A program made the translations under genes and the position numbers. A stretch of 64,000 nucleotides of DNA. Source: Acidobacteriota bacterium. GTDB lineage: Bacteria; Acidobacteriota; Thermoanaerobaculia; Gp7-AA8. This document shows positions 1 to 64,000 of this stretch, one piece after another (the first letter of the stretch is position 1; each line of letters starts with the position of its first letter). The notes below the pieces were generated by a model. It ran no database searches. It was not told where the DNA came from and saw nothing but the letters and a program-made list of their open reading frames with translations. The stretch spans positions 158,120-222,119 of the forward strand of contig JAJXWV010000047.1 in the NCBI GenBank assembly GCA_021781455.1, read 5' to 3'.

Positions 1-2142
<2,142 letters not shown>

Positions 2143-2350
2143 GTCGTCCTCAGAGCCGCGCAACGAGCGAAGGATTGGAGGCTGCGCTCTGTACGTGGCG
2201 AATTTGTGGCGCGGGAGGAGATGTCGGGTGGACTCGCGCCGGCGCCGGAATATACCAAATCCGAGCCGAGTGGCGTGGTGATGGAATGGTTGAGTTTGAA
2301 AGCGCAGGCGAGAGCGCTGAGGGATGAGACCAGAGCGCGGAGCGCCCCCC

Positions 2351-2460
2351 CGTCACTCTGAGCCGGCGCAACCGCGAGGGCGGGGTGGACGGGCGGGAGC
2401 GGTGGAGCGCGGCGAAGAGTCTCTTACCGGGACGATCAGCAGGTTTGAGACTCTTCGCCC
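2351..2460 (+). repeat. Family A CGTC-type palindromic element (truncated copy)
   Basis: CGTCACTCTGAGCCGGCG left end plus core GCGCGGCGAAGAGTCTCTTACCGGGACGAT...GAGACTCTTCGCC, shared with 11528, 26890, 33970 and 35180. Confidence 0.85.
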
Positions 2461-2475
2461 ACTACCCACCCACTC

Positions 2476-2533
2476 GTGTGGCGCGGGCTTTCCAACCAGC
2501 GAAAGAGGACAGGCTGGAAAGCCTGTCCCACAC
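2476..2533. repeat. Family B GTGG/GTAG-type REP doublet
   Basis: GTGTGG...GGCTTTCCA...GACAGGCTGGAAAGCCTGTCCCACAC; same motif at 22189, 26907, 35331 and 37835. Confidence 0.8.
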
Positions 2534-2544
2534 CGGCGGCACAC

Positions 2545-2568
2545 ACTCAGGACTCAGGACTCAGGACT
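2545..2568. repeat. Heptamer tandem (ACTCAGG)x3, single arm overlapping the decarboxylase stop
   Basis: Read directly; encodes the C-terminal VLSPES* on the minus strand. Confidence 0.85.
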
Positions 2569-3977
2569 TCGTCCACCGCCGCCCGAACGTCCTCCACCGC
2601 CATGTCGATCCGGTCCCGGTGCGTGCGGTGGGAGACGACGCAGATGCGGATCACGAAGCGGCCGCTGAGAACCGTCGGCGTCAGCATGACCCGCTTCCGC
2701 GCGTTGATGCGCTCGAGCAGATTGCGGTTCAGCTCGTTCAGCTCCTTCTCCGCCAGGCCCGGCTTCACCACGCGGAAGGCCATGATGGACAGCTGCGGCT
2801 CGGCCACGATCTCGATGCCTTTGATCTTCCGCAGCTCGGCTGTGACCACCGCAGCAAGGTCGAGCTTTTCGTCAAGTTGTTGACGGAATGGCGTGATGCC
2901 GAACATCTTCAGAGGGAGCCAGACCCGCAAGCCGCGGAAGTCGCGCGACAGCTCCGGCGAGATCTCGCAGAAGTCGACGAGCTCGTCTTCGGTCTGCATC
3001 TGCGGCAGGTAATCGGCGTGCATGCTGTGCGTGCGGCGCAGCGCCCCGGCATCGCGCAGCAGCACGGCCCCCGTGCCGAACGGCAGGAAGAGCGTCTTGT
3101 GCGGATCGAGGATCACCGAATCCGCCTCTTCCATGCCGCGCAGGCGCTCGCGGCCGCGGTCGGTCATCGCAAACAGTGCGCCGTATGCGCCGTCGACGTG
3201 GAACCACAGGCCGCTGGCCCGGGCAATGGCGGCCAGGCGGGCCAGATCGTCGACCGCGCCCGTGCCCGTCGTGCCTGCGCTGCCAATGACCAGAAACGGC
3301 GTGAAGCCTTTCTGCCGGTCGTGTTCGATCGCCTCCTCGAGGAGGTCGGTGCGCATCCGGAACTTCGCATCGACGGCGATCTCGCGGATGTTCTTCTTCG
3401 GAAAACCGGCCAGGTGCACTGCTTTCTGGAACGAGTGGTGGACCTCCGTGGAACAGTAGAGCGTCCCGCGCTGGAAGTCGCCGCCGAGACGCTCGTCCCG
3501 GGCGGTGGTGATGGCGGTGAGGTTCGCCAGCGAGCCGCCCGAGGCCAGGCCGCCGCCCGCGCCGCGCGGAAATCCGACGATCTCGCACAGCCAGCGCACC
3601 ACGTTGGCTTCGAGCTGAGCCAGCGCGGGCGCGGCGGCGCAAACGCCGACGTAGCGGTTCACGGCGTCGGCGATCAGATCAGCGACGGCGGAGTGGAAGA
3701 TGCCGCCGCCGGGGATGTACGCGAGGTAGCCGGGACCGGCCGCATTGAACGAGCGAGGGATCAGCTCATCGAAGAGCTGGTCGAGCAGCTTCTCGTACGA
3801 CTGGCCGCGCTGCGGGAGCGACTCGATGAGCGTGCGGGCGAATTCCGTTGCCCCTTCCACATTCTGGGCGGGTTGCTGCGGCAGCGATTCGATGTGAGCG
3901 ACGATGCGGTCCATCGCCTCGTCGACGAGGTGGCGCATCTCGGTGGCGTCGGGCTCGAGGGGAAAGCGCGCGGTCAT
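2547..3977 (-). CDS. Group II PLP-dependent decarboxylase (aromatic-L-amino-acid/glutamate decarboxylase family)
   Basis: GGSLANL, HHSFQKA, GTTGTGAVDDL, HVDGAYG and DPHK (PLP lysine) motifs. Confidence 0.9.
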   Translation of the reverse strand: MTARFPLEPDATEMRHLVDEAMDRIVAHIESLPQQPAQNVEGATEFARTLIESLPQRGQSYEKLLDQLFDELIPRSFNAAGPGYLAYIPGGGIFHSAVADLIADAVNRYVGVCAAAPALAQLEANVVRWLCEIVGFPRGAGGGLASGGSLANLTAITTARDERLGGDFQRGTLYCSTEVHHSFQKAVHLAGFPKKNIREIAVDAKFRMRTDLLEEAIEHDRQKGFTPFLVIGSAGTTGTGAVDDLARLAAIARASGLWFHVDGAYGALFAMTDRGRERLRGMEEADSVILDPHKTLFLPFGTGAVLLRDAGALRRTHSMHADYLPQMQTEDELVDFCEISPELSRDFRGLRVWLPLKMFGITPFRQQLDEKLDLAAVVTAELRKIKGIEIVAEPQLSIMAFRVVKPGLAEKELNELNRNLLERINARKRVMLTPTVLSGRFVIRICVVSHRTHRDRIDMAVEDVRAAVDEVLSPES

Positions 3978-3998
3978 GGCGGCGCGCATTATCGCGCA

Positions 3999-4080
3999 GG
4001 AGTGCCGGCTTCAAGCCGGCCGGCGGCCGGGCATCCTGCCCGGCCGCTGAGTCGCCGGGCTGGAAGCCCGGCGACCGGCG
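3999..4080. repeat. Family E GC-rich REP-like palindrome cluster
   Basis: GGAGTGCCGGCTTCAAGCCGGC / CCGGGCATCCTGCCCGG / CGCCGGGCTGGAAGCCCGGCG; related sequences at 22149-22170, 22386-22432 and 58330-58378. Confidence 0.7.
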
Positions 4081-4098
4081 GGCAGTATGTCCGCACTC

Positions 4099-6210
4099 CT
4101 ACCAGATCGCGCAGCGCTTCGCTTCGGCGCGAACCATCGTCTGGCCCTCGTTACAGCCGAACGCCTTCTGGAACGCCGGCATGTTCTGCACGGTGCCGTT
4201 GACGCGGAACGGGCCCTGCGCGTGCGGGTCGATCAGCGCGCGGCGGGTCTGCTCCTCAGGGGCCATGTTCTCGCCCCACACCTGCGCGAATCCGAGGAAG
4301 AAGCGCTGCTCGGGCGTGAATCCGTCGACCGTCTGGCGCGGCTTCCCTTCCTGCGATTTCTCGTAGGCGCGCAGCGCCAGCGTCGCGCCGCCGAGGTCTG
4401 CGATCTCCTCGCCGGTAACGAGCTTGCCGTTGATGTTGATCCCCGGCGCCACGTTGAATTCGCTGTACTCGTTCGAGATGCACTCCGCGCGCGACTGGAA
4501 GTTCTTCAGGTCCTCGGGCGTCCACCAGTTGCGCAGGTTGCCGTGGGCGTCGAACTTCGCGCCCTGGTCGTCGAAGCCGTGCGTCATCTCGTGGCCGATG
4601 ACCGTGCCGATGCCGCCGTAGTTGTAGGCGTCGTCGGCGTTCGGGTCGTAGAACGGCGGCTGCAGGATGCCGGCCGGGAAGGTGATGTTGTTCTGGCTGG
4701 GGTTGTAGAACGCGTTGACGGTCGGCGGCGTCATGAAGCCCCACTCGCTCGGGTCGTCGGGCTTGCCGATCTTGTTGATGTTGCGGTGATACGCGAACTG
4801 CCGCGTGGCGCGGACGTCGTTGTAGTACGAGTCCTTGCCGATCGTGACCGAGCTGTAGTCGACCCACTTGTCGGGATAGCCGATGCGGCGGCGGAAGGCG
4901 TCGAGCTTCACCAGGGCAGCCTTCTTCGTCTCCGGTCCCATCCAGCTGAGCGTCGGGATGTCCTCGCGCAGGGCGCCGACGAGGTTGTCGATCAGCGAGT
5001 TCATCTTGGCCTTGGCCTCGGGGGTGAAGTTCGTCCGGACGTACTCCTGGCCTAACAGCCAGCCGAGGGAGCGGTCGGTGGACTGCACACAGCGCTTCCA
5101 GCGCTCCTGCTGTTCCTTCTGGCCGGAGAGGATGCGGCCGTTGAAGTTGAAGTCCTCCTCCTGGAAGGCCTTGGTCAGGGCCGGGGCGGCGGCGTCGACG
5201 ATGTTCCAGCGGAGATAGGCCTTCCAGTCGTCGAGCGGGACGTCGTTGAGCAGCCGGTTCATGGCTTCGACGTACTTCGGCTGGGTCACGTTGAGGGTCG
5301 GCTGGGCGACGCCGACGCTCTGGAGGTAACTCGTCCAGTTGATCGCAGGCGCCATCGACTCGAGCTGGGCGACGGTGGTGATGTGGTACGTGTTGTCGGG
5401 ATTGCGCATCTCGACGCGCGGGAGCGTGGCCGTGGCGAGCTTGGTCTCGAGATCGAGGACGCGCCTGGCATCGGCCTCAGCGGTGGCTGCGTCCTCGCCG
5501 GCCAGAGCGAATTCCTTCGCCACGTGGGCGACGTACTCGCTGCGGATCTTCACGAAGCGGGCATCGTCGCGGAGGTAGTAATCGCGGTCGGGCAGGCCGA
5601 GGGAGCCGGCGCCTAGGGCGGCGATGATCATCGTGCTGTTCTTGAAGTCGTTGACGCCGCCGACGCGGAACAGCGGCGCGTAGCCTTCGGTGTGCAGGCG
5701 GGTCAGCTCGGCGAGGAACTGCTGGCGGTCGCTGATTCCGTTGATGCGCGCCAGCTCGGGCTGAATCGGCGTCGTACCGGCAGCTTCGATGGCTGTTTCG
5801 TTCATGCAGGCCGAGTAGAAGTCACCGAGCTTCTGCGGGTTGCTGCCGGCCGGCGCGTTCTGCGCGGCGTCGGCCTCGAGAATCTTGTGGAGCGTCTCGC
5901 GATTGCGCTCCGCGAGCTCTTCGAAGCGGCCGAAGCGCGAGTACTGCGGCGGCAGCGGATGCGAGGCGCGCCACTTCCCGACGGCGTAGTTGTAGAAGTC
6001 GTCACAGGCCTTGACGGCCGTGTCCATGCCGCCGACGTCGAAGCCGTGCGCGCCGATGAAGGCGTGCCTCGTCACCGGCTCGGAGGTGGTGGCGGCGGCG
6101 GGTGAAGCGGTGGGGGTCTCGGTGGTGGTCGAGGTGGATTTCGTCGTGGTCGAGCACGACACGATCAGGACGGCTGCAGCGACAGCGAGAAACGGCCCGG
6201 CTCTGCGCAT
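4099..6210 (-). CDS. M13 family zinc metallopeptidase (PepO/neprilysin-like), probable lipoprotein
   Basis: VNAFY, FPAGILQPPF, GHEMTHGFDDQG and GEEIADLGG motifs; lipobox-like LIVSC. Start set at ATG 6210 with AGGAGA RBS, because the longer ORF reads through a repeat. Confidence 0.93.
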   Translation of the reverse strand: MRRAGPFLAVAAAVLIVSCSTTTKSTSTTTETPTASPAAATTSEPVTRHAFIGAHGFDVGGMDTAVKACDDFYNYAVGKWRASHPLPPQYSRFGRFEELAERNRETLHKILEADAAQNAPAGSNPQKLGDFYSACMNETAIEAAGTTPIQPELARINGISDRQQFLAELTRLHTEGYAPLFRVGGVNDFKNSTMIIAALGAGSLGLPDRDYYLRDDARFVKIRSEYVAHVAKEFALAGEDAATAEADARRVLDLETKLATATLPRVEMRNPDNTYHITTVAQLESMAPAINWTSYLQSVGVAQPTLNVTQPKYVEAMNRLLNDVPLDDWKAYLRWNIVDAAAPALTKAFQEEDFNFNGRILSGQKEQQERWKRCVQSTDRSLGWLLGQEYVRTNFTPEAKAKMNSLIDNLVGALREDIPTLSWMGPETKKAALVKLDAFRRRIGYPDKWVDYSSVTIGKDSYYNDVRATRQFAYHRNINKIGKPDDPSEWGFMTPPTVNAFYNPSQNNITFPAGILQPPFYDPNADDAYNYGGIGTVIGHEMTHGFDDQGAKFDAHGNLRNWWTPEDLKNFQSRAECISNEYSEFNVAPGININGKLVTGEEIADLGGATLALRAYEKSQEGKPRQTVDGFTPEQRFFLGFAQVWGENMAPEEQTRRALIDPHAQGPFRVNGTVQNMPAFQKAFGCNEGQTMVRAEAKRCAIW

Positions 6211-6306
6211 CGGATCTCCTTTTCCTGTGGATGTGCATCCATTCGGCAGCGCATCGTATCGAAACTTTTGCAGACGGGCGCGTGAACGAACTGTGCCAGC
6301 CCCCCC

Positions 6307-6437
6307 GAGTGCTGAGTACTGAGTGCTGAGTACTGAGTGCTGAGTACTGAGCCTGAGTCCGCATCGACATGCAGTCATGCCGGGGGCAACACCGCATGGC
6401 TGCCCACTCAGTACTCAGCACTCAGTACTCAGCACTT
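6307..6437. repeat. Two-armed heptamer array: (GAGTGCT/GAGTACT)n - spacer - (ACTCAGT/ACTCAGC)n
   Basis: Inverted tandem arms around a ~45-nt spacer, between divergent genes. Confidence 0.92.
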
Positions 6438-6459
6438 GATTCGGTACACTTCGCCGCGC

Positions 6460-7779
6460 ATGAGCAGCCTCCGGCGCGAGATCGGGCTGTGGCGCGGGGT
6501 CGCCCTGAACATGATCGACATGGTCGGGATCGGCCCGTTCATCACCATCCCGTTCATCCTGGCGGCCATGGGCGGCGGCCGCGGGATGCTGGCCTGGGTG
6601 TTAGGCGGGCTGCTGGCCATCAGCGACGGACTGGTCACCGCCGAGCTCTCCGCCGAGCTTCCCGGCGCCGGCGGCTCATACGTCTTCCTCCGCAACGCCT
6701 ACGGGAAGTGGGGACGCCTGGTCTCGTTCCTCTTCCTGTTCCAGATCCTCGTCTCCGCTCCTCTGTCGATGGCCTCCGGATGCATCGGCTTTGCGAACTA
6801 CCTCGGCGTGCTGGTGCCGCGGGCCACTCATGCCGTGCCGCTCACGGCCATGATCGTCTGCATCCTGACGACGCTCCTGTTGCTCCGCCGCATCGGCGAC
6901 ATCGGCAAATTCTCGATCCTGCTCTGGATCGGGGTCCTCGGCACTCTGGCCATCGTCATCTTCGCCGGCCTGCCCCACCTGAAGCTCTCGGCGTTCCAGT
7001 TCTGGAACGCACCCCGGCTCGACGGGAAGCTCGCCTACTCCGGCCTCGGCGTCGCGCTCATCTACTCGGTCTACGACTACCTCGGCTACTACAACATCTG
7101 CTACCTCGGCGACGAGGTTCACGAGCCGTCGCGCACCATCCCCAGGGTGATCGTCATCTCCATCCTCTCCATCGGCGCCATTTACCTGGTGATGAATGCC
7201 TGCATCATCTCGGTCCTGCCGATGAAGCAGGCCATGACCTCCCAGTCGGTCGTCAGTGACTACCTCGCCGCGCTCCTCGGCACGCGCGCGGCGAGGTGGA
7301 TCTCGCTGCTCATCCTCTGGACCGCGTTCGCCTCGATCTTCTCGCTGATGCTCGGTTATTCGCGGATCCTCTACGCGGCGGCGCGAGACCGGAACTTCTT
7401 CGCGATCTTCTCGAGGCTGCACCCCACGCATGCATACCCGGTGGTGTCGCTTCTCTTCCTCGGCGGCGTGGCGGCGATCTTCTGCTGGATCCCGCTGAAG
7501 AACGTGCTTCAGGCCATCCTCTCGATCAGGGCCATCATCCCGTTCATGGCCCAGATCGTCGGCGCCGTGATCCTGCGCGTCCGCGAGCCGGAGCGCCCAC
7601 GGCCCTTCCGCATGTGGCTCTATCCGCTGCCCGCGATCGTCGCCTTGGGGCTGTGGTCGTTCATCGTCATCTCGCCCGAGAAGGGGTTGAAGGTGGGCGG
7701 GCTGTACGTGATCGCGGCGGGAATCGTGTTCTACGTCTTGAGGGAAGCGTTCGCGAAGAAATTGAAAATTGGAAATTGA
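6460..7779 (+). CDS. APC family amino acid permease
   Basis: About 12 hydrophobic segments; MVGIGPF, AELSAELPGAGGSYVFL, GDEVHEPSRTIP and RPFRMWLYP motifs. Confidence 0.9.
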   Translation: MSSLRREIGLWRGVALNMIDMVGIGPFITIPFILAAMGGGRGMLAWVLGGLLAISDGLVTAELSAELPGAGGSYVFLRNAYGKWGRLVSFLFLFQILVSAPLSMASGCIGFANYLGVLVPRATHAVPLTAMIVCILTTLLLLRRIGDIGKFSILLWIGVLGTLAIVIFAGLPHLKLSAFQFWNAPRLDGKLAYSGLGVALIYSVYDYLGYYNICYLGDEVHEPSRTIPRVIVISILSIGAIYLVMNACIISVLPMKQAMTSQSVVSDYLAALLGTRAARWISLLILWTAFASIFSLMLGYSRILYAAARDRNFFAIFSRLHPTHAYPVVSLLFLGGVAAIFCWIPLKNVLQAILSIRAIIPFMAQIVGAVILRVREPERPRPFRMWLYPLPAIVALGLWSFIVISPEKGLKVGGLYVIAAGIVFYVLREAFAKKLKIGN

Positions 7780-7838
7780 AAATTGAAAGAAGCCTCGCCA
7801 TCTTTCAATTTTCAATTTTCAATTTTCAATTTTCAATT
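7759..7838. repeat. Two-armed heptamer array (AAAATTG)n - spacer - (CAATTTT)n
   Basis: AT-rich inverted arms between convergent genes; the left arm supplies the permease C-terminus KLKIGN*. Confidence 0.92.
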
Positions 7839-7844
7839 CCCAGC

Positions 7845-8234
7845 TCACCGCGCTTCAGCGACTCCCCGCTCTCGCACCCAGAACACGGCCTGCTGCTGAA
7901 ACCGCGTCTTGTAGGCATCGATGATCTCGGCGATCTTGCGGTCGTTCTCGCCGCCCTGCGGGTGAGTCATCTCGACGACGTGCGACGCCTCCCGCTTGCC
8001 CTGCCAGTGGCCCGTGGCGCTCCATTCCGTGAAGCCGGGAAAGCGCGGCGTGATGACTTCCTCGACGAAGCCCTTCCACTCCGCATCACTGACCACTCCG
8101 CCCGGACGCGCAGTGCCGAAGTAAAGCGTGTCGATCTGCTGTACCTCGACCAGATGAACCGAGCCGCAGGCCACGAGGAGCGTCAATGCGACCAGCGCGG
8201 AGGCGCGTAGGGACGCGCAGCAGCGCGTCCGCAA
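7845..8234 (-). CDS. DUF3574-like lipoprotein (start uncertain)
   Basis: LYFG...VSDAEWKGFVEEVITPRFPGFT...G.W...REAS...YKTRFQQQAV pattern; LLVAC lipobox. Confidence 0.7.
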   Translation of the reverse strand: MRTRCCASLRASALVALTLLVACGSVHLVEVQQIDTLYFGTARPGGVVSDAEWKGFVEEVITPRFPGFTEWSATGHWQGKREASHVVEMTHPQGGENDRKIAEIIDAYKTRFQQQAVFWVRERGVAEAR

Positions 8235-8313
8235 CTCCCCGTGGCGGCGGCGTGGACGAGAGCTGCGGACGCGCTGCTGCGCGTCCCTGCACCGCACCTG
8301 CCTGTCCGGGCAT

Positions 8314-8895
8314 TCAGGTCTCATCGCGATCGATCCATTGCTCGACGGCGGGCGGTACGTACTCCGCGAAGCGCCGCAGCAGCGCGTGGGCATCGGATTC
8401 CACGATCGCGGCGCGGCGCATCTCCGGACGGATGAACGACTCGCTCACCCCGTGATCGAGGAACTCGAACAGCTTCGAGTAATAGCCGTTGACGTTGAGG
8501 AATCCGACCGGCTTGCGGTGCATGCCCAGCTGGGCCCAGGTCCAGATCTCGAAGATCTCCTCGAGGGTGCCCAGGCCGCCGGGGAGGGCGATGAAGCCGT
8601 CGGAGAGCTCCGCCATCATCGCCTTGCGCTCGTGCATGGTGTCGACGACGCGCATGGCCGTCAGGCCGGTGTGGCCGAGCTCGCGCCGGAGCAGGGCGCG
8701 CGGGATGACGCCGATGACCTGACCGCCGCGACCGATGACCTCGTCCGCCACCACGCCCATCAGCCCCACCCGCCCACCCCCGTACACCAGGGCGATGCCC
8801 TCGCGCACGAGCGCGTCCGCCAGATCGCGCGCCGCCTCGGCGTAGTCGCCGCGCGCACCCGAATAGGAGCCACAGAAGACGCAGATACGGTTCAC
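8314..8895 (-). CDS. LOG family Rossmann-fold protein (TIGR00730-like)
   Basis: ICVFCGS, LVYGGGRVGLMG, MHERK and PGGLGTLEE motifs. Confidence 0.93.
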   Translation of the reverse strand: MNRICVFCGSYSGARGDYAEAARDLADALVREGIALVYGGGRVGLMGVVADEVIGRGGQVIGVIPRALLRRELGHTGLTAMRVVDTMHERKAMMAELSDGFIALPGGLGTLEEIFEIWTWAQLGMHRKPVGFLNVNGYYSKLFEFLDHGVSESFIRPEMRRAAIVESDAHALLRRFAEYVPPAVEQWIDRDET

Positions 8896-8912
8896 GAGGG
8901 AAAGTCTATTAC

Positions 8913-9037
8913 CAGACCGCAGACCGCAGACGGCAGACCGCAGACCGCAGACGGCAGACCACAGATGCCCGGGGCGCGGTCTGTGGTCTGCGGTCTGCGG
9001 TCTGTGGTCTGCGGTCTGCCGTCTGCGGTCTGCCGTC
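8913..9037. repeat. Two-armed heptamer array (CAGACCG/CAGACGG)n - spacer - (CGGTCTG/CCGTCTG)n
   Basis: About 8 units, a ~12-nt spacer, then about 9 inverted units, between divergent genes. Confidence 0.92.
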
Positions 9038-9059
9038 TTCCATCGGCTATCCTTCGCCC

Positions 9060-10547
9060 ATGCTCAAGCGCACTCTCCCCTTTCTCCTCCTCATTCTGGC
9101 GACCGCGGCATTTGCGAGAGACATCGACCCGCGCGTGGTCGATCGAATCGTAGAGGACACCATGAAAGCCTGGAAGGTGCCGGGAGCGGCGGTGGCCATC
9201 GTGCAGGACGACCGCGTCGTCTATGCGAAGGGCTTCGGAGTGAAGGAGCTCGGGAAGCCCGACGCCGTCACGCCCGACACTCTCTTCGCCATCGCCTCCA
9301 ACTCCAAGGCCTTCACCACCGCGGCCATGGCCATCCTGGTCGACGAGAAGAAGATGTCGTGGGACGACCCGGTACGAAAATACGTCGACTACTTTCACCT
9401 CGACGATCCGTGCGCCGACTCGCTGGTCACGCTGCGGGACATCGTTTCGCATCGCACCGGCCTGTCGCGCCACGACGAGCTCTGGGACAACACGAACTGG
9501 TCCCGTGAACAGGTCATCCGCGCGATCGGCCACGTGAAACTCTCCAAACCGATCCGCACGGCCTACCAGTACAACAACATCATGTTCATGACCGCCGGCG
9601 AGGCGGTGGCCGCGGCGGCGAAGATGCCGTGGAGCGACTTCGTCCGGACGCGCATTTTCGACCCGCTCGGGATGACGCACACCCGCACGTCCATGTCCGA
9701 TTTCTACGCATCCGACCACGCCATCGGCCACAACTACGATCGGAAGAAGGACGTCATGGTCGTCCAGCCGCCCGACGACGACACCGCCCTCGGGCCCGCC
9801 GGCGCCATCAAGTCGTGCGCCAGCGACATGGGCCAGTGGATCCGCTTCCAGCTCGACGACGGCACAGTCGACGGCAAGCGCATCGTCTCCGCTGACGCGC
9901 TCGGCGAGACGAAGAAGCCGCAGATGATCATCCCGATGGACGCCGACTCGAAGCAGAACAACCCCGGCACCAACATCATGACCTACGGCATGGGCTGGGG
10001 CGTTCAGGATTATCTCGGGCAGCTGCTCGTCGCGCACGCAGGCGCGCTGAACCGGTTCCGCAGCAACGTGGCCCTCCTCCCCGACCAGCATGCCGGCGTG
10101 GCCGTGATGATCAACAGCAGCCGCGGCAACGCCGCCCTCGCCGTACGGCGTGCGATCGTCGATCTGATTCTCGGCACACCCCAGCGCGATTGGAGCGCCT
10201 TCTACCTCAGCCGCGAGAATGAAGAAATTGCGAAGGCGGAGAAGAAGAAGGCCGAAACCGAAGCCGCGTTGCCGAAGGACACGAAGCCTTCACACGACCT
10301 GAGCGCCTACGCGGGCGTCTACCAGAATGCGGGATATGGTCCGGCGACGGTTTCCTTCGAGAACGGCGGCCTCGTCCTGCGCTGGCAGAAGCTGGTCCTG
10401 CCTCTGACGCACTGGACCTATGACACGTTCTCCGCCGTGTCCGAGCCCGACGACGTCGACGAGAAAGTGCAGTTCCAGATCGCTCAGGACGGAAAGGTCA
10501 ATAGCTTGACCATCTTTGGCGAGGAGTTCGCAAAGAAGGCGGACTGA
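9060..10547 (+). CDS. Serine hydrolase, class C beta-lactamase-like, with DUF3471-like C-terminal domain
   Basis: Signal peptide; SNSK (SxxK), YNN (YxN), HAG and SHRTGL motifs. Confidence 0.88.
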   Translation: MLKRTLPFLLLILATAAFARDIDPRVVDRIVEDTMKAWKVPGAAVAIVQDDRVVYAKGFGVKELGKPDAVTPDTLFAIASNSKAFTTAAMAILVDEKKMSWDDPVRKYVDYFHLDDPCADSLVTLRDIVSHRTGLSRHDELWDNTNWSREQVIRAIGHVKLSKPIRTAYQYNNIMFMTAGEAVAAAAKMPWSDFVRTRIFDPLGMTHTRTSMSDFYASDHAIGHNYDRKKDVMVVQPPDDDTALGPAGAIKSCASDMGQWIRFQLDDGTVDGKRIVSADALGETKKPQMIIPMDADSKQNNPGTNIMTYGMGWGVQDYLGQLLVAHAGALNRFRSNVALLPDQHAGVAVMINSSRGNAALAVRRAIVDLILGTPQRDWSAFYLSRENEEIAKAEKKKAETEAALPKDTKPSHDLSAYAGVYQNAGYGPATVSFENGGLVLRWQKLVLPLTHWTYDTFSAVSEPDDVDEKVQFQIAQDGKVNSLTIFGEEFAKKAD

Positions 10548-10560
10548 CGGCCGTCAGGCA

Positions 10561-10699
10561 GCCCCTCACCCGGCTTCGCCACCCTCTCCCCGCGCGGCGG
10601 GGAGAGGGGCAACGAACATCAACACTCGCAGGAACCGCGAATCGTTGCCCTCCTCCCCGCAGCAGCGGGGAGAAGCTGGCCGAAGGCCGGATGAGGGGC
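10561..10699. repeat. Family C palindromic element (CCCCTCACCC...CTCTCCCCGC...GGGGAGAGGG)
   Basis: Terminal inverted repeats GCCCCTCA...TGAGGGGC with internal hairpins; relatives at 24270, 30438, 49585 and 62860. Confidence 0.8.
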
Positions 10700-10710
10700 G
10701 CGGAGTTCGA

Positions 10711-11046
10711 CTAGTCCAGCGTCAGAGCCGAAACGTGGATCACGCCGTCCTTCTCGTCTCCGGTGACGGTGGCGCGCAAATGATCTTTCTTGTCCGACTT
10801 CAGCAGAGCGGCCTTGGCCAGCTCGCTTCCCTTCTCGTCGAACTTCACGAACTTCCCGTCGACCACTGCACCATAGCCCGCCTTCGAGCACTGCAGAGCG
10901 CACGAGCGGGAATGTTTGTCGGGACTGGCGATGGCGTCCTTCTTCTTGGCGCAGTTGGCGTCCATCAGCGACACGTCCTTCCACGTCGTGGCGTACATCG
11001 GCAGGGCCAGGGCCAGGGCTGCGATGGTCAGGGCAATCTTCCTCAT
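10711..11046 (-). CDS. Small secreted hypothetical protein
   Basis: Signal peptide MRKIALTIAALALALPMYA; D..C...H...CAL.C...GYG pattern; GGAGAGG RBS. Confidence 0.75.
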   Translation of the reverse strand: MRKIALTIAALALALPMYATTWKDVSLMDANCAKKKDAIASPDKHSRSCALQCSKAGYGAVVDGKFVKFDEKGSELAKAALLKSDKKDHLRATVTGDEKDGVIHVSALTLD

Positions 11047-11060
11047 CTTTCCTCTCCTTT

Positions 11061-11477
11061 TCACGCGGCTTTGATCCGCATTGAACTCAAATCATTCACC
11101 CCGGCGGTCTCACGCACTTCGGCCAGGCGGGCCAGCGCGAACGCCCCAAGGGCAATTTCGATGTCGCGAACGGCGAGATCGTAATACATCCCGGTGGTCA
11201 CGAGATTGATGGCGATGGCGATCAGCCACACCATCACCACGTAGGCACCGATCCTGGTAAATCCGGCCAGAACGGCCAGGCCGACCACCATCTCGACGAC
11301 GCCGACGATGTGCATGAACGTCGTGGCGCTGATCGGGATGACTTTCGTCGCCATCGGGCTCAGGTACATCGACCAGTCGGTGAGAAAGTTGAAGAACTTG
11401 TCGAGCCCCGCCAGGAACGGCCCCACGCCGAGGCCGATGCGCAGGACCCAGTAAGCAGTGTTGAGACGGCGATCCAT
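11061..11477 (-). CDS. DoxX family membrane protein
   Basis: LRIGLG...AGLDKF...W..YL...GVVE...YYDLAVRD; four hydrophobic segments. Confidence 0.82.
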   Translation of the reverse strand: MDRRLNTAYWVLRIGLGVGPFLAGLDKFFNFLTDWSMYLSPMATKVIPISATTFMHIVGVVEMVVGLAVLAGFTRIGAYVVMVWLIAIAINLVTTGMYYDLAVRDIEIALGAFALARLAEVRETAGVNDLSSMRIKAA

Positions 11478-11527
11478 GGAAGCTCCTCCATGTCGATAGA
11501 GTCGAGACGGCTGGGATTGGTGACAGC

Positions 11528-11792
11528 GCCGCCCCCCGTCACTCTGAGCCGGCGGAGCCGCCCCCCGTCACTCTGAGCCGGCGGAGCCGCCCCCCGTCAC
11601 TCTGAGCCGGCGCAACCGCCCCCGGCGGCGTAGCGCGGCGAAGAGTCTCTTACCGGGACGATTTGTCGGGCTGGGAGCGGATCGCATGTGACAGCAGGCT
11701 CACCGCGATCGTGCAATCTGGAGACTCTTCGCCGCGCTCCGCCGCTCCGCCCAACCACCCCACCCCGCGGCTTCGCCGGCTCAGAGTGACGG
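11528..11792 (+). repeat. Family A element with its 29-bp left end triplicated
   Basis: GCCGCCCCCCGTCACTCTGAGCCGGCGGA at 11528, 11557 and 11586; right end CGCCGGCTCAGAGTGACGG. Confidence 0.9.
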
Positions 11793-11796
11793 TAGG

Positions 11797-12942
11797 TCAC
11801 CACCCCCGTACCGGTTTCCACTGCTCGACGATTGCTCCGTGCGCGACCACCTGGTAGGTGTCGTACATGGCCGCGGTCAGGCAGGAATGGTTGGGGATCA
11901 CGCGCACCATCGTTCCGATCGGCAGGCGGGCGATGGCGGACGGCTCGCCTTCGACCTTCCCGTGCTCCTGCGAGAGCGAGACGAGTTTCAGCGGGAGCGG
12001 CCTCAGCTCGAGATCGCAGACGATGCCGTAGCCGAAATTCGGATCGACGTGGTTGGGCCCGGCATCCTTCGACAACGCCAGCGCGCCGGCATCGAGCACG
12101 AGGGAGCGGCGCTCCGGATAGGAACCGATCACCGTCGCCAGCACCGACACCGCGCAATCGCCGAGCGCGCACGAGCCGATCGTCGCCTGGTAGGCATCGA
12201 AGAAGACGTAGTTGCCGGGGCGCACCTCGTCGCAGCCGGTGAAGCGATCGACGACCGAAGCCGTCGGCGTCGAGCCGATGCTGCGGATCAGATCGGGGCT
12301 GCCGAGGTGGTCGCGAAAGCTCGTCACGGCATCGGACTCCTCGTGCGCCACAGCCCGGATCTCGTCCGCGTTCCGGCCGGCGTAGGAGTGACCGGCATGC
12401 GCAAGAGCTCCGCGCAGACGTGTCGCGGGCGATTTCGCGATCGCCTGCGCGAGGGCGACGCTTGCCGGATCATCGGGATCGACTCCGGCGCGGTGCGAAC
12501 CGCAATCGATCTTCAGAAAGACGTCGAATGCAGCGCCGTGAGCGCAATGAAACTCTTCTACGGCGCGTAGAGTGCGCTCGTTGTCGAGCAGGATGTTCAC
12601 CCGCTCGACCTTCGCCGCCAGCGCCGCCACCCGCTCCAGCTTCTCCGGCGCGATCGGCACCGCGTAGGTGATGTCGCGGAATCCCGCCGCGGCGAAGAAC
12701 TCCCCCTCGGCCAGCGTCGACACCGTGATCGGCCCGATCGCACCGCCGTGCTGCATCCGCCCGATCTCCAGCGTCTTGTGCGTCTTGACGTGAGGCCGGA
12801 AGGCCACGCCGGAGCGCGCCGCCTTCTCGTGCATGCGGTCGCAATTGCGCCGGACGATGTCGCGATCGACGAGAAACAAGGGGGTCGTCAGTCCGGCGAA
12901 TTGAGAATTGAGAATTGAGAATTGAGAACGTTCGGATGCCAT
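11797..12942 (-). CDS. DSD1/D-threonine aldolase-like PLP enzyme (alanine racemase fold III)
   Basis: RPHVKTHK, HRAGV, HAGHSY, GSTPT, RPGNYVF, SQEHG and PNHSC motifs. The N-terminus includes repeat-encoded SQFSILNSQF. Confidence 0.88.
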   Translation of the reverse strand: MASERSQFSILNSQFAGLTTPLFLVDRDIVRRNCDRMHEKAARSGVAFRPHVKTHKTLEIGRMQHGGAIGPITVSTLAEGEFFAAAGFRDITYAVPIAPEKLERVAALAAKVERVNILLDNERTLRAVEEFHCAHGAAFDVFLKIDCGSHRAGVDPDDPASVALAQAIAKSPATRLRGALAHAGHSYAGRNADEIRAVAHEESDAVTSFRDHLGSPDLIRSIGSTPTASVVDRFTGCDEVRPGNYVFFDAYQATIGSCALGDCAVSVLATVIGSYPERRSLVLDAGALALSKDAGPNHVDPNFGYGIVCDLELRPLPLKLVSLSQEHGKVEGEPSAIARLPIGTMVRVIPNHSCLTAAMYDTYQVVAHGAIVEQWKPVRGW

Positions 12943-12982
12943 ACGCTCATTTTCTCAATTCTCAATTCTCAATTCTCAATTC
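12898..12982. repeat. Two-armed heptamer array (GAGAATT)n - spacer - (CAATTCT)n
   Basis: Inverted arms between divergent genes; the spacer contains the ATG of the minus-strand gene. Confidence 0.92.
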
Positions 12983-12993
12983 AAAATCTAGCC

Positions 12994-14064
12994 GTGCGAA
13001 AGATCCTTCACATCGACATGGACGCCTTCTACGCGTCGGTCGAGCAGCGCGATGACCCGTCGCTGAAGGGACGGCCGGTGATCGTCGGCTGGCCGGGACA
13101 GAGGAGCGTGGTCTGCGCGGCGTCATACGAGGCGCGGAAGTTCGGCGTGCACTCGGCCATGCCCGCGCTGAGGGCCCGCCGCCTCTGTCCCACGGCGGTC
13201 TTCATCCATCCCGATTTCGACAAATACCGCGCCGTGTCGCGGAAGATCCGGGAGATCTTCGAGCGCCACACCCCGCTGGTCGAGCCGCTCTCGCTCGACG
13301 AGGCCTACCTCGACGTCACGGTCGAGCTCACCGGCATCCCGACGGCCACCGAGACTGCCGAGAAGATTCGCGCCGAGATCCGGGAGGAAACGCAGCTGAC
13401 TGCCTCCGCCGGCGTCGCTCCCAACAAGTTCCTGGCCAAGATCGCCTCGGACTGGAAGAAACCCGACGGCTGCTTCGTCATCAGGCCGCACCAGGTCGAG
13501 AGCTTTCTCACTCCCCTCCCCGTCCGCAAGATCCCAGGCGTCGGCAAGGCCACCGAGCAGGTGCTGACCGACATGGGCATCGCCACGGTCGGCGACCTGC
13601 GCCAGTGGACCGAAGAGGAGCTCATCGCCCGGTTCGGAAAGTGGGGAACGCGCCTCTTCGAGCTCGCCCGCGGCATCGACGAGTCGCCGGTGGTCCCTTC
13701 GCGCAAGCGCAAGTCGTGGTCGAGTGAGAACACTTTCCAGAAGGACATCACGCTCGAAGAGGTCGCGGAGTATCTGCGGAGCGAGGCACACCATCTGTGG
13801 GAATCGCTCGAACAACGCTCGATCCACGGCCGTACGATCACGGTGAAGCTGCGCACCGGCGACTTTCAGACGGCGACACGCCGCCTGACGCCCGAAGCGC
13901 TTCCGGCAAGCGGAGACGAGCTCGCGACCATCGCCGTCGAGCTCCTCCAGCGATTCTCGTTTCCTCAGAACTCCCGCTACCGCCTCGCCGGCGTAGGCGT
14001 GTCGAACTTTCTCGACGAGGAGGAAGAGGAACCGGGGAGCGAGCCGGAGCTGTTTGGTGGGTGA
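12994..14064 (+). CDS. dinB: DNA polymerase IV
   Basis: ILHIDMDAFYASVE, ASYEARKFGV, SLDEAYLD and NKFLAKIASDWKKPDG motifs; GTG start at 12994. Confidence 0.95.
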   Translation: MRKILHIDMDAFYASVEQRDDPSLKGRPVIVGWPGQRSVVCAASYEARKFGVHSAMPALRARRLCPTAVFIHPDFDKYRAVSRKIREIFERHTPLVEPLSLDEAYLDVTVELTGIPTATETAEKIRAEIREETQLTASAGVAPNKFLAKIASDWKKPDGCFVIRPHQVESFLTPLPVRKIPGVGKATEQVLTDMGIATVGDLRQWTEEELIARFGKWGTRLFELARGIDESPVVPSRKRKSWSSENTFQKDITLEEVAEYLRSEAHHLWESLEQRSIHGRTITVKLRTGDFQTATRRLTPEALPASGDELATIAVELLQRFSFPQNSRYRLAGVGVSNFLDEEEEEPGSEPELFGG

Positions 14065-14069
14065 ACGTG

Positions 14070-14140
14070 GGTTACGCGGTTACGCGGTTGCGGGGTTACG
14101 AGGTGTATCTGGGCCCGCTCACCGCGGAACCGCGCAACCC
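14070..14140. repeat. Two-armed octamer array (GGTTRCGC-like)
   Basis: GGTTACGC GGTTACGC GGTTGCGG ... ACCGCGGA ACCGCGCA ACC; similar arrays at 24474-24516 and 47161-47242. Confidence 0.7.
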
Positions 14141-14248
14141 ATCCCCTCCTCGCCCTCCAACACATCCTTTCCGTGACATGAACCCTTCGTCCTAACGCTG
14201 CGATCCCTTACAATGCGCGCCGCTTTTGAACCGTCCGGGAGAGGTCAG

Positions 14249-15226
14249 ATGAACAAACAAACCATCACCGTCGCACAGTACGGCATCGGACCCATCGGTG
14301 CCGAGATCGCAAAGCTCCTGCTCACCAAACCGTGGATCAAGATCGTGGCCGCGGTCGACATCGATCCGGCCAAAGTCGGCAAGGACCTCGGTGAGGTCAT
14401 CGGCCTCGGTCGCCAGGTCGGCGTCAAGGTCACGAGCGAGCTCTCCGTCAAGCCCGACGTCGTCTGCCATTCCACCGGATCGCGCCTGCGCGACGTGCAG
14501 GGCCAGCTCAAGGATCTGCTCTCCCGCGGCTGCCATGTCGTGTCGACCTGCGAAGAGCTTTCCTTCCCGCTCGACGAGCCCATCCGCGAGGATCTCCAGC
14601 AGGTGGCTCGCTCCAAGAACGTCACGCTCCTCGGCACCGGCGTCAACCCGGGATTCGTCATGGACAAACTGCCGCTGACGGTCAGCGCCGTTTGCCAGCA
14701 GATCGAAAAAGTCGAGATCATCCGCATCCAGAACGCCTCCACCCGCCGCGAGCCGCTGCAGCGCAAGGTTGGGGCGGGCATGACCGTCGACGAGTTCAAG
14801 AAGGCCGTCGCCGCAGGCACGATCAAGCACATGGGGCTGCGCGAGTCGCTGATGATGGTCGGCAACGGCCTGGGCGTCGAGTTCGAGCACGTCACCGACG
14901 AAAAGATCGAGCCGATCGTCGCCGAGAAGGCCGTCGTGACTCAGTACCTGAAGGTCGCGCCCGGCCAGGTCGCCGGCGTGCACCAGACCATCTACGGCAA
15001 GGGACGGATCAACGTGAGCCTCGAGCTGCGGATGTACGTCGGCGCGGAAGCGGTGGCCGCCGACCGGGTGATCATCACCGGAGTTCCCGACATCGAGCTG
15101 CAGATCAAGGGCGGCGTGCACGGCGATCGCGCCACCGCGGCCATGGTCGTGAACTGCATCCCGCGCGTCGTCACCGCCCGCCCCGGCGTCCTGACCATGG
15201 ACGACATCCCGGTCAGCTTCCGGTAA
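14249..15226 (+). CDS. NAD(P)-dependent oxidoreductase, dihydrodipicolinate reductase/2,4-diaminopentanoate dehydrogenase-like
   Basis: YGIGPIG Rossmann motif; VVSTCEEL, GTGVNPGFVMD and GGVHGD.AT motifs. Confidence 0.82.
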   Translation: MNKQTITVAQYGIGPIGAEIAKLLLTKPWIKIVAAVDIDPAKVGKDLGEVIGLGRQVGVKVTSELSVKPDVVCHSTGSRLRDVQGQLKDLLSRGCHVVSTCEELSFPLDEPIREDLQQVARSKNVTLLGTGVNPGFVMDKLPLTVSAVCQQIEKVEIIRIQNASTRREPLQRKVGAGMTVDEFKKAVAAGTIKHMGLRESLMMVGNGLGVEFEHVTDEKIEPIVAEKAVVTQYLKVAPGQVAGVHQTIYGKGRINVSLELRMYVGAEAVAADRVIITGVPDIELQIKGGVHGDRATAAMVVNCIPRVVTARPGVLTMDDIPVSFR

Positions 15227-15255
15227 GGGAGCGCGAAGCGCTTTTCGCAGTGGGG

Positions 15256-15570
15256 CTTTGTCGAGGCGGCGGAGCCGCCGACATCATTTAGCGGCGGCCG
15301 TCAGGCCGCCGTCCGATCGGCCCGACCCGGCGTCCGAGCGCGCGCAGCGCGCGACAGATCTGAGGTCTGTTTCGCCGGCCTTCTGTCGGGCACTTCGTGC
15401 CCTCGTACGCTGATGCGATCGCTTGCTCCGGCGGCCTGACGCCGGCGCTCCGGCGGCCTGACGGCCGCCGCTAAATTCTCACGGCGGCTACGCCGCCTTC
15501 AATCTCGGCGCTCCACGGCTTCAGTGGCATTTTCGACATTTCTTCGGACCACTGAGAATCCTGAAGACCC
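15256..15570 (+). repeat. Family D ~300-bp multi-hairpin element, copy 1
   Basis: Colinear with 39896-40180; 25-bp perfect inverted repeat at 15287-15311 / 15451-15475. Confidence 0.88.
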
Positions 15571-15590
15571 AAAATCATTAGTCTCCAATC

Positions 15591-15845
15591 TCAGATCCGC
15601 GGGCTCTTCCGCATCACCGCGCACACGATGAGCGATGCCACTCCCACCGCAGCCCAGAGCACGATCCACCCGATGGGCGCCGATCGCATCCAGTTCCACA
15701 TGGCCAGGGTCAGCGACCAGAGACCATAGACGAGCAGGAACATCAGGCGATGCCGGCGATCGTCTTCCACGCCGGCGGCGATGCTGCCACCGAGGATGAT
15801 GGCGGGGACGACGCCGAGGAGGAGGTTCAGGATGAGCGCTGTCAC
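15591..15845 (-). CDS. Small membrane protein, hypothetical
   Basis: 84 aa with three hydrophobic segments and coding-like codon usage. Confidence 0.65.
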   Translation of the reverse strand: MTALILNLLLGVVPAIILGGSIAAGVEDDRRHRLMFLLVYGLWSLTLAMWNWMRSAPIGWIVLWAAVGVASLIVCAVMRKSPRI

Positions 15846-15926
15846 GAATTTAGGATTTCAGATTGATGATTTATGAACCGCAGAGTCTTCATCGGTTCAT
15901 AAATCATCAATCTCAGATCTCAAATC
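15846..15926. repeat. Degenerate two-armed heptamer array (GATT-type) with 21-bp perfect stem
   Basis: AGATTGATGATTTATGAACCG (15860-15880) pairs with CGGTTCATAAATCATCAATCT (15893-15913). Confidence 0.82.
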
Positions 15927-15930
15927 GGTC

Positions 15931-16860
15931 TCAGCTTCGGTAGCGCACGTCGATGACCTTGCGCACGACGTCCTTGGCGGCGTTGGGGAGGTTCTGCACG
16001 CGGGTCAGGACGTCGTTGAAGGCGTGCGATTCGCCGCCGTGCCTGAAGCACTCCGCGCAGCGGGGCAGCTGCGTGAAATCTCGGCGGTCGAACATCGCCT
16101 GCATCGCCACCATCCGCTCGCTCTCGACGATCTCGCGGAGCGACTGGGTCTTGAGGTCGCCCAGGATCTGCTCGCCGTGGGCGTCGTAGCAGCAGTGGGT
16201 CACGCGACCGTCGGCGAAGATCACCACCCAGGTGAAGAAGGCGCCCTGCACGCAGCCGTAGAACTTGCCGTGAAGGTCCGTCTCCTCGTTGACGTCGAGC
16301 GCCTCACAGGTCTTCTCGATCACGCGTGCGTTCCGGAACTGCCTGAGGTCGAACAGACGGCGGAAATCGTCGACGGTCTCGTCGAGCGTCAGCCGCGATC
16401 GCATCTTCTGGATCTCGATGCGGATCGCTTCCCCTTTGGCCTGGGCCAGAAACTTCCGCGTCAGCTCGACCAGGCGGTCGAAGTCGCCGCCAGTCCGCAG
16501 CTGCGGATAGACCTCCGGGTTCACTGAGTCGACACAGATGCGGATGCGTTTGAGCGGAGTATTCAGCAGCCTCGCTCCGATCTCGGGAGTCAGCACCAGG
16601 CCGTTGGTGCTCAGGCTTGCTTCGGGAAAGAGGCGGATGGCATCGTCGATGCGCGAGTAGAGCAGCGGCTCGCCCATCTCGTGCAGCCACTTCAGGCGCA
16701 GCCCCAGGCCGTGGATCTCCTTCTCGGACTTCTCGACGAGTGGCCAGACCATGTCCTCGTACGGCCGGCGGAGCACCGGCAGCGGGCACATGCCGCAACG
16801 GAGGTTGCACTTGGAGGTCAGCTCGAGGCCGACCTTGATGCGGCGAGGGTTCATTTTCAT
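15931..16860 (-). CDS. Radical SAM protein with SPASM/twitch domain
   Basis: CNLRCGMC, GEPL, STNG and C...ADGRVTHCC.D...CAEC motifs; start trimmed to ATG 16860. Confidence 0.9.
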   Translation of the reverse strand: MKMNPRRIKVGLELTSKCNLRCGMCPLPVLRRPYEDMVWPLVEKSEKEIHGLGLRLKWLHEMGEPLLYSRIDDAIRLFPEASLSTNGLVLTPEIGARLLNTPLKRIRICVDSVNPEVYPQLRTGGDFDRLVELTRKFLAQAKGEAIRIEIQKMRSRLTLDETVDDFRRLFDLRQFRNARVIEKTCEALDVNEETDLHGKFYGCVQGAFFTWVVIFADGRVTHCCYDAHGEQILGDLKTQSLREIVESERMVAMQAMFDRRDFTQLPRCAECFRHGGESHAFNDVLTRVQNLPNAAKDVVRKVIDVRYRS

Positions 16861-16885
16861 GGGATCGGGATCCGGGCCGAAGATC

Positions 16886-16921
16886 GAATATTGAATGTTC
16901 AACATTCAACATTCAACATTC
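16886..16921. repeat. Short two-armed heptamer array (TTGAATG)/(CAACATT)n
   Basis: Read directly; encodes the glycosyltransferase C-terminus MLNVEC*. Confidence 0.85.
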
Positions 16922-18170
16922 CTTTTCGGCCACTCCCGGTCACCAAGTGCGTAAACACTCGTCCGTATTCCTCCCACGAGTACCTCGCGGCCGCGGCCGC
17001 GGCCGCGCGCTCCATCGATGCGCGATCGCCCTGCGCGAAGAAGCCGTCGATTGCGCGGGCCAGTGCGTCTGGATCGTCCGGCGGGACCAGGTATCCGTTC
17101 TCCCCTTCCCGGATGATCTCCGGCAATCCGCCGACGGTCGTGGCGATGACCGGCCGCGCGAAGTGGAACGCGGTCAGCGCCACGCCGCTCTGCGCCTCGA
17201 TCCTGTACGGCGCGAGCACAACGTCCGCGGCGGCAAAGTACGTCGCGATTTCCGAGTCCGGAATGAAGCGAAAATCGAAGCGGACCCTGTCATCCCGAGC
17301 GCCAGCCCCGTCATCCCGAGCGTCAGCGAGGGATCTGGGCGGGTGGGCGGCGCCGAACTCGTTCATCGCGCGCCCCGCCCTCCCAGATTCCTCGCTCCGC
17401 TCGGAATGACAGAGGCCAAGCTCTCGCGCCAGTCGCCGATACTCCTCCTCCCCCTTCCACCACGCCTCCCCGGCGACGAGGAGCAGGGCATCCTCGGTCC
17501 TGAGTTTCGCCCAGGCTCGCAGCGCGACATCGAGGGCCTTGAACGGGCGCACGTGGCCGAAGAAGAGGGCCACGTTTTTCGAGGCCACGCCGAGCTCCGC
17601 ACGCGCTGTCAGGCGCGACGGGACTTCTCCGCCTAACTCGTGGACGGGAAGGAACGTGACCTCGACCGCGGCTCTCCCGCGGACTCTCCGCTCAGCCTCT
17701 TCCCCTTCGCTCCTGGCGTGCACGACGAGAACGTCCGCCCTGCGCAGGACGCGATTGGTCAGCGCGCGCTTCCACCACGACGGCTCCTTCTCGCCGATGT
17801 TGTGGCACTGCAGGATCACGCGCGTGCGGCGCGGCAGAAACGCCAGGATCGCCAGATACGGCAGCGCCCAGACCCAGATCCACCAGACGAAGATGACGGC
17901 GTCCGGCCGGGCACGGCGCAGTTCCCGTCCCGTGTCGATCCACGTCAGCGGATTCACCACGTCGAGGTCGAAACGGGCGCCCTGCGGAGCCTTCGCGCGA
18001 AGCGTCTCATCGATGTCGTCGCCGCCCGGATAGAAGCGCCTGGGATACTGCCGCTTGAACGACACGACCGCGACGTCATGCGATTTCCCGAGCTCCGCCG
18101 CCAGCCGTGTCGTGCAATAGGCAATGCCCGCGCGGTACGGATAGACGGGGCCGATGAGGGCGACGTTCAC
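16899..18170 (-). CDS. GT4 family glycosyltransferase carrying an in-frame palindromic insertion
   Basis: GP.YPYRAGIA, LFFGHVRPFK, AADVVLAPY...QSGV and PVIATTVGGLPEII motifs. Confidence 0.9.
   Translation of the reverse strand: MNVALIGPVYPYRAGIAYCTTRLAAELGKSHDVAVVSFKRQYPRRFYPGGDDIDETLRAKAPQGARFDLDVVNPLTWIDTGRELRRARPDAVIFVWWIWVWALPYLAILAFLPRRTRVILQCHNIGEKEPSWWKRALTNRVLRRADVLVVHARSEGEEAERRVRGRAAVEVTFLPVHELGGEVPSRLTARAELGVASKNVALFFGHVRPFKALDVALRAWAKLRTEDALLLVAGEAWWKGEEEYRRLARELGLCHSERSEESGRAGRAMNEFGAAHPPRSLADARDDGAGARDDRVRFDFRFIPDSEIATYFAAADVVLAPYRIEAQSGVALTAFHFARPVIATTVGGLPEIIREGENGYLVPPDDPDALARAIDGFFAQGDRASMERAAAAAAARYSWEEYGRVFTHLVTGSGRKGMLNVEC
17288..17411. repeat. Family A2 palindromic element inside a CDS
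   Basis: TGTCATCCCGAGC...GCGAGGGATCTGGG...CCCAGATTCCTCGCT...GCTCGGAATGACA; homologous to intergenic copies at 46296 and 62728. Confidence 0.9.
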
Positions 18171-18224
18171 GCGGGTCTGAGTCTATCGCGGCGTGGACAT
18201 TGAGCTCTGAACGCACAGGCGTTG

Positions 18225-18303
18225 TTTAACCACAGAGAGCACAGAGGACACGGAGACTTCGGGTCAGAACTGCTCTGTGATCTCTGTGCGCTCTGTGGTT
18301 AAA
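18225..18303. repeat. Two-armed 9-mer array: TTTAACCACAGAG(NNCACRGAG)2 ... (CTCTGTGNN)2CTCTGTGGTTAAA
   Basis: Three 9-bp units per arm, inverted, with a ~17-nt spacer. Confidence 0.88.
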
Positions 18304-18321
18304 AACACACGAGCATCCAGC

Positions 18322-19401
18322 CTAAGCCGACAGGAAACTCATCACTGTCGACACACCGTACGCGCCCCACGTCCGCCAGTCGAACACCAGCGACGACGAC
18401 ATGAAGCAGGAGTGCGTGCAGTGGCACTCCCTGGCGCGGATCGATTTGCGCTGCGCGTCGGCGGCCTCGGAGAACCACAGCTTACCGAAGTCGTAGCCGG
18501 CGTCGCGGACGTTGCCGACGGCCTCGCGCAACTCGCACATGCGCACTTCGCCGCGCGCGTCGAGCACGCCCGACACCAGCCCGGCGTGGCACGGCCGCAC
18601 CTGCGTCTCCTGCTCGAGGACGGCCAGCTCCATGCGCCGCGAGTACATCTTCACGAACTTCAGGAAGCCATCGTAGTTCCGGAACGAACTCCAGTAGGCC
18701 TCGAGCTTCGGCAGCAGCTCGCGGTAGCGTTCCGTCGAGATCGGCTGGATGTTCTTGTCGGGCTGGTCGCCGCGGAGCATCTCGAACGAGTGGAACGAGA
18801 CCTCCGGAAAGTCGCGCCTGACGCCGGCGAACATCACGTCGAGATCGTCGGCGTTGAATGTGCACAGGCACGTGTGCACGTTCACGGTCAGGTTCGGGTA
18901 GCGCTTCCTGAGCGGGATGAGGTTGGCGTAGGTCTTCTTCGCCTTTTCGTAATTTCCGGGAACGCCGCGGATCCAGTCGTGCTTGTCCCCGATGTGGTCG
19001 ATCGAGAGATTGACCACGATCTGCGTGTCGGGGCAGCGCTGCACGGTCGCCTCCACAGCCCGGCCGATCAGGTCGCTGGCGATTGCGCCGGTGGGGATGG
19101 TGATCTGCTTGGCGTGGTTCATCGTCGAGAGCGCTTCGCAGACCTCCGGAAGATCGCGCCGGAGAAACGGCTCGCCGCCGCTCATGACCACGAACAGAAG
19201 GTCGCCCAGCGAGGCGAAGGTGCGCTTGAGCTCGTCGAGGGAAAGCTCCTGGTCCTTGTTCTTCCGCAACTGCTCCCAGTTGAAGCAGGTGCGGCAGAAC
19301 GAGTTGCAGTCGTAGGTCAGGCCGATGATCAGGTACACCGGCTTCATCCCGCGCTTGCGGACCAAGTACCGCAGGTACTTCGCCTTGTCGTTGAACTTCA
19401 T
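18322..19401 (-). CDS. Radical SAM protein with SPASM-like C-terminus
   Basis: CNSFCRTC, SGGEPFLRRDL, HDWIRGVPG and CHAG...GEVRMCE...CHCTHSC motifs; start trimmed to ATG 19401. Confidence 0.9.
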   Translation of the reverse strand: MKFNDKAKYLRYLVRKRGMKPVYLIIGLTYDCNSFCRTCFNWEQLRKNKDQELSLDELKRTFASLGDLLFVVMSGGEPFLRRDLPEVCEALSTMNHAKQITIPTGAIASDLIGRAVEATVQRCPDTQIVVNLSIDHIGDKHDWIRGVPGNYEKAKKTYANLIPLRKRYPNLTVNVHTCLCTFNADDLDVMFAGVRRDFPEVSFHSFEMLRGDQPDKNIQPISTERYRELLPKLEAYWSSFRNYDGFLKFVKMYSRRMELAVLEQETQVRPCHAGLVSGVLDARGEVRMCELREAVGNVRDAGYDFGKLWFSEAADAQRKSIRARECHCTHSCFMSSSLVFDWRTWGAYGVSTVMSFLSA

Positions 19402-19437
19402 TCGAGTGCCGGCACTGTAAACCACGCTTCGCGCGCG

Positions 19438-19631
19438 TGTCATCCTGAGCCGGCGCAGCCGCGGGGAAGGAAGGGCCGGCGGAGCGGCGAAGTACGGCGA
19501 AGGACCCCGAGGTTCCGCCGCCGATGCCTTCACCAGTAACAAACCTCGGGGTCCTTCGCCGTCCTCCGCCGCTACGCCCCCACCCACCGACCCCGCGGCT
19601 CCGGCGGCTCAGGATGACACCGGGATGACAC
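19438..19631. repeat. Family A variant element
   Basis: TGTCATCCTGAGCCG...GGCGAAGGACCCCGAGG / CCTCGGGGTCCTTCGCC...CGGCTCAGGATGACAC. Confidence 0.85.
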
Positions 19632-19658
19632 TGCTCTCTCCGATACAATCGCGCCGCC

Positions 19659-21125
19659 ATGAAAGTCGACATCAGCCGCGATCCCAAACTCTCCAAACTC
19701 GACCATCTGTTCGCCCTCGTCCCAGAGAAGACCGCGGACATCAATGTCTCTCCCGATCTGGCCGGAATCGTGAAGCAGGCCATCGACGATTCCGGGTTCG
19801 AAGGCCGCACCGACGAGTCGATCACCATCCTCGCCGAGCAGCCGCGCAAGGTGACACTCATCGGCCTCGGCAAGCCCGATTCGCTGAACATCCGCGGCGT
19901 CCGCGCGGCGCTGTACAACGTTGCCAAGATCGCGAAGAAGCACCACGACCGGACCATCGCCGTGGTCGCTCCGTTCGCGCTCCCGAAGCTTGACGGCAGG
20001 GACCCGCGCGTCCTCGCCGAATATCTCGCCGCTGCCGACTACAAGTACGACACCTACATCACCCAGAACAAGGACAAGAAGAGCGGGCCGATCGCGGCAA
20101 CGCTCGTCGTCACCGAGGGTACCGACTCGAAAGCGATCCGCCGCGATCAGAAGGAAGCGCAGGCCATCGCCGATGCCGTCCGCACCGTCCGCGACCTCGG
20201 CAACGCTCCCGGCAACCTGGCCACGCCCGCCTTCATCGCCCGGCGTGCCGAGGAGGTGGCGAAGGAAGTGGGAGTGAAGTGCACCGTCCATGGCCGCGCC
20301 GCCATCGAAAAGATGAAGATGGGCGGCCTGCTCGCGGTCAACCGCGGATCGGCCGAGGAGCCGCGCTTCATCGTCCTCGAATACGCACCGCGCCGCGCAA
20401 AGCAGCACGTGGCCCTGGTCGGCAAGGGCATCACCTTCGACTCCGGCGGAATCTCCATCAAGCCCTCCGAGAAGATGGAAGAGATGAAGTTCGACATGTG
20501 CGGAGCCGCGGCCGTGATCGGCACGATCCAGGCGGCGGCCCGCCTCGAAATCCCGGTGAAGATCACCGGCCTGATTCCCTCGACCGAGAATCTTCCCGGC
20601 GGCCGCGCCTACAAGCCCGGCGACATCATCACCATGATGAGCGGCAAGACCGTCGAGGTCGTCAACACCGACGCAGAAGGGCGGATGATCCTGGCCGATG
20701 CCCTGCACTACGCATCGAAGCTGAAGCCGAACCACATTCTCGACTACGCCACGCTGACCGGCGCCTGCGTGGTCGCTCTCGGCAGCGAGGCGGCCGGACT
20801 CTTCTCGAATAATGACGAGCTGGCTCAAAAGTTGATTGAATGCGGTGAGCGCGTCGGTGAGCGTCTCTGGCGCCTTCCGGAATGGGACTCGTACAAAGAC
20901 CTGATTCGCAGCGAATGGGCGGATATGAAGAACTCGGGCGGCCGCTGGGGCGGCGCGAGCTCGGCCGCGCTGTTTCTGAAGGAGTTCGTCAACTGTCCGT
21001 CATGGGCACATCTGGACATCGCCGGGACCGCCTACGCCGAGGGAGAGAACGCGCGGGAGCCGAAGGGAGCGACCGGCGCGGGCGTACGCGTCACCATCGA
21101 GTTCCTGCAGTCGCTGTTGCGCTGA
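19659..21125 (+). CDS. pepA: Leucyl aminopeptidase (M17)
   Basis: VGKGITFDSGGISIKP, MKFDMCGAA, NTDAEGR, ATLTGAC and WAHLDIAG motifs. Confidence 0.95.
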   Translation: MKVDISRDPKLSKLDHLFALVPEKTADINVSPDLAGIVKQAIDDSGFEGRTDESITILAEQPRKVTLIGLGKPDSLNIRGVRAALYNVAKIAKKHHDRTIAVVAPFALPKLDGRDPRVLAEYLAAADYKYDTYITQNKDKKSGPIAATLVVTEGTDSKAIRRDQKEAQAIADAVRTVRDLGNAPGNLATPAFIARRAEEVAKEVGVKCTVHGRAAIEKMKMGGLLAVNRGSAEEPRFIVLEYAPRRAKQHVALVGKGITFDSGGISIKPSEKMEEMKFDMCGAAAVIGTIQAAARLEIPVKITGLIPSTENLPGGRAYKPGDIITMMSGKTVEVVNTDAEGRMILADALHYASKLKPNHILDYATLTGACVVALGSEAAGLFSNNDELAQKLIECGERVGERLWRLPEWDSYKDLIRSEWADMKNSGGRWGGASSAALFLKEFVNCPSWAHLDIAGTAYAEGENAREPKGATGAGVRVTIEFLQSLLR

Positions 21126-21127
21126 TC

Positions 21128-22138
21128 GTGGCCGCGCTGTCGTTCGCCTGCGAAGGACGGCGTGCGGCGCAGACCATCGTCGTCCGACCGCCGCAGGAAG
21201 AGGACTTCACCACGGGCGAGTCGCCCAGCCTGCAGTTTCTTCCGCGTCAGGAGGAAGCGCCGGGCTGGCGGCTCGAGTCCGATCCGGTCGTCGTGCCCGG
21301 GAACAAGCTGGCCAGCTACCTCGACGGCGAGGCCTCGATCTTCATCAGCTACGGCGCCGTCGATCTCGCAGCCGGCAATTACCTGACCACCGGCGGCAAT
21401 GGATTCGCGACGGTGGAGATCTTCCGCTTCCCCGATTTCGTGAAGGCCTTCGGCGCGTACTCGGTCCACAAGAAAGGGCCGCGTCAGTTCATCAACATCG
21501 AGAACGAGGCCTTCGCCTCAAAGAACTCGATCCAGCTCTGGCGCGGGCCGTTCTACGTTCGCATCGTGGGCAGCGGCGGCACCGAGGGTCCCGCCGCCAT
21601 GCAACGGCTGCTCACCGCTGTCATCGCTCACATGCCTGCCGCGCCGGCCCGGCCCGCCGTGTTCAACTTCCTTCCCACGGCCGACCGTGTTCCCAACAGC
21701 GAGCGCTATTCGGTCGACTCCGGCTTCGGCCAGCCGTTCCTCGGCAACTCGTTCCAGGCCGATTTCACGACAGCGAACGGGCCGGTGACGGGCCTCGTCA
21801 TTCCGGCAGCCGACAAGAACGCGGCCGCGGCCATGCTGGCCGCGTACCGCATGCTCTACGTCCGCAATGGCAAGCTCCTCGACCCGATCCCGAACCTCGG
21901 TGAGGAAAACTTCAGCGCCGAGGACAAGTTCCTGGGGCGCGCGGTGGCGTTCCGGATCGATCGCTTTCTGATCGCCTTCAACGGCTACACGGACCGCCAG
22001 ACCATCGTGAATCTCGCCGACGCGACCGACCAGCGCATCCTCGGCACGATCCGTAAGCAGCTGGTCACCACCGACAACATCGACAACAGCGCCGCGGCGA
22101 GCGGCAATTTGCCCGGTTGGGCGCAGAGGAAGCCGTAG
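21128..22138 (+). CDS. Probable lipoprotein, DUF6599-like (start uncertain, may overlap the pepA stop)
   Basis: LSFAC lipobox; L..YLDG.A..F..YG...VEIF.F....AFG.YS...WRGPFYVRI pattern. Confidence 0.65.
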   Translation: MAALSFACEGRRAAQTIVVRPPQEEDFTTGESPSLQFLPRQEEAPGWRLESDPVVVPGNKLASYLDGEASIFISYGAVDLAAGNYLTTGGNGFATVEIFRFPDFVKAFGAYSVHKKGPRQFINIENEAFASKNSIQLWRGPFYVRIVGSGGTEGPAAMQRLLTAVIAHMPAAPARPAVFNFLPTADRVPNSERYSVDSGFGQPFLGNSFQADFTTANGPVTGLVIPAADKNAAAAMLAAYRMLYVRNGKLLDPIPNLGEENFSAEDKFLGRAVAFRIDRFLIAFNGYTDRQTIVNLADATDQRILGTIRKQLVTTDNIDNSAAASGNLPGWAQRKP

Positions 22139-22148
22139 CGAAGAATCC

Positions 22149-22432
22149 GGCGTGCCGGCATCCTGCCGCCTCTCCCCGTGTAGGCCCCGTGTAGGACAGG
22201 CTTTCGAGCCTGTCCTCCTGAGGACGGGCTGGAAAGCCCGTCCCACACCAAGCACCCCATCACGGAATCGCGAAGGCGACTTTCGCGAACCCCAGCGCTT
22301 GTCATTCCGAGCGTTAGCGAGGAATGACAAGATCGCTCTTCGATTTTTGTCTCATTGGGGTTGAGGGAAATTTGTCTGCAGTCGCCCCCGGGCAGGATGC
22401 CCGGCGGCAGGCCGGCTGGAAGCCGGCACCCC
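22149..22432. repeat. Mosaic of REP-like elements (families E, B and A2)
   Basis: GTAGGACAGGCTTTCGAGCCTGTCC...GGACGGGCTGGAAAGCCCGTCCCACAC (22189-22248); TGTCATTCCGAGCGTTAGCGAGGAATGACA (22300-22329); GCCGGCTGGAAGCCGGC (22411-22427). Confidence 0.78.
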
Positions 22433-22914
22433 TAGGCCCGCTCCCACAACCCGCTCTTCCCACCCGACTTCCGCACGAGCTGCAGGCCGTCGATGGTGAT
22501 CCCCTTCTCGGCGCTCTTGCACATGTCGTAGATGGTCAGCGAGGCCACGGCGCAGGCGGTCATCGCTTCCATCTCCACGCCGGTCTTCCCTTCGCAGCGG
22601 ACGATGGAGCGCACCTCGATCGTTCCCGCCTTCTGGTCGATGTCGAATGTGATGTCGATGGAGTCGACGGCGATGGGATGGGAGAGAGGAATCAGAAAGG
22701 GTGTCTGCTTGGCCGCGAGGACGCCGGCTACCTTCGCGGTCGTCAGGACGTCGCCTTTCGGTAACGCCTGAGCGACGAGCCTGGACAGCGTTTTCGGCGA
22801 CATGCGCACGGTCGCGGCGGCGACGGCCTCGCGCACCGTGGGTCGTTTGGCTCCGACGTCGACCATGGAGATGCCGCCGGTCTCATCGAGGTGCGAGAAG
22901 TCCTTGCTGGTCAT
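22432..22914 (-). CDS. moaC: Cyclic pyranopterin monophosphate synthase
   Basis: SHLDE.G...MVDV, KGDVL, LIPLSH, KTGVEMEA, YDMCK and KSGGKSG motifs. Confidence 0.95.
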   Translation of the reverse strand: MTSKDFSHLDETGGISMVDVGAKRPTVREAVAAATVRMSPKTLSRLVAQALPKGDVLTTAKVAGVLAAKQTPFLIPLSHPIAVDSIDITFDIDQKAGTIEVRSIVRCEGKTGVEMEAMTACAVASLTIYDMCKSAEKGITIDGLQLVRKSGGKSGLWERA

Positions 22915-23479
22915 AGAGCCGTCTTGCCTCCTCGAGCTCTTCCGGCGTGTTGACGTTCATCAGCGGCTCGCCCGGGAAGCGTGCCCGCAGCGTCTCTTCG
23001 GGAATCGATTCGGCGTCCACGAAGACGCCGTGCAGGTCGAAGCGCTTCGCGGCGAGCTGCTCGTCGATGCGGGCCAGCAGCTGCGGCGAGCAGCCGGAGC
23101 AGAGGATCTGCCGCCGCCCGTTCCACACCGGCACGAGGGCCGGCGCGCTCGTTTCTTCGAAGCGGCGGCGCAGGTCGCGAAGCAGCTCGGCAGTCATCAG
23201 CGGGTAATCGACGGCGATCACGAAGCATCGATCCTGCGCGTGCTGCAGTGCGCGCTGGACGCCGAAGAGCGGCGCCTCGAGCTCGTGCTGCATCTCCAGG
23301 ATCGTCTCGATGCCGCGGAGCGGCGCGCCGTCCGACCTCTGCACTGCGATGACCCGCTCGAACGCCTGACGCGCCGTTGCCTCCATGCGCCCGAGGAAAC
23401 TCGTTCCCGCGAACGGGAGGTCGACTTTCGAGGTTCCCATTCGACGCGACCGGCCGCCGGCGAGCACGTAACAGTTCAT
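22883..23479 (-). CDS. mobA: Molybdenum cofactor guanylyltransferase
   Basis: VLAGGRSRRMG..K, AVDYP and NVNTPEEL motifs; adjacent to moaC. Confidence 0.88.
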   Translation of the reverse strand: MNCYVLAGGRSRRMGTSKVDLPFAGTSFLGRMEATARQAFERVIAVQRSDGAPLRGIETILEMQHELEAPLFGVQRALQHAQDRCFVIAVDYPLMTAELLRDLRRRFEETSAPALVPVWNGRRQILCSGCSPQLLARIDEQLAAKRFDLHGVFVDAESIPEETLRARFPGEPLMNVNTPEELEEARRLYDQQGLLAPR

Positions 23480-23505
23480 GCGAAACGGTAGGTTACCATC
23501 GGGCG

Positions 23506-24183
23506 ATGGCCGGGACCGTGTCGGTCGTAATCCCCACTCTCGACGAGGAGGCACAGATCGCTGCGACCGTCGATTCGGCGTTCGCGGCGGGCGCGGCCGA
23601 GGTCTTCGTATGCGACGGCGGGAGCAGCGACCGGACCGTCGAGATCGCACGCGGGCACGGCGCAACCGTGATCACCGGCGAAACGATGCGGGCGCGGCAG
23701 GCGAACCGCGGAGCGGAAGCGGCGCGCAGCGAGGCGCTGATCTTCCTGCACGCCGACACCGAATTGCCGGCTGGGGCCGCTGCACTCGTCACCGGCGCGC
23801 TGGAGCGCTGGCACTTCGGCGGATTTCGGCTGGCATTCCGAGAACGTTCTGCGCGTCTTCGCGTCGCCGCGGCGATGATCAATTTGCGCACGGCCATCAC
23901 GCATTGTCCGTGGGGCGACCAGGCGCAGTTCGTCCGTCGCGACGAACTCCTCGCCGGCGGAGGATTTCGCGAGATCGCGATCATGGAGGACTACGAGCTG
24001 GCGGTGCGGATGAAGGGCCGCGGCCCGACCGGCGTTCTTCCGCAGAAGGTCATCACCTCGGGACGCCGCTTCCTCGAGAGGGGTGTCCTGCGCACGGCCT
24101 TCACGAACTGGCGGATCGTGAGCGCGTGGCGGTTCGGCGCGGATCCGGAGTCGCTGGCGCGGATGTACCGGCGAGAGAGGTAA
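23506..24183 (+). CDS. GT2 glycosyltransferase, TIGR04283-like
   Basis: SVVIPTLDE, DGGSSD, RARQAN.GA, FLHADT, GDQAQF, MED and TSGRRF motifs. Confidence 0.88.
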   Translation: MAGTVSVVIPTLDEEAQIAATVDSAFAAGAAEVFVCDGGSSDRTVEIARGHGATVITGETMRARQANRGAEAARSEALIFLHADTELPAGAAALVTGALERWHFGGFRLAFRERSARLRVAAAMINLRTAITHCPWGDQAQFVRRDELLAGGGFREIAIMEDYELAVRMKGRGPTGVLPQKVITSGRRFLERGVLRTAFTNWRIVSAWRFGADPESLARMYRRER

Positions 24184-24235
24184 AGGCGCGGTGATTGCGG
24201 GGAATCCTTCGCCGTCCTTCGCCGCGCTCCAGCGG

Positions 24236-24455
24236 CTTCCAAGAAACTCCCAGCGTCATGCGGGCTTTGGCGTTCGTTACCCTTCTCCCCGCCGCAGCGG
24301 GGAGAAGGTGCCGAAGGCGGATGAGGGGGGCTTCTTTTGAACGAGAAGGAGACCCCTCACCCCGGCCCTCTCCCCGCTGCGGCGGGGAGAGGGGGAACTC
24401 AAACGTTTCTTTCGTCCGGTGTCGCGCCTCCGCGATTCGAGTGCTCAGGATGACA
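24236..24455 (+). repeat. Composite ~220-bp element (family C core with family A-type end), copy 1
   Basis: Colinear with 62822-63058, including non-palindromic flanks GCTTCCAAGAAACT...GCGATTCGAGTGCTC.GGATGACA. Confidence 0.88.
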
Positions 24456-24516
24456 CGCGAGACTCTTCGCCGCGCGACCGCGGAACCGCGCAACCTCGTG
24501 ACCCGGCAACCCTCGA

Positions 24517-25026
24517 CTACCTCCGCTTCCTCGGCGCCGTCTTCTTCCGCTGCGGCGCCCCGACCTCGGAGCTCTTCCGGGCGTGGCGGGCATGGCCTAA
24601 CGTGACGTTGATCGGGTTGGAGCGGTCGAGGAACGGCACCGCAGGGCGGGCGCGGACGCCCAGTTCCCGGCGGGCAGCCAGGAGTATTTCGCTCTCGGGG
24701 GCGACCTTCAGGCCGGCGTCAGCGACTTCCACGGCCTTCTTCCGGTTTCCTGCCGCTGCGTAGACGCGGGCCAGGTTCGCGTAGTGGTCGCCGTTATAGA
24801 ACTCGAGATCGATGGCGCGCTTGCAGAGATCGATGGCCGACTTGTATTGCTTCTGCACGAGCGCCACGCACAGGCCGAAGTACGACAGGCCGTTGGCCGC
24901 TTTCGGCGTATCGAGCGGCGGCCCGTCCTCGGTGCCGTAGAGCTCGATGAACATGTTGTAAGCACGCAGGAAGTCCTCCTCCTGCGCTGTCACGATGGCA
25001 ACGTCGATATCCTTGAGTCGACCCAT
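24517..25026 (-). CDS. TPR-repeat protein
   Basis: AIDLCKRAIDLE...HYANLARVY...A....AGL...P TPR pattern; basic C-terminal tail. Confidence 0.75.
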   Translation of the reverse strand: MGRLKDIDVAIVTAQEEDFLRAYNMFIELYGTEDGPPLDTPKAANGLSYFGLCVALVQKQYKSAIDLCKRAIDLEFYNGDHYANLARVYAAAGNRKKAVEVADAGLKVAPESEILLAARRELGVRARPAVPFLDRSNPINVTLGHARHARKSSEVGAPQRKKTAPRKRR

Positions 25027-25737
25027 TCACAGGAGCTCGCGCGATCGGAGCCTCTCTACGTACTGCTCGATGCGCTGGCGCTCATCCTCCGTGGTGCTGA
25101 CGAATTGCAGTCCATAGCGGGCCATCGTGCCGCTGAACTCGGCGCGAAGAACGTGGGCCTCGAGCTCCAGCGGCTTGGGATCGCCGGGAAGGTAGAAATG
25201 AAGACGCACGTCGCTCTCGGCGGGCAAAACGCGATCCACCTCGAGGAGCATGCCGTTTGCGGAGATGTTCATGCTGCGGCCGAGGACGAAGCGGCCGTTC
25301 TTCTCCATGGAGACGTCGATCTTCGTGATCGTGCGCAGCTGGCGGCGCACCGGGATGGTGGTCAGCTTCTGCACCTTGAGATCGAGCTCGCGGCGCTGGA
25401 TGGGGCGGTAGATGACGTCGTTGCAGCCGGCAGCGATGCAGAGGTCGGCCTGTTCGGGGCTGATCTTGTCGGCGACCAGAAGCAGCGACGCCATCTTCGT
25501 CACGGGCTGGGAGCGGATCTCGCGGCAGAACTCAGGTCCGGCCATGTCGAAGAGGTCGTATCCGAAGACGATCAGGTGGGGCTTCTCCTCGCGGGCGCGC
25601 TCCAGTCCCTCACTGCCGCCGAGGGCAGTGATGATGACGCTCTCCCGCCGCCGCAGGATGGTCTCGTGGAAGAGCAGCGCTCCGCGGGAGCGGTCGACCA
25701 GGAGAATGCGTCCGGGCTCTCGTTTCCTGGAGGTCAT
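25027..25737 (-). CDS. Atypical receiver domain fused to PilZ domain
   Basis: REC-like N-terminus; PilZ motifs RRQLR and NISANG. Confidence 0.82.
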   Translation of the reverse strand: MTSRKREPGRILLVDRSRGALLFHETILRRRESVIITALGGSEGLERAREEKPHLIVFGYDLFDMAGPEFCREIRSQPVTKMASLLLVADKISPEQADLCIAAGCNDVIYRPIQRRELDLKVQKLTTIPVRRQLRTITKIDVSMEKNGRFVLGRSMNISANGMLLEVDRVLPAESDVRLHFYLPGDPKPLELEAHVLRAEFSGTMARYGLQFVSTTEDERQRIEQYVERLRSRELL

Positions 25738-26879
25738 GCCGCCGAAATCTCGCGCAACCGCGCCACCACCCGTTTCGCGTCATCCACGAACATCGCCACT
25801 TCCTCCCCCCTGTTCGATTTGCCGAGCCCGATGCGGATCGACCCCATGGCCAGAGCTTCCGGAACCCCGATCGCCGTGAGCACCGGGGACGGTCCGTGCT
25901 GACCCGAGCTGCAGGCCGACCCCGAGGACAGCGAAAAACGGCGCATGGCGACGATCAACGAGTCGGCTTCGACGCGTTCGAAACTGACGTTCAGGTTGCC
26001 AGGCAATCTTAAACCTCTGGGCCCATTGACGGAAACGCCTTCGATGCCGGAGACCAGCCGGTCCCGGAGCTCGTTCCGCAGCGCCGTCAGCCGTGGCGCC
26101 TCGTCGCCCATCTCCAGTGCCCGCAGCTGCAGCGCTGCCGCCATTCCCACGACGCCCGGCACGTTGACCGTCCCCGAGCGGACGTTCTTCTCCTGTCCGC
26201 CGCCGACGATCACCGGGGGCACTTTGATTCCCCTCCGTACGAAAAGCCCTCCGATCCCCTTCGGCCCGTAGAACTTGTGGCCGGAGAACGAGGCCAGGTC
26301 GAGACTCGCGAAATCGAGCGGAACCTTCCCCGCCGCCTGCGTGATGTCGGAGTGAAAGAGGACTTTCCGCTCGCGGCAGACGGCCGCAAGCTCCGGGAGC
26401 GGCTGGAGGGTTCCGATCTCGCCGTTTGCCGCTTCGATCGATACCAGCCGCGTGTTAGGGCGGAGAGCATCGCGCAGCCGGCCGGCGTCGATGAAGCCTT
26501 CGCTGTCGGGCCGGAGGACGGTCAGCTCGACGCCTTGCGATTCCAGACGCCAGGCTGGCGCGAGGATGGAGCGATGCTCGACCGCCGTAGTGATCAGATG
26601 CTCGCCAGGCTGCACGAGGTTCAGGGCGATGTTGTTCGATTCCGTGGCACCCGCCGTGAAGTAGATCTCGTTCGGCTGCACGGCGAAGAAGCGGGCCATG
26701 GCGATGCGGGCATCCTCGACCGCGTTGGCGGCCTTGCGGCCCTGCACATGCGTCAGCGAGGCGGCATTGCCGAAGTGCTCGGTGAAGTACGGGAGCATCT
26801 TCTCGACCACCCGCGGATCGCACGGCGTGGTGGCGTGATGGTCGAAATAGATCGGATCGGCCGGCACCGTGGAAATCAT
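25734..26879 (-). CDS. iscS: Cysteine desulfurase
   Basis: IYFDHHATTP, GATESNN, SGHKFYGPKG, RSGT.NVPG and SSGSACSS motifs; start trimmed to ATG 26879. Confidence 0.92.
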   Translation of the reverse strand: MISTVPADPIYFDHHATTPCDPRVVEKMLPYFTEHFGNAASLTHVQGRKAANAVEDARIAMARFFAVQPNEIYFTAGATESNNIALNLVQPGEHLITTAVEHRSILAPAWRLESQGVELTVLRPDSEGFIDAGRLRDALRPNTRLVSIEAANGEIGTLQPLPELAAVCRERKVLFHSDITQAAGKVPLDFASLDLASFSGHKFYGPKGIGGLFVRRGIKVPPVIVGGGQEKNVRSGTVNVPGVVGMAAALQLRALEMGDEAPRLTALRNELRDRLVSGIEGVSVNGPRGLRLPGNLNVSFERVEADSLIVAMRRFSLSSGSACSSGQHGPSPVLTAIGVPEALAMGSIRIGLGKSNRGEEVAMFVDDAKRVVARLREISAA

Positions 26880-26888
26880 ACGCGACCC

Positions 26889-27140
26889 CGTCATCCTGAG
26901 CCGGCCGTGTGGGGCAGGCTTTCCAGCCTGCCCTCCTTGGCGGGCAGGCCCGACCCACACGAGTGGGTGGCCGGAGCGGTGGAGCGCGGCGAAGGATCTC
27001 TTACCGGGACGATTGCTGGTCCGAGCGGAATCGCGTGTAACAGCAGGCTCACCGCGATCGTGCAATCTGGAGACTCTTCGCCGCGCTTCGCCGCTCCACC
27101 CACCCAACCTTCCAGCGGCTCCGCCGGCTCAGAGTGACGG
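26889..27140 (+). repeat. Family A element with a family B REP doublet nested at 26907-26960
   Basis: CGTCATCCTGAGCCGG...CCGGCTCAGAGTGACGG ends; its loop shares CAGCAGGCTCACCGCGATCGTGCAATCTGG with the 11528 copy. Confidence 0.9.
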
Positions 27141-27146
27141 ACAGGC

Positions 27147-28469
27147 CTAACTCTTCCGGCGCCGGCGCCTCTTCTTCGGTTCGGGCGCAGCCTCGTCGGC
27201 GCTGCGGTGGACGCGGTTGGCGAACGACTGCCACTGCCGGAACTGTTCGACGTAGCGGCCCGAGGAGAGGGCGTACAGCTCCAGCAGAGCCAGGGCGTCG
27301 TTGAACGGATCGCGGTAGATGAAGCGGAACATGGCGCGCTTCTCGGTGGGCGGCTCGAGCAGGCGCCACAGGGTCTCCACGGTCTGTTCGATCTGATGGC
27401 GCGTGCCTGCGGCGAGGGCCATGCGTGCGCAGAGCGGCTGGATCAGCTCGCGGATGAAGACGATCACCTCGCCGATGCGCATGCGCCCTTCGCGGCGGTG
27501 CTCCTCGCGCTCGAGCTCGGCGACGATCCACGGCAGGAAGAGCACCGAGAGCAGCACGGCGTCGGAGATCTTTCGTCCTGCCTGCACGGTGCGGTCGAGG
27601 ACGTCGAGCATCTTCCAGAAGTAAGGAGCGCGATCGTCGGAGATGGAGTGGTAGACCTCGGGCAGGAGCGGCTCGAGAAGGCCGGCGTCAACGGCCAGCT
27701 GGATCGCTCCGCGCGACCAGGCGCGCCGCAGCAGCTCCAGGATCTCCTCGGAGACCCTGGGGGGCGAGGCCTTCAGGATCTCGTTCCGATGCCGGACGAT
27801 GCCCTCGTAGGTGGCCGGCTCGATCTCGAAGCCCAGGCGCGAGGCGAACTCGATGGCGCGCATCATGCGCACCGGGTCCTCGCGGAAGCGGACGTCGGGA
27901 TCGCCGATGACGCGGATGCGTTTGGCGGCCATGTCCTCGAGTCCGCCGACGTAGTCGATCACCGAAAAATCAGCGATGTTGTAGAAGAGGGCGTTGATCG
28001 TGAAGTCGCGGCGCCGGGCGTCCTGCAGCGGCGAACCGAAGGTGTTGTCGTCGGTGATGAGTAGGTCCTCGGCGTCGTCGGCTCGTTCCGGCTCCCGGCG
28101 AAAGGTCGAGACCTCCACCACCTGGTCCTGAAAGATGACGTGCACGAGGCGGAAGCGGCGGCCGATGATGCGGCTGTTGCGGAACAGCCGTCGCACTTCC
28201 GCCGGATGGGCGTCGGTGGCGATGTCGAAATCCTTCGGCGTGCGGCCGGCGAGCAGGTCGCGGACGCTGCCGCCGCAGAGGTAGGCCCGATAACCGCTGC
28301 GGTGAAGGCGATACAGGACCTTCAGAACATTTTCGGGGATCTTGCGCCGCGAGATCGGGTGCGCGCTGCGGTCGATGATGATGCCCTCGGCCGGCGCGGC
28401 GTCCGGGTCGTGGTCGTGCTGTGGTTCGCCGGCTGTGGGGTCGGCCTGAGGGTGTGGCTGATCGGTCAT
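27147..28469 (-). CDS. pcnB: Poly(A) polymerase I
   Basis: GGSVRD, KDFD, the PAP signature IIGRRFRLVHV, RRDFTINAL and EDPVRMMRA. Confidence 0.92.
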   Translation of the reverse strand: MTDQPHPQADPTAGEPQHDHDPDAAPAEGIIIDRSAHPISRRKIPENVLKVLYRLHRSGYRAYLCGGSVRDLLAGRTPKDFDIATDAHPAEVRRLFRNSRIIGRRFRLVHVIFQDQVVEVSTFRREPERADDAEDLLITDDNTFGSPLQDARRRDFTINALFYNIADFSVIDYVGGLEDMAAKRIRVIGDPDVRFREDPVRMMRAIEFASRLGFEIEPATYEGIVRHRNEILKASPPRVSEEILELLRRAWSRGAIQLAVDAGLLEPLLPEVYHSISDDRAPYFWKMLDVLDRTVQAGRKISDAVLLSVLFLPWIVAELEREEHRREGRMRIGEVIVFIRELIQPLCARMALAAGTRHQIEQTVETLWRLLEPPTEKRAMFRFIYRDPFNDALALLELYALSSGRYVEQFRQWQSFANRVHRSADEAAPEPKKRRRRRKS

Positions 28470-29239
28470 GGACTGAAGGATTCGGCTCCGGTGTCGGTGT
28501 CCGCGGGTTCCGCGTGGTAGTGGTACTTGCTGTCGACGATGAAGAACGTGCGGTCCCACCGAGTGCGTGTGAAAAAGTGAATGAAGACGCTGGCCAGCTC
28601 CTTGACTCGGTCGGAGGCCGGCGCGTCGGGCGGGGGTGGCGTTCCCCGGAACGACCAGTAGACCATGAAGGCGCGGCCCTTGATCATCGACCGTGGCACG
28701 GTCCCCCAGTATCGCGAGTCGCTGGAGCGGTCGCGGTTGTCGCCCATGGCGAAGTATTGCCCCTCCGGCACCGTGTAGGGACCGTACTGGTCGCGCGACC
28801 GATACGGCTCTGGAAGGGTGGGCTGAGGCGGGAAAATCGTCGGATCCTCGTGAATCACGTACGGCTCGGAGAGCGGCTTCCCGTCGATGAAGACCTTCTT
28901 GTACCGGATCTCGATGGTGTCGCCCGGCATGCCGATGACGCGCTTGACGAAGTCGGTATCCGGCTGGAGCGGGTAACGGAAAACGATGATGTCGCCGCGC
29001 CGGACAGGCCGCAGCGGCAGCAGCTTCGCCAGGAAGGCATTCGGCTCGGGGCCGTAAATGAATTTGTTGACGATGATGTGATCGCCGACTTTGAGGTTGT
29101 CCTCCATCGATCCCGTCGGGATCTTGAAGGCCTGAAAGACGAAGATTCGGGCGAAATTGACGAAGATGACGGCGATCAGAAGCGCTTCGTAGTATTCGCG
29201 GATCGTCGACTTCTTCTGGGAATCATCGGTGGCTGCCAT
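28466..29239 (-). CDS. lepB: Signal peptidase I
   Basis: IPTGSME, FVKRVIG.PGD and MGDNRDRSSDSRYWG motifs. Confidence 0.95.
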   Translation of the reverse strand: MAATDDSQKKSTIREYYEALLIAVIFVNFARIFVFQAFKIPTGSMEDNLKVGDHIIVNKFIYGPEPNAFLAKLLPLRPVRRGDIIVFRYPLQPDTDFVKRVIGMPGDTIEIRYKKVFIDGKPLSEPYVIHEDPTIFPPQPTLPEPYRSRDQYGPYTVPEGQYFAMGDNRDRSSDSRYWGTVPRSMIKGRAFMVYWSFRGTPPPPDAPASDRVKELASVFIHFFTRTRWDRTFFIVDSKYHYHAEPADTDTGAESFSP

Positions 29240-30392
29240 TCTCTGGCGGGTGTCCCTTCAACTGATGTGCGATCCAGGCGGCGCCGAAGGATTGTACTAG
29301 AGCGGGGGCAACAGCCACGATGTTCCGCCGGGTCCGGTAGAAACCGGGGGGGACGGACGCGTCGGCGACGATCCAGATTGCGGAGTGCGGACGTCCTCGT
29401 CCGCTTGCGCCGGACGTCAGCCCCGGCGCTGACAAATCGGCGGGACGAGGGCGTCCCGCCGCGGCGGACGAGGACGTCCGCACTCCGACGACGAAGACAC
29501 GCCCGGTGTCGATCCATGGCACCGCACTGACAGCCTTCCAGAACGCCTGGTCGGGATCGTGGTCGATGACGGCACAAACGACACGCGCAGCACTTTCCAG
29601 GCGTCCGCGAGCATCGTTCCACTCGTTCCACCCTTCAGCGCGCCAGACGACCAGCGGCAGTTTCTCGCCGTAGCGCATGAGAGTCGGTCGCAGGAGCAGC
29701 GATCCGCCGAGTGGATCGGCCGAGACGTCGAGGCGGACTGACGGCGCTGCCGTAACCTTTCGCTGCCGGCCGGAGTACGTCATCACCTCGACCCGGTCCG
29801 ATGCGTCGACGGAGCTCCACGAGACGGCATACTGCTCCGCCTTCGGCTCCCACGCCAGATCTTCGACGCGACCGTACGGAAATTCGTTCGTCAGCTGCAT
29901 CGATGTGGGGATGTGCACCGTGCGCACGAGGTCTCCGCCGCGAGCGCGAATGATGAAGCTGATCTTGTTTCCCCGCGGCGCGTACTGGACGCCCACTTCA
30001 TCGGCGGGATCTTCCGGAACCCAGCTCACTTTGCTGCCTTCGAGCGAGACCAGCCCGATGTCGAAGTTGTCCTTCCGCTTTGCCGAGAACGCCACTTCGC
30101 GACGATCCATCGAGACGTCGAAGGAGTCGATATCCGCGTACTCCGGCGTGAGGTCGCGATCGCCGTCGACGAGCTTCGCCCCGGCCGCCGACCGCACGAT
30201 GCGCACTCCGCTCTCGACCGGCACCCGCGGCGTGAACAGCAGCACCCCTCCCGCGCCGTAGGACAGTTGCGGATATTGCGCACTCTGCGCGGCGGCGAGC
30301 CACTGCGGCGGGATCGGCTCATCGGAGGGAGGTTGCGGCGCGGAGGCACACGCCGCCAGCAACACCATCGAGAGCACCGTCAGCAGCCGCAT
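29223..30392 (-). CDS. Lipoprotein with TolB/beta-propeller-like segment and an in-frame palindromic insertion
   Basis: LLAAC lipobox; VS.D...VAFS, P.GNKISF and AW.P repeats. Confidence 0.7.
   Translation of the reverse strand: MRLLTVLSMVLLAACASAPQPPSDEPIPPQWLAAAQSAQYPQLSYGAGGVLLFTPRVPVESGVRIVRSAAGAKLVDGDRDLTPEYADIDSFDVSMDRREVAFSAKRKDNFDIGLVSLEGSKVSWVPEDPADEVGVQYAPRGNKISFIIRARGGDLVRTVHIPTSMQLTNEFPYGRVEDLAWEPKAEQYAVSWSSVDASDRVEVMTYSGRQRKVTAAPSVRLDVSADPLGGSLLLRPTLMRYGEKLPLVVWRAEGWNEWNDARGRLESAARVVCAVIDHDPDQAFWKAVSAVPWIDTGRVFVVGVRTSSSAAAGRPRPADLSAPGLTSGASGRGRPHSAIWIVADASVPPGFYRTRRNIVAVAPALVQSFGAAWIAHQLKGHPPENGSHR
29382..29486. repeat. 105-bp palindromic element inside a CDS
   Basis: Perfect 23-bp terminal inverted repeat GGAGTGCGGACGTCCTCGTCCGC / GCGGACGAGGACGTCCGCACTCC. 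Confidence 0.9.
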
Positions 30393-30436
30393 TCGAATGC
30401 CATTCTAAGAAACTCCGAGGTCCAAGCGGGGCCTGC

Positions 30437-30493
30437 CGTTCGTTGCCCTTCTCCCCGCCGCAGCGGGGAGAAGGTGCCGAAGGCGGATGAGGG
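30437..30493. repeat. Family C half element
   Basis: CGTTCGTTGCCCTTCTCCCCGCCGCAGCGGGGAGAAGGTGCCGAAGGCGGATGAGGG, nearly identical to 24271 and 62859. Confidence 0.85.
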
Positions 30494-30528
30494 TGCCTTG
30501 CAGTCCCACCTTTCGATCGAACGTTCGA

Positions 30529-32160
30529 CTACTCCCCCACTCCCTCGTGGGGCGTCTGCTTCTTCGTGACCTTCCGCGCGATGGCCTTGGCCTGCAGGAA
30601 GAGGCCGAGGTAGTCGCGGCCGCCGGCCTTCGAATCGGTGCCCGACATGTTGAAGCCGCCGAACGGGTGGACGCCGACCAGAGCGCCAGTGCACTTGCGG
30701 TTGATATAGAGATTGCCGACGAAGAACTCGTTCTGCGCCTTGCGGATCTTCTCCTCGTTATCGGTGAACACAGCGCCGGTGAGGCCGAACTCGGTGTCGT
30801 TGGCGATGGCCAGGGCGTCGTCGAAGTTCTTCGCTTTGATCACCGCCAGCACCGGCCCGAAGATCTCTTCCTGGGCGATGACGGCATTGCGGGCGACCGG
30901 CCCAATGACGGTCGGCTCGATGAAGAATCCCTGTTCCGGATGCACTTGGCCGCCGGCCAGGACCTGTCCTTCCTTCGCGCCCTTGTCGATGTACTCCTTG
31001 ATCTTCTTCATCGCCGACTCGTTGACGACGGGGCCGATCTGCGACTCCCCCTTCTCGGATGCGCCGATGCGCATGGCTTTCGTCTTCTCCACCACCAGCG
31101 GCATGAATTTGTCGTAGATCGCTTCGTCGACGATGAGTCGAGAGCAGGCCGAGCACTTCTGGCCCTGGAATCCGAACGCCGAGGAGACGACCGCGGTGGC
31201 TGCCTCATCGAGGCTCCCCGTCTCGCGGTCGACGACGATGGCGTCCTTGCCGCCCATTTCGGCGATCACGCGCTTGATCCAGATCTGCCCCTTCGGCGTC
31301 CTGGCGGCTTCCTCGTTGATGTGCAGCCCCACTTCCTTCGAGCCCGTGAAGGAGATGAAGCGGATGCGCGGGCTCTGGATCAGCGGATCGCCGACCTCAC
31401 CGCCGGAGCCGCTCATGAAGTTCACCACGCCCGCCGGCATGCCCGCCTCCTCCATCAGGGCGACGAAGCGGTAGGCGATCCACGGCGCATCGGAGGACGG
31501 CTTGAGGATCACGCAGTTACCCGACACCGCGGCAGCGGTGGTCATGCCGGCCATGATCGCCAGCGGGAAGTTCCACGGCGGGATCACGGCGCCCACGCCG
31601 AGCGGCAGGTAGACGAGCTCGTTCTCTTCGTTCGGGATCTTCGTGATCGGCTGCCGGCCCGCATAGCGGTAGGCCTCGCGAGCGTAGAACTCGCAGAAGT
31701 CGATCGCCTCCGCCGTGTCGGCGTCGGCCTCCGCCCAGGTCTTGCCGACCTCGTAGATCATCGTCGCGGAGAACTCGTGCTTGCGCTCGCGAAGCAGCTT
31801 CGCGGTCCGCACGAGCAGTCCGGCGCGAACGTCGACCGGCTGCCTGCTCCAGCTCTCGAAGGCCTTCCACGCCGCGTCGAGAGCCTGCTGCACGTTCTCG
31901 CGCGTTCCCTTCTGGAACTTGCCGACCACCTGCTCCTTGTGCGACGGGTTCGCCGAGCTGAAGGTCTTCAGGCCGGTGATGCGCTTGCCGCCGATGACGA
32001 GCGGATACTCTCGACCGATCTCGCCCTTCACCTTCTGCAGCGCCGCTTCCATCGCGGTCTTGTTCTCGGGTTTGGTAAAGTCCGTGAGCGGCTCGTTCTT
32101 GAATTCACTCAGCGCCGCAGCAGTAGCGCGCTCGGTCCTCGGTTCAGTCAACGTAGTCAT
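30529..32160 (-). CDS. pruA: L-glutamate gamma-semialdehyde (P5C) dehydrogenase
   Basis: FKNEP, EAIDFCEFYA, PWNFP, FTGSKEVG, AEMGGKDA, GFQGQKCSACSR and HPFGGFNMSGTDSKAGG motifs. Confidence 0.94.
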   Translation of the reverse strand: MTTLTEPRTERATAAALSEFKNEPLTDFTKPENKTAMEAALQKVKGEIGREYPLVIGGKRITGLKTFSSANPSHKEQVVGKFQKGTRENVQQALDAAWKAFESWSRQPVDVRAGLLVRTAKLLRERKHEFSATMIYEVGKTWAEADADTAEAIDFCEFYAREAYRYAGRQPITKIPNEENELVYLPLGVGAVIPPWNFPLAIMAGMTTAAAVSGNCVILKPSSDAPWIAYRFVALMEEAGMPAGVVNFMSGSGGEVGDPLIQSPRIRFISFTGSKEVGLHINEEAARTPKGQIWIKRVIAEMGGKDAIVVDRETGSLDEAATAVVSSAFGFQGQKCSACSRLIVDEAIYDKFMPLVVEKTKAMRIGASEKGESQIGPVVNESAMKKIKEYIDKGAKEGQVLAGGQVHPEQGFFIEPTVIGPVARNAVIAQEEIFGPVLAVIKAKNFDDALAIANDTEFGLTGAVFTDNEEKIRKAQNEFFVGNLYINRKCTGALVGVHPFGGFNMSGTDSKAGGRDYLGLFLQAKAIARKVTKKQTPHEGVGE

Positions 32161-32239
32161 GACGATGGTGTCCTTTCAAAGGCTGAGCCCCGGCGTCGAT
32201 GTTGCAGCCTGAGGCGGCGGCAGGATGTTATCGAATTCA

Positions 32240-32965
32240 ATGGTGAGGGCAAGGACCGTAACAGCACTGTGCGCGTTGGCACTCCTGTTTTCTTCGTGCT
32301 CATCCGTTGAGCCGTGGCAGAACGAGCCTGTCGGCGAAGAAGTGAACGTGGCGTTCGTCGTCGACCACAACCTGCTCTACCTCCCCTCGGTCACCATCGA
32401 CAACCGCGCCGGACGCTACTTCTTCAGCACCGCATCGCCGCGGACGGTCCTCGATCCTCGTCTCGTCGCCGAGCTGCATGGCCCCAAGTCGTCCTACGTG
32501 CTGCGCATTGGCGAACGGGAAGCGCTGCAGTTCAATCCCGTCTCCCTGAACCTCGGAAGCACCGGCGATGCCATGCTCGGTGCCGACGTCTGGGGCAACC
32601 ACGCCATCTCCATCGACTACGTTTCCGGGTTGCTCACGTACCAGAAGGAAGGGATTCATCCCGGCCTGATGACGCTGTACAACTTCGACGCCCAGCCGAT
32701 GGTCAACGTCGATCTCGACGGCCGGCAGATCAGCGCCATCGTCGACACCGCCAGCCCGGAAACGCTGGAGCTGCCGGGCCCGATCGCCGGACGCCGCACC
32801 GCGCATGTCACCATCGCCGGATCGGATCTCGGCTCGGTCGACATCGCCATCGCGCCGGGCCTGACCCAGCCGCGACTCGGCAACCGGCTGCTGTCGAAGT
32901 TCCTCGTGTCGATCGATTACGGCCGGCGCGTCGTAGGCCTGTGGCGAGATCCCCGCGTGAAGTGA
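32240..32965 (+). CDS. Lipoprotein with two degenerate retropepsin-like (aspartyl protease) lobes
   Basis: LFSSC lipobox; FSTAS...LGAD and AIVDTAS...LGN.LL..F.V.IDY patterns. Confidence 0.65.
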   Translation: MVRARTVTALCALALLFSSCSSVEPWQNEPVGEEVNVAFVVDHNLLYLPSVTIDNRAGRYFFSTASPRTVLDPRLVAELHGPKSSYVLRIGEREALQFNPVSLNLGSTGDAMLGADVWGNHAISIDYVSGLLTYQKEGIHPGLMTLYNFDAQPMVNVDLDGRQISAIVDTASPETLELPGPIAGRRTAHVTIAGSDLGSVDIAIAPGLTQPRLGNRLLSKFLVSIDYGRRVVGLWRDPRVK

Positions 32966-32969
32966 AGAG

Positions 32970-33884
32970 CTATCGCGCCACGTTCACGGCCGCGCTGCCT
33001 CGCGCATGAATCGCTCCCTGGATCTCGCGCAACGAGTGCGCGCTGCGCGAGGTCAGCGCGCCCTGGATCTCGGCGATGATCGACAGGGCGATCTCGTCGG
33101 GCGTCTCGGCGCCGAGATCGAGACCGATGGGGCTGTGAAGCTTCGCCAGCTGGTCGGCCGGCACGTTCCCGATCTGGGCCAGCAGCTCCTCGCCGCGCGA
33201 TTTCGGCCCGAGGAGCCCGACGTACGGGATTGAGCTCGGGAGGACGGCCGTCAGCAACGCCACATCGTGCAGGAAGTTGTGGGTCATGATCACGGCGGCG
33301 TCGAACGCATTCAGATCGACTTTCTCGTGCACTTCCTCGGGATGGACGTCCTTCGGCGCAATCACCGAAACGCGCCAGCCGACCTGCTGCGCCAGCCGCG
33401 CCACCGGGTCGACGTCGCCGCCACCCCCGAAGACCACCACCGCCCGCTCCGGCCGGATCACTTCGACGAGCAGCTCGCGTCCTTCGTGAGTCGTCGTCCA
33501 GAGCACCGGCTCCCTCCCGTTCCAGCGGAACTCGGTCACCAGGCGCGGCAGATGACGCGCGTCGAATGGCTCGACGTAGACATCGAGCTCGCCGCGGCAT
33601 CCCAGGCCGAGCCCGAAGAGCACGTCGCCATTGTTGGTCGTGTCGTAGACCATGAACGTCGGCCGCGGGTCATCGAGTAACTTCTTGATCCTCTCGGCGA
33701 TGTCTCGCTCGAGGCACCCGCCGCTGATCGCGCCGGTGATCGCCCCTTCTTCGCTGATGACGGCGCGGGCGCCGGGCCGACGATAGGTCGAGCCGCGAGC
33801 GGCGACCACGGTGATGAGAACGCCGCGTTTACCTGCCTCGGTGAGGCACTTCACGGCTGCGATCGTGCGGGTGATCTCGTGCAT
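32970..33884 (-). CDS. XdhC/CoxI family molybdoenzyme accessory protein
   Basis: GSTYRRPGA, GAISGGCLE, GLGC.G, MTHNF..D, YVGLLGP and PIGLDLGAETP.EIALSI motifs. Confidence 0.92.
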   Translation of the reverse strand: MHEITRTIAAVKCLTEAGKRGVLITVVAARGSTYRRPGARAVISEEGAITGAISGGCLERDIAERIKKLLDDPRPTFMVYDTTNNGDVLFGLGLGCRGELDVYVEPFDARHLPRLVTEFRWNGREPVLWTTTHEGRELLVEVIRPERAVVVFGGGGDVDPVARLAQQVGWRVSVIAPKDVHPEEVHEKVDLNAFDAAVIMTHNFLHDVALLTAVLPSSIPYVGLLGPKSRGEELLAQIGNVPADQLAKLHSPIGLDLGAETPDEIALSIIAEIQGALTSRSAHSLREIQGAIHARGSAAVNVAR

Positions 33885-33969
33885 ATTCGAACGCTTGCCG
33901 CGTACGCTACACGTTTTCGCCGCAAGGCTGCAGACACAAATCAGAAACCAGAGAATGGCCGGAACCCAC

Positions 33970-34165
33970 CGTCACTCCGAGCCGGCGTAACCGCGGCCCC
34001 GTCACTCTGAGCCGGCGTAAACCGCGAGGGAGGCGGATGGGCGGGAGCGTTGGAGCGCGGCGAAGAGTCTCTTACCGGGACGATTGGGACGCTGGAGACT
34101 CTTCGCCGCGCTGCGCCGCTCCGCCCTCCCACCTTCCTCGCGGCTCCACCGGCTCAGAGCGACGG
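33970..34165 (+). repeat. Family A element with duplicated left end
   Basis: CGTCACTCYGAGCCGGCGTAA twice, followed by the conserved core and CCGGCTCAGAGCGACGG. Confidence 0.88.
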
Positions 34166-34181
34166 GACCCCGCGGAACCTC

Positions 34182-35171
34182 GTGAAACAAATCAAAGCAG
34201 GTCGTGGTATATGGTCGAAGACGATCATGATGCTGATGGGCCTGCTATCCGTTCTTGCTCTTGCACGGGCCACAGCGGCGTCGACGGAGGGACGGGTGAA
34301 GCCATACCCACGAATCGCGCGACCGACGGAGTCGGATCGCATCCTGATCGTGGCGCCGCACATCGATGACGAGTCGATCAGCGCTGCCGGCTATGCCATC
34401 GACGCGATCGCGAGCGGCGCCCAGGTCTACGTCGTCTTCATCACGGCCGGCGACTGCAACCGCATCTCCGCGCGAGTGGTCAACAAGACCCTCGATCCGA
34501 CAGTCAGCAGCTACCTGACCGTGGGCCGGACACGCATCGCGGAAGCCAGGTCGGTGATGGAGCATGTCGGCATTGCTGAAGACCATTACTTCGTGCTCGG
34601 CTATCCCGATCGGGGGCTGCGGAGCATCGTGGACAACCGGAAGGACATCGTCCGTGCGCGCGGCACCCGCCAGCGCGCCGTCCCGTATGTCGAGGCCATG
34701 ACACCGGGCTCGCCATACACGTTCGAGAGCGTGATGAGCGACATGGAACGCGTCCTGGAGATCGCCGCGCCGACCATCGTGATCGCGCCGGTCGACTTCG
34801 ACCTGCACTCCGATCACAGCGCCACGGCCGAGATCACCGACCTGGCGCTGTTTGATGCCGGCATGCACCCCCGCCGCCTCGGCTACCTCGTGCACTCGCA
34901 GCGCATCCCGACATCGCTGGTGCGCAGGACGCGCCGGGCCCTGCTTCCTCCGTCCAGCCTGCGCAAAATGGCGTGGGCAACCTATCCGCTGACGCCCGAG
35001 GTGCGGAAACGCAAGGACGCGCTCCTCAAGTCGTACCGGAGCCAGCGCCCCTACACGGCGATCCTGCGCAATGCCTTCGTCCGCACGAATGAGCTTTTCA
35101 TCGTGTACGACGGCGCGCGCACCGCGGCTCTGGTGACGCCGGCCGACGCCCGGATCGCGATCGCACGGTAG
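34182..35171 (+). CDS. PIG-L family deacetylase (start uncertain: GTG 34182 or ATG 34227)
   Basis: APHIDDE, TAGD, R..EA, LGYPD and HSDH motifs. Confidence 0.85.
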   Translation: MKQIKAGRGIWSKTIMMLMGLLSVLALARATAASTEGRVKPYPRIARPTESDRILIVAPHIDDESISAAGYAIDAIASGAQVYVVFITAGDCNRISARVVNKTLDPTVSSYLTVGRTRIAEARSVMEHVGIAEDHYFVLGYPDRGLRSIVDNRKDIVRARGTRQRAVPYVEAMTPGSPYTFESVMSDMERVLEIAAPTIVIAPVDFDLHSDHSATAEITDLALFDAGMHPRRLGYLVHSQRIPTSLVRRTRRALLPPSSLRKMAWATYPLTPEVRKRKDALLKSYRSQRPYTAILRNAFVRTNELFIVYDGARTAALVTPADARIAIAR

Positions 35172-35179
35172 ATTCCCCC

Positions 35180-35409
35180 CGTCATCCCAGCCGGCGAAAC
35201 CGCCGTCCCTCCGTCACTCTGAGCCGGCGCAACCGCGTAGGCGGCGGACGGGCGGGAGCGGTGGAGCGCGGCGAAGAGTCTCTTACCGGGACGATTTGTC
35301 AGCTGGAGACTCTTCGCCGGGCCACCCACGGTGTGGGTGGGGCTTTCCAGCCCGCCACTGGAGCGCAGGCTGGAAAGCCTGTCCCACACTTCGGGGCTCA
35401 GAATGACGG
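35180..35409 (+). repeat. Family A element with a family B REP doublet nested at 35331-35389
   Basis: Conserved core TCTCTTACCGGGACGAT; right end GCTCAGAATGACGG. Confidence 0.88.
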
Positions 35410-35410
35410 C

Positions 35411-36400
35411 TTACCGTGAGGCGCCGTTGCTCGAAGTCATTCCGCTCGCGTTCACCTCGCGGAAATGGAGCGCGATCGAAGCGGTCCCCACCTCCGCCCC
35501 GTTCGCTTCCGCGTGCGGGTAGATGAAGTAGTTCAGCGGCTCGGCGGTCTTCGGGTGGAGGACCAGATCGCGACCCATGGTGAACTGGATGCGATCGGGA
35601 TCGAGGTTGCCGAACAGATACGCACGCCTCATCGGATCGCTCGACAGCGAGGCTTCGGATGCGTCGATCGGGATCCAGCCGCGTCCCTTCACGTAGAACT
35701 CCGCCCAGCAGTGATAACCGGTCACTTCACCGTCTTTGGCCGTGAGCGGAAACCCGATCACGAAGCGCGCGGGAATGCCGCTGGCGCGGGCGAGCGAAAG
35801 GAACAGCGAGTGGAAGTCGGTACAGTTGCCGGCTCGAACGTCGCAGACGCGCTCGGTGTCGCCGTGACCCCAGCCCGGAATGGTCTTGTCGTACTTGATC
35901 GAGCTGGAGACGTAGTCGTAGATCGCGTGCGCCTTCTCGATCGTCGTGGTCTTGCCAGCAGTCAGCTGGGCGGCCAGCTTGCTGACCCGCGGCGAGAGCG
36001 TGACGAGCCTGTCGGCCCGCAGTGCGCGCTGGAGCTCAGCCGGCGATGCGCTCGTTTCGGTAGGAGCCGTCATGAGCGCCTCGCTGCGCCGGGCGTTGAA
36101 GTGCACGTCCACTCTGAAGTCGCCGGCCGGAGGATTCGGGATCACGGCATAGGCGTACTGGTCGCCGAATTCCGGGTCCGTGTACCGCGTCCAGTGGTAG
36201 GGCGAATCGATCACGAGGTCGGAAACGACCTGCGGACCGCACGTCATGGGGAGCGGAATCCAGACCTTCAGATTCTTCGTTCCCGCCGGGATGGCCTTGA
36301 CCGTGGCGGTGTAGGTCGCGTCGAACGTCTTGACCTTCTGGGCGAAGGCCGTCGACGCCAGGGCGAAAAGGGAGAGGAGAATCAGTATCCGTCGGGTCAC
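35411..36400 (-). CDS. Secreted transglutaminase-like protein
   Basis: GTG start with GGAGGA RBS; signal peptide; catalytic triad in GNCTDFHSLF...HCWAEFY...WIPID. Confidence 0.88.
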   Translation of the reverse strand: MTRRILILLSLFALASTAFAQKVKTFDATYTATVKAIPAGTKNLKVWIPLPMTCGPQVVSDLVIDSPYHWTRYTDPEFGDQYAYAVIPNPPAGDFRVDVHFNARRSEALMTAPTETSASPAELQRALRADRLVTLSPRVSKLAAQLTAGKTTTIEKAHAIYDYVSSSIKYDKTIPGWGHGDTERVCDVRAGNCTDFHSLFLSLARASGIPARFVIGFPLTAKDGEVTGYHCWAEFYVKGRGWIPIDASEASLSSDPMRRAYLFGNLDPDRIQFTMGRDLVLHPKTAEPLNYFIYPHAEANGAEVGTASIALHFREVNASGMTSSNGASR

Positions 36401-36534
36401 TTGGAGCTCCTCCTTTTGAGCAGGAACAAACGATGAACAGCCGGTTCGGTATTTCTTTCGACGTGCGGGCTTCATGCCCGGTCGACCCTGGCCGGTGCCG
36501 CGCTGGACGCGGCGACGACGGGCGGTGGAAACCC

Positions 36535-37785
36535 TCACACCTTCACGACGATGTTGCGCTTGTAGAGGACCCACAGGATCCCGTACCAGAAGGCCACGAA
36601 GCAGAGGGCCCACAGAAGCGAGGCGAACTTGTCGGTGAAGTAAGGCTGAAAAGCCACGCGGTACGTCCACGCCTGCAGCGGGATTCTCTCGCCCTGGTAG
36701 CTCACGTGAATCAGCGAATAGATGAGTCGCGCCATCAGGCCCGACCCGGCGAACGCGATCAGCGGGTTGAGCCCGTACACCGCGAACGGCTGGGTCCAGC
36801 CGCGCACGTGATAGACGTCGATCAACCAGAGGCAGGTCGCCAGCGCCACGCACGCGAAGCCCGCCGTGAAGAGCACGAACGAGCTGGTCCAGAGATTCTT
36901 GTTGATCGGAAATTGCCAATGCCAGAGCTCGGCGGCTACCATGGCCAGGCACCCGCCTCCGAACAGGCCGGCCACGCGCTCGATCAGCGGCTTGTCCTTG
37001 CGGGTGATCCACTGTCCCGCGAGGATGCCGAGCAGCGCCGTGGCCACTGCCGGAATCGTCGACAGCGGCCCCTCGGGATCCCAGCGCTTGGTCTCGGCCC
37101 AGGTGTGGTTGGTTCCGAGGATCAGGCGGTCGCTCCAGGCGGCGAGAGTCTTGTCCGGAACCGTCTGCACGAAGGCGCCGATCGTCCCGGTGCCGGGCAC
37201 CGGCACGAGCATCATGATCATCCAGTAGCCGAGCAGGATCGAGACCGCCGTGATGATGATCTGTTTGCGGGTGGCGCGAAGCGAGACCAGTCCCGCCACG
37301 AGATAGACGATGCCGATGCGCTGCAGCACGCCGAGGTAGCGCAGGTGCTCGTATCGATAGGCGAACCGCTGCAGGAACGACGGATCGGGATTGCCGGCGA
37401 TCTTCCCCCACCAGAAGAACGGGAAGGCGTTGAGCGCGAGGCCGATGAAGAAAATCATCAGGCCGCGGCGAATGACCTTCTTCACGAGATCGCGCTGCGC
37501 GGCGCCGCTGGCCTTGCGGGTGCCGAGGGACAGATGCGTGGTGATCCCGACGATGAAAAGGAAGAACGGGAAGATCAGGTCAGTGGGTGTCCAGCCGTTC
37601 CACGGCGCGTGCTCGAGCGGCGGGTAAATCGCGCTCCACGAGCCGGGATCGTTGACGAGCAGCATTCCGGCGATGGTCGCTCCCCGGAAGACGTCCAGGG
37701 CCAGAAGACGCTCCATCGGCAACGGCGCAACGGTGCTGGTGACGGCGGGCTCTGCCTCGGTTTTGGCCAGTTCGGCGACGGACAT
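36535..37785 (-). CDS. HGSNAT/NagX-like membrane acyltransferase (DUF1624/DUF5009)
   Basis: RLLALDVFRG, LVN.PG, H..WNG.T.TDLIFP.F, GVLQRI, DPEG and PINKNLWT motifs. Confidence 0.9.
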   Translation of the reverse strand: MSVAELAKTEAEPAVTSTVAPLPMERLLALDVFRGATIAGMLLVNDPGSWSAIYPPLEHAPWNGWTPTDLIFPFFLFIVGITTHLSLGTRKASGAAQRDLVKKVIRRGLMIFFIGLALNAFPFFWWGKIAGNPDPSFLQRFAYRYEHLRYLGVLQRIGIVYLVAGLVSLRATRKQIIITAVSILLGYWMIMMLVPVPGTGTIGAFVQTVPDKTLAAWSDRLILGTNHTWAETKRWDPEGPLSTIPAVATALLGILAGQWITRKDKPLIERVAGLFGGGCLAMVAAELWHWQFPINKNLWTSSFVLFTAGFACVALATCLWLIDVYHVRGWTQPFAVYGLNPLIAFAGSGLMARLIYSLIHVSYQGERIPLQAWTYRVAFQPYFTDKFASLLWALCFVAFWYGILWVLYKRNIVVKV

Positions 37786-37834
37786 CCAAAGAGACTACGC
37801 CGAAATCTTAAATTGAAAACCAAAAACCGCCCTC

Positions 37835-37918
37835 GTGTGGGACAGGCTTTCTAGCCTGTCCATGGCGGGCTGGAAAGCCCGCCCCCACGAGGACAGGCTA
37901 GAAAGCCTGTCCCACACG
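37835..37918. repeat. Family B REP triplet
   Basis: GTGTGGGACAGGCTTTCTAGCCTGTCC ... GGACAGGCTAGAAAGCCTGTCCCACAC perfect inverted repeat with a third unit between. Confidence 0.88.
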
Positions 37919-37924
37919 AGGAGC

Positions 37925-38752
37925 TCAGTTCGTTGCCAGCACCTTGTAGGCCTTCAAATGCCGCACGGCTCCGGCTTTGTCGCCGCGGCGCTCGAACAGG
38001 CCGGCGAGGTTGAAGTGCGCGTCGGCGTTGTCGGGGTCGAGCTCGAGGGCGCGCTGGTAGGCGGCGATGGCATCGCGTAGCCGCCCGAGGTCCTCCAGGG
38101 CAACGCCGAGGTTGAACACGGCCACGGCATGACGCGGCTCGACCCTCAGCGCAGCCCGGTAATGCTCCTCGGCGGCCGCGGGAGCGCGGCGCTCATGCAG
38201 GAGCCGGCCGAGGTTGACGTGCGCATCGGCGTGGTCGGGGTCCGCCTTCAGGATTCGTTCATAGACTTCGATGGCGTCGTCGACGGAGGTCATCTCGAGC
38301 TCACAGGCGAGCGCGTACCAGTCGTCGACGGACATTGCCTCGGCGCGGCTCCGGGCCTCTTCCGCCGCGCGGCGCGCGAACGGAGCCGTTTTCGCGACCA
38401 CGTCGGCAACCGCAAAGTCGAACAGCGCCTGTCCCGACTCGGGGTTCCAGACGGCATCGCCGTCGCGCACCACCACGCGCTCGCCGTCAGCAGCGATGCG
38501 CACACCGGTCAGCGAGCGCCCCTGCGGCAGCTGCACGCGCAAGCGCTCCAGGACGCGCTTCACTTTTCGCGACGGGATCTTCGCCGCCGAGAGCTCTCCC
38601 GCCGTGCGGAGGAGGATCAGGTCGCGGAAGCCGAACCGCAGCTCGCCGCGGCGGCCGCGCTCAGGCTCGAGGAATCCCTTGCTGGCGTACGACCGGATCC
38701 GCCCAGGCGAAAGCCCGAGCATGGCCGCGACCTCGCGGAGGGAGTAGGACAT
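37925..38752 (-). CDS. MerR-type HTH plus TPR protein
   Basis: YSLREVAAMLGLS...IR....GFLEP...F.F.DL HTH; ESGQ.LFDF linker; AHVNLG, AVFNLG and AHFNLA TPRs. Confidence 0.85.
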   Translation of the reverse strand: MSYSLREVAAMLGLSPGRIRSYASKGFLEPERGRRGELRFGFRDLILLRTAGELSAAKIPSRKVKRVLERLRVQLPQGRSLTGVRIAADGERVVVRDGDAVWNPESGQALFDFAVADVVAKTAPFARRAAEEARSRAEAMSVDDWYALACELEMTSVDDAIEVYERILKADPDHADAHVNLGRLLHERRAPAAAEEHYRAALRVEPRHAVAVFNLGVALEDLGRLRDAIAAYQRALELDPDNADAHFNLAGLFERRGDKAGAVRHLKAYKVLATN

Positions 38753-38788
38753 GCCGGAAATTGTAGTCGGTCGGTTCGGGCCCGGGGC

Positions 38789-38893
38789 GAATTGAGAATT
38801 GAAAATTGAAAATTGAAAATTGAAAATTGAAAATGGCGTGTCTTTCAATTTTCAATTTTCAATTCTCCATTCTCCATTCTCCATTCTCCATTC
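38789..38893. repeat. Two-armed heptamer array, GAGAATT/GAAAATT then CAATTTT>CAATTCT>CCATTCT
   Basis: Read directly; the unit sequence drifts along the arm. Confidence 0.92.
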
Positions 38894-38898
38894 CCGTC

Positions 38899-39789
38899 CT
38901 ACCGCGCCCTCGATTTCGCCGCAACCACTTTCCGAGCCGCCTGCTTTGCCGGTTTGCGCTTGGCCTCGGCCTTGATCGGCATCTTGGCGACCCTAGCCGC
39001 ACGCGGTGCCGTGTTGCGCGATGCGCCGAGGCTCGCTTTCAGCGCTTCCATCAGATCGATGACCTGAGCCCGCGGTTCCTGAGTGAGATCCGAAGTGATT
39101 TCCTGGCCGCCGTCGACCTTCTTCTGGATGAGCTCGCGAATCCGGTCCGACACTTCGTCCCGGTACTGCTCGGGATGGAACTCGTCCGCCGCGCCCATCT
39201 CGGCGAGCTGGATCGCCATCTTCAGCTCGTTTTCCTTCACCTGAGCCTCGCCGATGTCGAGGTCGTTCATGGAGCGAACTTCGTTGGCGTAGTAGAGCTG
39301 CTGCATCACCAGGCCCTTGCCCAGCGGCCGCAGGATGACGAGGTAGCCCTTGCCGCGCGCTGCATACTTCGCCAGCGCCCAGCGCCCCGTCTGCTCGAGC
39401 GCTTTGGCCAGGAGCGTGTAGGCGCGATCGGCGCCGCGGTCGGGCGCAAGGTAGTAAGCCTTCGAGAAGTAGATCGGGTCGATCGTCTCGCGCGGCACGA
39501 ACTCGCTGATCTCGATCGACTGGGTGGACTTCTCCTCCAGCGTCTTCAGCTCCTCTTCGGAAAAGAGGACGTACTGTCCTTTCGAGAACTCGTAGCCCTT
39601 GACCACTTCGCTGCGGTCGATGGTGCGCTCGTCCTTCGGGCAGAAGAGCTGCTGCTGGATGCGGTTCCCGCAGTCCTTGTGCAGCATGTTGAAGCTGATC
39701 CGCTCCGACGACTCGGCGGCGGAAAAGAGTTTCACCGGAATGGCGACGAGACCGAACGCGATCTGTCCGGTAGCAATGGCTCTGGGCAT
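38899..39789 (-). CDS. ku: Ku protein (NHEJ DNA end-binding)
   Basis: G.IAFGLV.IPVKL, VKGYE, IEI.EFVP...IDP.YF...YYL.P and VIDLMEALKASL motifs; basic tail. Confidence 0.95.
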   Translation of the reverse strand: MPRAIATGQIAFGLVAIPVKLFSAAESSERISFNMLHKDCGNRIQQQLFCPKDERTIDRSEVVKGYEFSKGQYVLFSEEELKTLEEKSTQSIEISEFVPRETIDPIYFSKAYYLAPDRGADRAYTLLAKALEQTGRWALAKYAARGKGYLVILRPLGKGLVMQQLYYANEVRSMNDLDIGEAQVKENELKMAIQLAEMGAADEFHPEQYRDEVSDRIRELIQKKVDGGQEITSDLTQEPRAQVIDLMEALKASLGASRNTAPRAARVAKMPIKAEAKRKPAKQAARKVVAAKSRAR

Positions 39790-39895
39790 GTCCTCACCTC
39801 AAGTGCGATGGTAAACGAGGGCTGGGCACCGTCTGTTCCGTATCGGGGTGACCGAATATTGTGCAGTCAAGCAGTGACGAACGCAACCACAGGGC

Positions 39896-40180
39896 CTTTG
39901 TCGAGGCGGCGGAGCCGCCGACAGAAATCAGCGGCGGCCGTCAGGCCGCCGTCCGATCGGCCCGGCCCAGTCCGAACGCGCGACAGATCCCCGGTCGATC
40001 TTCCCCGGCCTTCTGTCGGGCACCTCGTGCCCTCGTAGGCTGACGCGATCGCTTGCTCCGGCGGCCTGACGGCCGCCGCTAAATTCTTACGGCGGCTACG
40101 CCTCCTTGAATCTCGCCGCTCCACGGCTGGGTTGCCCTCTTCGAAATTTCCCCGGACCCACTGAATATCCTGAAGAACCT
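39896..40180 (+). repeat. Family D ~290-bp multi-hairpin element, copy 2
   Basis: Colinear with 15256-15570. Confidence 0.88.
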
Positions 40181-40182
40181 CA

Positions 40183-40301
40183 ATTCAGGATTCTGCGTTC
40201 TATTCGATTTCTGAATTCATTCATTCTGAATTCGGCAATTCAGAATGAAGAATGCAAAATGGTGAAAATGAATTCAGAACGCAGAATTCAGAATGAAGAA
40301 T
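40183..40301. repeat. Degenerate heptamer array (ATTCTG / CAGAATG-AAGAATG type)
   Basis: AT-rich 7-bp periodic GAAT/ATTC units; arm polarity reversed relative to the other arrays. Confidence 0.75.
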
Positions 40302-40705
40302 CGAAACAACGGCGGGAGCAGCCGGATGCACTTCCCCGCTGGGAACGCTTCTACGCCGCGGTCCGGCGCGTGCCGCGCGGGCGCGTGGCCACCTACGGCC
40401 AGATTGCGGAGCTCGCCGGTTTGGACGGGCATGCCCGCCAGGTCGGCTACGCGCTGCACGCCCTTCCCTCCCGATCCGGCGTCCCGTGGCACCGCGTCGT
40501 CAACGCCCGTGGTGAATTGAGCGCGCGATCGAGCGGCGATTCCCACGAGCTGCAGCGGCACCTGCTCGAGGCGGAGGGAATCGCGTTCGATGCGCGAGGA
40601 AGGATCGATCTGGAGCGGTTTCGGTGGAAGGGCCGTTCGCCGCTCTCACAAAAAAACAGCCGGCCGCAGAAAGCGCAGCCGGCTGCAAGAGACGACCTGC
40701 CATGA
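40259..40705 (+). CDS. Alkyltransferase-like protein (MGMT family, Atl/YbaZ type); start uncertain
   Basis: VPRGRVATYGQIA, ARQVGYAL, PWHRVVN (Trp in place of the catalytic Cys) and LEAEG motifs. Confidence 0.88.
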   Translation: MVKMNSERRIQNEESKQRREQPDALPRWERFYAAVRRVPRGRVATYGQIAELAGLDGHARQVGYALHALPSRSGVPWHRVVNARGELSARSSGDSHELQRHLLEAEGIAFDARGRIDLERFRWKGRSPLSQKNSRPQKAQPAARDDLP

Positions 40706-40706
40706 C

Positions 40707-41528
40707 TTATGGGATCACGGGCGCCGGCGGCACCGTCACCTTCTTCGGCGGGTTCTTCGCCAGCTCATCCATCAGCACCTTGACACCCATCTCCAGCGAC
40801 GGGTCGTGGCCGGCGGCGACGAGATCGGGGCGGTCGACCACCTCGATGTCCGGCGACACGCCCGTCCCTTCCACCGCCCACATGCCGTGGGTATCGAGAA
40901 AGCGGAACTGCGGAGCGGAGATGCCTCCACCGCCCATGAGCGACGGGTTGCCGGAGATGCCGATCAGCCCACCCCAGGTGCGCGTCCCGATCAGCTTGCC
41001 GATGCCGCGTTCTCGGAAGTAGTACGGCAGCGCGTCGCCGCCGGATGACGAGAAGCCGTTGATGAGCATCACCTTCGGCCCGGCGTTCGCGTAGGCCGGG
41101 GTCTGGGAAGGCTTCTCGCCGCGGCGGACCCAGTAGTTGAGGATCGGCCGGTCGAGCAGCTCGATCATCCGGTCGGGGATGAACCCACCGCCGTTGTAGC
41201 GGTCGTCGATGATCAGCGCGTCCTTGTCGACCTGCGGGTAGAAGTACTTGAACAGCTCCTGGTTGCCCTCGTTCGCCGGGTCGGGGAGGTGGATGTAGCC
41301 GATGCGGCCGCCGGAGAGCTTGTCGACCAGGGCGCGCCGCGAGTCGACCCAGTCGAGATAGCGGAGGTCGGTCTCCTTCGCGGTCGCCCTGACCTTCTCC
41401 TCGTGGGCACCGGCCAGCTCGGGCTTCGAGTTGAGGAGCAGCGTCACGATGCGGTTGGCCTTGTTCTCCAGCAGGCGGTAGAAGTTGTCCACGCCCTTCG
41501 TGGTGGCGCCGTCGACGGCCAGGATGTA
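40707..41528 (-). pseudogene. 5'-truncated tricorn-like S41 protease (part of PDZ plus C2 catalytic domain only)
   Basis: YILAVDG...GRIGYIHLP...IIDDRYNGGG...SSGGD...GTRTWGGLIG...EG.GV.PDIEV. The frame runs upstream straight into a heptamer repeat and hits TGA after 6 repeat codons. No signal peptide or propeller domains. Confidence 0.82.
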
Positions 41529-41551
41529 GGACTCAGGACTCAGGACTCAGG
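41529..41551. repeat. Heptamer tandem (GGACTCA)x3, single arm at the protease breakpoint
   Basis: Read directly. Confidence 0.85.
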
Positions 41552-41583
41552 TAACCTGTTCCCCGACAACTTGATATCCATCG

Positions 41584-43374
41584 ATGTCGCTCACGCAATT
41601 GCCCCCGCCGCCTGATGCAACAGCCGCCAGCCCGGCCGCGCCGGGGCTGCTCAGCCGCCTCGTTTCCTACATCCGGTTTCTCGCCCAACGCTTTTTTCTC
41701 CTCACCCTGATTCTCATCGGCGCGTCCTGCGGCGTTCTCGCGGTCCTCTTCCACCAGTATGTCGAGCTGGCACGGCATTACCTGATCGGGCGCGCGCTCG
41801 AGCAGCACGGGGTGGCGCACGTGATCTTCGTCGTGGCCACGCCGACGATCCTCTTCTCCGCCCTGGCCTGGGCGATTCGCCGCTTTGCTCCGCGGGCCGT
41901 CGGCGCCAATCTGGCCCGGGTGCGCATGGCCTACAACCAGGATCCATCGCTTCTCGGCCCGCGCGCCGTCGGCGCCACGCTGATTGCCACGCCGCTCTCC
42001 CTCGGAGCCGGCGCGCCGCTCGGTCCGGAGGGACCGATCACGGTCATCACGGCGGGGTTTTCCGCCGCCATTGCCAGGGTGCTCAAACTTCCGCGGAAGA
42101 TCGTGCGCGGCATGATCCCGATCGGCGTGGCCGCCGGGATCTCCGCGATTTTCAACACGCCGATTACAGGCGTCGTCTTCGCGCTGGAGGAGATCCTCGG
42201 CACTGCCGAGCGCGGCATCCTGGGCGGTGTCCTGGTCGGCTCCGTGGCCGCCGCCGTCGTCGAACGAATGCTTCTCGGCGGCCGTCCGACGCTTTCCGCG
42301 CCATTCTCGTCGTGGAGCGATCCGCGCGAGCTGATCGGGTTCGCGATCGTTGGCGTCGTCGCTGGCGTGGCTTCCGGATTCGCGATCGCCGTGGCGCACC
42401 GTCTGAAGCGGCGCTGGGCCGCGGTGATGCCGTCGATCGTGCTGCGCGCCGCGCTGGCCGGCCTGCTGATCGGCGCTGCCGGCCTCCTCGCTCCGGAGAT
42501 CCTCGGCGTCGGCTACGACTCGGTCTCGTTCTGGCTGAACGGCGGGTCGGGCGCCTACACGACGGGGCTGGCCTTCCTGGTCAAGATCGTCGCGTTCGTG
42601 ATCGCCATCAGCGGCGGCATCATCGGCGGGACGTTCGCACCGTCGCTGTTCATCGGCACGGCACTCGGCGCGGCGATCGGCCACGGCGCGCAGGACATCT
42701 TCCCGAATGCCGGGATCGACCCGAAGGCCTACGCCATTCTCGGCATGGGCACGTTCTTCGCCGGTCTGCTGCGCAGCCCGATCGCGGCGGTGCTGATCGT
42801 GGTGGAGCTGACACGCGACTACGAGCTGATCGTGCCGCTGATGCTGGGTGTGTCGCTGGCGGTGGCGATCTCGCGACGCATCTCGCCGCTGTCGATCGTC
42901 GAGCAGCAGATGGTCGATGAAGGGTGGATCGAGGAGCACAAAGCGGCGGATCCCCTGGCCCACGTGCTCGCGTCCGAGACCATGGTGCCGAACGCGGTGA
43001 CCTTGCCGATCGACGCCACGCTCATCGACGCCACCCGCAAGGTGGCCGGGACGCGCCATCGTTTCTATCCGGTCGTGGATGGCGAAGGGAGGCTGGCGGG
43101 AGTGGTGACGCGCGAGGCCATCGACGCAGCGGCGGTGGCGGGCCGTCTTGACGAGTTGGTACGCGACCTCGTGGAACAGCCGAAGCTCGTGGCCCGCGAC
43201 ACCGACCTCGTGGTCGACCTCGTCAAGCAGATGCAGATCCGAAGCGTGGACCGGTGTCCGGTCGTCGATGCCGCACAGCGCGTCGTCGGATTCCTCAGCC
43301 CGTCGGATCTCCTCCGCGCGCGCATCGCGCATTCGACGGAGACGCAGGACGAAGCGTTCGAGTTCTTCGAATGA
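41584..43374 (+). CDS. ClC family chloride channel/antiporter with CBS pair
   Basis: LGPEGP, FNTPITGVVFALEE, GGTFAPSLFIG and P.AAVLIVVELT motifs; C-terminal CBS domains. Confidence 0.92.
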   Translation: MSLTQLPPPPDATAASPAAPGLLSRLVSYIRFLAQRFFLLTLILIGASCGVLAVLFHQYVELARHYLIGRALEQHGVAHVIFVVATPTILFSALAWAIRRFAPRAVGANLARVRMAYNQDPSLLGPRAVGATLIATPLSLGAGAPLGPEGPITVITAGFSAAIARVLKLPRKIVRGMIPIGVAAGISAIFNTPITGVVFALEEILGTAERGILGGVLVGSVAAAVVERMLLGGRPTLSAPFSSWSDPRELIGFAIVGVVAGVASGFAIAVAHRLKRRWAAVMPSIVLRAALAGLLIGAAGLLAPEILGVGYDSVSFWLNGGSGAYTTGLAFLVKIVAFVIAISGGIIGGTFAPSLFIGTALGAAIGHGAQDIFPNAGIDPKAYAILGMGTFFAGLLRSPIAAVLIVVELTRDYELIVPLMLGVSLAVAISRRISPLSIVEQQMVDEGWIEEHKAADPLAHVLASETMVPNAVTLPIDATLIDATRKVAGTRHRFYPVVDGEGRLAGVVTREAIDAAAVAGRLDELVRDLVEQPKLVARDTDLVVDLVKQMQIRSVDRCPVVDAAQRVVGFLSPSDLLRARIAHSTETQDEAFEFFE

Positions 43375-44171
43375 AAACCAAGGCGCTGGCAATCATCATC
43401 ACGGCCGCCATGCTCTCGGCGTGCAGGCACCCGGCCGCCGAGCAGAAGCCGGTCACGATCGCCGCATCGACCGAAGTTGCCGCGACGGGGCTCCCGCAGC
43501 TCCTGCTGAAGCGGTTCGTCGGCGAGACGCACGTGAAGGCCACGTTCATTGCGGCCAGCGACGAGGCGCTGGAGAGTGCGGCACGCAGCGGGAAGATCGA
43601 CGTGGCGATCGTCAACTCGCCCGCGGTGGTCGCCGCATTCCGGCACTCAAACCTGGTGAAGCTCGGCAGCGTCTTCGCGTACGACGACTACATCATCGCC
43701 GGTCCGCGGAAGGACCCGGCCAGGGCACGATCAGCGAAAACGGCGGCCGAGGCATTCCGGAGGATCGTCAGGAGCCGACACCGGTTCTGTTCGCCCGCCG
43801 ACGTGCAGGGACTGCGCGAACGCGAGAACCAGGTCTGGAGCCTCGCGAAGATCAATCCGAAGAAGGCCCGATACGTGCTCTGCCACGGCACGGCGGCGGC
43901 CGCGCTGGATGAGGCCAACCGGCTCGACGCATACACGATCACCGACCGCGCCACGATCGCAACCGTCAAGGCCAGTCGCCTCGAGCCGCTCCTCGAAGGC
44001 GTACCGATGCTGCACAACGACTACACCGCCGTCCTGCTCACCGCTCCGGAAAAGAACCGCAACGCCGAGTGGTTCATGCAGTGGCTGATGTCGTATCGGG
44101 GACGCGACGCAGTGGAGGACTACCGGTTCGATGGCGGGAGACGGTTCTTTCTGGCGGAACAGCGGTTTTAG
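43371..44171 (+). CDS. TupA-like periplasmic substrate-binding lipoprotein (divergent)
   Basis: MLSAC lipobox; T....TGL, G..D, YIIAGP.KDPA, AYTITDRAT and L.N.Y motifs; ATGA overlap with the ClC gene. Confidence 0.72.
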   Translation: MKTKALAIIITAAMLSACRHPAAEQKPVTIAASTEVAATGLPQLLLKRFVGETHVKATFIAASDEALESAARSGKIDVAIVNSPAVVAAFRHSNLVKLGSVFAYDDYIIAGPRKDPARARSAKTAAEAFRRIVRSRHRFCSPADVQGLRERENQVWSLAKINPKKARYVLCHGTAAAALDEANRLDAYTITDRATIATVKASRLEPLLEGVPMLHNDYTAVLLTAPEKNRNAEWFMQWLMSYRGRDAVEDYRFDGGRRFFLAEQRF

Positions 44172-44217
44172 TCCTGAGTGCTGAGTCCTGAGTCCTGAGT
44201 TGGGCCACTCAGGACTC
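44171..44217. repeat. Two-armed heptamer array (CTGAGTC/G)x4 - TGGGCC - ACTCAGGACTC
   Basis: Fills the whole gap between two convergent genes. Confidence 0.88.
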
Positions 44218-44218
44218 C

Positions 44219-45631
44219 TCAGAAGTACTTCAGCGTCAGGTCGACGATCTTCCGCTTGAACTTGTTGTACGGCGGGTACATCAGCTGGATCGAGCTGAAA
44301 CGGGTCGGCTGCTGGAGGATGCCGCGGGCGTTGGAGAAGGCTTCGAATCCGAAGAAGCCGTGCGATTTCCCGATTCCGCTTTCCCCCACGCCACCGAATG
44401 GCAGATAGAGCTGGAAGAAGTGAATCAGAGTCTCGTTGACCGCGGTTCCGCCGGCCGTCGTCCCGCCTAACACCTCGCGGATGATGCGGCGATCGCGGCT
44501 GAACAGGTAGAGGACCAGCGGCTTCTCCCTCTCCGCGATGGTGTTCAGCGCCTCGTCGATGGTGCGGTATGTCGAAACGGGCAGCAGCGGGCCGAAGATC
44601 TCCTGCTTCATCAGGGTCGCGTCCGGACTGACGTTTTCCAGAATCGTCACCGGGAAATCGCGCTCTTTCGATTCTCCTCCTGCCAGGACCTTCGCACCGC
44701 GCTGAAGAGCGTCGTCGAGCAGCTGGCGGATCCGCGTCGCGTACGCTGAGGTCACCAGCAGGCCGCGGGAACCCTCGCCGCCGATCTCCGCGATCGCCGA
44801 GCGCAGCTTCTCCAGGAACGGCTCGCGCACTTTCTCGTCGACGAGAAGGTAATCCGGGGCGATGCAGACCTGCCCCGAGTTGAAGCACTTCCCCCAGGCG
44901 ATCTTCTTCGCGGCCTCGTCGAGGTTCGCCGTGCCGTCGATGATGGCGGGCGATTTCCCCCCCAGCTCCAGCGTCACGGACGTCAGGTACTCGGCGGCGG
45001 CCTTCATCACGATGCGGCCCACCCGCGGACTGCCGGTGAAGAAGATGTGGTCGAAGCGCTTCTTCAGCAGCGCGGCCGCCACCTCGGCGTCCCCCTCGAT
45101 GACCGCTACTTCGCTCTCGTCGAAGATCTCCGCCAGGATCTTCTTCATGCAGGCGCTCGAGTGCGGCGTCATCTCCGATGGCTTGAGAATCGCGCAGTTG
45201 CCGGCGGCGACCGCGGAGACGAGCGGCCCGAGCGTCAGGTTGAAGGGGAAGTTCCAGGGGGCCAGGATCAGGACCATGCCCTTGGGCTCGTAGAGGATCT
45301 TCGAGCGCGATCCGAGGAGCGACAGAGGTGTGGACACTCGCCGCGGCTTCATCCAGCGGCGCAGATGGCGCCTCGCGTGGCGTGCCTCGCCGACGACGGC
45401 GAAGATCTCCGAGAGATCGACCTCCGGGACCGGCTTCTGGTAGTCGGCCCACATGGCTGCGCGGATCTCGTCTCGATGAGCGAGCATGGCCCGCTCGATT
45501 TTGCGCAGCTTCTCGATCCGCTGTGCGACCGTCGTCTGCACGATCGCCGGCCGGCGTTTCTGCTGGAGCTCGTAGAGGCGGTCGATCTCCCCGACCGCCG
45601 TGGCGCGGGTGAACTGAAGCTCTGCGGTCAT
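44219..45631 (-). CDS. Aldehyde dehydrogenase (ALDH3/coniferyl aldehyde dehydrogenase-like)
   Basis: EPKG...PWNFP, LKPSE, FTGS, LELGGKSP, NSGQVCIAPDY, EIFGP and PFGGVGESG.G motifs. Confidence 0.93.
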   Translation of the reverse strand: MTAELQFTRATAVGEIDRLYELQQKRRPAIVQTTVAQRIEKLRKIERAMLAHRDEIRAAMWADYQKPVPEVDLSEIFAVVGEARHARRHLRRWMKPRRVSTPLSLLGSRSKILYEPKGMVLILAPWNFPFNLTLGPLVSAVAAGNCAILKPSEMTPHSSACMKKILAEIFDESEVAVIEGDAEVAAALLKKRFDHIFFTGSPRVGRIVMKAAAEYLTSVTLELGGKSPAIIDGTANLDEAAKKIAWGKCFNSGQVCIAPDYLLVDEKVREPFLEKLRSAIAEIGGEGSRGLLVTSAYATRIRQLLDDALQRGAKVLAGGESKERDFPVTILENVSPDATLMKQEIFGPLLPVSTYRTIDEALNTIAEREKPLVLYLFSRDRRIIREVLGGTTAGGTAVNETLIHFFQLYLPFGGVGESGIGKSHGFFGFEAFSNARGILQQPTRFSSIQLMYPPYNKFKRKIVDLTLKYF

Positions 45632-45690
45632 GATGGCCCGATTCTATTCGCTCGCGGCAGTGCGGGGGTAAGTGCGGCTCGACGCCCGAG

Positions 45691-46239
45691 TCAACGTGTT
45701 TGCGGCCGCCGTTCCCACTCGCTTCGCAGGATCGACCACCAGGTCACGTCGACGTACTGGTCCCACTTCCGGATTGCCTGGCGCCACGTGCCTTCGCGCT
45801 GCATCCCGCATTTCGCCAGCACGCGGCCGGACTGCGGATTTCTCGTGAAGTGGCAGGCTTCGATGCGGTTGAGCCCTCGCTGCTCGAACCCGTACGCGAT
45901 CACCGCGGAGGCCGCTTCCGTGGCATAGCCGCGCCCCCAGTACGGCACTCCGATCCAGTATCCGATCTCGGCCTTGTCGTGCTCTTTCGGCACGAGGCCG
46001 ACCGCGCCGGCAAGCTCGCCCGTCTCCCGCGGAACGATCGCGAACACGGTCTCGGGGGCCTCCGGCTGTCGAATCCTCTCGATCCACGCTTCGGCCACGC
46101 CATCGAGATACGGATGTGGGATGTGCAGCGTGTTGAGCGCCACTTCGCGCGCACCGGCCAACCGCTGCACGTCCGTGGCATCGGTCGCCGCGAACGGCCG
46201 GAGGATCAGCCGCTCCGTCGTCAGTGTGGGGGGTTGCAC
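45691..46239 (-). CDS. RimJ/RimL-type GNAT N-acetyltransferase
   Basis: L.TERL.LRP, AEIGYWIG..YWGRGYATEA and N..S.RVL.K.GM..EG motifs. GTG 46239 chosen from the upstream TAGAAT box. Confidence 0.9.
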   Translation of the reverse strand: MQPPTLTTERLILRPFAATDATDVQRLAGAREVALNTLHIPHPYLDGVAEAWIERIRQPEAPETVFAIVPRETGELAGAVGLVPKEHDKAEIGYWIGVPYWGRGYATEAASAVIAYGFEQRGLNRIEACHFTRNPQSGRVLAKCGMQREGTWRQAIRKWDQYVDVTWWSILRSEWERRPQTR

Positions 46240-46295
46240 AGCCCCAGATTCTACGGGAGGGAACGCAAGCGGTCTCACCCTGGTCGTCCCTGGCG

Positions 46296-46386
46296 GCGAG
46301 GGATCTGGGTGTGCGGGCGGCGCGCTGAATGAGCAGAACCTGCCGCCCCACCCTCCCAGATCCCTCGCTCACGCTCGGAATGACGG
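46296..46386 (-). repeat. Family A2 element
   Basis: Its reverse complement aligns with 62728-62820 and with the intragenic copy at 17309-17411. Confidence 0.88.
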
Positions 46387-46396
46387 TGCGGAAGGG

Positions 46397-47104
46397 CTAC
46401 GGGAAATCGACTTCGGCGATTTCCTTGAAGGTGAAGTAGGTCTGCTGATAGGTGGTGTGATCGCGGCCGCCGATGAAGCAGTCATAGGTGTAGCAGTCGA
46501 ACACCAGAGAGACGTGCTGGCGCTCGCCGCTCTTCAAGTCGACGTCGAACCAGAGGACGGGCCTGTTGCAGCAGGCGCCTCCCTCCGAACTGACGGCCGG
46601 CCCGAGGATGCGGGCGATCTGGCTGCGATCGACGTCCAGCTCGCTGCCGTTCGCACAGAACCGGGCGGTCGGACTGCTCAGCACGCTCGCCAACGGCTGG
46701 GCATAAACGAACTGGAAGGTCTCGAAATCGAGCTGCACGGTCTGTCCGCTCGTCGTGTGGACCGTGACCGTGGAGCGCGGCTGCAGCTTGATCGGCACGC
46801 CGGGCGTGCCGGACTGCACGACGACCGTGACCTGGGCCGTGTCGTAGCCGCTGCGGCTGACGACGAGCGTGGCCTGCTTGCCGGGGTAAACCGGAATCGT
46901 GAAGGCGCCGTTGTTGCCGGTAGTCGTGGTGGTGGAACCGTTGGCGACCTGCGCGCCAATGACGGGCTGCCCCGTGACGGCATCGACGACGGTCGAGCTG
47001 TAGAGAATCGGCCCTTCGGGCACGGCCACGGCTCGAACCCGCGCAAAGGCGGGCCAGGCAACGACGAGCGAGAGCAGAAGGATGTTCCTGATCGAGTTCT
47101 TCAT
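46397..47104 (-). CDS. Secreted protein with carboxypeptidase-regulatory-like (Cna-B type) domain
   Basis: Signal peptide; V.DA.TG.P..GA.V...T...G.F....SGY pattern. Confidence 0.72.
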   Translation of the reverse strand: MKNSIRNILLLSLVVAWPAFARVRAVAVPEGPILYSSTVVDAVTGQPVIGAQVANGSTTTTTGNNGAFTIPVYPGKQATLVVSRSGYDTAQVTVVVQSGTPGVPIKLQPRSTVTVHTTSGQTVQLDFETFQFVYAQPLASVLSSPTARFCANGSELDVDRSQIARILGPAVSSEGGACCNRPVLWFDVDLKSGERQHVSLVFDCYTYDCFIGGRDHTTYQQTYFTFKEIAEVDFP

Positions 47105-47160
47105 GAATTGTCCTTGCCACATTCTACGAAGCTGAAAGGGAAAGCGTCGCCCCCTTTTTC

Positions 47161-47242
47161 CGGGTCACGAGGTTGCGAGGTTGCGAGGCATCGACGGCCT
47201 CGTGATCTCGAAACCTCGCGACCTCGAAACCTCGCGACCCCG
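47161..47242. repeat. Two-armed octamer array (GGTTGCGA / ACCTCGCG-ACCTCGAA)
   Basis: 8-bp periodic inverted arms downstream of batD. Confidence 0.75.
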
Positions 47243-47244
47243 CC

Positions 47245-48822
47245 TCAACGTACCGTCTGCACCAGATCGCGGACTCGTGTCTCCAGATCGCCATCGGCGA
47301 TGCGTTCGCGGTCGAGAGCATCGGCAAGCGAGCGAAAGGCGCGGTAAGCGTCTCCGCGGTCGCTCGGCTCGACCGACAGCGCGGTGGCGTCGATGCCGCG
47401 GGCCTGAAGCCAGGCGTGGACGCGATCGCGCACTGCCGCCGGCGCGGCATCTTCGACCAGGGCTCGCACCTCGCGACGCAGCCGCAGCCACGATCGGAGC
47501 CGGGGCACGAACACCGCGGCCGCGAGCAAGACGACCACCAGCGCGCCGATCCAGGGAATCAGATCACTCGGCGAATGCCGGAGCGGCATCGCTCTGCCTC
47601 CGGCCGATGGCCGCGAAACCGCCGCTGCGTCGACCGTCAGTGCCGCCCCTCCGCAGCGAAGCCGGGCCCGCCGCGCGGTCGCGGTGTTGAACGCGCTGGT
47701 CACGACCGGCGGCACGTTCATCGTTCCGCTGCGTGACGGGAAGATCAGGATCTGCCATTTCCGCGACATCACCACGCCGGCCGGCGAGCGCTGAACCGAC
47801 AACGGCGCAGGCTGGATCTGCACCTCGCCGTCGACCGCCCCGTCCAGGTGCGGCGGCTCGACCCCGCGCAGATTGGCCCTCCCGCGCAGAGTCACCGACA
47901 TGGCCACCGGGCCGCCCGCCTTCTGCGCGGGCGGAGTGCAGTCCAGCAAGACCTCGCCGATCACGGCCGGCGTCGGGCCGGGCGGCAGCGGGCGCGCTTC
48001 GACTTCCAGCGGCGCCGATTCGAATCCCGTCTCCACCAGCGTTCCCTCGAACAGCGAGGCGGGACTGCTGTCGAAGCGGCGCATCACCTGGGCGTTCACT
48101 TCCATCCCGGCTACCCGAAGCGTGCCGCTGTGCAGCGGGAAGAGCGCCACGCGGCGGATGGCCATCTTCAGCAGCGTGCGGTCTCCGACGAGAACCCGTT
48201 CCGGCTCTTCGTTGCGCGTCTCGATCTCTTCGGTCCAGAAGTCGTCGAGCTTTGGCGCCGCTCCAATCTGCCACTGCTCGACGTTCGTGCCGTTGTAGAG
48301 ATACCAGGTGACGACGACCTGCTCTCCCACCCAGACGCTGCTCTTGTCGGCTTCGGCCACCACGAAGAACGGCTCGCGGCCGGTGGCGAGCAGCTCATGC
48401 AGGATGGTCAGCGGGTCGTTGGTCTCGCTGGCCCGGTCGACGATGATCTCGAGTGCAACCGCAGGCAGCGTCTCCCGCTGCCCTCCCTCACCGTTGACCA
48501 CCAGAGGCCCGACCATCGCGCCTCCCGGCTGCAGGGGCCGGGCCGTGAATGTGAAGACCTTTCGCCGAGTCACCGTGCCGTTGATCCACGACATCTCCGA
48601 AGAGACCGACGGCGCTCCGTCGATGGCCAGGTTTTGCACCGGCACACGGATCGTGTCGTTGACCGCAAACGCTCCCTCGAGCGTGACCACGATCGACACC
48701 GGCTCGTCGATGCGCACCGTCCGACGGTCGACGGTCAGGCTGTCCGCGAGGGCGGAGGAGCCGATCATTACGGACGCGGTGAGCGCCAATCGAAGGAAAA
48801 GCTTCAAATGTTGAATGTTCAA
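47245..48822 (-). CDS. BatD family protein
   Basis: Signal peptide; S.S.EMSWING, F...AEADK..V.VGEQV.VT.YLY and LFP..SG.L motifs; C-terminal TM; Bat operon context. Start uncertain because it overlaps a repeat. Confidence 0.8.
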   Translation of the reverse strand: MNIQHLKLFLRLALTASVMIGSSALADSLTVDRRTVRIDEPVSIVVTLEGAFAVNDTIRVPVQNLAIDGAPSVSSEMSWINGTVTRRKVFTFTARPLQPGGAMVGPLVVNGEGGQRETLPAVALEIIVDRASETNDPLTILHELLATGREPFFVVAEADKSSVWVGEQVVVTWYLYNGTNVEQWQIGAAPKLDDFWTEEIETRNEEPERVLVGDRTLLKMAIRRVALFPLHSGTLRVAGMEVNAQVMRRFDSSPASLFEGTLVETGFESAPLEVEARPLPPGPTPAVIGEVLLDCTPPAQKAGGPVAMSVTLRGRANLRGVEPPHLDGAVDGEVQIQPAPLSVQRSPAGVVMSRKWQILIFPSRSGTMNVPPVVTSAFNTATARRARLRCGGAALTVDAAAVSRPSAGGRAMPLRHSPSDLIPWIGALVVVLLAAAVFVPRLRSWLRLRREVRALVEDAAPAAVRDRVHAWLQARGIDATALSVEPSDRGDAYRAFRSLADALDRERIADGDLETRVRDLVQTVR

Positions 48823-48932
48823 TGTTCAATGTTGAATGCCGTGTGACTCCCGTTCCTTCATTCAACATTCAACATTCAACATTCAACATTCCCTCTGGTC
48901 ATTTTCAATTTTCAATTCTCAATTCTCAATTC
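48806..48932. repeat. Two-armed heptamer array (AATGTTS)n - spacer - (CAACATT)n, plus an extra CAATTTT/CAATTCT arm
   Basis: Read directly; batC-batD junction. Confidence 0.9.
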
Positions 48933-48936
48933 ACCC

Positions 48937-49578
48937 TCACCACCCCACCCGCCCGCGTTCCGCCTTCGCCCGCTTCATGCGATTGAGCTCTTCCTGTTCC
49001 TGCTCCTGGACGGCTCGGAGAAGCGCCTCGGCGTTCTGCTCGTTGCCGCTCGGCTGCCTCTTCTGCATCCCGGCTGGCGATTCCGGAGGCCGCTTCTGGT
49101 TCGGCTGCGAGCCGCTCGGATTGTTCTGCTGGCCCGAGGCCGACCGCTTCTGCTCTTCCCGTTTCGCCAGCGCGATCTCCAGGTTGCGCTTGGCCTCTGC
49201 GTCGGCCGGCCGCAGCCGCAGCGCCGCGGTGTAATCGCGTACAGCGCTGTCGAAAGCATTTGCCGAAAGGGCGCTGTTGCCGCGGTTGTAGAGCGCCGAG
49301 GCGCGAAGCGAGGGATCGCCCATCGCGGCAGTGAGGCTTCCCGAGCCCTGTTCGCGCTGGCCGGCGGCGATCTGCGACGTACCGAGGTTGAAGGCGTTGG
49401 CGGGAGAAGGAGCGGCGGCGTTCGCGGCCGAGAATGCCGTCGCGGATTCCGCGTACTGGCGCGACTGGTAGGCCTTCACCCCTCGAACGTTCGCTGCGTG
49501 CGAGTTCGTAGCAAAGGTGGCGCGGTGCCAGAGGTTGACGAGAGAAAAGGGGATCAGAGCCAGAATCAGAATCTTCAT
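48937..49578 (-). CDS. BatC-like TPR protein
   Basis: AFNLG, ALYNRGN and Y..ALRL.P.D.EAK.NLE.A motifs; Q-rich linker; AEALL....QE...GW C-terminus. Confidence 0.82.
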   Translation of the reverse strand: MKILILALIPFSLVNLWHRATFATNSHAANVRGVKAYQSRQYAESATAFSAANAAAPSPANAFNLGTSQIAAGQREQGSGSLTAAMGDPSLRASALYNRGNSALSANAFDSAVRDYTAALRLRPADAEAKRNLEIALAKREEQKRSASGQQNNPSGSQPNQKRPPESPAGMQKRQPSGNEQNAEALLRAVQEQEQEELNRMKRAKAERGRVGW

Positions 49579-49584
49579 GACCGA

Positions 49585-49771
49585 CCCCTCATCCGGCCGA
49601 AGCCTGCCCTGAGCGAGCGCCAAGCGCGAGTCGAAGGGGCCACCTTCTCCCCGCTGCGGCGGGGAGAAGGGCCACGATACTCACAATCCGCAAATCGCGA
49701 TCCGCCATCCGCAATTCGCGATCCGCCATAACGCAATTCGCGATTCAGCCTGCGCTCTGCGCTCTGCGCTC
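49585..49771. repeat. Family C element plus degenerate heptamer arrays (CAATCCG/CGATCCG/CAATTCG and GCGCTCT)
   Basis: Read directly; batB-batC junction. Confidence 0.8.
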
Positions 49772-49774
49772 TCC

Positions 49775-50725
49775 TCATTCCGCACCTCGATTGGCGATCG
49801 AGCCGATGAGCAGGAAGGCGAAGGCGAGGCCGAGCGGCCATTGGTAGCGGTCGATGGGGATGCGCACGCTACGCTGCCTGGCCGTGCCGCCACGAAATGC
49901 GAGAAGGGGATCGAGTGCGTGCGCCGGAAAGGGATTGGCGATGAACGTGCCACCGGTCGCGCCCGCGATCTGCTGCAGCACTTCCGGATGCGCATACGTG
50001 GTGACGACGCGGCCGGAGTCGTCGCGCAGAGGGCCGTCAGGCATCGGAATGGTGCTGCCCTGCTCCGTTCCGACGAGGATCGTGGAGATCGGCGTGCCGC
50101 GTTCGCGGGCGTGGCGAAGGGCATCACGGAGGTTCGCCCCCTGGTCCTCGCCGTCGCTGATGAGAACGATGTCCGCTCGCGTCGAGGGGTCGCTCTCCAC
50201 GACCTTCTGTGCCGCGGCCAGTGCGGCGCCGAAGTCGGAGCCGGGCTGGCCGACCTCGCCGGCCTGAATGCTGTCGAGCATCGCCACGACGGCGTCGCCA
50301 TCGTTGGTCAGGGGAGCGACCATTTCGGGCACGGCCTCGAACTCGACCAGGGCCAGCCGGCCGTTGCTGGCTTCGATGAGCCGCCTGGCGACGGCCTTGG
50401 CCGCTGTCAGGCGAGAAGTCCCGATGTCCTGCGCGCGCATGCTGTTCGAGACGTCGAGGACGATCACCCGATTGGTTTCGCGATCCGTCACCGGAACCGT
50501 GATGAACCCGCGCGACGGGCCTGCCAGCGCGACCACGGCGAGCGCCAGCGCCAGTGTCAATGCCCAGGGCCGCAGCATTCGCAGAGCGCTTGCGCCGCCA
50601 CGCAGCCGCTCCGATACGAAGCGGCGGGCGATCCGCTCCCGCACCCGCTCGCGCGAGGCCAGGAACAAAGCCGCGAACGGAACGGCCGCCAGCAGCCACA
50701 GCCACGGTGCGTAGCGGAAGGTCAT
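49775..50725 (-). CDS. BatB-like vWA domain protein
   Basis: DVSNSM MIDAS motif; SRL..AK, PLTND and SDGED motifs. Confidence 0.88.
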   Translation of the reverse strand: MTFRYAPWLWLLAAVPFAALFLASRERVRERIARRFVSERLRGGASALRMLRPWALTLALALAVVALAGPSRGFITVPVTDRETNRVIVLDVSNSMRAQDIGTSRLTAAKAVARRLIEASNGRLALVEFEAVPEMVAPLTNDGDAVVAMLDSIQAGEVGQPGSDFGAALAAAQKVVESDPSTRADIVLISDGEDQGANLRDALRHARERGTPISTILVGTEQGSTIPMPDGPLRDDSGRVVTTYAHPEVLQQIAGATGGTFIANPFPAHALDPLLAFRGGTARQRSVRIPIDRYQWPLGLAFAFLLIGSIANRGAE

Positions 50726-51729
50726 GCCGGCACCTTCTGCCAGACGGTCTCGCCGGCCAGCAGCGAGAGCGCCAGGGCCAGCAGTGCGATCGCCAGCGGG
50801 ATCGGATAGAGCTCGTCGATGCGCTCGCTCTTCGGAGCAGTCAGCCGCGTCTTCTCCAGCCTGTCAATGCGCTGCAGCACGTCGTTCATGGCCTGCGCGT
50901 CCGTGGCGCGATAGAACTCCCCGCCCGTGACCTGCGCGATCTGCTGCAGCGAGCGCTCGTCGAGCTCCCCGCGGATCGTCGTGTAGAACGTCTCGATCTG
51001 GCCGGTTAGCGGATCCTGACGCTTGATCGGCAGCGGCACCGGCCCCTCGCTTCCCACTCCGATCGTGTAGATGCGGATGCCGTAGTGCGCCGCCAGCTTC
51101 GCCGCCACGAGAGGATCGATGGAGCCGGAATTGTTCACGCCGTCGGTGACGAGGATGATGACCCGGGTGCGCGACTTCGACGTGCGCAACCGGTTGATGG
51201 CCGTGGCGATGGCGTGGCCGATGGCCGTTCCGTCGCCGTTCTCCCCCACCTCGGCCTTCTCCAGCATCGACTCGGCGATCTCGCGATCGAACGTGACCGG
51301 AACGCGCGTGGCCGCCCGCACACCGAACGTGACGATGCCGATGCGGTCGTCCGTCCGCCGCCGGATGAAATCGCCGATCAGCGCCTTGGCCACCTCGAAG
51401 CGGTTGCGCGGCCGGAAGTCCTCGGCGGCCATGCTGCCGGACGCGTCGAGGCAGACCACGATGTCGATGCCGTAGCGGTCGCTGGTGCTCATCCGGATGA
51501 CGCGCTGCGGCCGCGCCAGCGCGACGACGAGCGCCAGGGCGGCGACGCACTCCAGAAAGAACGGCAGGCCGGAGAGGCTCGCCCGGAAACTGCGGCGCAT
51601 GCCCAGGAGTGAGAAAGAGGAGAAGCCAAAGGCGCCGGTCCGATCGCGGCGGTCGCGCACGAGTACCGCGATGCGCAGCACGATCAGAAGCGCCAGCAGC
51701 AGAAGCCACGGAGAGGCCAGGCGGATCAT
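50722..51729 (-). CDS. BatA-like vWA domain protein
   Basis: ALARPQ, GIDIVVCLDASGSM, DRIG, GTAIG.A, TDGVNNSG.IDP and IYTIGVG motifs; start ATG 51729 with RBS. Confidence 0.9.
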   Translation of the reverse strand: MIRLASPWLLLLALLIVLRIAVLVRDRRDRTGAFGFSSFSLLGMRRSFRASLSGLPFFLECVAALALVVALARPQRVIRMSTSDRYGIDIVVCLDASGSMAAEDFRPRNRFEVAKALIGDFIRRRTDDRIGIVTFGVRAATRVPVTFDREIAESMLEKAEVGENGDGTAIGHAIATAINRLRTSKSRTRVIILVTDGVNNSGSIDPLVAAKLAAHYGIRIYTIGVGSEGPVPLPIKRQDPLTGQIETFYTTIRGELDERSLQQIAQVTGGEFYRATDAQAMNDVLQRIDRLEKTRLTAPKSERIDELYPIPLAIALLALALSLLAGETVWQKVPA

Positions 51730-51746
51730 GCCCCCTTCCCTCCCGG

Positions 51747-51834
51747 ATCGCAGATCGCAGATCGCAGATCGCAGGCCGGCAGAGCATTGCCGCTCGCATT
51801 GCATGCGATCTGCGATCTGCCATCTGCCATCTGC
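51747..51834. repeat. Two-armed heptamer array (GATCGCA)x4 - spacer - (TGCGATC/TGCCATC)x4
   Basis: Read directly. Confidence 0.9.
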
Positions 51835-51835
51835 C

Positions 51836-52564
51836 TCACGCCGCCTCCTCCGCGACCGGCGCTGGCTCGAACTCGTCGGGAATCGTGAGGGCCCGCTGCG
51901 CGAGGGCGGAAAAATCTCCCGGCGGTGCTCCCCAGGGCGAGAACTTTTCCAGATCGCCGCGGCGGAGGATCTCTGCGACCAACTCATGGCCACCGAGGAA
52001 AGCGAGAAGTTCCGAAGTCGTGAGGTCAGCCCCGAATCCGCGCCCGTCGAGGTAGATCCGGGTGAGATCGGCGAGAGAGGCCCACGGCTGTGCCGGCTGC
52101 CTCTCCATCAAAGACGTCACGCCCGTGCGGAAGCGCTCCGCCGGAGGGATGACCGGCACGCCGCGCGCGCGACGCAGCTCGCGACGGTGCAGCACCAGCA
52201 GCCCCGCCCAGGCCGCCGCCGCGACGAGCGCCGCCACCCCGATCGCGGCGAAGGGCGCCCGGGGCATCGGCAGGCGTTGCGGCGGCTTCAATGGCGCCGG
52301 CTGCATGGCGTCGCCGGGTGCGAGGACCGATCGCACCGGCACGACCAGGTTGCGGAAGCGGATGCCCTCGGTCGTCCCGCTCAACGCAAACGGCTTCGGC
52401 TCGAACGTCCGCACTACCGCGCGCGACCCGTGCTGCGAAACGATCTCGTAAGCCGGCGAACGGTCGAGCACCACGCTCCTCGGAAAATCGACCGTGATCC
52501 GATCGCCCACGGTCGGATGGGCCGGGTGGAAGGTGGCGGTCACGAGCAGGAGGGCAGCCAGCAT
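51836..52564 (-). CDS. Bat-operon membrane protein (hypothetical)
   Basis: TVGD.I, a single TM and LTT.ELL...D..KF pattern typical of the gene between DUF58 and batA. Confidence 0.72.
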   Translation of the reverse strand: MLAALLLVTATFHPAHPTVGDRITVDFPRSVVLDRSPAYEIVSQHGSRAVVRTFEPKPFALSGTTEGIRFRNLVVPVRSVLAPGDAMQPAPLKPPQRLPMPRAPFAAIGVAALVAAAAWAGLLVLHRRELRRARGVPVIPPAERFRTGVTSLMERQPAQPWASLADLTRIYLDGRGFGADLTTSELLAFLGGHELVAEILRRGDLEKFSPWGAPPGDFSALAQRALTIPDEFEPAPVAEEAA

Positions 52565-52568
52565 GGAA

Positions 52569-52633
52569 GTCCTGAGTCCTGAGTCCTGAGTCCTGAGTCC
52601 TGAGTGCCGAGAGCCCACTCAGGACTCAGGACT
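52569..52633. repeat. Two-armed heptamer array (GTCCTGA)x5 - spacer - (ACTCAGG)x2
   Basis: Read directly. Confidence 0.9.
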
Positions 52634-52634
52634 G

Positions 52635-53546
52635 TCATCGCCTTCTTTTCACTCTTTCCCTGAAGAACCGCAAGAGCCCCCGATCGTAGGGAATCGCGGT
52701 CGACACTTCCAGATGGTCGATGCCGGCGGTGATGAAGCGGCGCTCGAGGTCGCTGCTGCGCTGCGCCGCGCGGCGGGCCACCTCGTTGCGCCGCAGGTCC
52801 ACGAGCCGCGTCTCACCGGTCTCGTCATCGACCAGGCGCACCAGGCCGCGGTCGGGAAAGCGCTGTTCCCGCGGATCGGTGAGGGCGATCGCCACCACGT
52901 CATGGCGCCGGTTCAAACGCCGCAGGGGATTCTCGAACTCCAGGTCGAGAAAATCGGAGATGACGATGACGACCGAGCGCTTGATGGCCACGCGGTTCAT
53001 GAACGTGGCTGCCGCTGCCAGATCGGCACCACCGGCGCAGCCTCCCGTCGCCGCGGCCACGGCGGCGTGCACGAGCACCTGGGCGTGGGCGCGGCCGCGG
53101 CGCGGCGGGATGAACCGCTGTGCGCTCTTCGAGAAGAGCAGAAGCCCGACGCGATCGGAGTTCTCCACGGCCGAGAATGCGAAGACCGACACCAGCTCCG
53201 CGGCGATGTCGATCTTCCGCCAGTCCACCGAGCCGAAGGCCATCGAGCCCGAGACGTCGACGGCCACCAGGATGGTCAGGTCGCGCTCCTCGATGAATTC
53301 CTTCACGTGAGGCACGCCGCTCCGCGCGGTCACGTTCCAGTCGATGCTGCGGATGTCGTCGCCCGGCTGGTACTCGCGCACCTGCGAGAACTCGATCCCG
53401 CGGCCGTGGAACGCGGAGTGGTAATCGCCCGCGAAACCGGCGCGGATCAGCCGGGCGCTGACGATCTCCAGGTCGCTCACCCGCCTCTGCAGTGGTTTCC
53501 GCGTCTCGCGCGGCTTGCGCTTGAAGCGCTCGAACAATGAAAGCAT
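52635..53546 (-). CDS. DUF58 family protein
   Basis: G.YHS.F.G.GIEF..VREYQPGDDIR.IDWNVTAR, DVSGSM and ISDF motifs. Confidence 0.93.
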   Translation of the reverse strand: MLSLFERFKRKPRETRKPLQRRVSDLEIVSARLIRAGFAGDYHSAFHGRGIEFSQVREYQPGDDIRSIDWNVTARSGVPHVKEFIEERDLTILVAVDVSGSMAFGSVDWRKIDIAAELVSVFAFSAVENSDRVGLLLFSKSAQRFIPPRRGRAHAQVLVHAAVAAATGGCAGGADLAAAATFMNRVAIKRSVVIVISDFLDLEFENPLRRLNRRHDVVAIALTDPREQRFPDRGLVRLVDDETGETRLVDLRRNEVARRAAQRSSDLERRFITAGIDHLEVSTAIPYDRGLLRFFRERVKRRR

Positions 53547-53553
53547 GGTTTCA

Positions 53554-53648
53554 GTGCTGAGTACTGAGTGCTGAGTACTGAGTGCTGAGTACTGAGTGAC
53601 CCAAGCCGCTCGTCCGACTCAGTACTCAGCACTCAGTACTCAGCACTC
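53554..53648. repeat. Two-armed heptamer array (GTGCTGA/GTACTGA)n - spacer - (CTCAGTA/CTCAGCA)n
   Basis: Alternating 14-bp higher-order unit, same as at 6307. Confidence 0.92.
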
Positions 53649-53649
53649 G

Positions 53650-54639
53650 TCACGGTACGGGCACCGCTGCGAGAACCTTGTCGATGATGGCGTCCGCGGT
53701 CACGTTCTCCGCGGCGGCTTCGTAACTCAGGACGAGCCGGTGGCGGAGGACATCGTGAGCCACCGCCTTCACGTCCTCGGGAACGACGAAGGCACGCCCT
53801 TCGATGAATGCGTGTGCTTTGGCCACGTGTGCCAGCGCCAGCGTGGCCCGCGGTGAGGCGCCGAAGGCTACGTGCGGAGCGATGGCGGCGAGACCGTGCT
53901 GCGACGGCTGGCGCGTGGCCGTGACCAGCTGGACGGCGTAGCGGCCGATCCGGTCGTCGACGTGCACCGCGGCCGCGAGGCGAGCCACTTCGTGAATGGC
54001 GTCGAGCTGCAGCACCTTGTGAACCGCCACCGGCTCGGCGGTCGGATCGAGATAGAGGTTGAGCATGCGCAGCTCCTCGTCGGCATTCGGATAGTCGACC
54101 CGAAGCTTCATCACGAAACGATCCACCTGCGCTTCGGGCAGCGCGTAGGTCCCCTCGTGCTCGATCGGATTCTGCGTGGCGATGACCACGAACGGGTCGG
54201 GCAGCGGGTACGACGTGTTGCCGATCGTCACCTGCCGCTCCTGCATCGCCTCGAGCAGTGCGCTCTGCACCTTCGCCGGCGCGCGGTTGATCTCGTCGGC
54301 CAGGACCAGATTCGCGAAGATCGGCCCGAAGCGCGGCGTGAACGTGCGGTTCCCCGGATCGAAGATGAGCGTGCCGGTGATGTCGGCCGGAAGAAGGTCG
54401 GGCGTGAACTGGATCCGCTTGAACGAGGCGTCGATGGCACCGGCCAGCGTCTTCACCAGGAGCGTCTTGGCCAGTCCCGGCAGCCCTTCCACCAGAACGT
54501 GGCCGCGGATCAGCAGCGCGATCACCAGCCGGTCCACGACCGCCTGCTGACCGATCACCGCTCGGCCGACCTCCTGGCGAAGACGGCCGATGACCTCGTG
54601 GGAGTTGCGGAGGGCCTGTTCCGCGGCGAGTTGGTCCAT
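53650..54639 (-). CDS. moxR: MoxR family AAA+ ATPase
   Basis: EGLPGLAKT, RIQFTPDLLPAD, LADEINRAPAKVQSALLEAMQE, ATQNPIE.EGTY.LPEAQ.DRF and GASPRA motifs. Confidence 0.95.
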   Translation of the reverse strand: MDQLAAEQALRNSHEVIGRLRQEVGRAVIGQQAVVDRLVIALLIRGHVLVEGLPGLAKTLLVKTLAGAIDASFKRIQFTPDLLPADITGTLIFDPGNRTFTPRFGPIFANLVLADEINRAPAKVQSALLEAMQERQVTIGNTSYPLPDPFVVIATQNPIEHEGTYALPEAQVDRFVMKLRVDYPNADEELRMLNLYLDPTAEPVAVHKVLQLDAIHEVARLAAAVHVDDRIGRYAVQLVTATRQPSQHGLAAIAPHVAFGASPRATLALAHVAKAHAFIEGRAFVVPEDVKAVAHDVLRHRLVLSYEAAAENVTADAIIDKVLAAVPVP

Positions 54640-54659
54640 GCGCTTCGTAGTCTAAAACG

Positions 54660-54830
54660 AGATCGCAGATAGCAGATCGCAGATCGCAGATCGCAGGTGG
54701 AGATCGCAAAGGGCAGGAGGATCCGGAGTTACCCGTTACCTGACGGTTGAGTGAGCAGACAGGACGCGCCCGGCTCGCAACTCCACCTGCGATCTGCCAT
54801 CTGCCATCTGCCATCTGCCATCTGCGATCT
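54660..54830. repeat. Two-armed heptamer array (AGATCGC)n - ~77-nt spacer - (CATCTGC/GATCTGC)n
   Basis: The stem extends inward as GCAGGTGGAG / CTCCACCTGC; between the divergent moxR and rsmA genes. Confidence 0.92.
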
Positions 54831-54842
54831 AAACTGCGCAGG

Positions 54843-55616
54843 ATGTCGAAGCCGAAAAAGAAATGGGGCCAGAACTTCCTCCGCAACCGTGGCGCGGCCG
54901 AGCGCATCGTGGCGGCGGTCGAGCCGCGCGACGGCGAGATCGTCCTGGAGATCGGTCCCGGCGAAGGTGCACTCACCGAGAAGCTCCTCGACCTCGGCCG
55001 CCCGACGGTGGCCATCGAGATCGATCCCGAGCTCGCGGCGCGCATGCGCAGCCGCTTCGGCGACCGGCTGACCGTCGTCAACGCAGACGCCATCGATGCG
55101 GACCTGCCGCAGCAGCCGTACCGGGCTGTCGGCAATCTTCCCTACAACGCCGGTACGCCGATCCTCCGCCGCGTCATCGCCGATCCCCGCTGCCGCCGGG
55201 CCGTCTTCATGCTGCAGAAGGAAGTCGCCGAGCGGCTCGTGGCCCATCCAAGAGACGAGCCTTACGGATATCTGACGCTCTATGCGCAGCTGTTCGCTGA
55301 CTCCCGCATCCTGATGACGCTCGAGCCGAAGTCCTTCCACCCCGCGCCGAAAGTGCGCAGCGCGGTGGTGGTCCTGGACCCAGTGCCGCCGCGCTACACC
55401 TGCGACCGCGAACGCCTGATCGCGCTGATCAGCGCCTCCTTCCGCATGCGCCGCAAGAAACTGGTCAATAACTTGACTGATTGGCTCGACCTCTCCCGCG
55501 ATGCGGTGCACGAGGCCATCGCCGCCGCCGGCCTCCCGGAAGGCGTGCGCGCCGAGGAGATGTCGCTGCAGGAGTTCGACGCTCTCTGCCGGGCCATCGC
55601 TCACAGGGAGCTGTGA
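54843..55616 (+). CDS. rsmA: 16S rRNA adenine dimethyltransferase
   Basis: KK.WGQNFL, LEIGPGEGALT, EID, GNLPYN, MLQKEVAER and F.P.PKV.SAV motifs. Confidence 0.95.
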   Translation: MSKPKKKWGQNFLRNRGAAERIVAAVEPRDGEIVLEIGPGEGALTEKLLDLGRPTVAIEIDPELAARMRSRFGDRLTVVNADAIDADLPQQPYRAVGNLPYNAGTPILRRVIADPRCRRAVFMLQKEVAERLVAHPRDEPYGYLTLYAQLFADSRILMTLEPKSFHPAPKVRSAVVVLDPVPPRYTCDRERLIALISASFRMRRKKLVNNLTDWLDLSRDAVHEAIAAAGLPEGVRAEEMSLQEFDALCRAIAHREL

Positions 55617-55698
55617 GCGGCCTCCTATGGCCTTCGCGCTCCGCCCTCTTGCTCCAAGGGTAGAATCCGGAAATCAAGACCGACAAGGAGGCCCCATC

Positions 55699-58302
55699 GT
55701 GTCCCGAAGCATCGTCGCGATCCTCACGCTCGCTGCCGCCATCACCCTCGTCGCCCCGGCAGGAGCTTCCGCCCAGCAGACGCAGTACCCGTGCAACCTG
55801 GGCATGGTCATGAGCTGTTCGAACGGACAGTGCACCTCGACTACCGCGAATAACGGATCGAACGCCTGCACGGGCACGATCTTCACCGGCTTCGTCGCCG
55901 AGGCGAACACCGCCACCTTCACGAATTTCCAGCCGGGCATCAGCCTGACCGGCTCGCAGTGCATCGACTCCGCCGCCTTCCCCGGACAACAGGTCAATTT
56001 CGCGTGGTGCACCGGCACGGGATCGCTCGCCGCCGGAGCGAGCTTCACGTCGACAGTCACGACGAACGCGCCGGCCAATACGCAGCTCTTCGCCCTCACC
56101 GAGGTCCTCGACCCGGCCGTCCAGACGGTTCTCGGATTCGCGTACGCCGTCAACAACGCCACCGCAGGGACGTGTACGCCGGACGCAGGCGTTCCCAACG
56201 CGACCCTCGCCGGCGTGGCCTACAAACTGACGTGGAGCGCGGTTTCCGAGCCCGGCGCGACCTATATGGTCGATGAGTCCACGACGCCCGATTTCAGCGC
56301 CATCACCTCGACCCAGACCACCAGCGCCACCAGCCTGGAGTTTCAGCACACGGCGGCCGGCAGGTACTACTACCGCGTCCGCGCCACCACCTGCGGCGGA
56401 CAGCCGGGAACGTATTCCAATATCGCGTCGATCCTGGTCCAGGCGCCGCCCACGCCGTCGACGACCGGAACCACCGACGTCGTCGTTCCGTTTGGTACGA
56501 CCACGCCGTTCGTGATTCCGATGCCGATCCAGCTGCCGACCTCGGATGCCGGTTACGCCTTCTCGGCCACCACGGACCAGCCGTCCTTCTACAGCGTCAT
56601 GCCGCCGTCCGGAACAGTTCCTGCGAGCGGATTGCTGAATCTCGCCATCACGGCCAGCCCCGCCAATCTGCCGCCCGGCGCGAGCACCGGAACCCTGCTC
56701 CTCACCCTCACCCCCCCGGTCACGGCGAACCGGGTCCAACCGCTCGCCAGCACGACCGTCTCGCTGCCGGTCTCCGTCACTCTCGTCACGCCGGTCACTC
56801 CGGGCGCGAAATCGCTCCCGCCGGCGAACGCGCTGGTCATCCCTGCGGTCGGTCACCTCGTCGGCCAGGGGAACACGCCATTCGTCTCCGACGTCCGCCT
56901 GACCAACGCCAGCACGAGCGCGATCAACTACCAGGTCACGTACACGGCCGCCAACCCCAACGGCGCAACGACCGGACAGATCACTAACGTCACGGTGCAG
57001 CCCGGAACCACGATCGCGCTCAACGACGTGGCCAAGGATTTCTTCGGTGTCGGCGCGAGCGGCACCTCCGCCGATACGGGCTTGGGCGCTCTCGAGATTC
57101 GTCCGACCAACAGCGCCTCGCTGGCGACGTATGTGTCGAGCCGTACCTACGCCACGACGAGCAGCGGCACGTATGGCCAGTTCATCGCGGCCATCCCGTT
57201 CTCGCAATTCGCCAGTGCCGTTTCGCAATTGCCGGCGAACCCGTATACGCCGGCGCCGCCCAGCAATGCGACTATCAGCTTCCAGCAGGTCGCGCAGTCG
57301 GACAGGTTCCACACGAACCTCGGTCTGGTCGAGGGATCGGGCACTCCCGCGAAAGGCACCATCAACATCTACGACGATAACGGCACTCTCGTGAAGAGCG
57401 TGCCGCTCGATCTGAATCCCGGCCAGCAGACGCAGATCAGCCTCCCCGATCTCGGCGTGACGAACCTCGACGACGGCCGGATCGAGATCAAGGTCACCTC
57501 GCCCACCGGTGCGGTCACCGGCTATGCCTCGGTCGCCGACAACATCACGCACGATCCGCTGGCGGTCATTCCAGTCGTGCCATCGTCGATCCATGCCACG
57601 CGCTACGTCCTCCCAGGCATCGCCGAATACGTCTTCCCGGACGGCCGCAATTTCCACTCGGACATGCGCGTCTTCAACGGCGGGACCAACCCGGCCAACG
57701 TCACGCTCACGCTTTACGGCGCCGACGCGACAGGCAAGGCGGTCACGATTCCGGCGCCCGCGTTCACCCTCGCGCCGGGGCAGGTCGAGCGCCTCGACAA
57801 CGTCCTGGCGAACTACTTCAAGCTCGGCGCCGGCTCGAACTACGGCGGAGCGGTCGTCGCCACGTCCGACAGCGATTCCTCGCTCGTCGTTACCGGTCGC
57901 ACGTACAGCAGCAACGCCGACGGCGGCACATTCGGTCAGTTCATCCCCGGCGTCACGCCCGGCCAGGGCATCCGCCTCGGCGACCGCCCGCTGCAGATCC
58001 TTCAGCTCGAGCAGTCGGCGCAGTTCCGGTCGAACATCGGACTCGCGGAAGTGTCAGGAAACCCGGTGGACGGAAAGATCACGCTGATTCTGCCGGATGC
58101 GAAAGTAGCCCCGATCTACCCTTTCCATCTCGACGCCAACAGCTTCCTGCAACCGCCGCTCGCCAATATTCTCCCCGCCAGCACAACGGCCTATAACGTC
58201 CGCGCGATCGTCGAGGTCACGGGCGGAAGCGGAAAGCTCGCCGCGTACGGATCGGTGGTCGACAGGAAGAGCAGCGACCCGACGTACGTGCCGGCGCAGT
58301 AG
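55699..58302 (+). CDS. Large secreted beta-rich protein: Cys-rich N-terminus, FN3/BACON-like middle, duplicated ~250-aa C-terminal module
   Basis: GTG start with AAGGAGG RBS; signal peptide; YYYRVRA FN3 motif; internal repeat. Confidence 0.8.
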   Translation: MSRSIVAILTLAAAITLVAPAGASAQQTQYPCNLGMVMSCSNGQCTSTTANNGSNACTGTIFTGFVAEANTATFTNFQPGISLTGSQCIDSAAFPGQQVNFAWCTGTGSLAAGASFTSTVTTNAPANTQLFALTEVLDPAVQTVLGFAYAVNNATAGTCTPDAGVPNATLAGVAYKLTWSAVSEPGATYMVDESTTPDFSAITSTQTTSATSLEFQHTAAGRYYYRVRATTCGGQPGTYSNIASILVQAPPTPSTTGTTDVVVPFGTTTPFVIPMPIQLPTSDAGYAFSATTDQPSFYSVMPPSGTVPASGLLNLAITASPANLPPGASTGTLLLTLTPPVTANRVQPLASTTVSLPVSVTLVTPVTPGAKSLPPANALVIPAVGHLVGQGNTPFVSDVRLTNASTSAINYQVTYTAANPNGATTGQITNVTVQPGTTIALNDVAKDFFGVGASGTSADTGLGALEIRPTNSASLATYVSSRTYATTSSGTYGQFIAAIPFSQFASAVSQLPANPYTPAPPSNATISFQQVAQSDRFHTNLGLVEGSGTPAKGTINIYDDNGTLVKSVPLDLNPGQQTQISLPDLGVTNLDDGRIEIKVTSPTGAVTGYASVADNITHDPLAVIPVVPSSIHATRYVLPGIAEYVFPDGRNFHSDMRVFNGGTNPANVTLTLYGADATGKAVTIPAPAFTLAPGQVERLDNVLANYFKLGAGSNYGGAVVATSDSDSSLVVTGRTYSSNADGGTFGQFIPGVTPGQGIRLGDRPLQILQLEQSAQFRSNIGLAEVSGNPVDGKITLILPDAKVAPIYPFHLDANSFLQPPLANILPASTTAYNVRAIVEVTGGSGKLAAYGSVVDRKSSDPTYVPAQ

Positions 58303-58475
58303 CCGAACGGCAATTCCTCGAGGTGCGGCGGCGGCGCGGGCCGCCGCCGCACCGGCCGGCTGGCAGCCGGCGCTCCGCGCCGTTCCACAAGAGTTTCAGG
58401 GATTTGGTGATCCGGCTCACCTCCTCCAAATAACCCGGCACTGCTGTTGCTGTGTCCGGCGTCGGAGGTATGGAC

Positions 58476-59462
58476 ATGCCGCCTTCACGGCGCAAAACGG
58501 ACTCGCACGCGGAACCGCAGCGAATGCGGATTCTCGCCGTCGACGACGATCGCGCCTACCTCCGTTTCCTGCAGCTGCTGCTCAGGCGAGCAGGGTTCGA
58601 AGTGGCTGTCGCCCCCGACGGCGCCGCAGCGCTCCAGAAGGTGTACGAAGACCACGACATCTCGCTGGTGTTGATGGACCTCGCCATGCCCGGGATGGAC
58701 GGGATCGAGACTGTCCGCCAGCTGCGTGCGTGCGCCGATCCCTCGCTCTACGTCATTCTTCTCACCGCATACGCGGATCCCGATACCAAGCTGCGGGCGC
58801 TGAAAAACGGTCTCGATGATTTCCTCGCCAAGACCGCCAGTGCCCCGGAAATCGTGGCAAAGATCCGAAGCGCGGCCCGGCGCATCGACCTCGAAAAGCG
58901 GCTGCACCTCGAGAACGCCGCCCTTCAGGCCATGGCCCTGACCGACGAGCTCACGGGAATCGCGAACCGGCGCGCGCTCTTCGGCGCCGCCGCAGAGATG
59001 TTGCGCGTTTCCCGCCGCGTCAGCGCCGCCATCTTCGACATCGACCGTTTCAAGGACATCAACGATACGCACGGCCACCTGGCCGGCGACCGGGTCCTGG
59101 CCGGCGTCGCGCAGGCGCTCAAGGGCTGCTCGCGCGTCGGCGACCTCCTGGCGCGCTATGGCGGCGACGAGTTCGTGCTGCTCTTGCCCGAAACTTCGGA
59201 ACGCGAAGCACGCCAGATCGCCAATCGCATCCGCAAGGCCATTGCCGAGCTCGCGTGGCAATCTGCGTCAGGCGCGGGGGCCATCCGCGTCACTGCCAGC
59301 ACCGGCGTGAGCACCTCCACCTCCTCCGCCCGGCTCGAAGCGGCCGAGCTCATCGATCGCGCCGATGCCGAGCTCCTCCGCGCCAAGAAACACGTCGCCG
59401 AGAACGACCGCCCGCGTCGTCGCAAGCGCAAGGCGTCCGAGGCGCGGCCGGCGGCGGAGTGA
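58476..59462 (+). CDS. Response regulator diguanylate cyclase (REC-GGDEF)
   Basis: ILAVDDD, LMDLAMPGMDG, TDELTG..NRR, DIDRFK.IND..GH..GD and RYGGDEF motifs. Confidence 0.93.
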   Translation: MPPSRRKTDSHAEPQRMRILAVDDDRAYLRFLQLLLRRAGFEVAVAPDGAAALQKVYEDHDISLVLMDLAMPGMDGIETVRQLRACADPSLYVILLTAYADPDTKLRALKNGLDDFLAKTASAPEIVAKIRSAARRIDLEKRLHLENAALQAMALTDELTGIANRRALFGAAAEMLRVSRRVSAAIFDIDRFKDINDTHGHLAGDRVLAGVAQALKGCSRVGDLLARYGGDEFVLLLPETSEREARQIANRIRKAIAELAWQSASGAGAIRVTASTGVSTSTSSARLEAAELIDRADAELLRAKKHVAENDRPRRRKRKASEARPAAE

Positions 59463-59537
59463 GTACTGAGTACTGAGTACTGAGTACTGAGTACTGAGTA
59501 CTGAGTACTGAGTACTGAGTGCTGAGCACTCAGCACT
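59460..59537. repeat. Asymmetric two-armed heptamer array (TGAGTAC)x8-9 then CACTCAGCACT
   Basis: Begins at the DGC stop codon and ends at the csoR -35 box. Confidence 0.92.
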
Positions 59538-59565
59538 TGACCTATATACCCTACCGGGGTATGGT
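59537..59565 (+). promoter_or_regulatory. Sigma70-type promoter TTGACC-N17-TATGGT with embedded CsoR operator ATACCCTACCGGGGTAT
   Basis: -35 at 59537-59542, -10 at 59560-59565, palindrome at 59546-59562 of the TACC...GGTA G/C-tract CsoR type, directly upstream of csoR-copA. Confidence 0.85.
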
Positions 59566-59572
59566 CCCCATC

Positions 59573-59884
59573 ATGAAGCAACCCCCGAAACCAGAGCACG
59601 CCCACGGCAGCGACGAGACCCTCAAACAGCAGTCCGTCGTCCGGCTCAAGCGCATCGAAGGACAGATTCGCGGCCTCCAGAAGATGGTCGACGACGAGCG
59701 CTACTGCGCCGACATCCTCGTGCAGATCGCCGCCGTCCAGGAGTCGCTCCGCGCCGTGGCCCGCCTGCTGCTGCGCAACCACCTGCAGTTCTGCGCCACC
59801 GCAGCCATCCGCTCCGATGACTCCAGGCGGCGGGACGAAATGTACGACGAGCTCACCGACCTGTTCGCAAAGCTCGTGCGATGA
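59573..59884 (+). CDS. csoR: Copper-sensing transcriptional repressor
   Basis: [16 protein letters not shown]...RYC.DIL.Q...H...C (Cys-His-Cys Cu(I) ligands). Confidence 0.93.
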
Positions 59885-59894
59885 GGCCCACACC

Positions 59895-62723
59895 ATGAAT
59901 GATCACCCCGCTACCGAAGAGAGCAGCATCGACCCCGTCTGCGGCATGACCGTCGATCTCGCCAGAGCGAAGTACCGTTCCGACTACGACGGCAGGACGT
60001 TCTATTTCTGCAATCCGATGTGCAAGATCGAGTTCGACGCCAATCCGCAGCGAGTGCTCGCCCGCGGTCCGCGGCCGATGAAGATGGGCGGCCATCGCAT
60101 GATGGACAAGGGATCGCAGACCGCAGACCGCGGACCGCAGATGGCAACGGATCCAGTGTGCGGCATGAGCGTCGATCCGGCCACCGCCAGATGGAAATCG
60201 GAGTACCAGGGGCGGACGATCTTCTTCTGCAATCCGTCGTGCAAGGCGAAGTTCGACGCGAATCCGCAGCAGTACGGGGCGCGAACAGAAGACGCTGGCG
60301 CGGGATCCTTCGCCGCGCTTCACCCCTCCGCGGTTCCGCCGGCTCAGGATGACACCGTCCCCAGGCAGCTCGCGAAGGATCCCGTCTGCGGGATGACTGT
60401 CGATCCGGCCACCGCCAGATGGAAATCGGAGCACCAGGGGCGGACGATCTTCTTCTGCAATCCGTCGTGCAAGGCGAAGTTCGACGCCAATCCGCAGCAG
60501 TACGGGGCGCGAAAAGAAGACGCTGGCGGGGGATCCTTCGCCGCGCTTCACCCCTCCGGGGTTTCGCCGGCTCAGGATGACACGGCGGCTCAGTACTCAG
60601 CACTCAGTACTCAGCACTCCGTCGAGTACACGTGCCCCATGGACCCGGAGATCGTGCGCGACGCTCCCGGCCCCTGCCCGATCTGCGGCATGGCACTCGA
60701 GCCGCGCACCGTCACGCTCGCCGATCAGCCCAATCCCGAGCTCGCGGACATGCGCCGCCGCTTCGTCGTCAGCGTGATCCTGACGATCCCGTTTCTCGTC
60801 GCCATGGTGGACATGGCGATCGCCGCTCGAGGCGGCCATCCGCGGCTGACGCTCCTGCAGAACCCGTGGGTGCAGCTGATCCTGGCCACACCGGTCGTTC
60901 TCTGGGCCGGCTGGCCGTTCTTCGAGCGGGCCTGGCGCTCGCTGGTCACGCGGCACCTCAACATGTTCACGCTCATCGGCCTCGGCACCGGCGCCGCGTA
61001 TGCGTACAGCGCGGTGGCCACGCTGGCGCCGTCGATCTTCCCGCCGTCGTTCCGAACTGAGCACGGCATGCTTCCGCTCTACTTCGAGCCCGCTGCCGTC
61101 ATCACCGCGCTCGTGCTTCTCGGACAGGTGCTGGAGCTGCGCGCACGAGAGAAGACCTCGGGCGCGATCAAATCGCTGCTGCGCCTCGCGCCGAGCACTG
61201 CCCGGGTCGTGCTGACCGACGGCAGCGAGCACGACATGCCCATGGCGCAAATCACTGCGGGCATGCGCCTCAGGGTTCGCCCCGGTGAGCGCGTCCCGGT
61301 GGACGGCTCGATCGACGCAGGCAGCATGTCTGTCGATGAGTCGATGATCACGGGCGAGCCGATGCCCGTCGAAAAAGGAGCCGGCGACAAGGTCACGGGC
61401 GGAACGGTCTGCACGACCGGGAGCGCGATCATGCGCGCCGAGCGGGTCGGAGCGGACACGCTGCTCTCGCACATCGTGCGCATGGTGGCCGAGGCGCAGC
61501 GCAGCCGCGCGCCGATCCAGAGACTGGCCGACGCGGTGGCGGGCTACTTCGTTCCGCTCGTGGTGCTCGTCTCGATCATCACGTTCATCGCCTGGGCAGT
61601 TTTCGGACCGGAGCCGCGATTCGCGCATGCGCTGATCAACGCCGTGGCGGTGCTGATCATCGCCTGCCCCTGCGCGCTCGGCCTGGCCACACCGATGTCC
61701 GTCATGGTCGCGACGGGCCGTGGGGCGACCGCGGGAGTGCTCGTCAAGAACGCCGAATCGCTGGAGACGCTGGCGAAAGTCGACACGCTCGTCATCGACA
61801 AGACCGGGACGCTGACGGAAGGCAAGCCGCGCCTCGTGGCCGTCGAGACGGCGAACGGGTTCGACGAGCGCGAAGTGCTCACGCTCGTAGCCTCGCTCGA
61901 GCGCGCCAGCGAGCATCCGCTCGCCGCGGCGATCGTCGCCGGCGCCCTGCAGCAGAGCATCGCTCTGGCAAACGTTTCCGACGTGAAGACCATCGCCGGC
62001 CAGGGCGTCAGCGGGATCGTGAACGGCCGTCGTGTGGCCGTCGGCAACCCGGTGCTCGTCGGCGACCCCGGTGCATTGGCCGCCCGCGCTTCCGCGCAGC
62101 AGCAGGAAGGGAGCACGGTCGTCTTCGTACGCATCGATGCGCAGCTTGCCGCTCTCATCGCCGTTGCGGACCCCGTCAAAGAGTCGAGCGCGGAGGCCAT
62201 TCGCTCGCTGCACGAGCGGGGAATCCGAGTGACGATGCTGACCGGCGACTCGCGGCGCACGGCGGAGGCCGTGGCCCGGAAGCTCGGCATCGACCAGATC
62301 GAGGCCGAGGTGCAGCCGGCGGACAAGGAAGCGGCCGTGAGGAAGCTTCAGGGCGAAGGGCACCGCGTGGCCATGGCCGGCGACGGGGTCAATGACGCGC
62401 CGGCGCTCTCGCGCGCCGACGTCGGCATCGCCATGGGAACCGGGACCGACATCGCCATCGAAAGCGCAGGAGTGACGCTGGTCAAAGGCGATCTGCGCGG
62501 CATCGCCCGAGCGCGCGCGCTCAGCGAAGCGATGATGCGGAACATCCGCCAGAATCTCTTCTTCGCCTTCATCTACAACCTCCTCGGCGTGCCGATCGCG
62601 GCCGGGGTGCTTTACCCCTTCTTCGGGATTCTGCTCAGCCCGATCATCGCCAGCGCGGCGATGACGTTCAGCAGCGTGACCGTGATCTCGAACGCGCTGC
62701 GGCTGCGAAGGGTGAGGCTGTAG
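59895..62723 (+). CDS. copA: Cu(I)-translocating P1B-type ATPase with three YHS domains and a YTCPM..CPICGM heavy-metal-binding domain
   Basis: DPVCGM x3; TGE, CPC, DKTGT, HP, GDGVND, YN and M..SS motifs. Confidence 0.95.
60149..60583 (+). repeat. 228-bp tandem duplication (YHS domain plus half family A element) inside copA
   Basis: Units start at 60149 and 60377 and are near-identical; each ends in GGATCCTTCGCCGCGC...CGCCGGCTCAGGATGACAC. Confidence 0.9.
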
Positions 62724-62727
62724 CGTC

Positions 62728-63058
62728 CGTCATCCCGAGCGTCAGCGAGGGATCTGGGGGGGTGGGGCAGCACGCTTTGCTCATTCAGCACGCCGCCCGC
62801 ACACCCAGATCCCTCGCTCACGCTTCCAAGAAACTTCCAGTGTTTATGCGGGCTCTGGCGTTCGTTGCCCTTCTCCCCGCCGCAGCGGGGAGAAGGTGCC
62901 GAAGGCAGATGAGGGGTCTCCTTTTGAACCAGAACGAGACCCCTCACCCCGGCCCTCTCCCCGCTGCGGCGGGGAGAGGGGGAACGATCGAACGTTTCTT
63001 CTCTCCGGTGTCGCGTCTCCGGTGTCGCGCCTGCGCGATTCGAGTGCTCGGGATGACA
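62728..63058 (+). repeat. Family A2 element fused to composite family C element, copy 2
   Basis: 62728-62824 matches the reverse complement of 46296-46386; 62822-63058 matches 24236-24455. Confidence 0.88.
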
Positions 63059-63090
63059 AGGAGGAGGACAAGGGCTGACAAGGTCAGGCC

Positions 63091-63714
63091 CTAACCGTCG
63101 TGTTCCGGGCCGGGCGGACTCTGCGCCGCATCCCACATCCGGATGTAGTCCTCGCGTACCGAAGGATCGAGGCCGTCGCCCAGATCACGCGGGAGTTGCA
63201 GGGCAATGATCAGATCCTGAACGTCGGCGAGGTCGCGGAGACGGCGATGCTCGGCACTCAGTCCCGACGCGAGTTTCAGTTCGATGAGTTTGGGCAGGGC
63301 GATGACACGGATACCTTCGCGTTCGATCGCGACGTCTTTGGGATCAGGGAAACTGACCGGTTTCGGCTTGCCATCACCAGGGAATTCGCCGGCCGTGATG
63401 AACTCGATGTCGATGCCGGTCTCTGTGTCCCGCAACTTCTTACGCGACCCCTCGAATGCCGGACGATAGCCACGACCGACGAGCCGCTCGTGAATTCGCG
63501 CCAGTCCTTCGCTGGTCGTCAGCAGATCAACATCGTTCGTAAAGCGGACGTAGCCGTGTGCCACCAGCGCCATACCGCCAATCAGAGCGTAATCGATCCC
63601 CTCCTCGGTTAGACGCCTGGCTACGCGGGCGATCGTCTGTTCGACAGCTTCGCGGCGTCGCGCAGCCTCCTTCAAGGTCCAGTCGAACGGAGCATCGCGA
63701 ACGATCCAGGGCAC
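63091..63714 (-). CDS. Predicted nucleotidyltransferase (Pol-beta fold, AbiEii/DUF6036-like)
   Basis: YALIGG.A...HG..R.T.DVD.L, LIELKLASG and D.ADV motifs; visibly lower GC than its neighbours. Confidence 0.75.
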   Translation of the reverse strand: MPWIVRDAPFDWTLKEAARRREAVEQTIARVARRLTEEGIDYALIGGMALVAHGYVRFTNDVDLLTTSEGLARIHERLVGRGYRPAFEGSRKKLRDTETGIDIEFITAGEFPGDGKPKPVSFPDPKDVAIEREGIRVIALPKLIELKLASGLSAEHRRLRDLADVQDLIIALQLPRDLGDGLDPSVREDYIRMWDAAQSPPGPEHDG

Positions 63715-63761
63715 GGCTTCATTTTACGCGCGGAACACGCATCGCTTCCGGTCCCGGTTTC

Positions 63762-64000
63762 TCAGAACCTCGTCGCGTACGAGAGCTCGAGGGCGCGAGC
63801 CGGCAGGCGGTAGTACTGCGCGTCGCCCAACTCGCTTTCGGCGATGGGCGGGCGGCTGTTGGTCAGGTTCCAGCCGTCGATCCGCAACGATCCGCGGCGC
63901 ACGCCGTAACCGATCCCGGCCGACAGCGTGACGTAGCCGCCGGCCAGCGCGGTGTTGCGCTTGTTGAGATAGCGCGATCCCGTGTAGGCGAGCTCGGCAT
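63762..64000 (-). CDS. TonB-dependent receptor, C-terminal fragment (5' part outside the window)
   Basis: Manual translation ...YTGSRYLNKRNTA...G.NLTN...YYRLPAR...SYATRF* with terminal Phe. Confidence 0.8.
   Translation of the reverse strand, partial: AELAYTGSRYLNKRNTALAGGYVTLSAGIGYGVRRGSLRIDGWNLTNSRPPIAESELGDAQYYRLPARALELSYATRF

What the first reader, a model, noticed from the sequence alone, without database searches (positions are those of the whole stretch)
6307..59537. Family of polarised, two-armed heptamer hairpin elements with interchangeable unit sequences
Seen: 15 loci share the architecture (7-mer)n - short variable spacer - (reverse-complement 7-mer)n, at 6307, 7759, 8913, 12898, 15846, 16886, 38789, 40183, 44171, 48806, 51747, 52569, 53554, 54660 and 59460. 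Single arms occur at 2545, 41529 and 49684. The unit differs between loci (CTGAGTA/G/C, TTGAAAA, TTGAGAA, TTGAATG, CAGACCG, CAGATCG/CAGATGG, CAGAATG, CAGAGCG, CGGATTG), but the period is always 7 and every unit can be written Y-N-G-A-N-N-N. In 14 of 15 two-armed loci the GA strand comes first and the TC strand second; 40183 is the exception. AT-rich units persist in a very GC-rich genome. Inference: random slippage would not fix the period, a shared GA core and the polarity across unrelated sequences. This points to a dedicated mechanism that deposits, extends or recognises these arrays, such as non-autonomous elements of an unknown mobiliser. Tandem heptamers are known as cyanobacterial STRR repeats. 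From memory and unverified, similar arms flank small four-helix-bundle (23S rRNA IVP/Avd-like) genes; no such gene is in this window.
Basis: partly seen in the sequence, partly recalled or inferred. Interest (0 to 1): 0.85.

Follow-up and report, generated by a model that had tools for sequence, protein, structure and literature searches.

The report
Heptamer hairpins partnered with pentameric S23p/Avd-like proteins
The window is dotted with real, strongly polarised hairpins built from tandem 7- or 8-base units, and across genomes these occur almost only alongside a small ring-forming four-helix-bundle protein whose own gene sits inside such a hairpin, which links a long-unexplained class of bacterial repeats to a protein of unknown function.

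Summary
The genome has 405 two-armed heptamer hairpins and 104 octamer ones, against 0 to 6 for periods 6, 9 and 10. In 402 of 405, arm order follows the unit class. Arms read RR(N5 RR)n, mostly AG, with a mode of four units, which gives five purine sites in about 31 nt.

Loops and flanks are unrelated, and I found no target duplication. All 8 PF05635/TIGR02436 four-helix-bundle genes in the genome lie inside such arms, each with its own unit family. The same holds for 92 of 116 homologous loci across phyla.

The unit sequence tracks the protein. It stays 96% identical where synonymous sites are saturated. Arrays are abundant in 56 of 71 genomes with the gene and 1 of 50 without. A second phylum gives 39 of 59 against 0 of 12.

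Best reading: these are ORF-less members of an IVS-like hairpin system read by a pentameric S23p/Avd-like protein. Binding, processing and the copying mechanism are inferred, not shown.

The parts
6307..6436 (.). Two-armed heptamer hairpin, unit CTGAGTR (arms 6307-6351 and 6405-6436), between divergent genes
7759..7838 (.). Two-armed hairpin, unit TTGAAAA. It starts inside the last codons of the amino-acid permease gene. Lies between convergent genes
8913..9038 (.). Two-armed hairpin, unit CAGACCG/CAGACGG. RNA fold energy -113 kcal/mol
12898..12982 (.). Two-armed hairpin, unit TTGAGAA, directly upstream of dinB. The orthologous junction is empty in G005, G003 and G004 and filled with TTGAATG arms in G010 and L201
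14070..14139 (.). Two-armed OCTAMER hairpin, unit GGTTACGC, directly downstream of dinB. The same junction carries GAAGAGT arms in G010 and GAAGGAT arms in G003
15848..15926 (.). Hairpin whose units differ from one another but keep GA every 7 nt (GATTTCA GATTGAT GATTTAT ...)
16886..16921 (.). Short hairpin, unit TTGAATG, two 5' units against 3.4 3' units, with almost no loop
38787..38893 (.). Two-armed hairpin, unit TTGAAAA, with a compound 3' side (TTTCAAT followed by ATTCTCC array)
40190..40301 (.). Hairpin of the CAGAAYG family with reversed arm order (pyrimidine-type arm first), abutting a copy of the 300-nt MITE-like repeat
44170..44230 (.). Two-armed hairpin, unit CCTGAGT, with a short 3' arm
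47168..47239 (.). Octamer arrays CGAGGTTG / CTCGAAAC.
48807..48932 (.). Two-armed hairpin, unit TTGAATG, followed by a further 3'-type TTCTCAA array
51741..51835 (.). Two-armed hairpin, unit CAGATCG / CAGATGG
52568..52633 (.). Two-armed hairpin, unit CCTGAGT (5.4 against 2.4 units)
53553..53648 (.). Two-armed hairpin, alternating CTGAGTG/CTGAGTA
54660..54830 (.). Two-armed hairpin, unit CAGATCG/CAGATGG, with a 74-nt loop
59456..59537 (.). Long 5' arm (about 10 units of CTGAGTA) folded directly onto an 11-nt 3' arm
2545..2568 (.). Single 3'-type arm (ACTCAGG x3.4)
41528..41551 (.). Single 3'-type arm (GGACTCA x3.4)
49686..49772 (.). Single arm of mixed units (period 7/14/21) followed by CTGCGCT x3.3

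Best explanation
The window's hairpins are the gene-less members of an IVS-like hairpin-element system. Its partner is a small pentameric four-helix-bundle protein of the S23p / 23S_rRNA_IVP / Avd-like family (PF05635, TIGR02436).

Each unit family in the genome has one copy that carries such a gene in its loop. The many short copies carry only a random-looking loop.

An arm is an array of purine-dinucleotide sites, mostly AG, spaced 7 nt apart (8 nt in some families). The typical count is five sites, one per subunit of the pentamer. The five bases between sites are family-specific.

I infer that the protein reads these sites on the purine-bearing strand of single-stranded RNA or DNA, wrapping it as TRAP wraps its (G/U)AG repeats. 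I also infer that the complementary arm closes a perfect stem of about 30 bp. That stem would form in a transcript from either direction, always with the purine arm emerging first. As in the Coxiella 23S rRNA IVS, it would be a substrate for RNase III.

Shown here: the anatomy, the arm order, the gene-in-loop architecture, the co-variation of protein and unit, the conservation of the unit beyond neutral sites, and the co-occurrence across genomes.

Inferred: binding, the single-strand wrap, RNase III processing, and dependence of the short copies on the protein. How new copies arise is unknown.
For: 1. Architecture. All 8 TIGR02436 genes of the genome lie between inverted tandem arms, each of a different unit family. 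The automated test finds arms at 7 of 8. The eighth has mixed 9/7-mer arms seen by eye. Every major gene-less family has a matching gene-bearing copy: CTGAGTN about 199 pairs, TTGARAA 42, TAGCGGG 28, CAGANNG about 64, TTGGCTC 19, plus the octamers.

2. Generality. Arms flank 64 of 80 homologous loci from Acidobacteriota, Planctomycetota, Desulfobacterota and others, 20 of 28 in relatives, and 92 of 116 overall.

3. Co-variation. Protein pairs at 80% identity or more share the unit (distance of 1 or less) in 62 of 63 cases. Below 50% identity this holds in 24 of 1681.

4. Constraint. In 61 pairs at 80-99% amino-acid identity, four-fold third positions are 40% identical (median) and inner non-coding DNA 51%. 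The heptamer unit is 96% identical per base.

5. Co-occurrence. At least 60 period-7 pattern hits occur in 56 of 71 genomes with the gene and 1 of 50 without. Spearman correlation with gene count is 0.79. In a planctomycete class the figures are 39 of 59 against 0 of 12. In the 21 closest genomes, the 3 without the gene have 9 to 26 hits, counting forward, reverse and control patterns together.

6. Unit specificity. The unit flanking the gene of G137 gives 92 hits in G137 and 0 in four other genomes.

7. Five sites.
- Arm lengths are quantised at 7n+2 to 7n+3 nt. The mode is 30-32 nt, in 144 of 405 5' arms and 178 of 405 3' arms.
- Octamer arms read (GGT N5)4 GGT, with a mode of 35 nt.
- Four full units is the mode in 40 of 84 5' arms and 50 of 84 3' arms next to genes in all taxa.
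- Solved relatives 2GSC and 2RLD each have five chains and are described as a homopentameric toroid (passages in PMC4990558; reference title).

8. Conserved core. Variation within arrays concentrates at unit positions 4-5 counted from the AG (503 and 437 mismatches, against 137-226 elsewhere).

9. Precedent. The Coxiella IVS with an S23p ORF has a 28-bp terminal stem and tandem GACAGAT heptamers. RNase III cuts it at the first repeat (PMC4990558 passages). This genome encodes an RNase III domain.

10. Tolerance of both 7-nt and 8-nt spacing fits a flexible single strand better than one face of a duplex. This point is inference.
Against: - No binding, expression or processing data exist for this organism.
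- The protein has no known catalytic activity, so it cannot by itself explain copying.
- Copies of one family share no loop or flank sequence and have no target duplication. The analogy with autonomous and non-autonomous transposons is therefore weak.
- Single arms show no strand bias relative to transcription, 67 sense against 77 antisense. This does not favour a sense-RNA regulatory role.
- Fifteen of 71 genomes with the gene have few arrays. G139 has a gene with arms but no dispersed copies of that unit.
- One family (CAGAAYG) has the opposite arm order.
- The terminal dinucleotide is AA, GG or GA in some families, so 'AG' is a majority and not a rule.
- Genome counts come from related genomes and are not independent. 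The pattern used counts only units containing AG or GA.
- Co-variation could arise partly by common descent of gene plus arms.
Confidence: 0.55

Rival explanations
1. Gene plus arms form one selfish element, and the short hairpins are its leftovers. They would be excision or deletion footprints, or decayed copies. The protein would act on something else and would not read the repeats.
For: The genes have foreign-looking composition: GC3 of 0.61-0.78 against a genome median of 0.85. Elements decay to single arms, as at L149, and 269 family-type arrays have no partner. Loops are unrelated. This reading explains the co-occurrence without any binding.
Against: The unit stays 96% identical while neutral sites saturate, so something selects the unit sequence in step with the protein. 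Arm length has a sharp mode at five sites for both 7-mers and 8-mers. Loops of short copies show no remnant of the gene cassette.
Confidence: 0.2
2. The hairpins are host-selected RNA structures, such as transcript stabilisers, RNase III processing sites or terminators. They would grow by slippage, with the four-helix-bundle gene a passenger that prefers such sites.
For: 388 of 405 lie between genes. The median distance is 4 nt from the neighbour's stop codon. At the junction downstream of dinB, different genera carry different hairpins, including a plain palindrome in G004.
Against: Their spread over tandem, divergent and convergent spacers (273/73/42) simply follows the numbers of such spacers (2484/536/526). 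None of the 7 elements in window 5000-20000 is among the 11 terminator-like sites, although that scan allows only loops of 3-8 nt. Genomes without the gene have essentially none. Units fall into discrete families matched to resident genes.
Confidence: 0.1
3. The elements are REP/REPIN-like and are moved by the Y1 (HUH) transposases of the genome (RAYT-type).
For: The genome has 14 PF01797 matches. REPINs are also intergenic hairpin doublets with a cognate gene (recalled).
Against: The Y1 genes are not flanked by arms. Only C9:2658 has a two-armed element within 1 kb. Across 121 genomes the odds ratio is 5 for Y1 against 183 for the four-helix-bundle gene. None of 23 genomes with Y1 but without the four-helix-bundle gene has abundant arrays. 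Nine of 16 with the gene but without Y1 do.
Confidence: 0.04
4. Arms are written by reverse transcription, with the Avd-like protein helping a reverse transcriptase as in diversity-generating retroelements or telomerase-like addition.
For: The proteins match the bAvd profile weakly (E 7e-7 to 1.5e-3 for 5 of 8). Addition to 3' ends at both sides of a break would give a fixed arm order (inference).
Against: The only reverse transcriptase match in the genome is an RT-Cas1 fusion next to no array. No reverse transcriptase lies beside any of the 8 genes.
Confidence: 0.03
5. The arrays are ordinary simple-sequence repeats made by polymerase slippage alone, or they are assembly artefacts.
For: Arm lengths vary in steps of one unit. 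Strain-to-strain variation in heptamer number is reported in Coxiella. Slippage surely changes copy number.
Against: Several results count against slippage or artefact:
- The excess is specific to periods 7 and 8.
- There are 405 inverted pairs against 13 direct pairs.
- Arm order is fixed and boundaries are defined.
- Abundance depends on one gene family.
- The same architecture is seen in hundreds of independent assemblies, including one-contig and two-contig genomes (G124, G036).
Confidence: 0.03

Closest known systems
23S rRNA intervening sequences carrying an S23p ORF (Coxiella burnetii, Leptospira). Source: PMC4990558, passages read
   Same: Both have a PF05635-family ORF in the loop of a long terminal stem. 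The Coxiella stem region contains tandem heptamers (GACAGAT) whose number varies between strains. RNase III cuts in the stem. Origin and function are described there as unclear.
   Different: Known IVSs sit inside 23S rRNA helices. Here the 8 gene-bearing copies and all the short copies lie between protein-coding genes, and the assembly holds no 23S rRNA at all. Also not described in the passages I read:
- hundreds of gene-less copies;
- several unit families in one genome;
- the arm-order rule;
- the modal count of five sites.
GGGAATC heptamer repeats of Xanthomonas and GGGGAYT repeats of Nostoc (Rehm et al. 2015). Source: PMC4692102, passages read
   Same: These are intergenic tandem heptamers, mostly four units long. 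There are 70-75 cases of two arrays in convergent orientation, one on each strand. The loci are conserved between species but vary in length and sequence. Xanthomonas campestris also encodes XCC0516 (2GSC), the closest solved relative of the proteins here.
   Different: The paper interprets the repeats as G-quadruplex formers. No term for the four-helix-bundle or IVS protein occurs in that paper ('23S' and 'hypothetical protein' gave 0 hits). Whether XCC0516 is flanked by these arrays was not tested here.
REPIN-RAYT systems
   Same: This is a functional analogy. Both are families of intergenic hairpin doublets, each tied to one vertically inherited gene that is itself flanked by its own repeats.
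   Different: The partner here is a four-helix bundle and not an HUH nuclease. Only the repeat unit is shared between copies, not the whole element. The Y1 genes of this phylum do not predict the arrays.
TRAP and its (G/U)AG repeats (recalled)
   Same: This is a functional analogy for the proposed reading mechanism. A ring protein binds one short purine-rich site per subunit on a single strand, with free spacer bases between sites.
   Different: TRAP is an 11-mer of a different fold and uses 2-3-nt spacers. No binding has been shown for S23p proteins. The family-specific N5 here is conserved, so it is probably more than a spacer.
Avd of diversity-generating retroelements
   Same: The fold family is the same, with weak PF22296 matches, and both form pentamers.
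   Different: The genes here have no adjacent reverse transcriptase, template repeat or variable repeat.
TAACTGA direct repeats of Beggiatoaceae. Source: PMC4679880, passages read
   Same: Both are abundant intergenic tandem heptamers found patchily across phyla.
   Different: Those repeats are one-armed and oriented forward just upstream of start codons, with a single inverted case out of 170. Here two-armed elements dominate, and single arms show no strand bias.
Cyanobacterial STRR repeats (recalled, not examined here)
   Same: Both are tandem heptamers in intergenic DNA.

Membership tests
S23p-type intervening sequence (IVS) | Inserted in a 23S rRNA helix | tested here: not met
   The assembly has no LSU rRNA match. 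The flanks of the 8 gene-bearing copies and of the window loci are protein-coding genes.
S23p-type intervening sequence (IVS) | Terminal inverted repeats forming a long stem (28 bp in Coxiella) | tested here: met
   Modal arms are 30-32 nt. Fold energies are -38 to -113 kcal/mol.
S23p-type intervening sequence (IVS) | PF05635/TIGR02436 ORF in the loop | tested here: met
   Met for 8 copies elsewhere in the genome. Not met for any locus in the window, all of which are gene-less.
S23p-type intervening sequence (IVS) | Excision by RNase III | not testable with these tools
   An RNase III domain gene is present.
Bacterial heptamer SSR arrays with convergent pairs (Xanthomonas type) | Intergenic tandem heptamers, mostly about 4 units, often paired on opposite strands in convergent orientation | tested here: met
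   compared with passages of PMC4692102.
REP/REPIN-RAYT | Cognate Y1 (HUH) transposase gene flanked by its repeats, with repeat abundance tied to that gene | tested here: not met
MITE of a DDE transposon | Conserved interior, terminal inverted repeats and target-site duplication | tested here: not met
   Loops are unrelated. Direct flank repeats are at chance level: k=4, 24 observed against 22.6 expected; k=5, 7 against 6.0. There is no per-arm duplication either.
Diversity-generating retroelement | Avd-like gene next to a reverse transcriptase with template and variable repeats | tested here: not met
   The genome has one reverse transcriptase, an RT-Cas1 fusion.
Intrinsic terminator | G+C-rich hairpin followed by a T run | tested here: not met
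   None of the 7 elements in window 5000-20000 is among the 11 terminator-like sites. The scan accepts only loops of 3-8 nt.
Known RNA families (Rfam 15) | Match at gathering score | tested here: not met
   The window gave 0 matches.

The most novel reading that the evidence does not exclude
Pentameric S23p/Avd-like proteins are sequence-specific readers of five-site single-stranded repeats of the form RR N5, one site per subunit.

If so, several puzzles would be faces of one widespread protein-repeat partnership. These are the excess of tandem heptamers in many bacterial genomes, the Xanthomonas convergent arrays, the rRNA intervening sequences and possibly cyanobacterial STRRs.

The partnership would be comparable to REPIN-RAYT. 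It would persist and spread without a recognisable nuclease, transposase or reverse transcriptase.
Probability: 0.35. Interest if true: 0.9.

Novelty: new variant of a known kind. Interest (0 to 1): 0.8.

Why it matters
Three things have stood side by side without explanation:
- Heptamer tandem repeats are over-represented in many bacteria. This is noted in the literature cited in PMC4692102.
- The S23p / 23S_rRNA_IVP family has solved structures but no function.
- The origin and role of rRNA intervening sequences remain unclear.

The results here tie them together with testable specifics. Each protein has a defined candidate ligand, its own flanking unit. The expected stoichiometry is five sites per pentamer. 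The core is an AG or purine dinucleotide every 7 or 8 nt. A clear genomic dependence also stands out, in that arrays are abundant only where the gene is present.

If binding is confirmed, it would give a function to a very common 'hypothetical' family. It would show what non-DGR Avd relatives do. It would also give a new type of programmable single-strand reader.

For annotation, these hairpins and the small genes inside them are easily missed or miscalled. My crude gene caller missed the genes I looked at: the four gene-bearing loops listed show no called gene.

Tried and rejected
1. Y-N-G-A as the shared core. I rejected it in favour of the boundary phase. Some families lack GA (TAGCGGG, TTGGCTC), and a rotation-free motif is easy to find by chance. 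Arm starts and ends give RR, mostly AG.

2. Target-site duplication. None was found around whole elements or around single arms. An apparent match between the G010 loop and the empty G004 site did not generalise.

3. Flank preference. It is only mild: a G at -2 and A/C at -1 in CTGAGT families, and G at -1 in 85% of TTGAAAA ends. This is not a usable target motif.

4. Other cargo. Among 21 elements with loops of 200-1500 nt, 4 hold the known genes. Most of the others hold a copy of a 300-nt MITE-like repeat and no protein gene. The apparent ORFs share translated repeat sequence.

5. Strand bias of single arms. There is none.

6. Orientation of the gene relative to its upstream neighbour. It is 59 co-oriented against 29 opposite, with 1 ambiguous. 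This is about what gene order alone gives, so it is not informative.

7. dinB junctions in metagenomes. Two-armed elements occur at 2 of 76 upstream junctions and 1 of 68 downstream junctions. Occupancy is confined to close relatives. This was useful for seeing orthology and decay but not for catching an insertion event.

8. Rfam. The window gave no family.

9. Literature. Searches found no paper linking heptamer arrays genome-wide to PF05635 genes. Only the Coxiella IVS paper mentions both. The library lacks most subscription journals, and supplements were closed. Supplementary tables of PMC4692102 listing the repeat neighbours might bear on this.

10. Sequencing runs. Four DNA runs of one study hold the stretch, and no RNA holder is listed.

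11. Structure prediction, the protein atlas, complex prediction and the large protein searches were not used. The profile match to solved pentamers made them unnecessary for the claims made.

Unpublished genomes. G018 and G066 are included in the tallies, and L136 (G018) is included. Without them the main count would be 54 of 69 instead of 56 of 71.

Full report
**Source and setting.** The window is G000:C40:158120-222119 of a 4.88-Mb, 90-contig genome with 64.6% G+C. The same-genus relative G001 carries a locus identical to one from a record titled as a Thermoanaerobaculia bacterium. The organism is therefore probably an acidobacterium of that class.

Direct reading confirms the arrangement unit array, short spacer, reverse-complement array.

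Genome-wide counts are as follows:
- Exact arrays of at least three copies number 421 for period 7, 12 for period 6, 78 for period 8 and 13 for period 9.
- TRF rows scoring 50 or more number 662, 4, 190 and 28 for the same periods.
- Of 1579 merged period-7/14/21 rows, 1369 keep at least 70% period-7 identity.
- These form 405 inverted pairs with a median spacer of 17 nt, against 13 adjacent direct pairs.
- Octamers form a further 104 inverted pairs. Period 6 forms 0 of 239 arrays, period 9 forms 6 of 697, and period 10 forms 2 of 206.

Six window hairpins fold at -38 to -113 kcal/mol with z-scores of -6.7 to -13.9.

**Arm order (polarity).** An inverted repeat is its own reverse complement. 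Which arm comes first is therefore the same on either strand and is a true property of the element. Within unit classes it is almost invariant: 90:2, 82:0, 30:1, 28:0, 27:0, 24:0, 19:0, 19:0 and so on. That is 402 of 405 in the majority orientation, with 13 classes being singletons.

Among 326 unpaired arrays of known families, 57 have a weak partner. All 57 partners lie on the side the rule predicts. Octamer classes are equally one-sided.

The exception at 40183 is a family trait. CAGAAYG arrays have the opposite order at three loci and sit next to a MITE-like repeat.

**Anatomy of an arm.**
- Arm lengths are quantised at 7n+2 to 7n+3 nt. The mode is sharp at 30-32 nt, in 144 of 405 5' arms and 178 of 405 3' arms.
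- In each family the arm begins and ends in the same phase, with a purine dinucleotide. This is AG in the CTGAGTN, TAGCGGG and CAGANNG families, and AA, GG or GA in others. An arm is thus RR(N5 RR)n, most often with five RR sites.
- Octamer arms read (GGT N5)4 GGT, with a mode of 35 nt.
- Variation between units of one array concentrates at positions 4-5 counted from the AG. The G and the following base vary least.
- The hairpin at 15848-15926 keeps only GA every 7 nt while the rest of each unit differs, yet its arms remain complementary.

**What the copies share.** Within a unit family the loops differ completely in length and sequence, and so do the flanks. Direct repeats flanking the elements are at chance level. 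So are repeats around single arms. Flank preferences are mild. These are therefore not ordinary MITEs.

By a crude codon-usage gene call, 388 of 405 elements lie between genes. Their spread over tandem, divergent and convergent spacers (273/73/42) follows the numbers of such spacers (2484/536/526). They sit a median of 4 nt from a neighbour's stop codon and 31 nt from a neighbour's start. None of the 7 elements in window 5000-20000 looks like a canonical terminator. Single arms show no strand bias relative to transcription.

**The partner gene.** The genome has 8 matches to TIGR02436. All 8 are PF05635, and 5 also match the bAvd profile weakly. Every one lies between inverted tandem arms, and each has a different unit: a mixed 9/7-mer, TAGCGGG, CAGACCR, CTGAGTR, TTGGCTC, an octamer, GAAGAGT and TTGAAAA. 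These are the same unit families that make up the gene-less hairpins.

The genes have unusual composition. Their GC3 is 0.61-0.78, against a genome median of 0.85 and a 5th percentile of 0.77.

A profile of the 8 proteins matches two solved structures, 2GSC (XCC0516 of Xanthomonas campestris, E 1e-34) and 2RLD. Each has five chains. The family is described as a homopentameric toroid of four-helix bundles (passages in PMC4990558; reference title seen).

The only reverse transcriptase in the genome is an RT-Cas1 fusion. No 23S rRNA is assembled.

**Generality across taxa.** A search of one genome per species with one of the proteins returned 80 loci, mainly from Acidobacteriota, Planctomycetota and Desulfobacterota.
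- 64 have inverted tandem arrays on both sides of the gene, 61 of period 7 and 3 of period 8.
- 14 more have one array or non-matching arrays, and 2 have none.
- In 20 close and distant relatives of the window's genome, 20 of 28 loci have both arms.
- A uniform re-analysis gives 92 of 116.

There too the 5' arm tends to start at AG (29) or one base earlier at CAG (22) out of 92, and to end at AG (27) or AGT (19). Four full units is the modal arm length, in 40 of 84 5' arms and 50 of 84 3' arms.

**Protein and unit evolve together.** The share of protein pairs whose flanking units are the same or differ at one position falls with protein identity:

| Protein identity | Pairs with unit distance 1 or less |
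|---|---|
| 80% or more | 62 of 63 |
| 65-80% | 96 of 138 |
| 50-65% | 179 of 1604 |
| below 50% | 24 of 1681 |

Common descent would give some of this. However, in the 61 pairs at 80-99% amino-acid identity, four-fold degenerate third positions are only 40% identical (median), and the non-coding stretch between arm and gene is 51% identical. The heptamer unit is 96% identical per base. The unit is therefore held constant over times that randomise neutral sites.

Several of these pairs also share conserved outer flanks. This points to orthologous loci that are inherited vertically.

**Arrays depend on the gene.** I used a period-7 AG pattern plus its reversed control as a proxy for array load.
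- In 121 genomes of the phylum, 56 of 71 genomes with a TIGR02436 match have at least 60 hits, against 1 of 50 without. The medians are 185 and 17. The rank correlation with gene number is 0.79.
- In a sample of a planctomycete class the figures are 39 of 59 against 0 of 12.
- Related genomes are not independent, so the p-values overstate. Even so, the gene is patchy across 59 families in the first sample.
- As a control, Y1 transposases predict arrays far less well, with an odds ratio of 5 against 183. None of 23 genomes with Y1 but without the four-helix-bundle gene has abundant arrays.
- The unit next to the gene in G137 occurs 92 times in that genome and never in four others.
- G139 has a gene with arms but no dispersed copies.

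**Turnover at orthologous sites.**
- The junction upstream of dinB is filled in the window (TTGAGAA), in G010 and in metagenome locus L201 (both TTGAATG, with recognisably related loops). It is reduced to a decayed single arm in L149 and empty in G005, G003 and G004.
- The junction downstream of dinB carries an octamer element in the window, GAAGAGT arms in G010, GAAGGAT arms in G003, a plain palindrome in G004 and nothing in G005 and G002.
- Among more distant dinB loci, two-armed elements are rare, at 2 of 76 and 1 of 68.

Elements are thus long-lived at a site, they decay to single arms, and their unit can differ between genera at the same site.

**What is known.**
- Warrier et al. 2016 (PMC4990558, passages) describe the Coxiella 23S rRNA IVS. 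It has a 28-bp terminal stem, an S23p ORF in the loop, and tandem GACAGAT heptamers whose number varies between strains. RNase III cleaves at the first repeat. The authors state that the function and origin of IVSs remain unclear.
- Rehm et al. 2015 (PMC4692102, passages) describe 186 GGGAATC arrays in X. campestris. Most are four units long, and 70 occur as convergent pairs. The authors read them as G-quadruplex formers.
- MacGregor 2015 (PMC4679880, passages) describes one-armed TAACTGA arrays upstream of start codons.
- My five literature searches found no paper that connects genome-wide heptamer hairpins to this protein family. The library is incomplete and supplements were closed.

**Interpretation.** The shown facts are best explained by a partnership in which the pentameric protein reads its own repeat. 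These facts are the gene in the loop, one gene per unit family, a unit conserved in step with the protein, arrays only where the gene is present, and five-site arms for both 7-mers and 8-mers.

Tolerance of both 7-nt and 8-nt spacing, and a core of two or three bases with family-specific bases between, suggest a flexible single strand wrapped around a five-fold ring, as in TRAP (recalled).

Because the element is palindromic, a transcript from either direction presents the purine arm first and then its complement. This gives a rationale for the fixed arm order. By analogy with the Coxiella IVS, it also gives a stem of about 30 bp that RNase III could cut. The genome encodes an RNase III domain.

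Binding, wrapping, cleavage and any benefit or cost to the host are inferences. How new gene-less copies arise is not explained by anything I found. Copies share no loop and have no target duplication, and no nuclease or reverse transcriptase is associated with them. The lack of strand bias in single arms, the reversed CAGAAYG family, and gene-positive genomes with few arrays all count against a simple story.

**Verdict.** The finding is real and far from chance. The elements are best filed as a variant, located outside rRNA, gene-less and amplified, of the S23p-type IVS hairpin and of the Xanthomonas-type convergent heptamer arrays. The link to a specific protein family is one I did not find in print.

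Noticed in passing
window 15240-15590 and 39890-40180: A MITE-like repeat of about 300 nt with 48-nt terminal inverted repeats. BLAST gives 220 rows, roughly 100 places in the genome (not counted exactly). It has no Rfam match. At 11 places it lies with heptamer arrays on both sides within 150 nt, and at about 15 more with an array on one side. It therefore seems to favour hairpin loops, or to be favoured by them.
   Followed up: partly
window 60115-60141 and 60589-60619: Two heptamer arrays of different families (CAGACCG-type and ACTCAG-type) lie in frame inside a heavy-metal P-type ATPase gene (59817-62723). They bracket a 228-nt tandem duplication that encodes extra YHS domains.
   Followed up: partly
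window 40190-40301; G000:C63:56577-56676; G000:C33:106317-106876: The CAGAAYG unit family has the opposite arm order to all other families. At C33 it is nested inside TAGCGGG arms, with the MITE-like repeat in the middle.
   Followed up: partly
window 38843-38893 and 48859-48932: These are compound 3' sides. A second 3'-type array of a different unit follows directly after the matching 3' arm, and there is no second 5' arm.
   Followed up: no
window 11528-11623, 17285-17327, 33969-34026, 35174-35236: Another repeat family with 21-33-nt tandem units sharing CCCCGTCA(C/T)(T/C)C(C/T)GAGC. Window 11573-11792 has copies of about 90% identity on other contigs.
   Followed up: no
G000:C19:5054-8401 (outside the window): A 1115-aa RT-Cas1 fusion is the only reverse transcriptase match in the genome. 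An AAA ATPase gene lies next to it.
   Followed up: partly
L002, L003, L006 (G000:C1:43020-43105, C40:270195-270300, C40:127880-127990): Three gene-bearing copies with different arms share a conserved stretch between the 5' arm and the start codon (CCGAGGTA ... CCACAC ... GTTCGA). This could be an RNA or promoter element of the cassette.
   Followed up: no
G013:C2:75246-88920: A relative of the same order carries very long AGGTGAG arrays, with 30 units next to its four-helix-bundle gene in L133, clustered within 14 kb.
   Followed up: no
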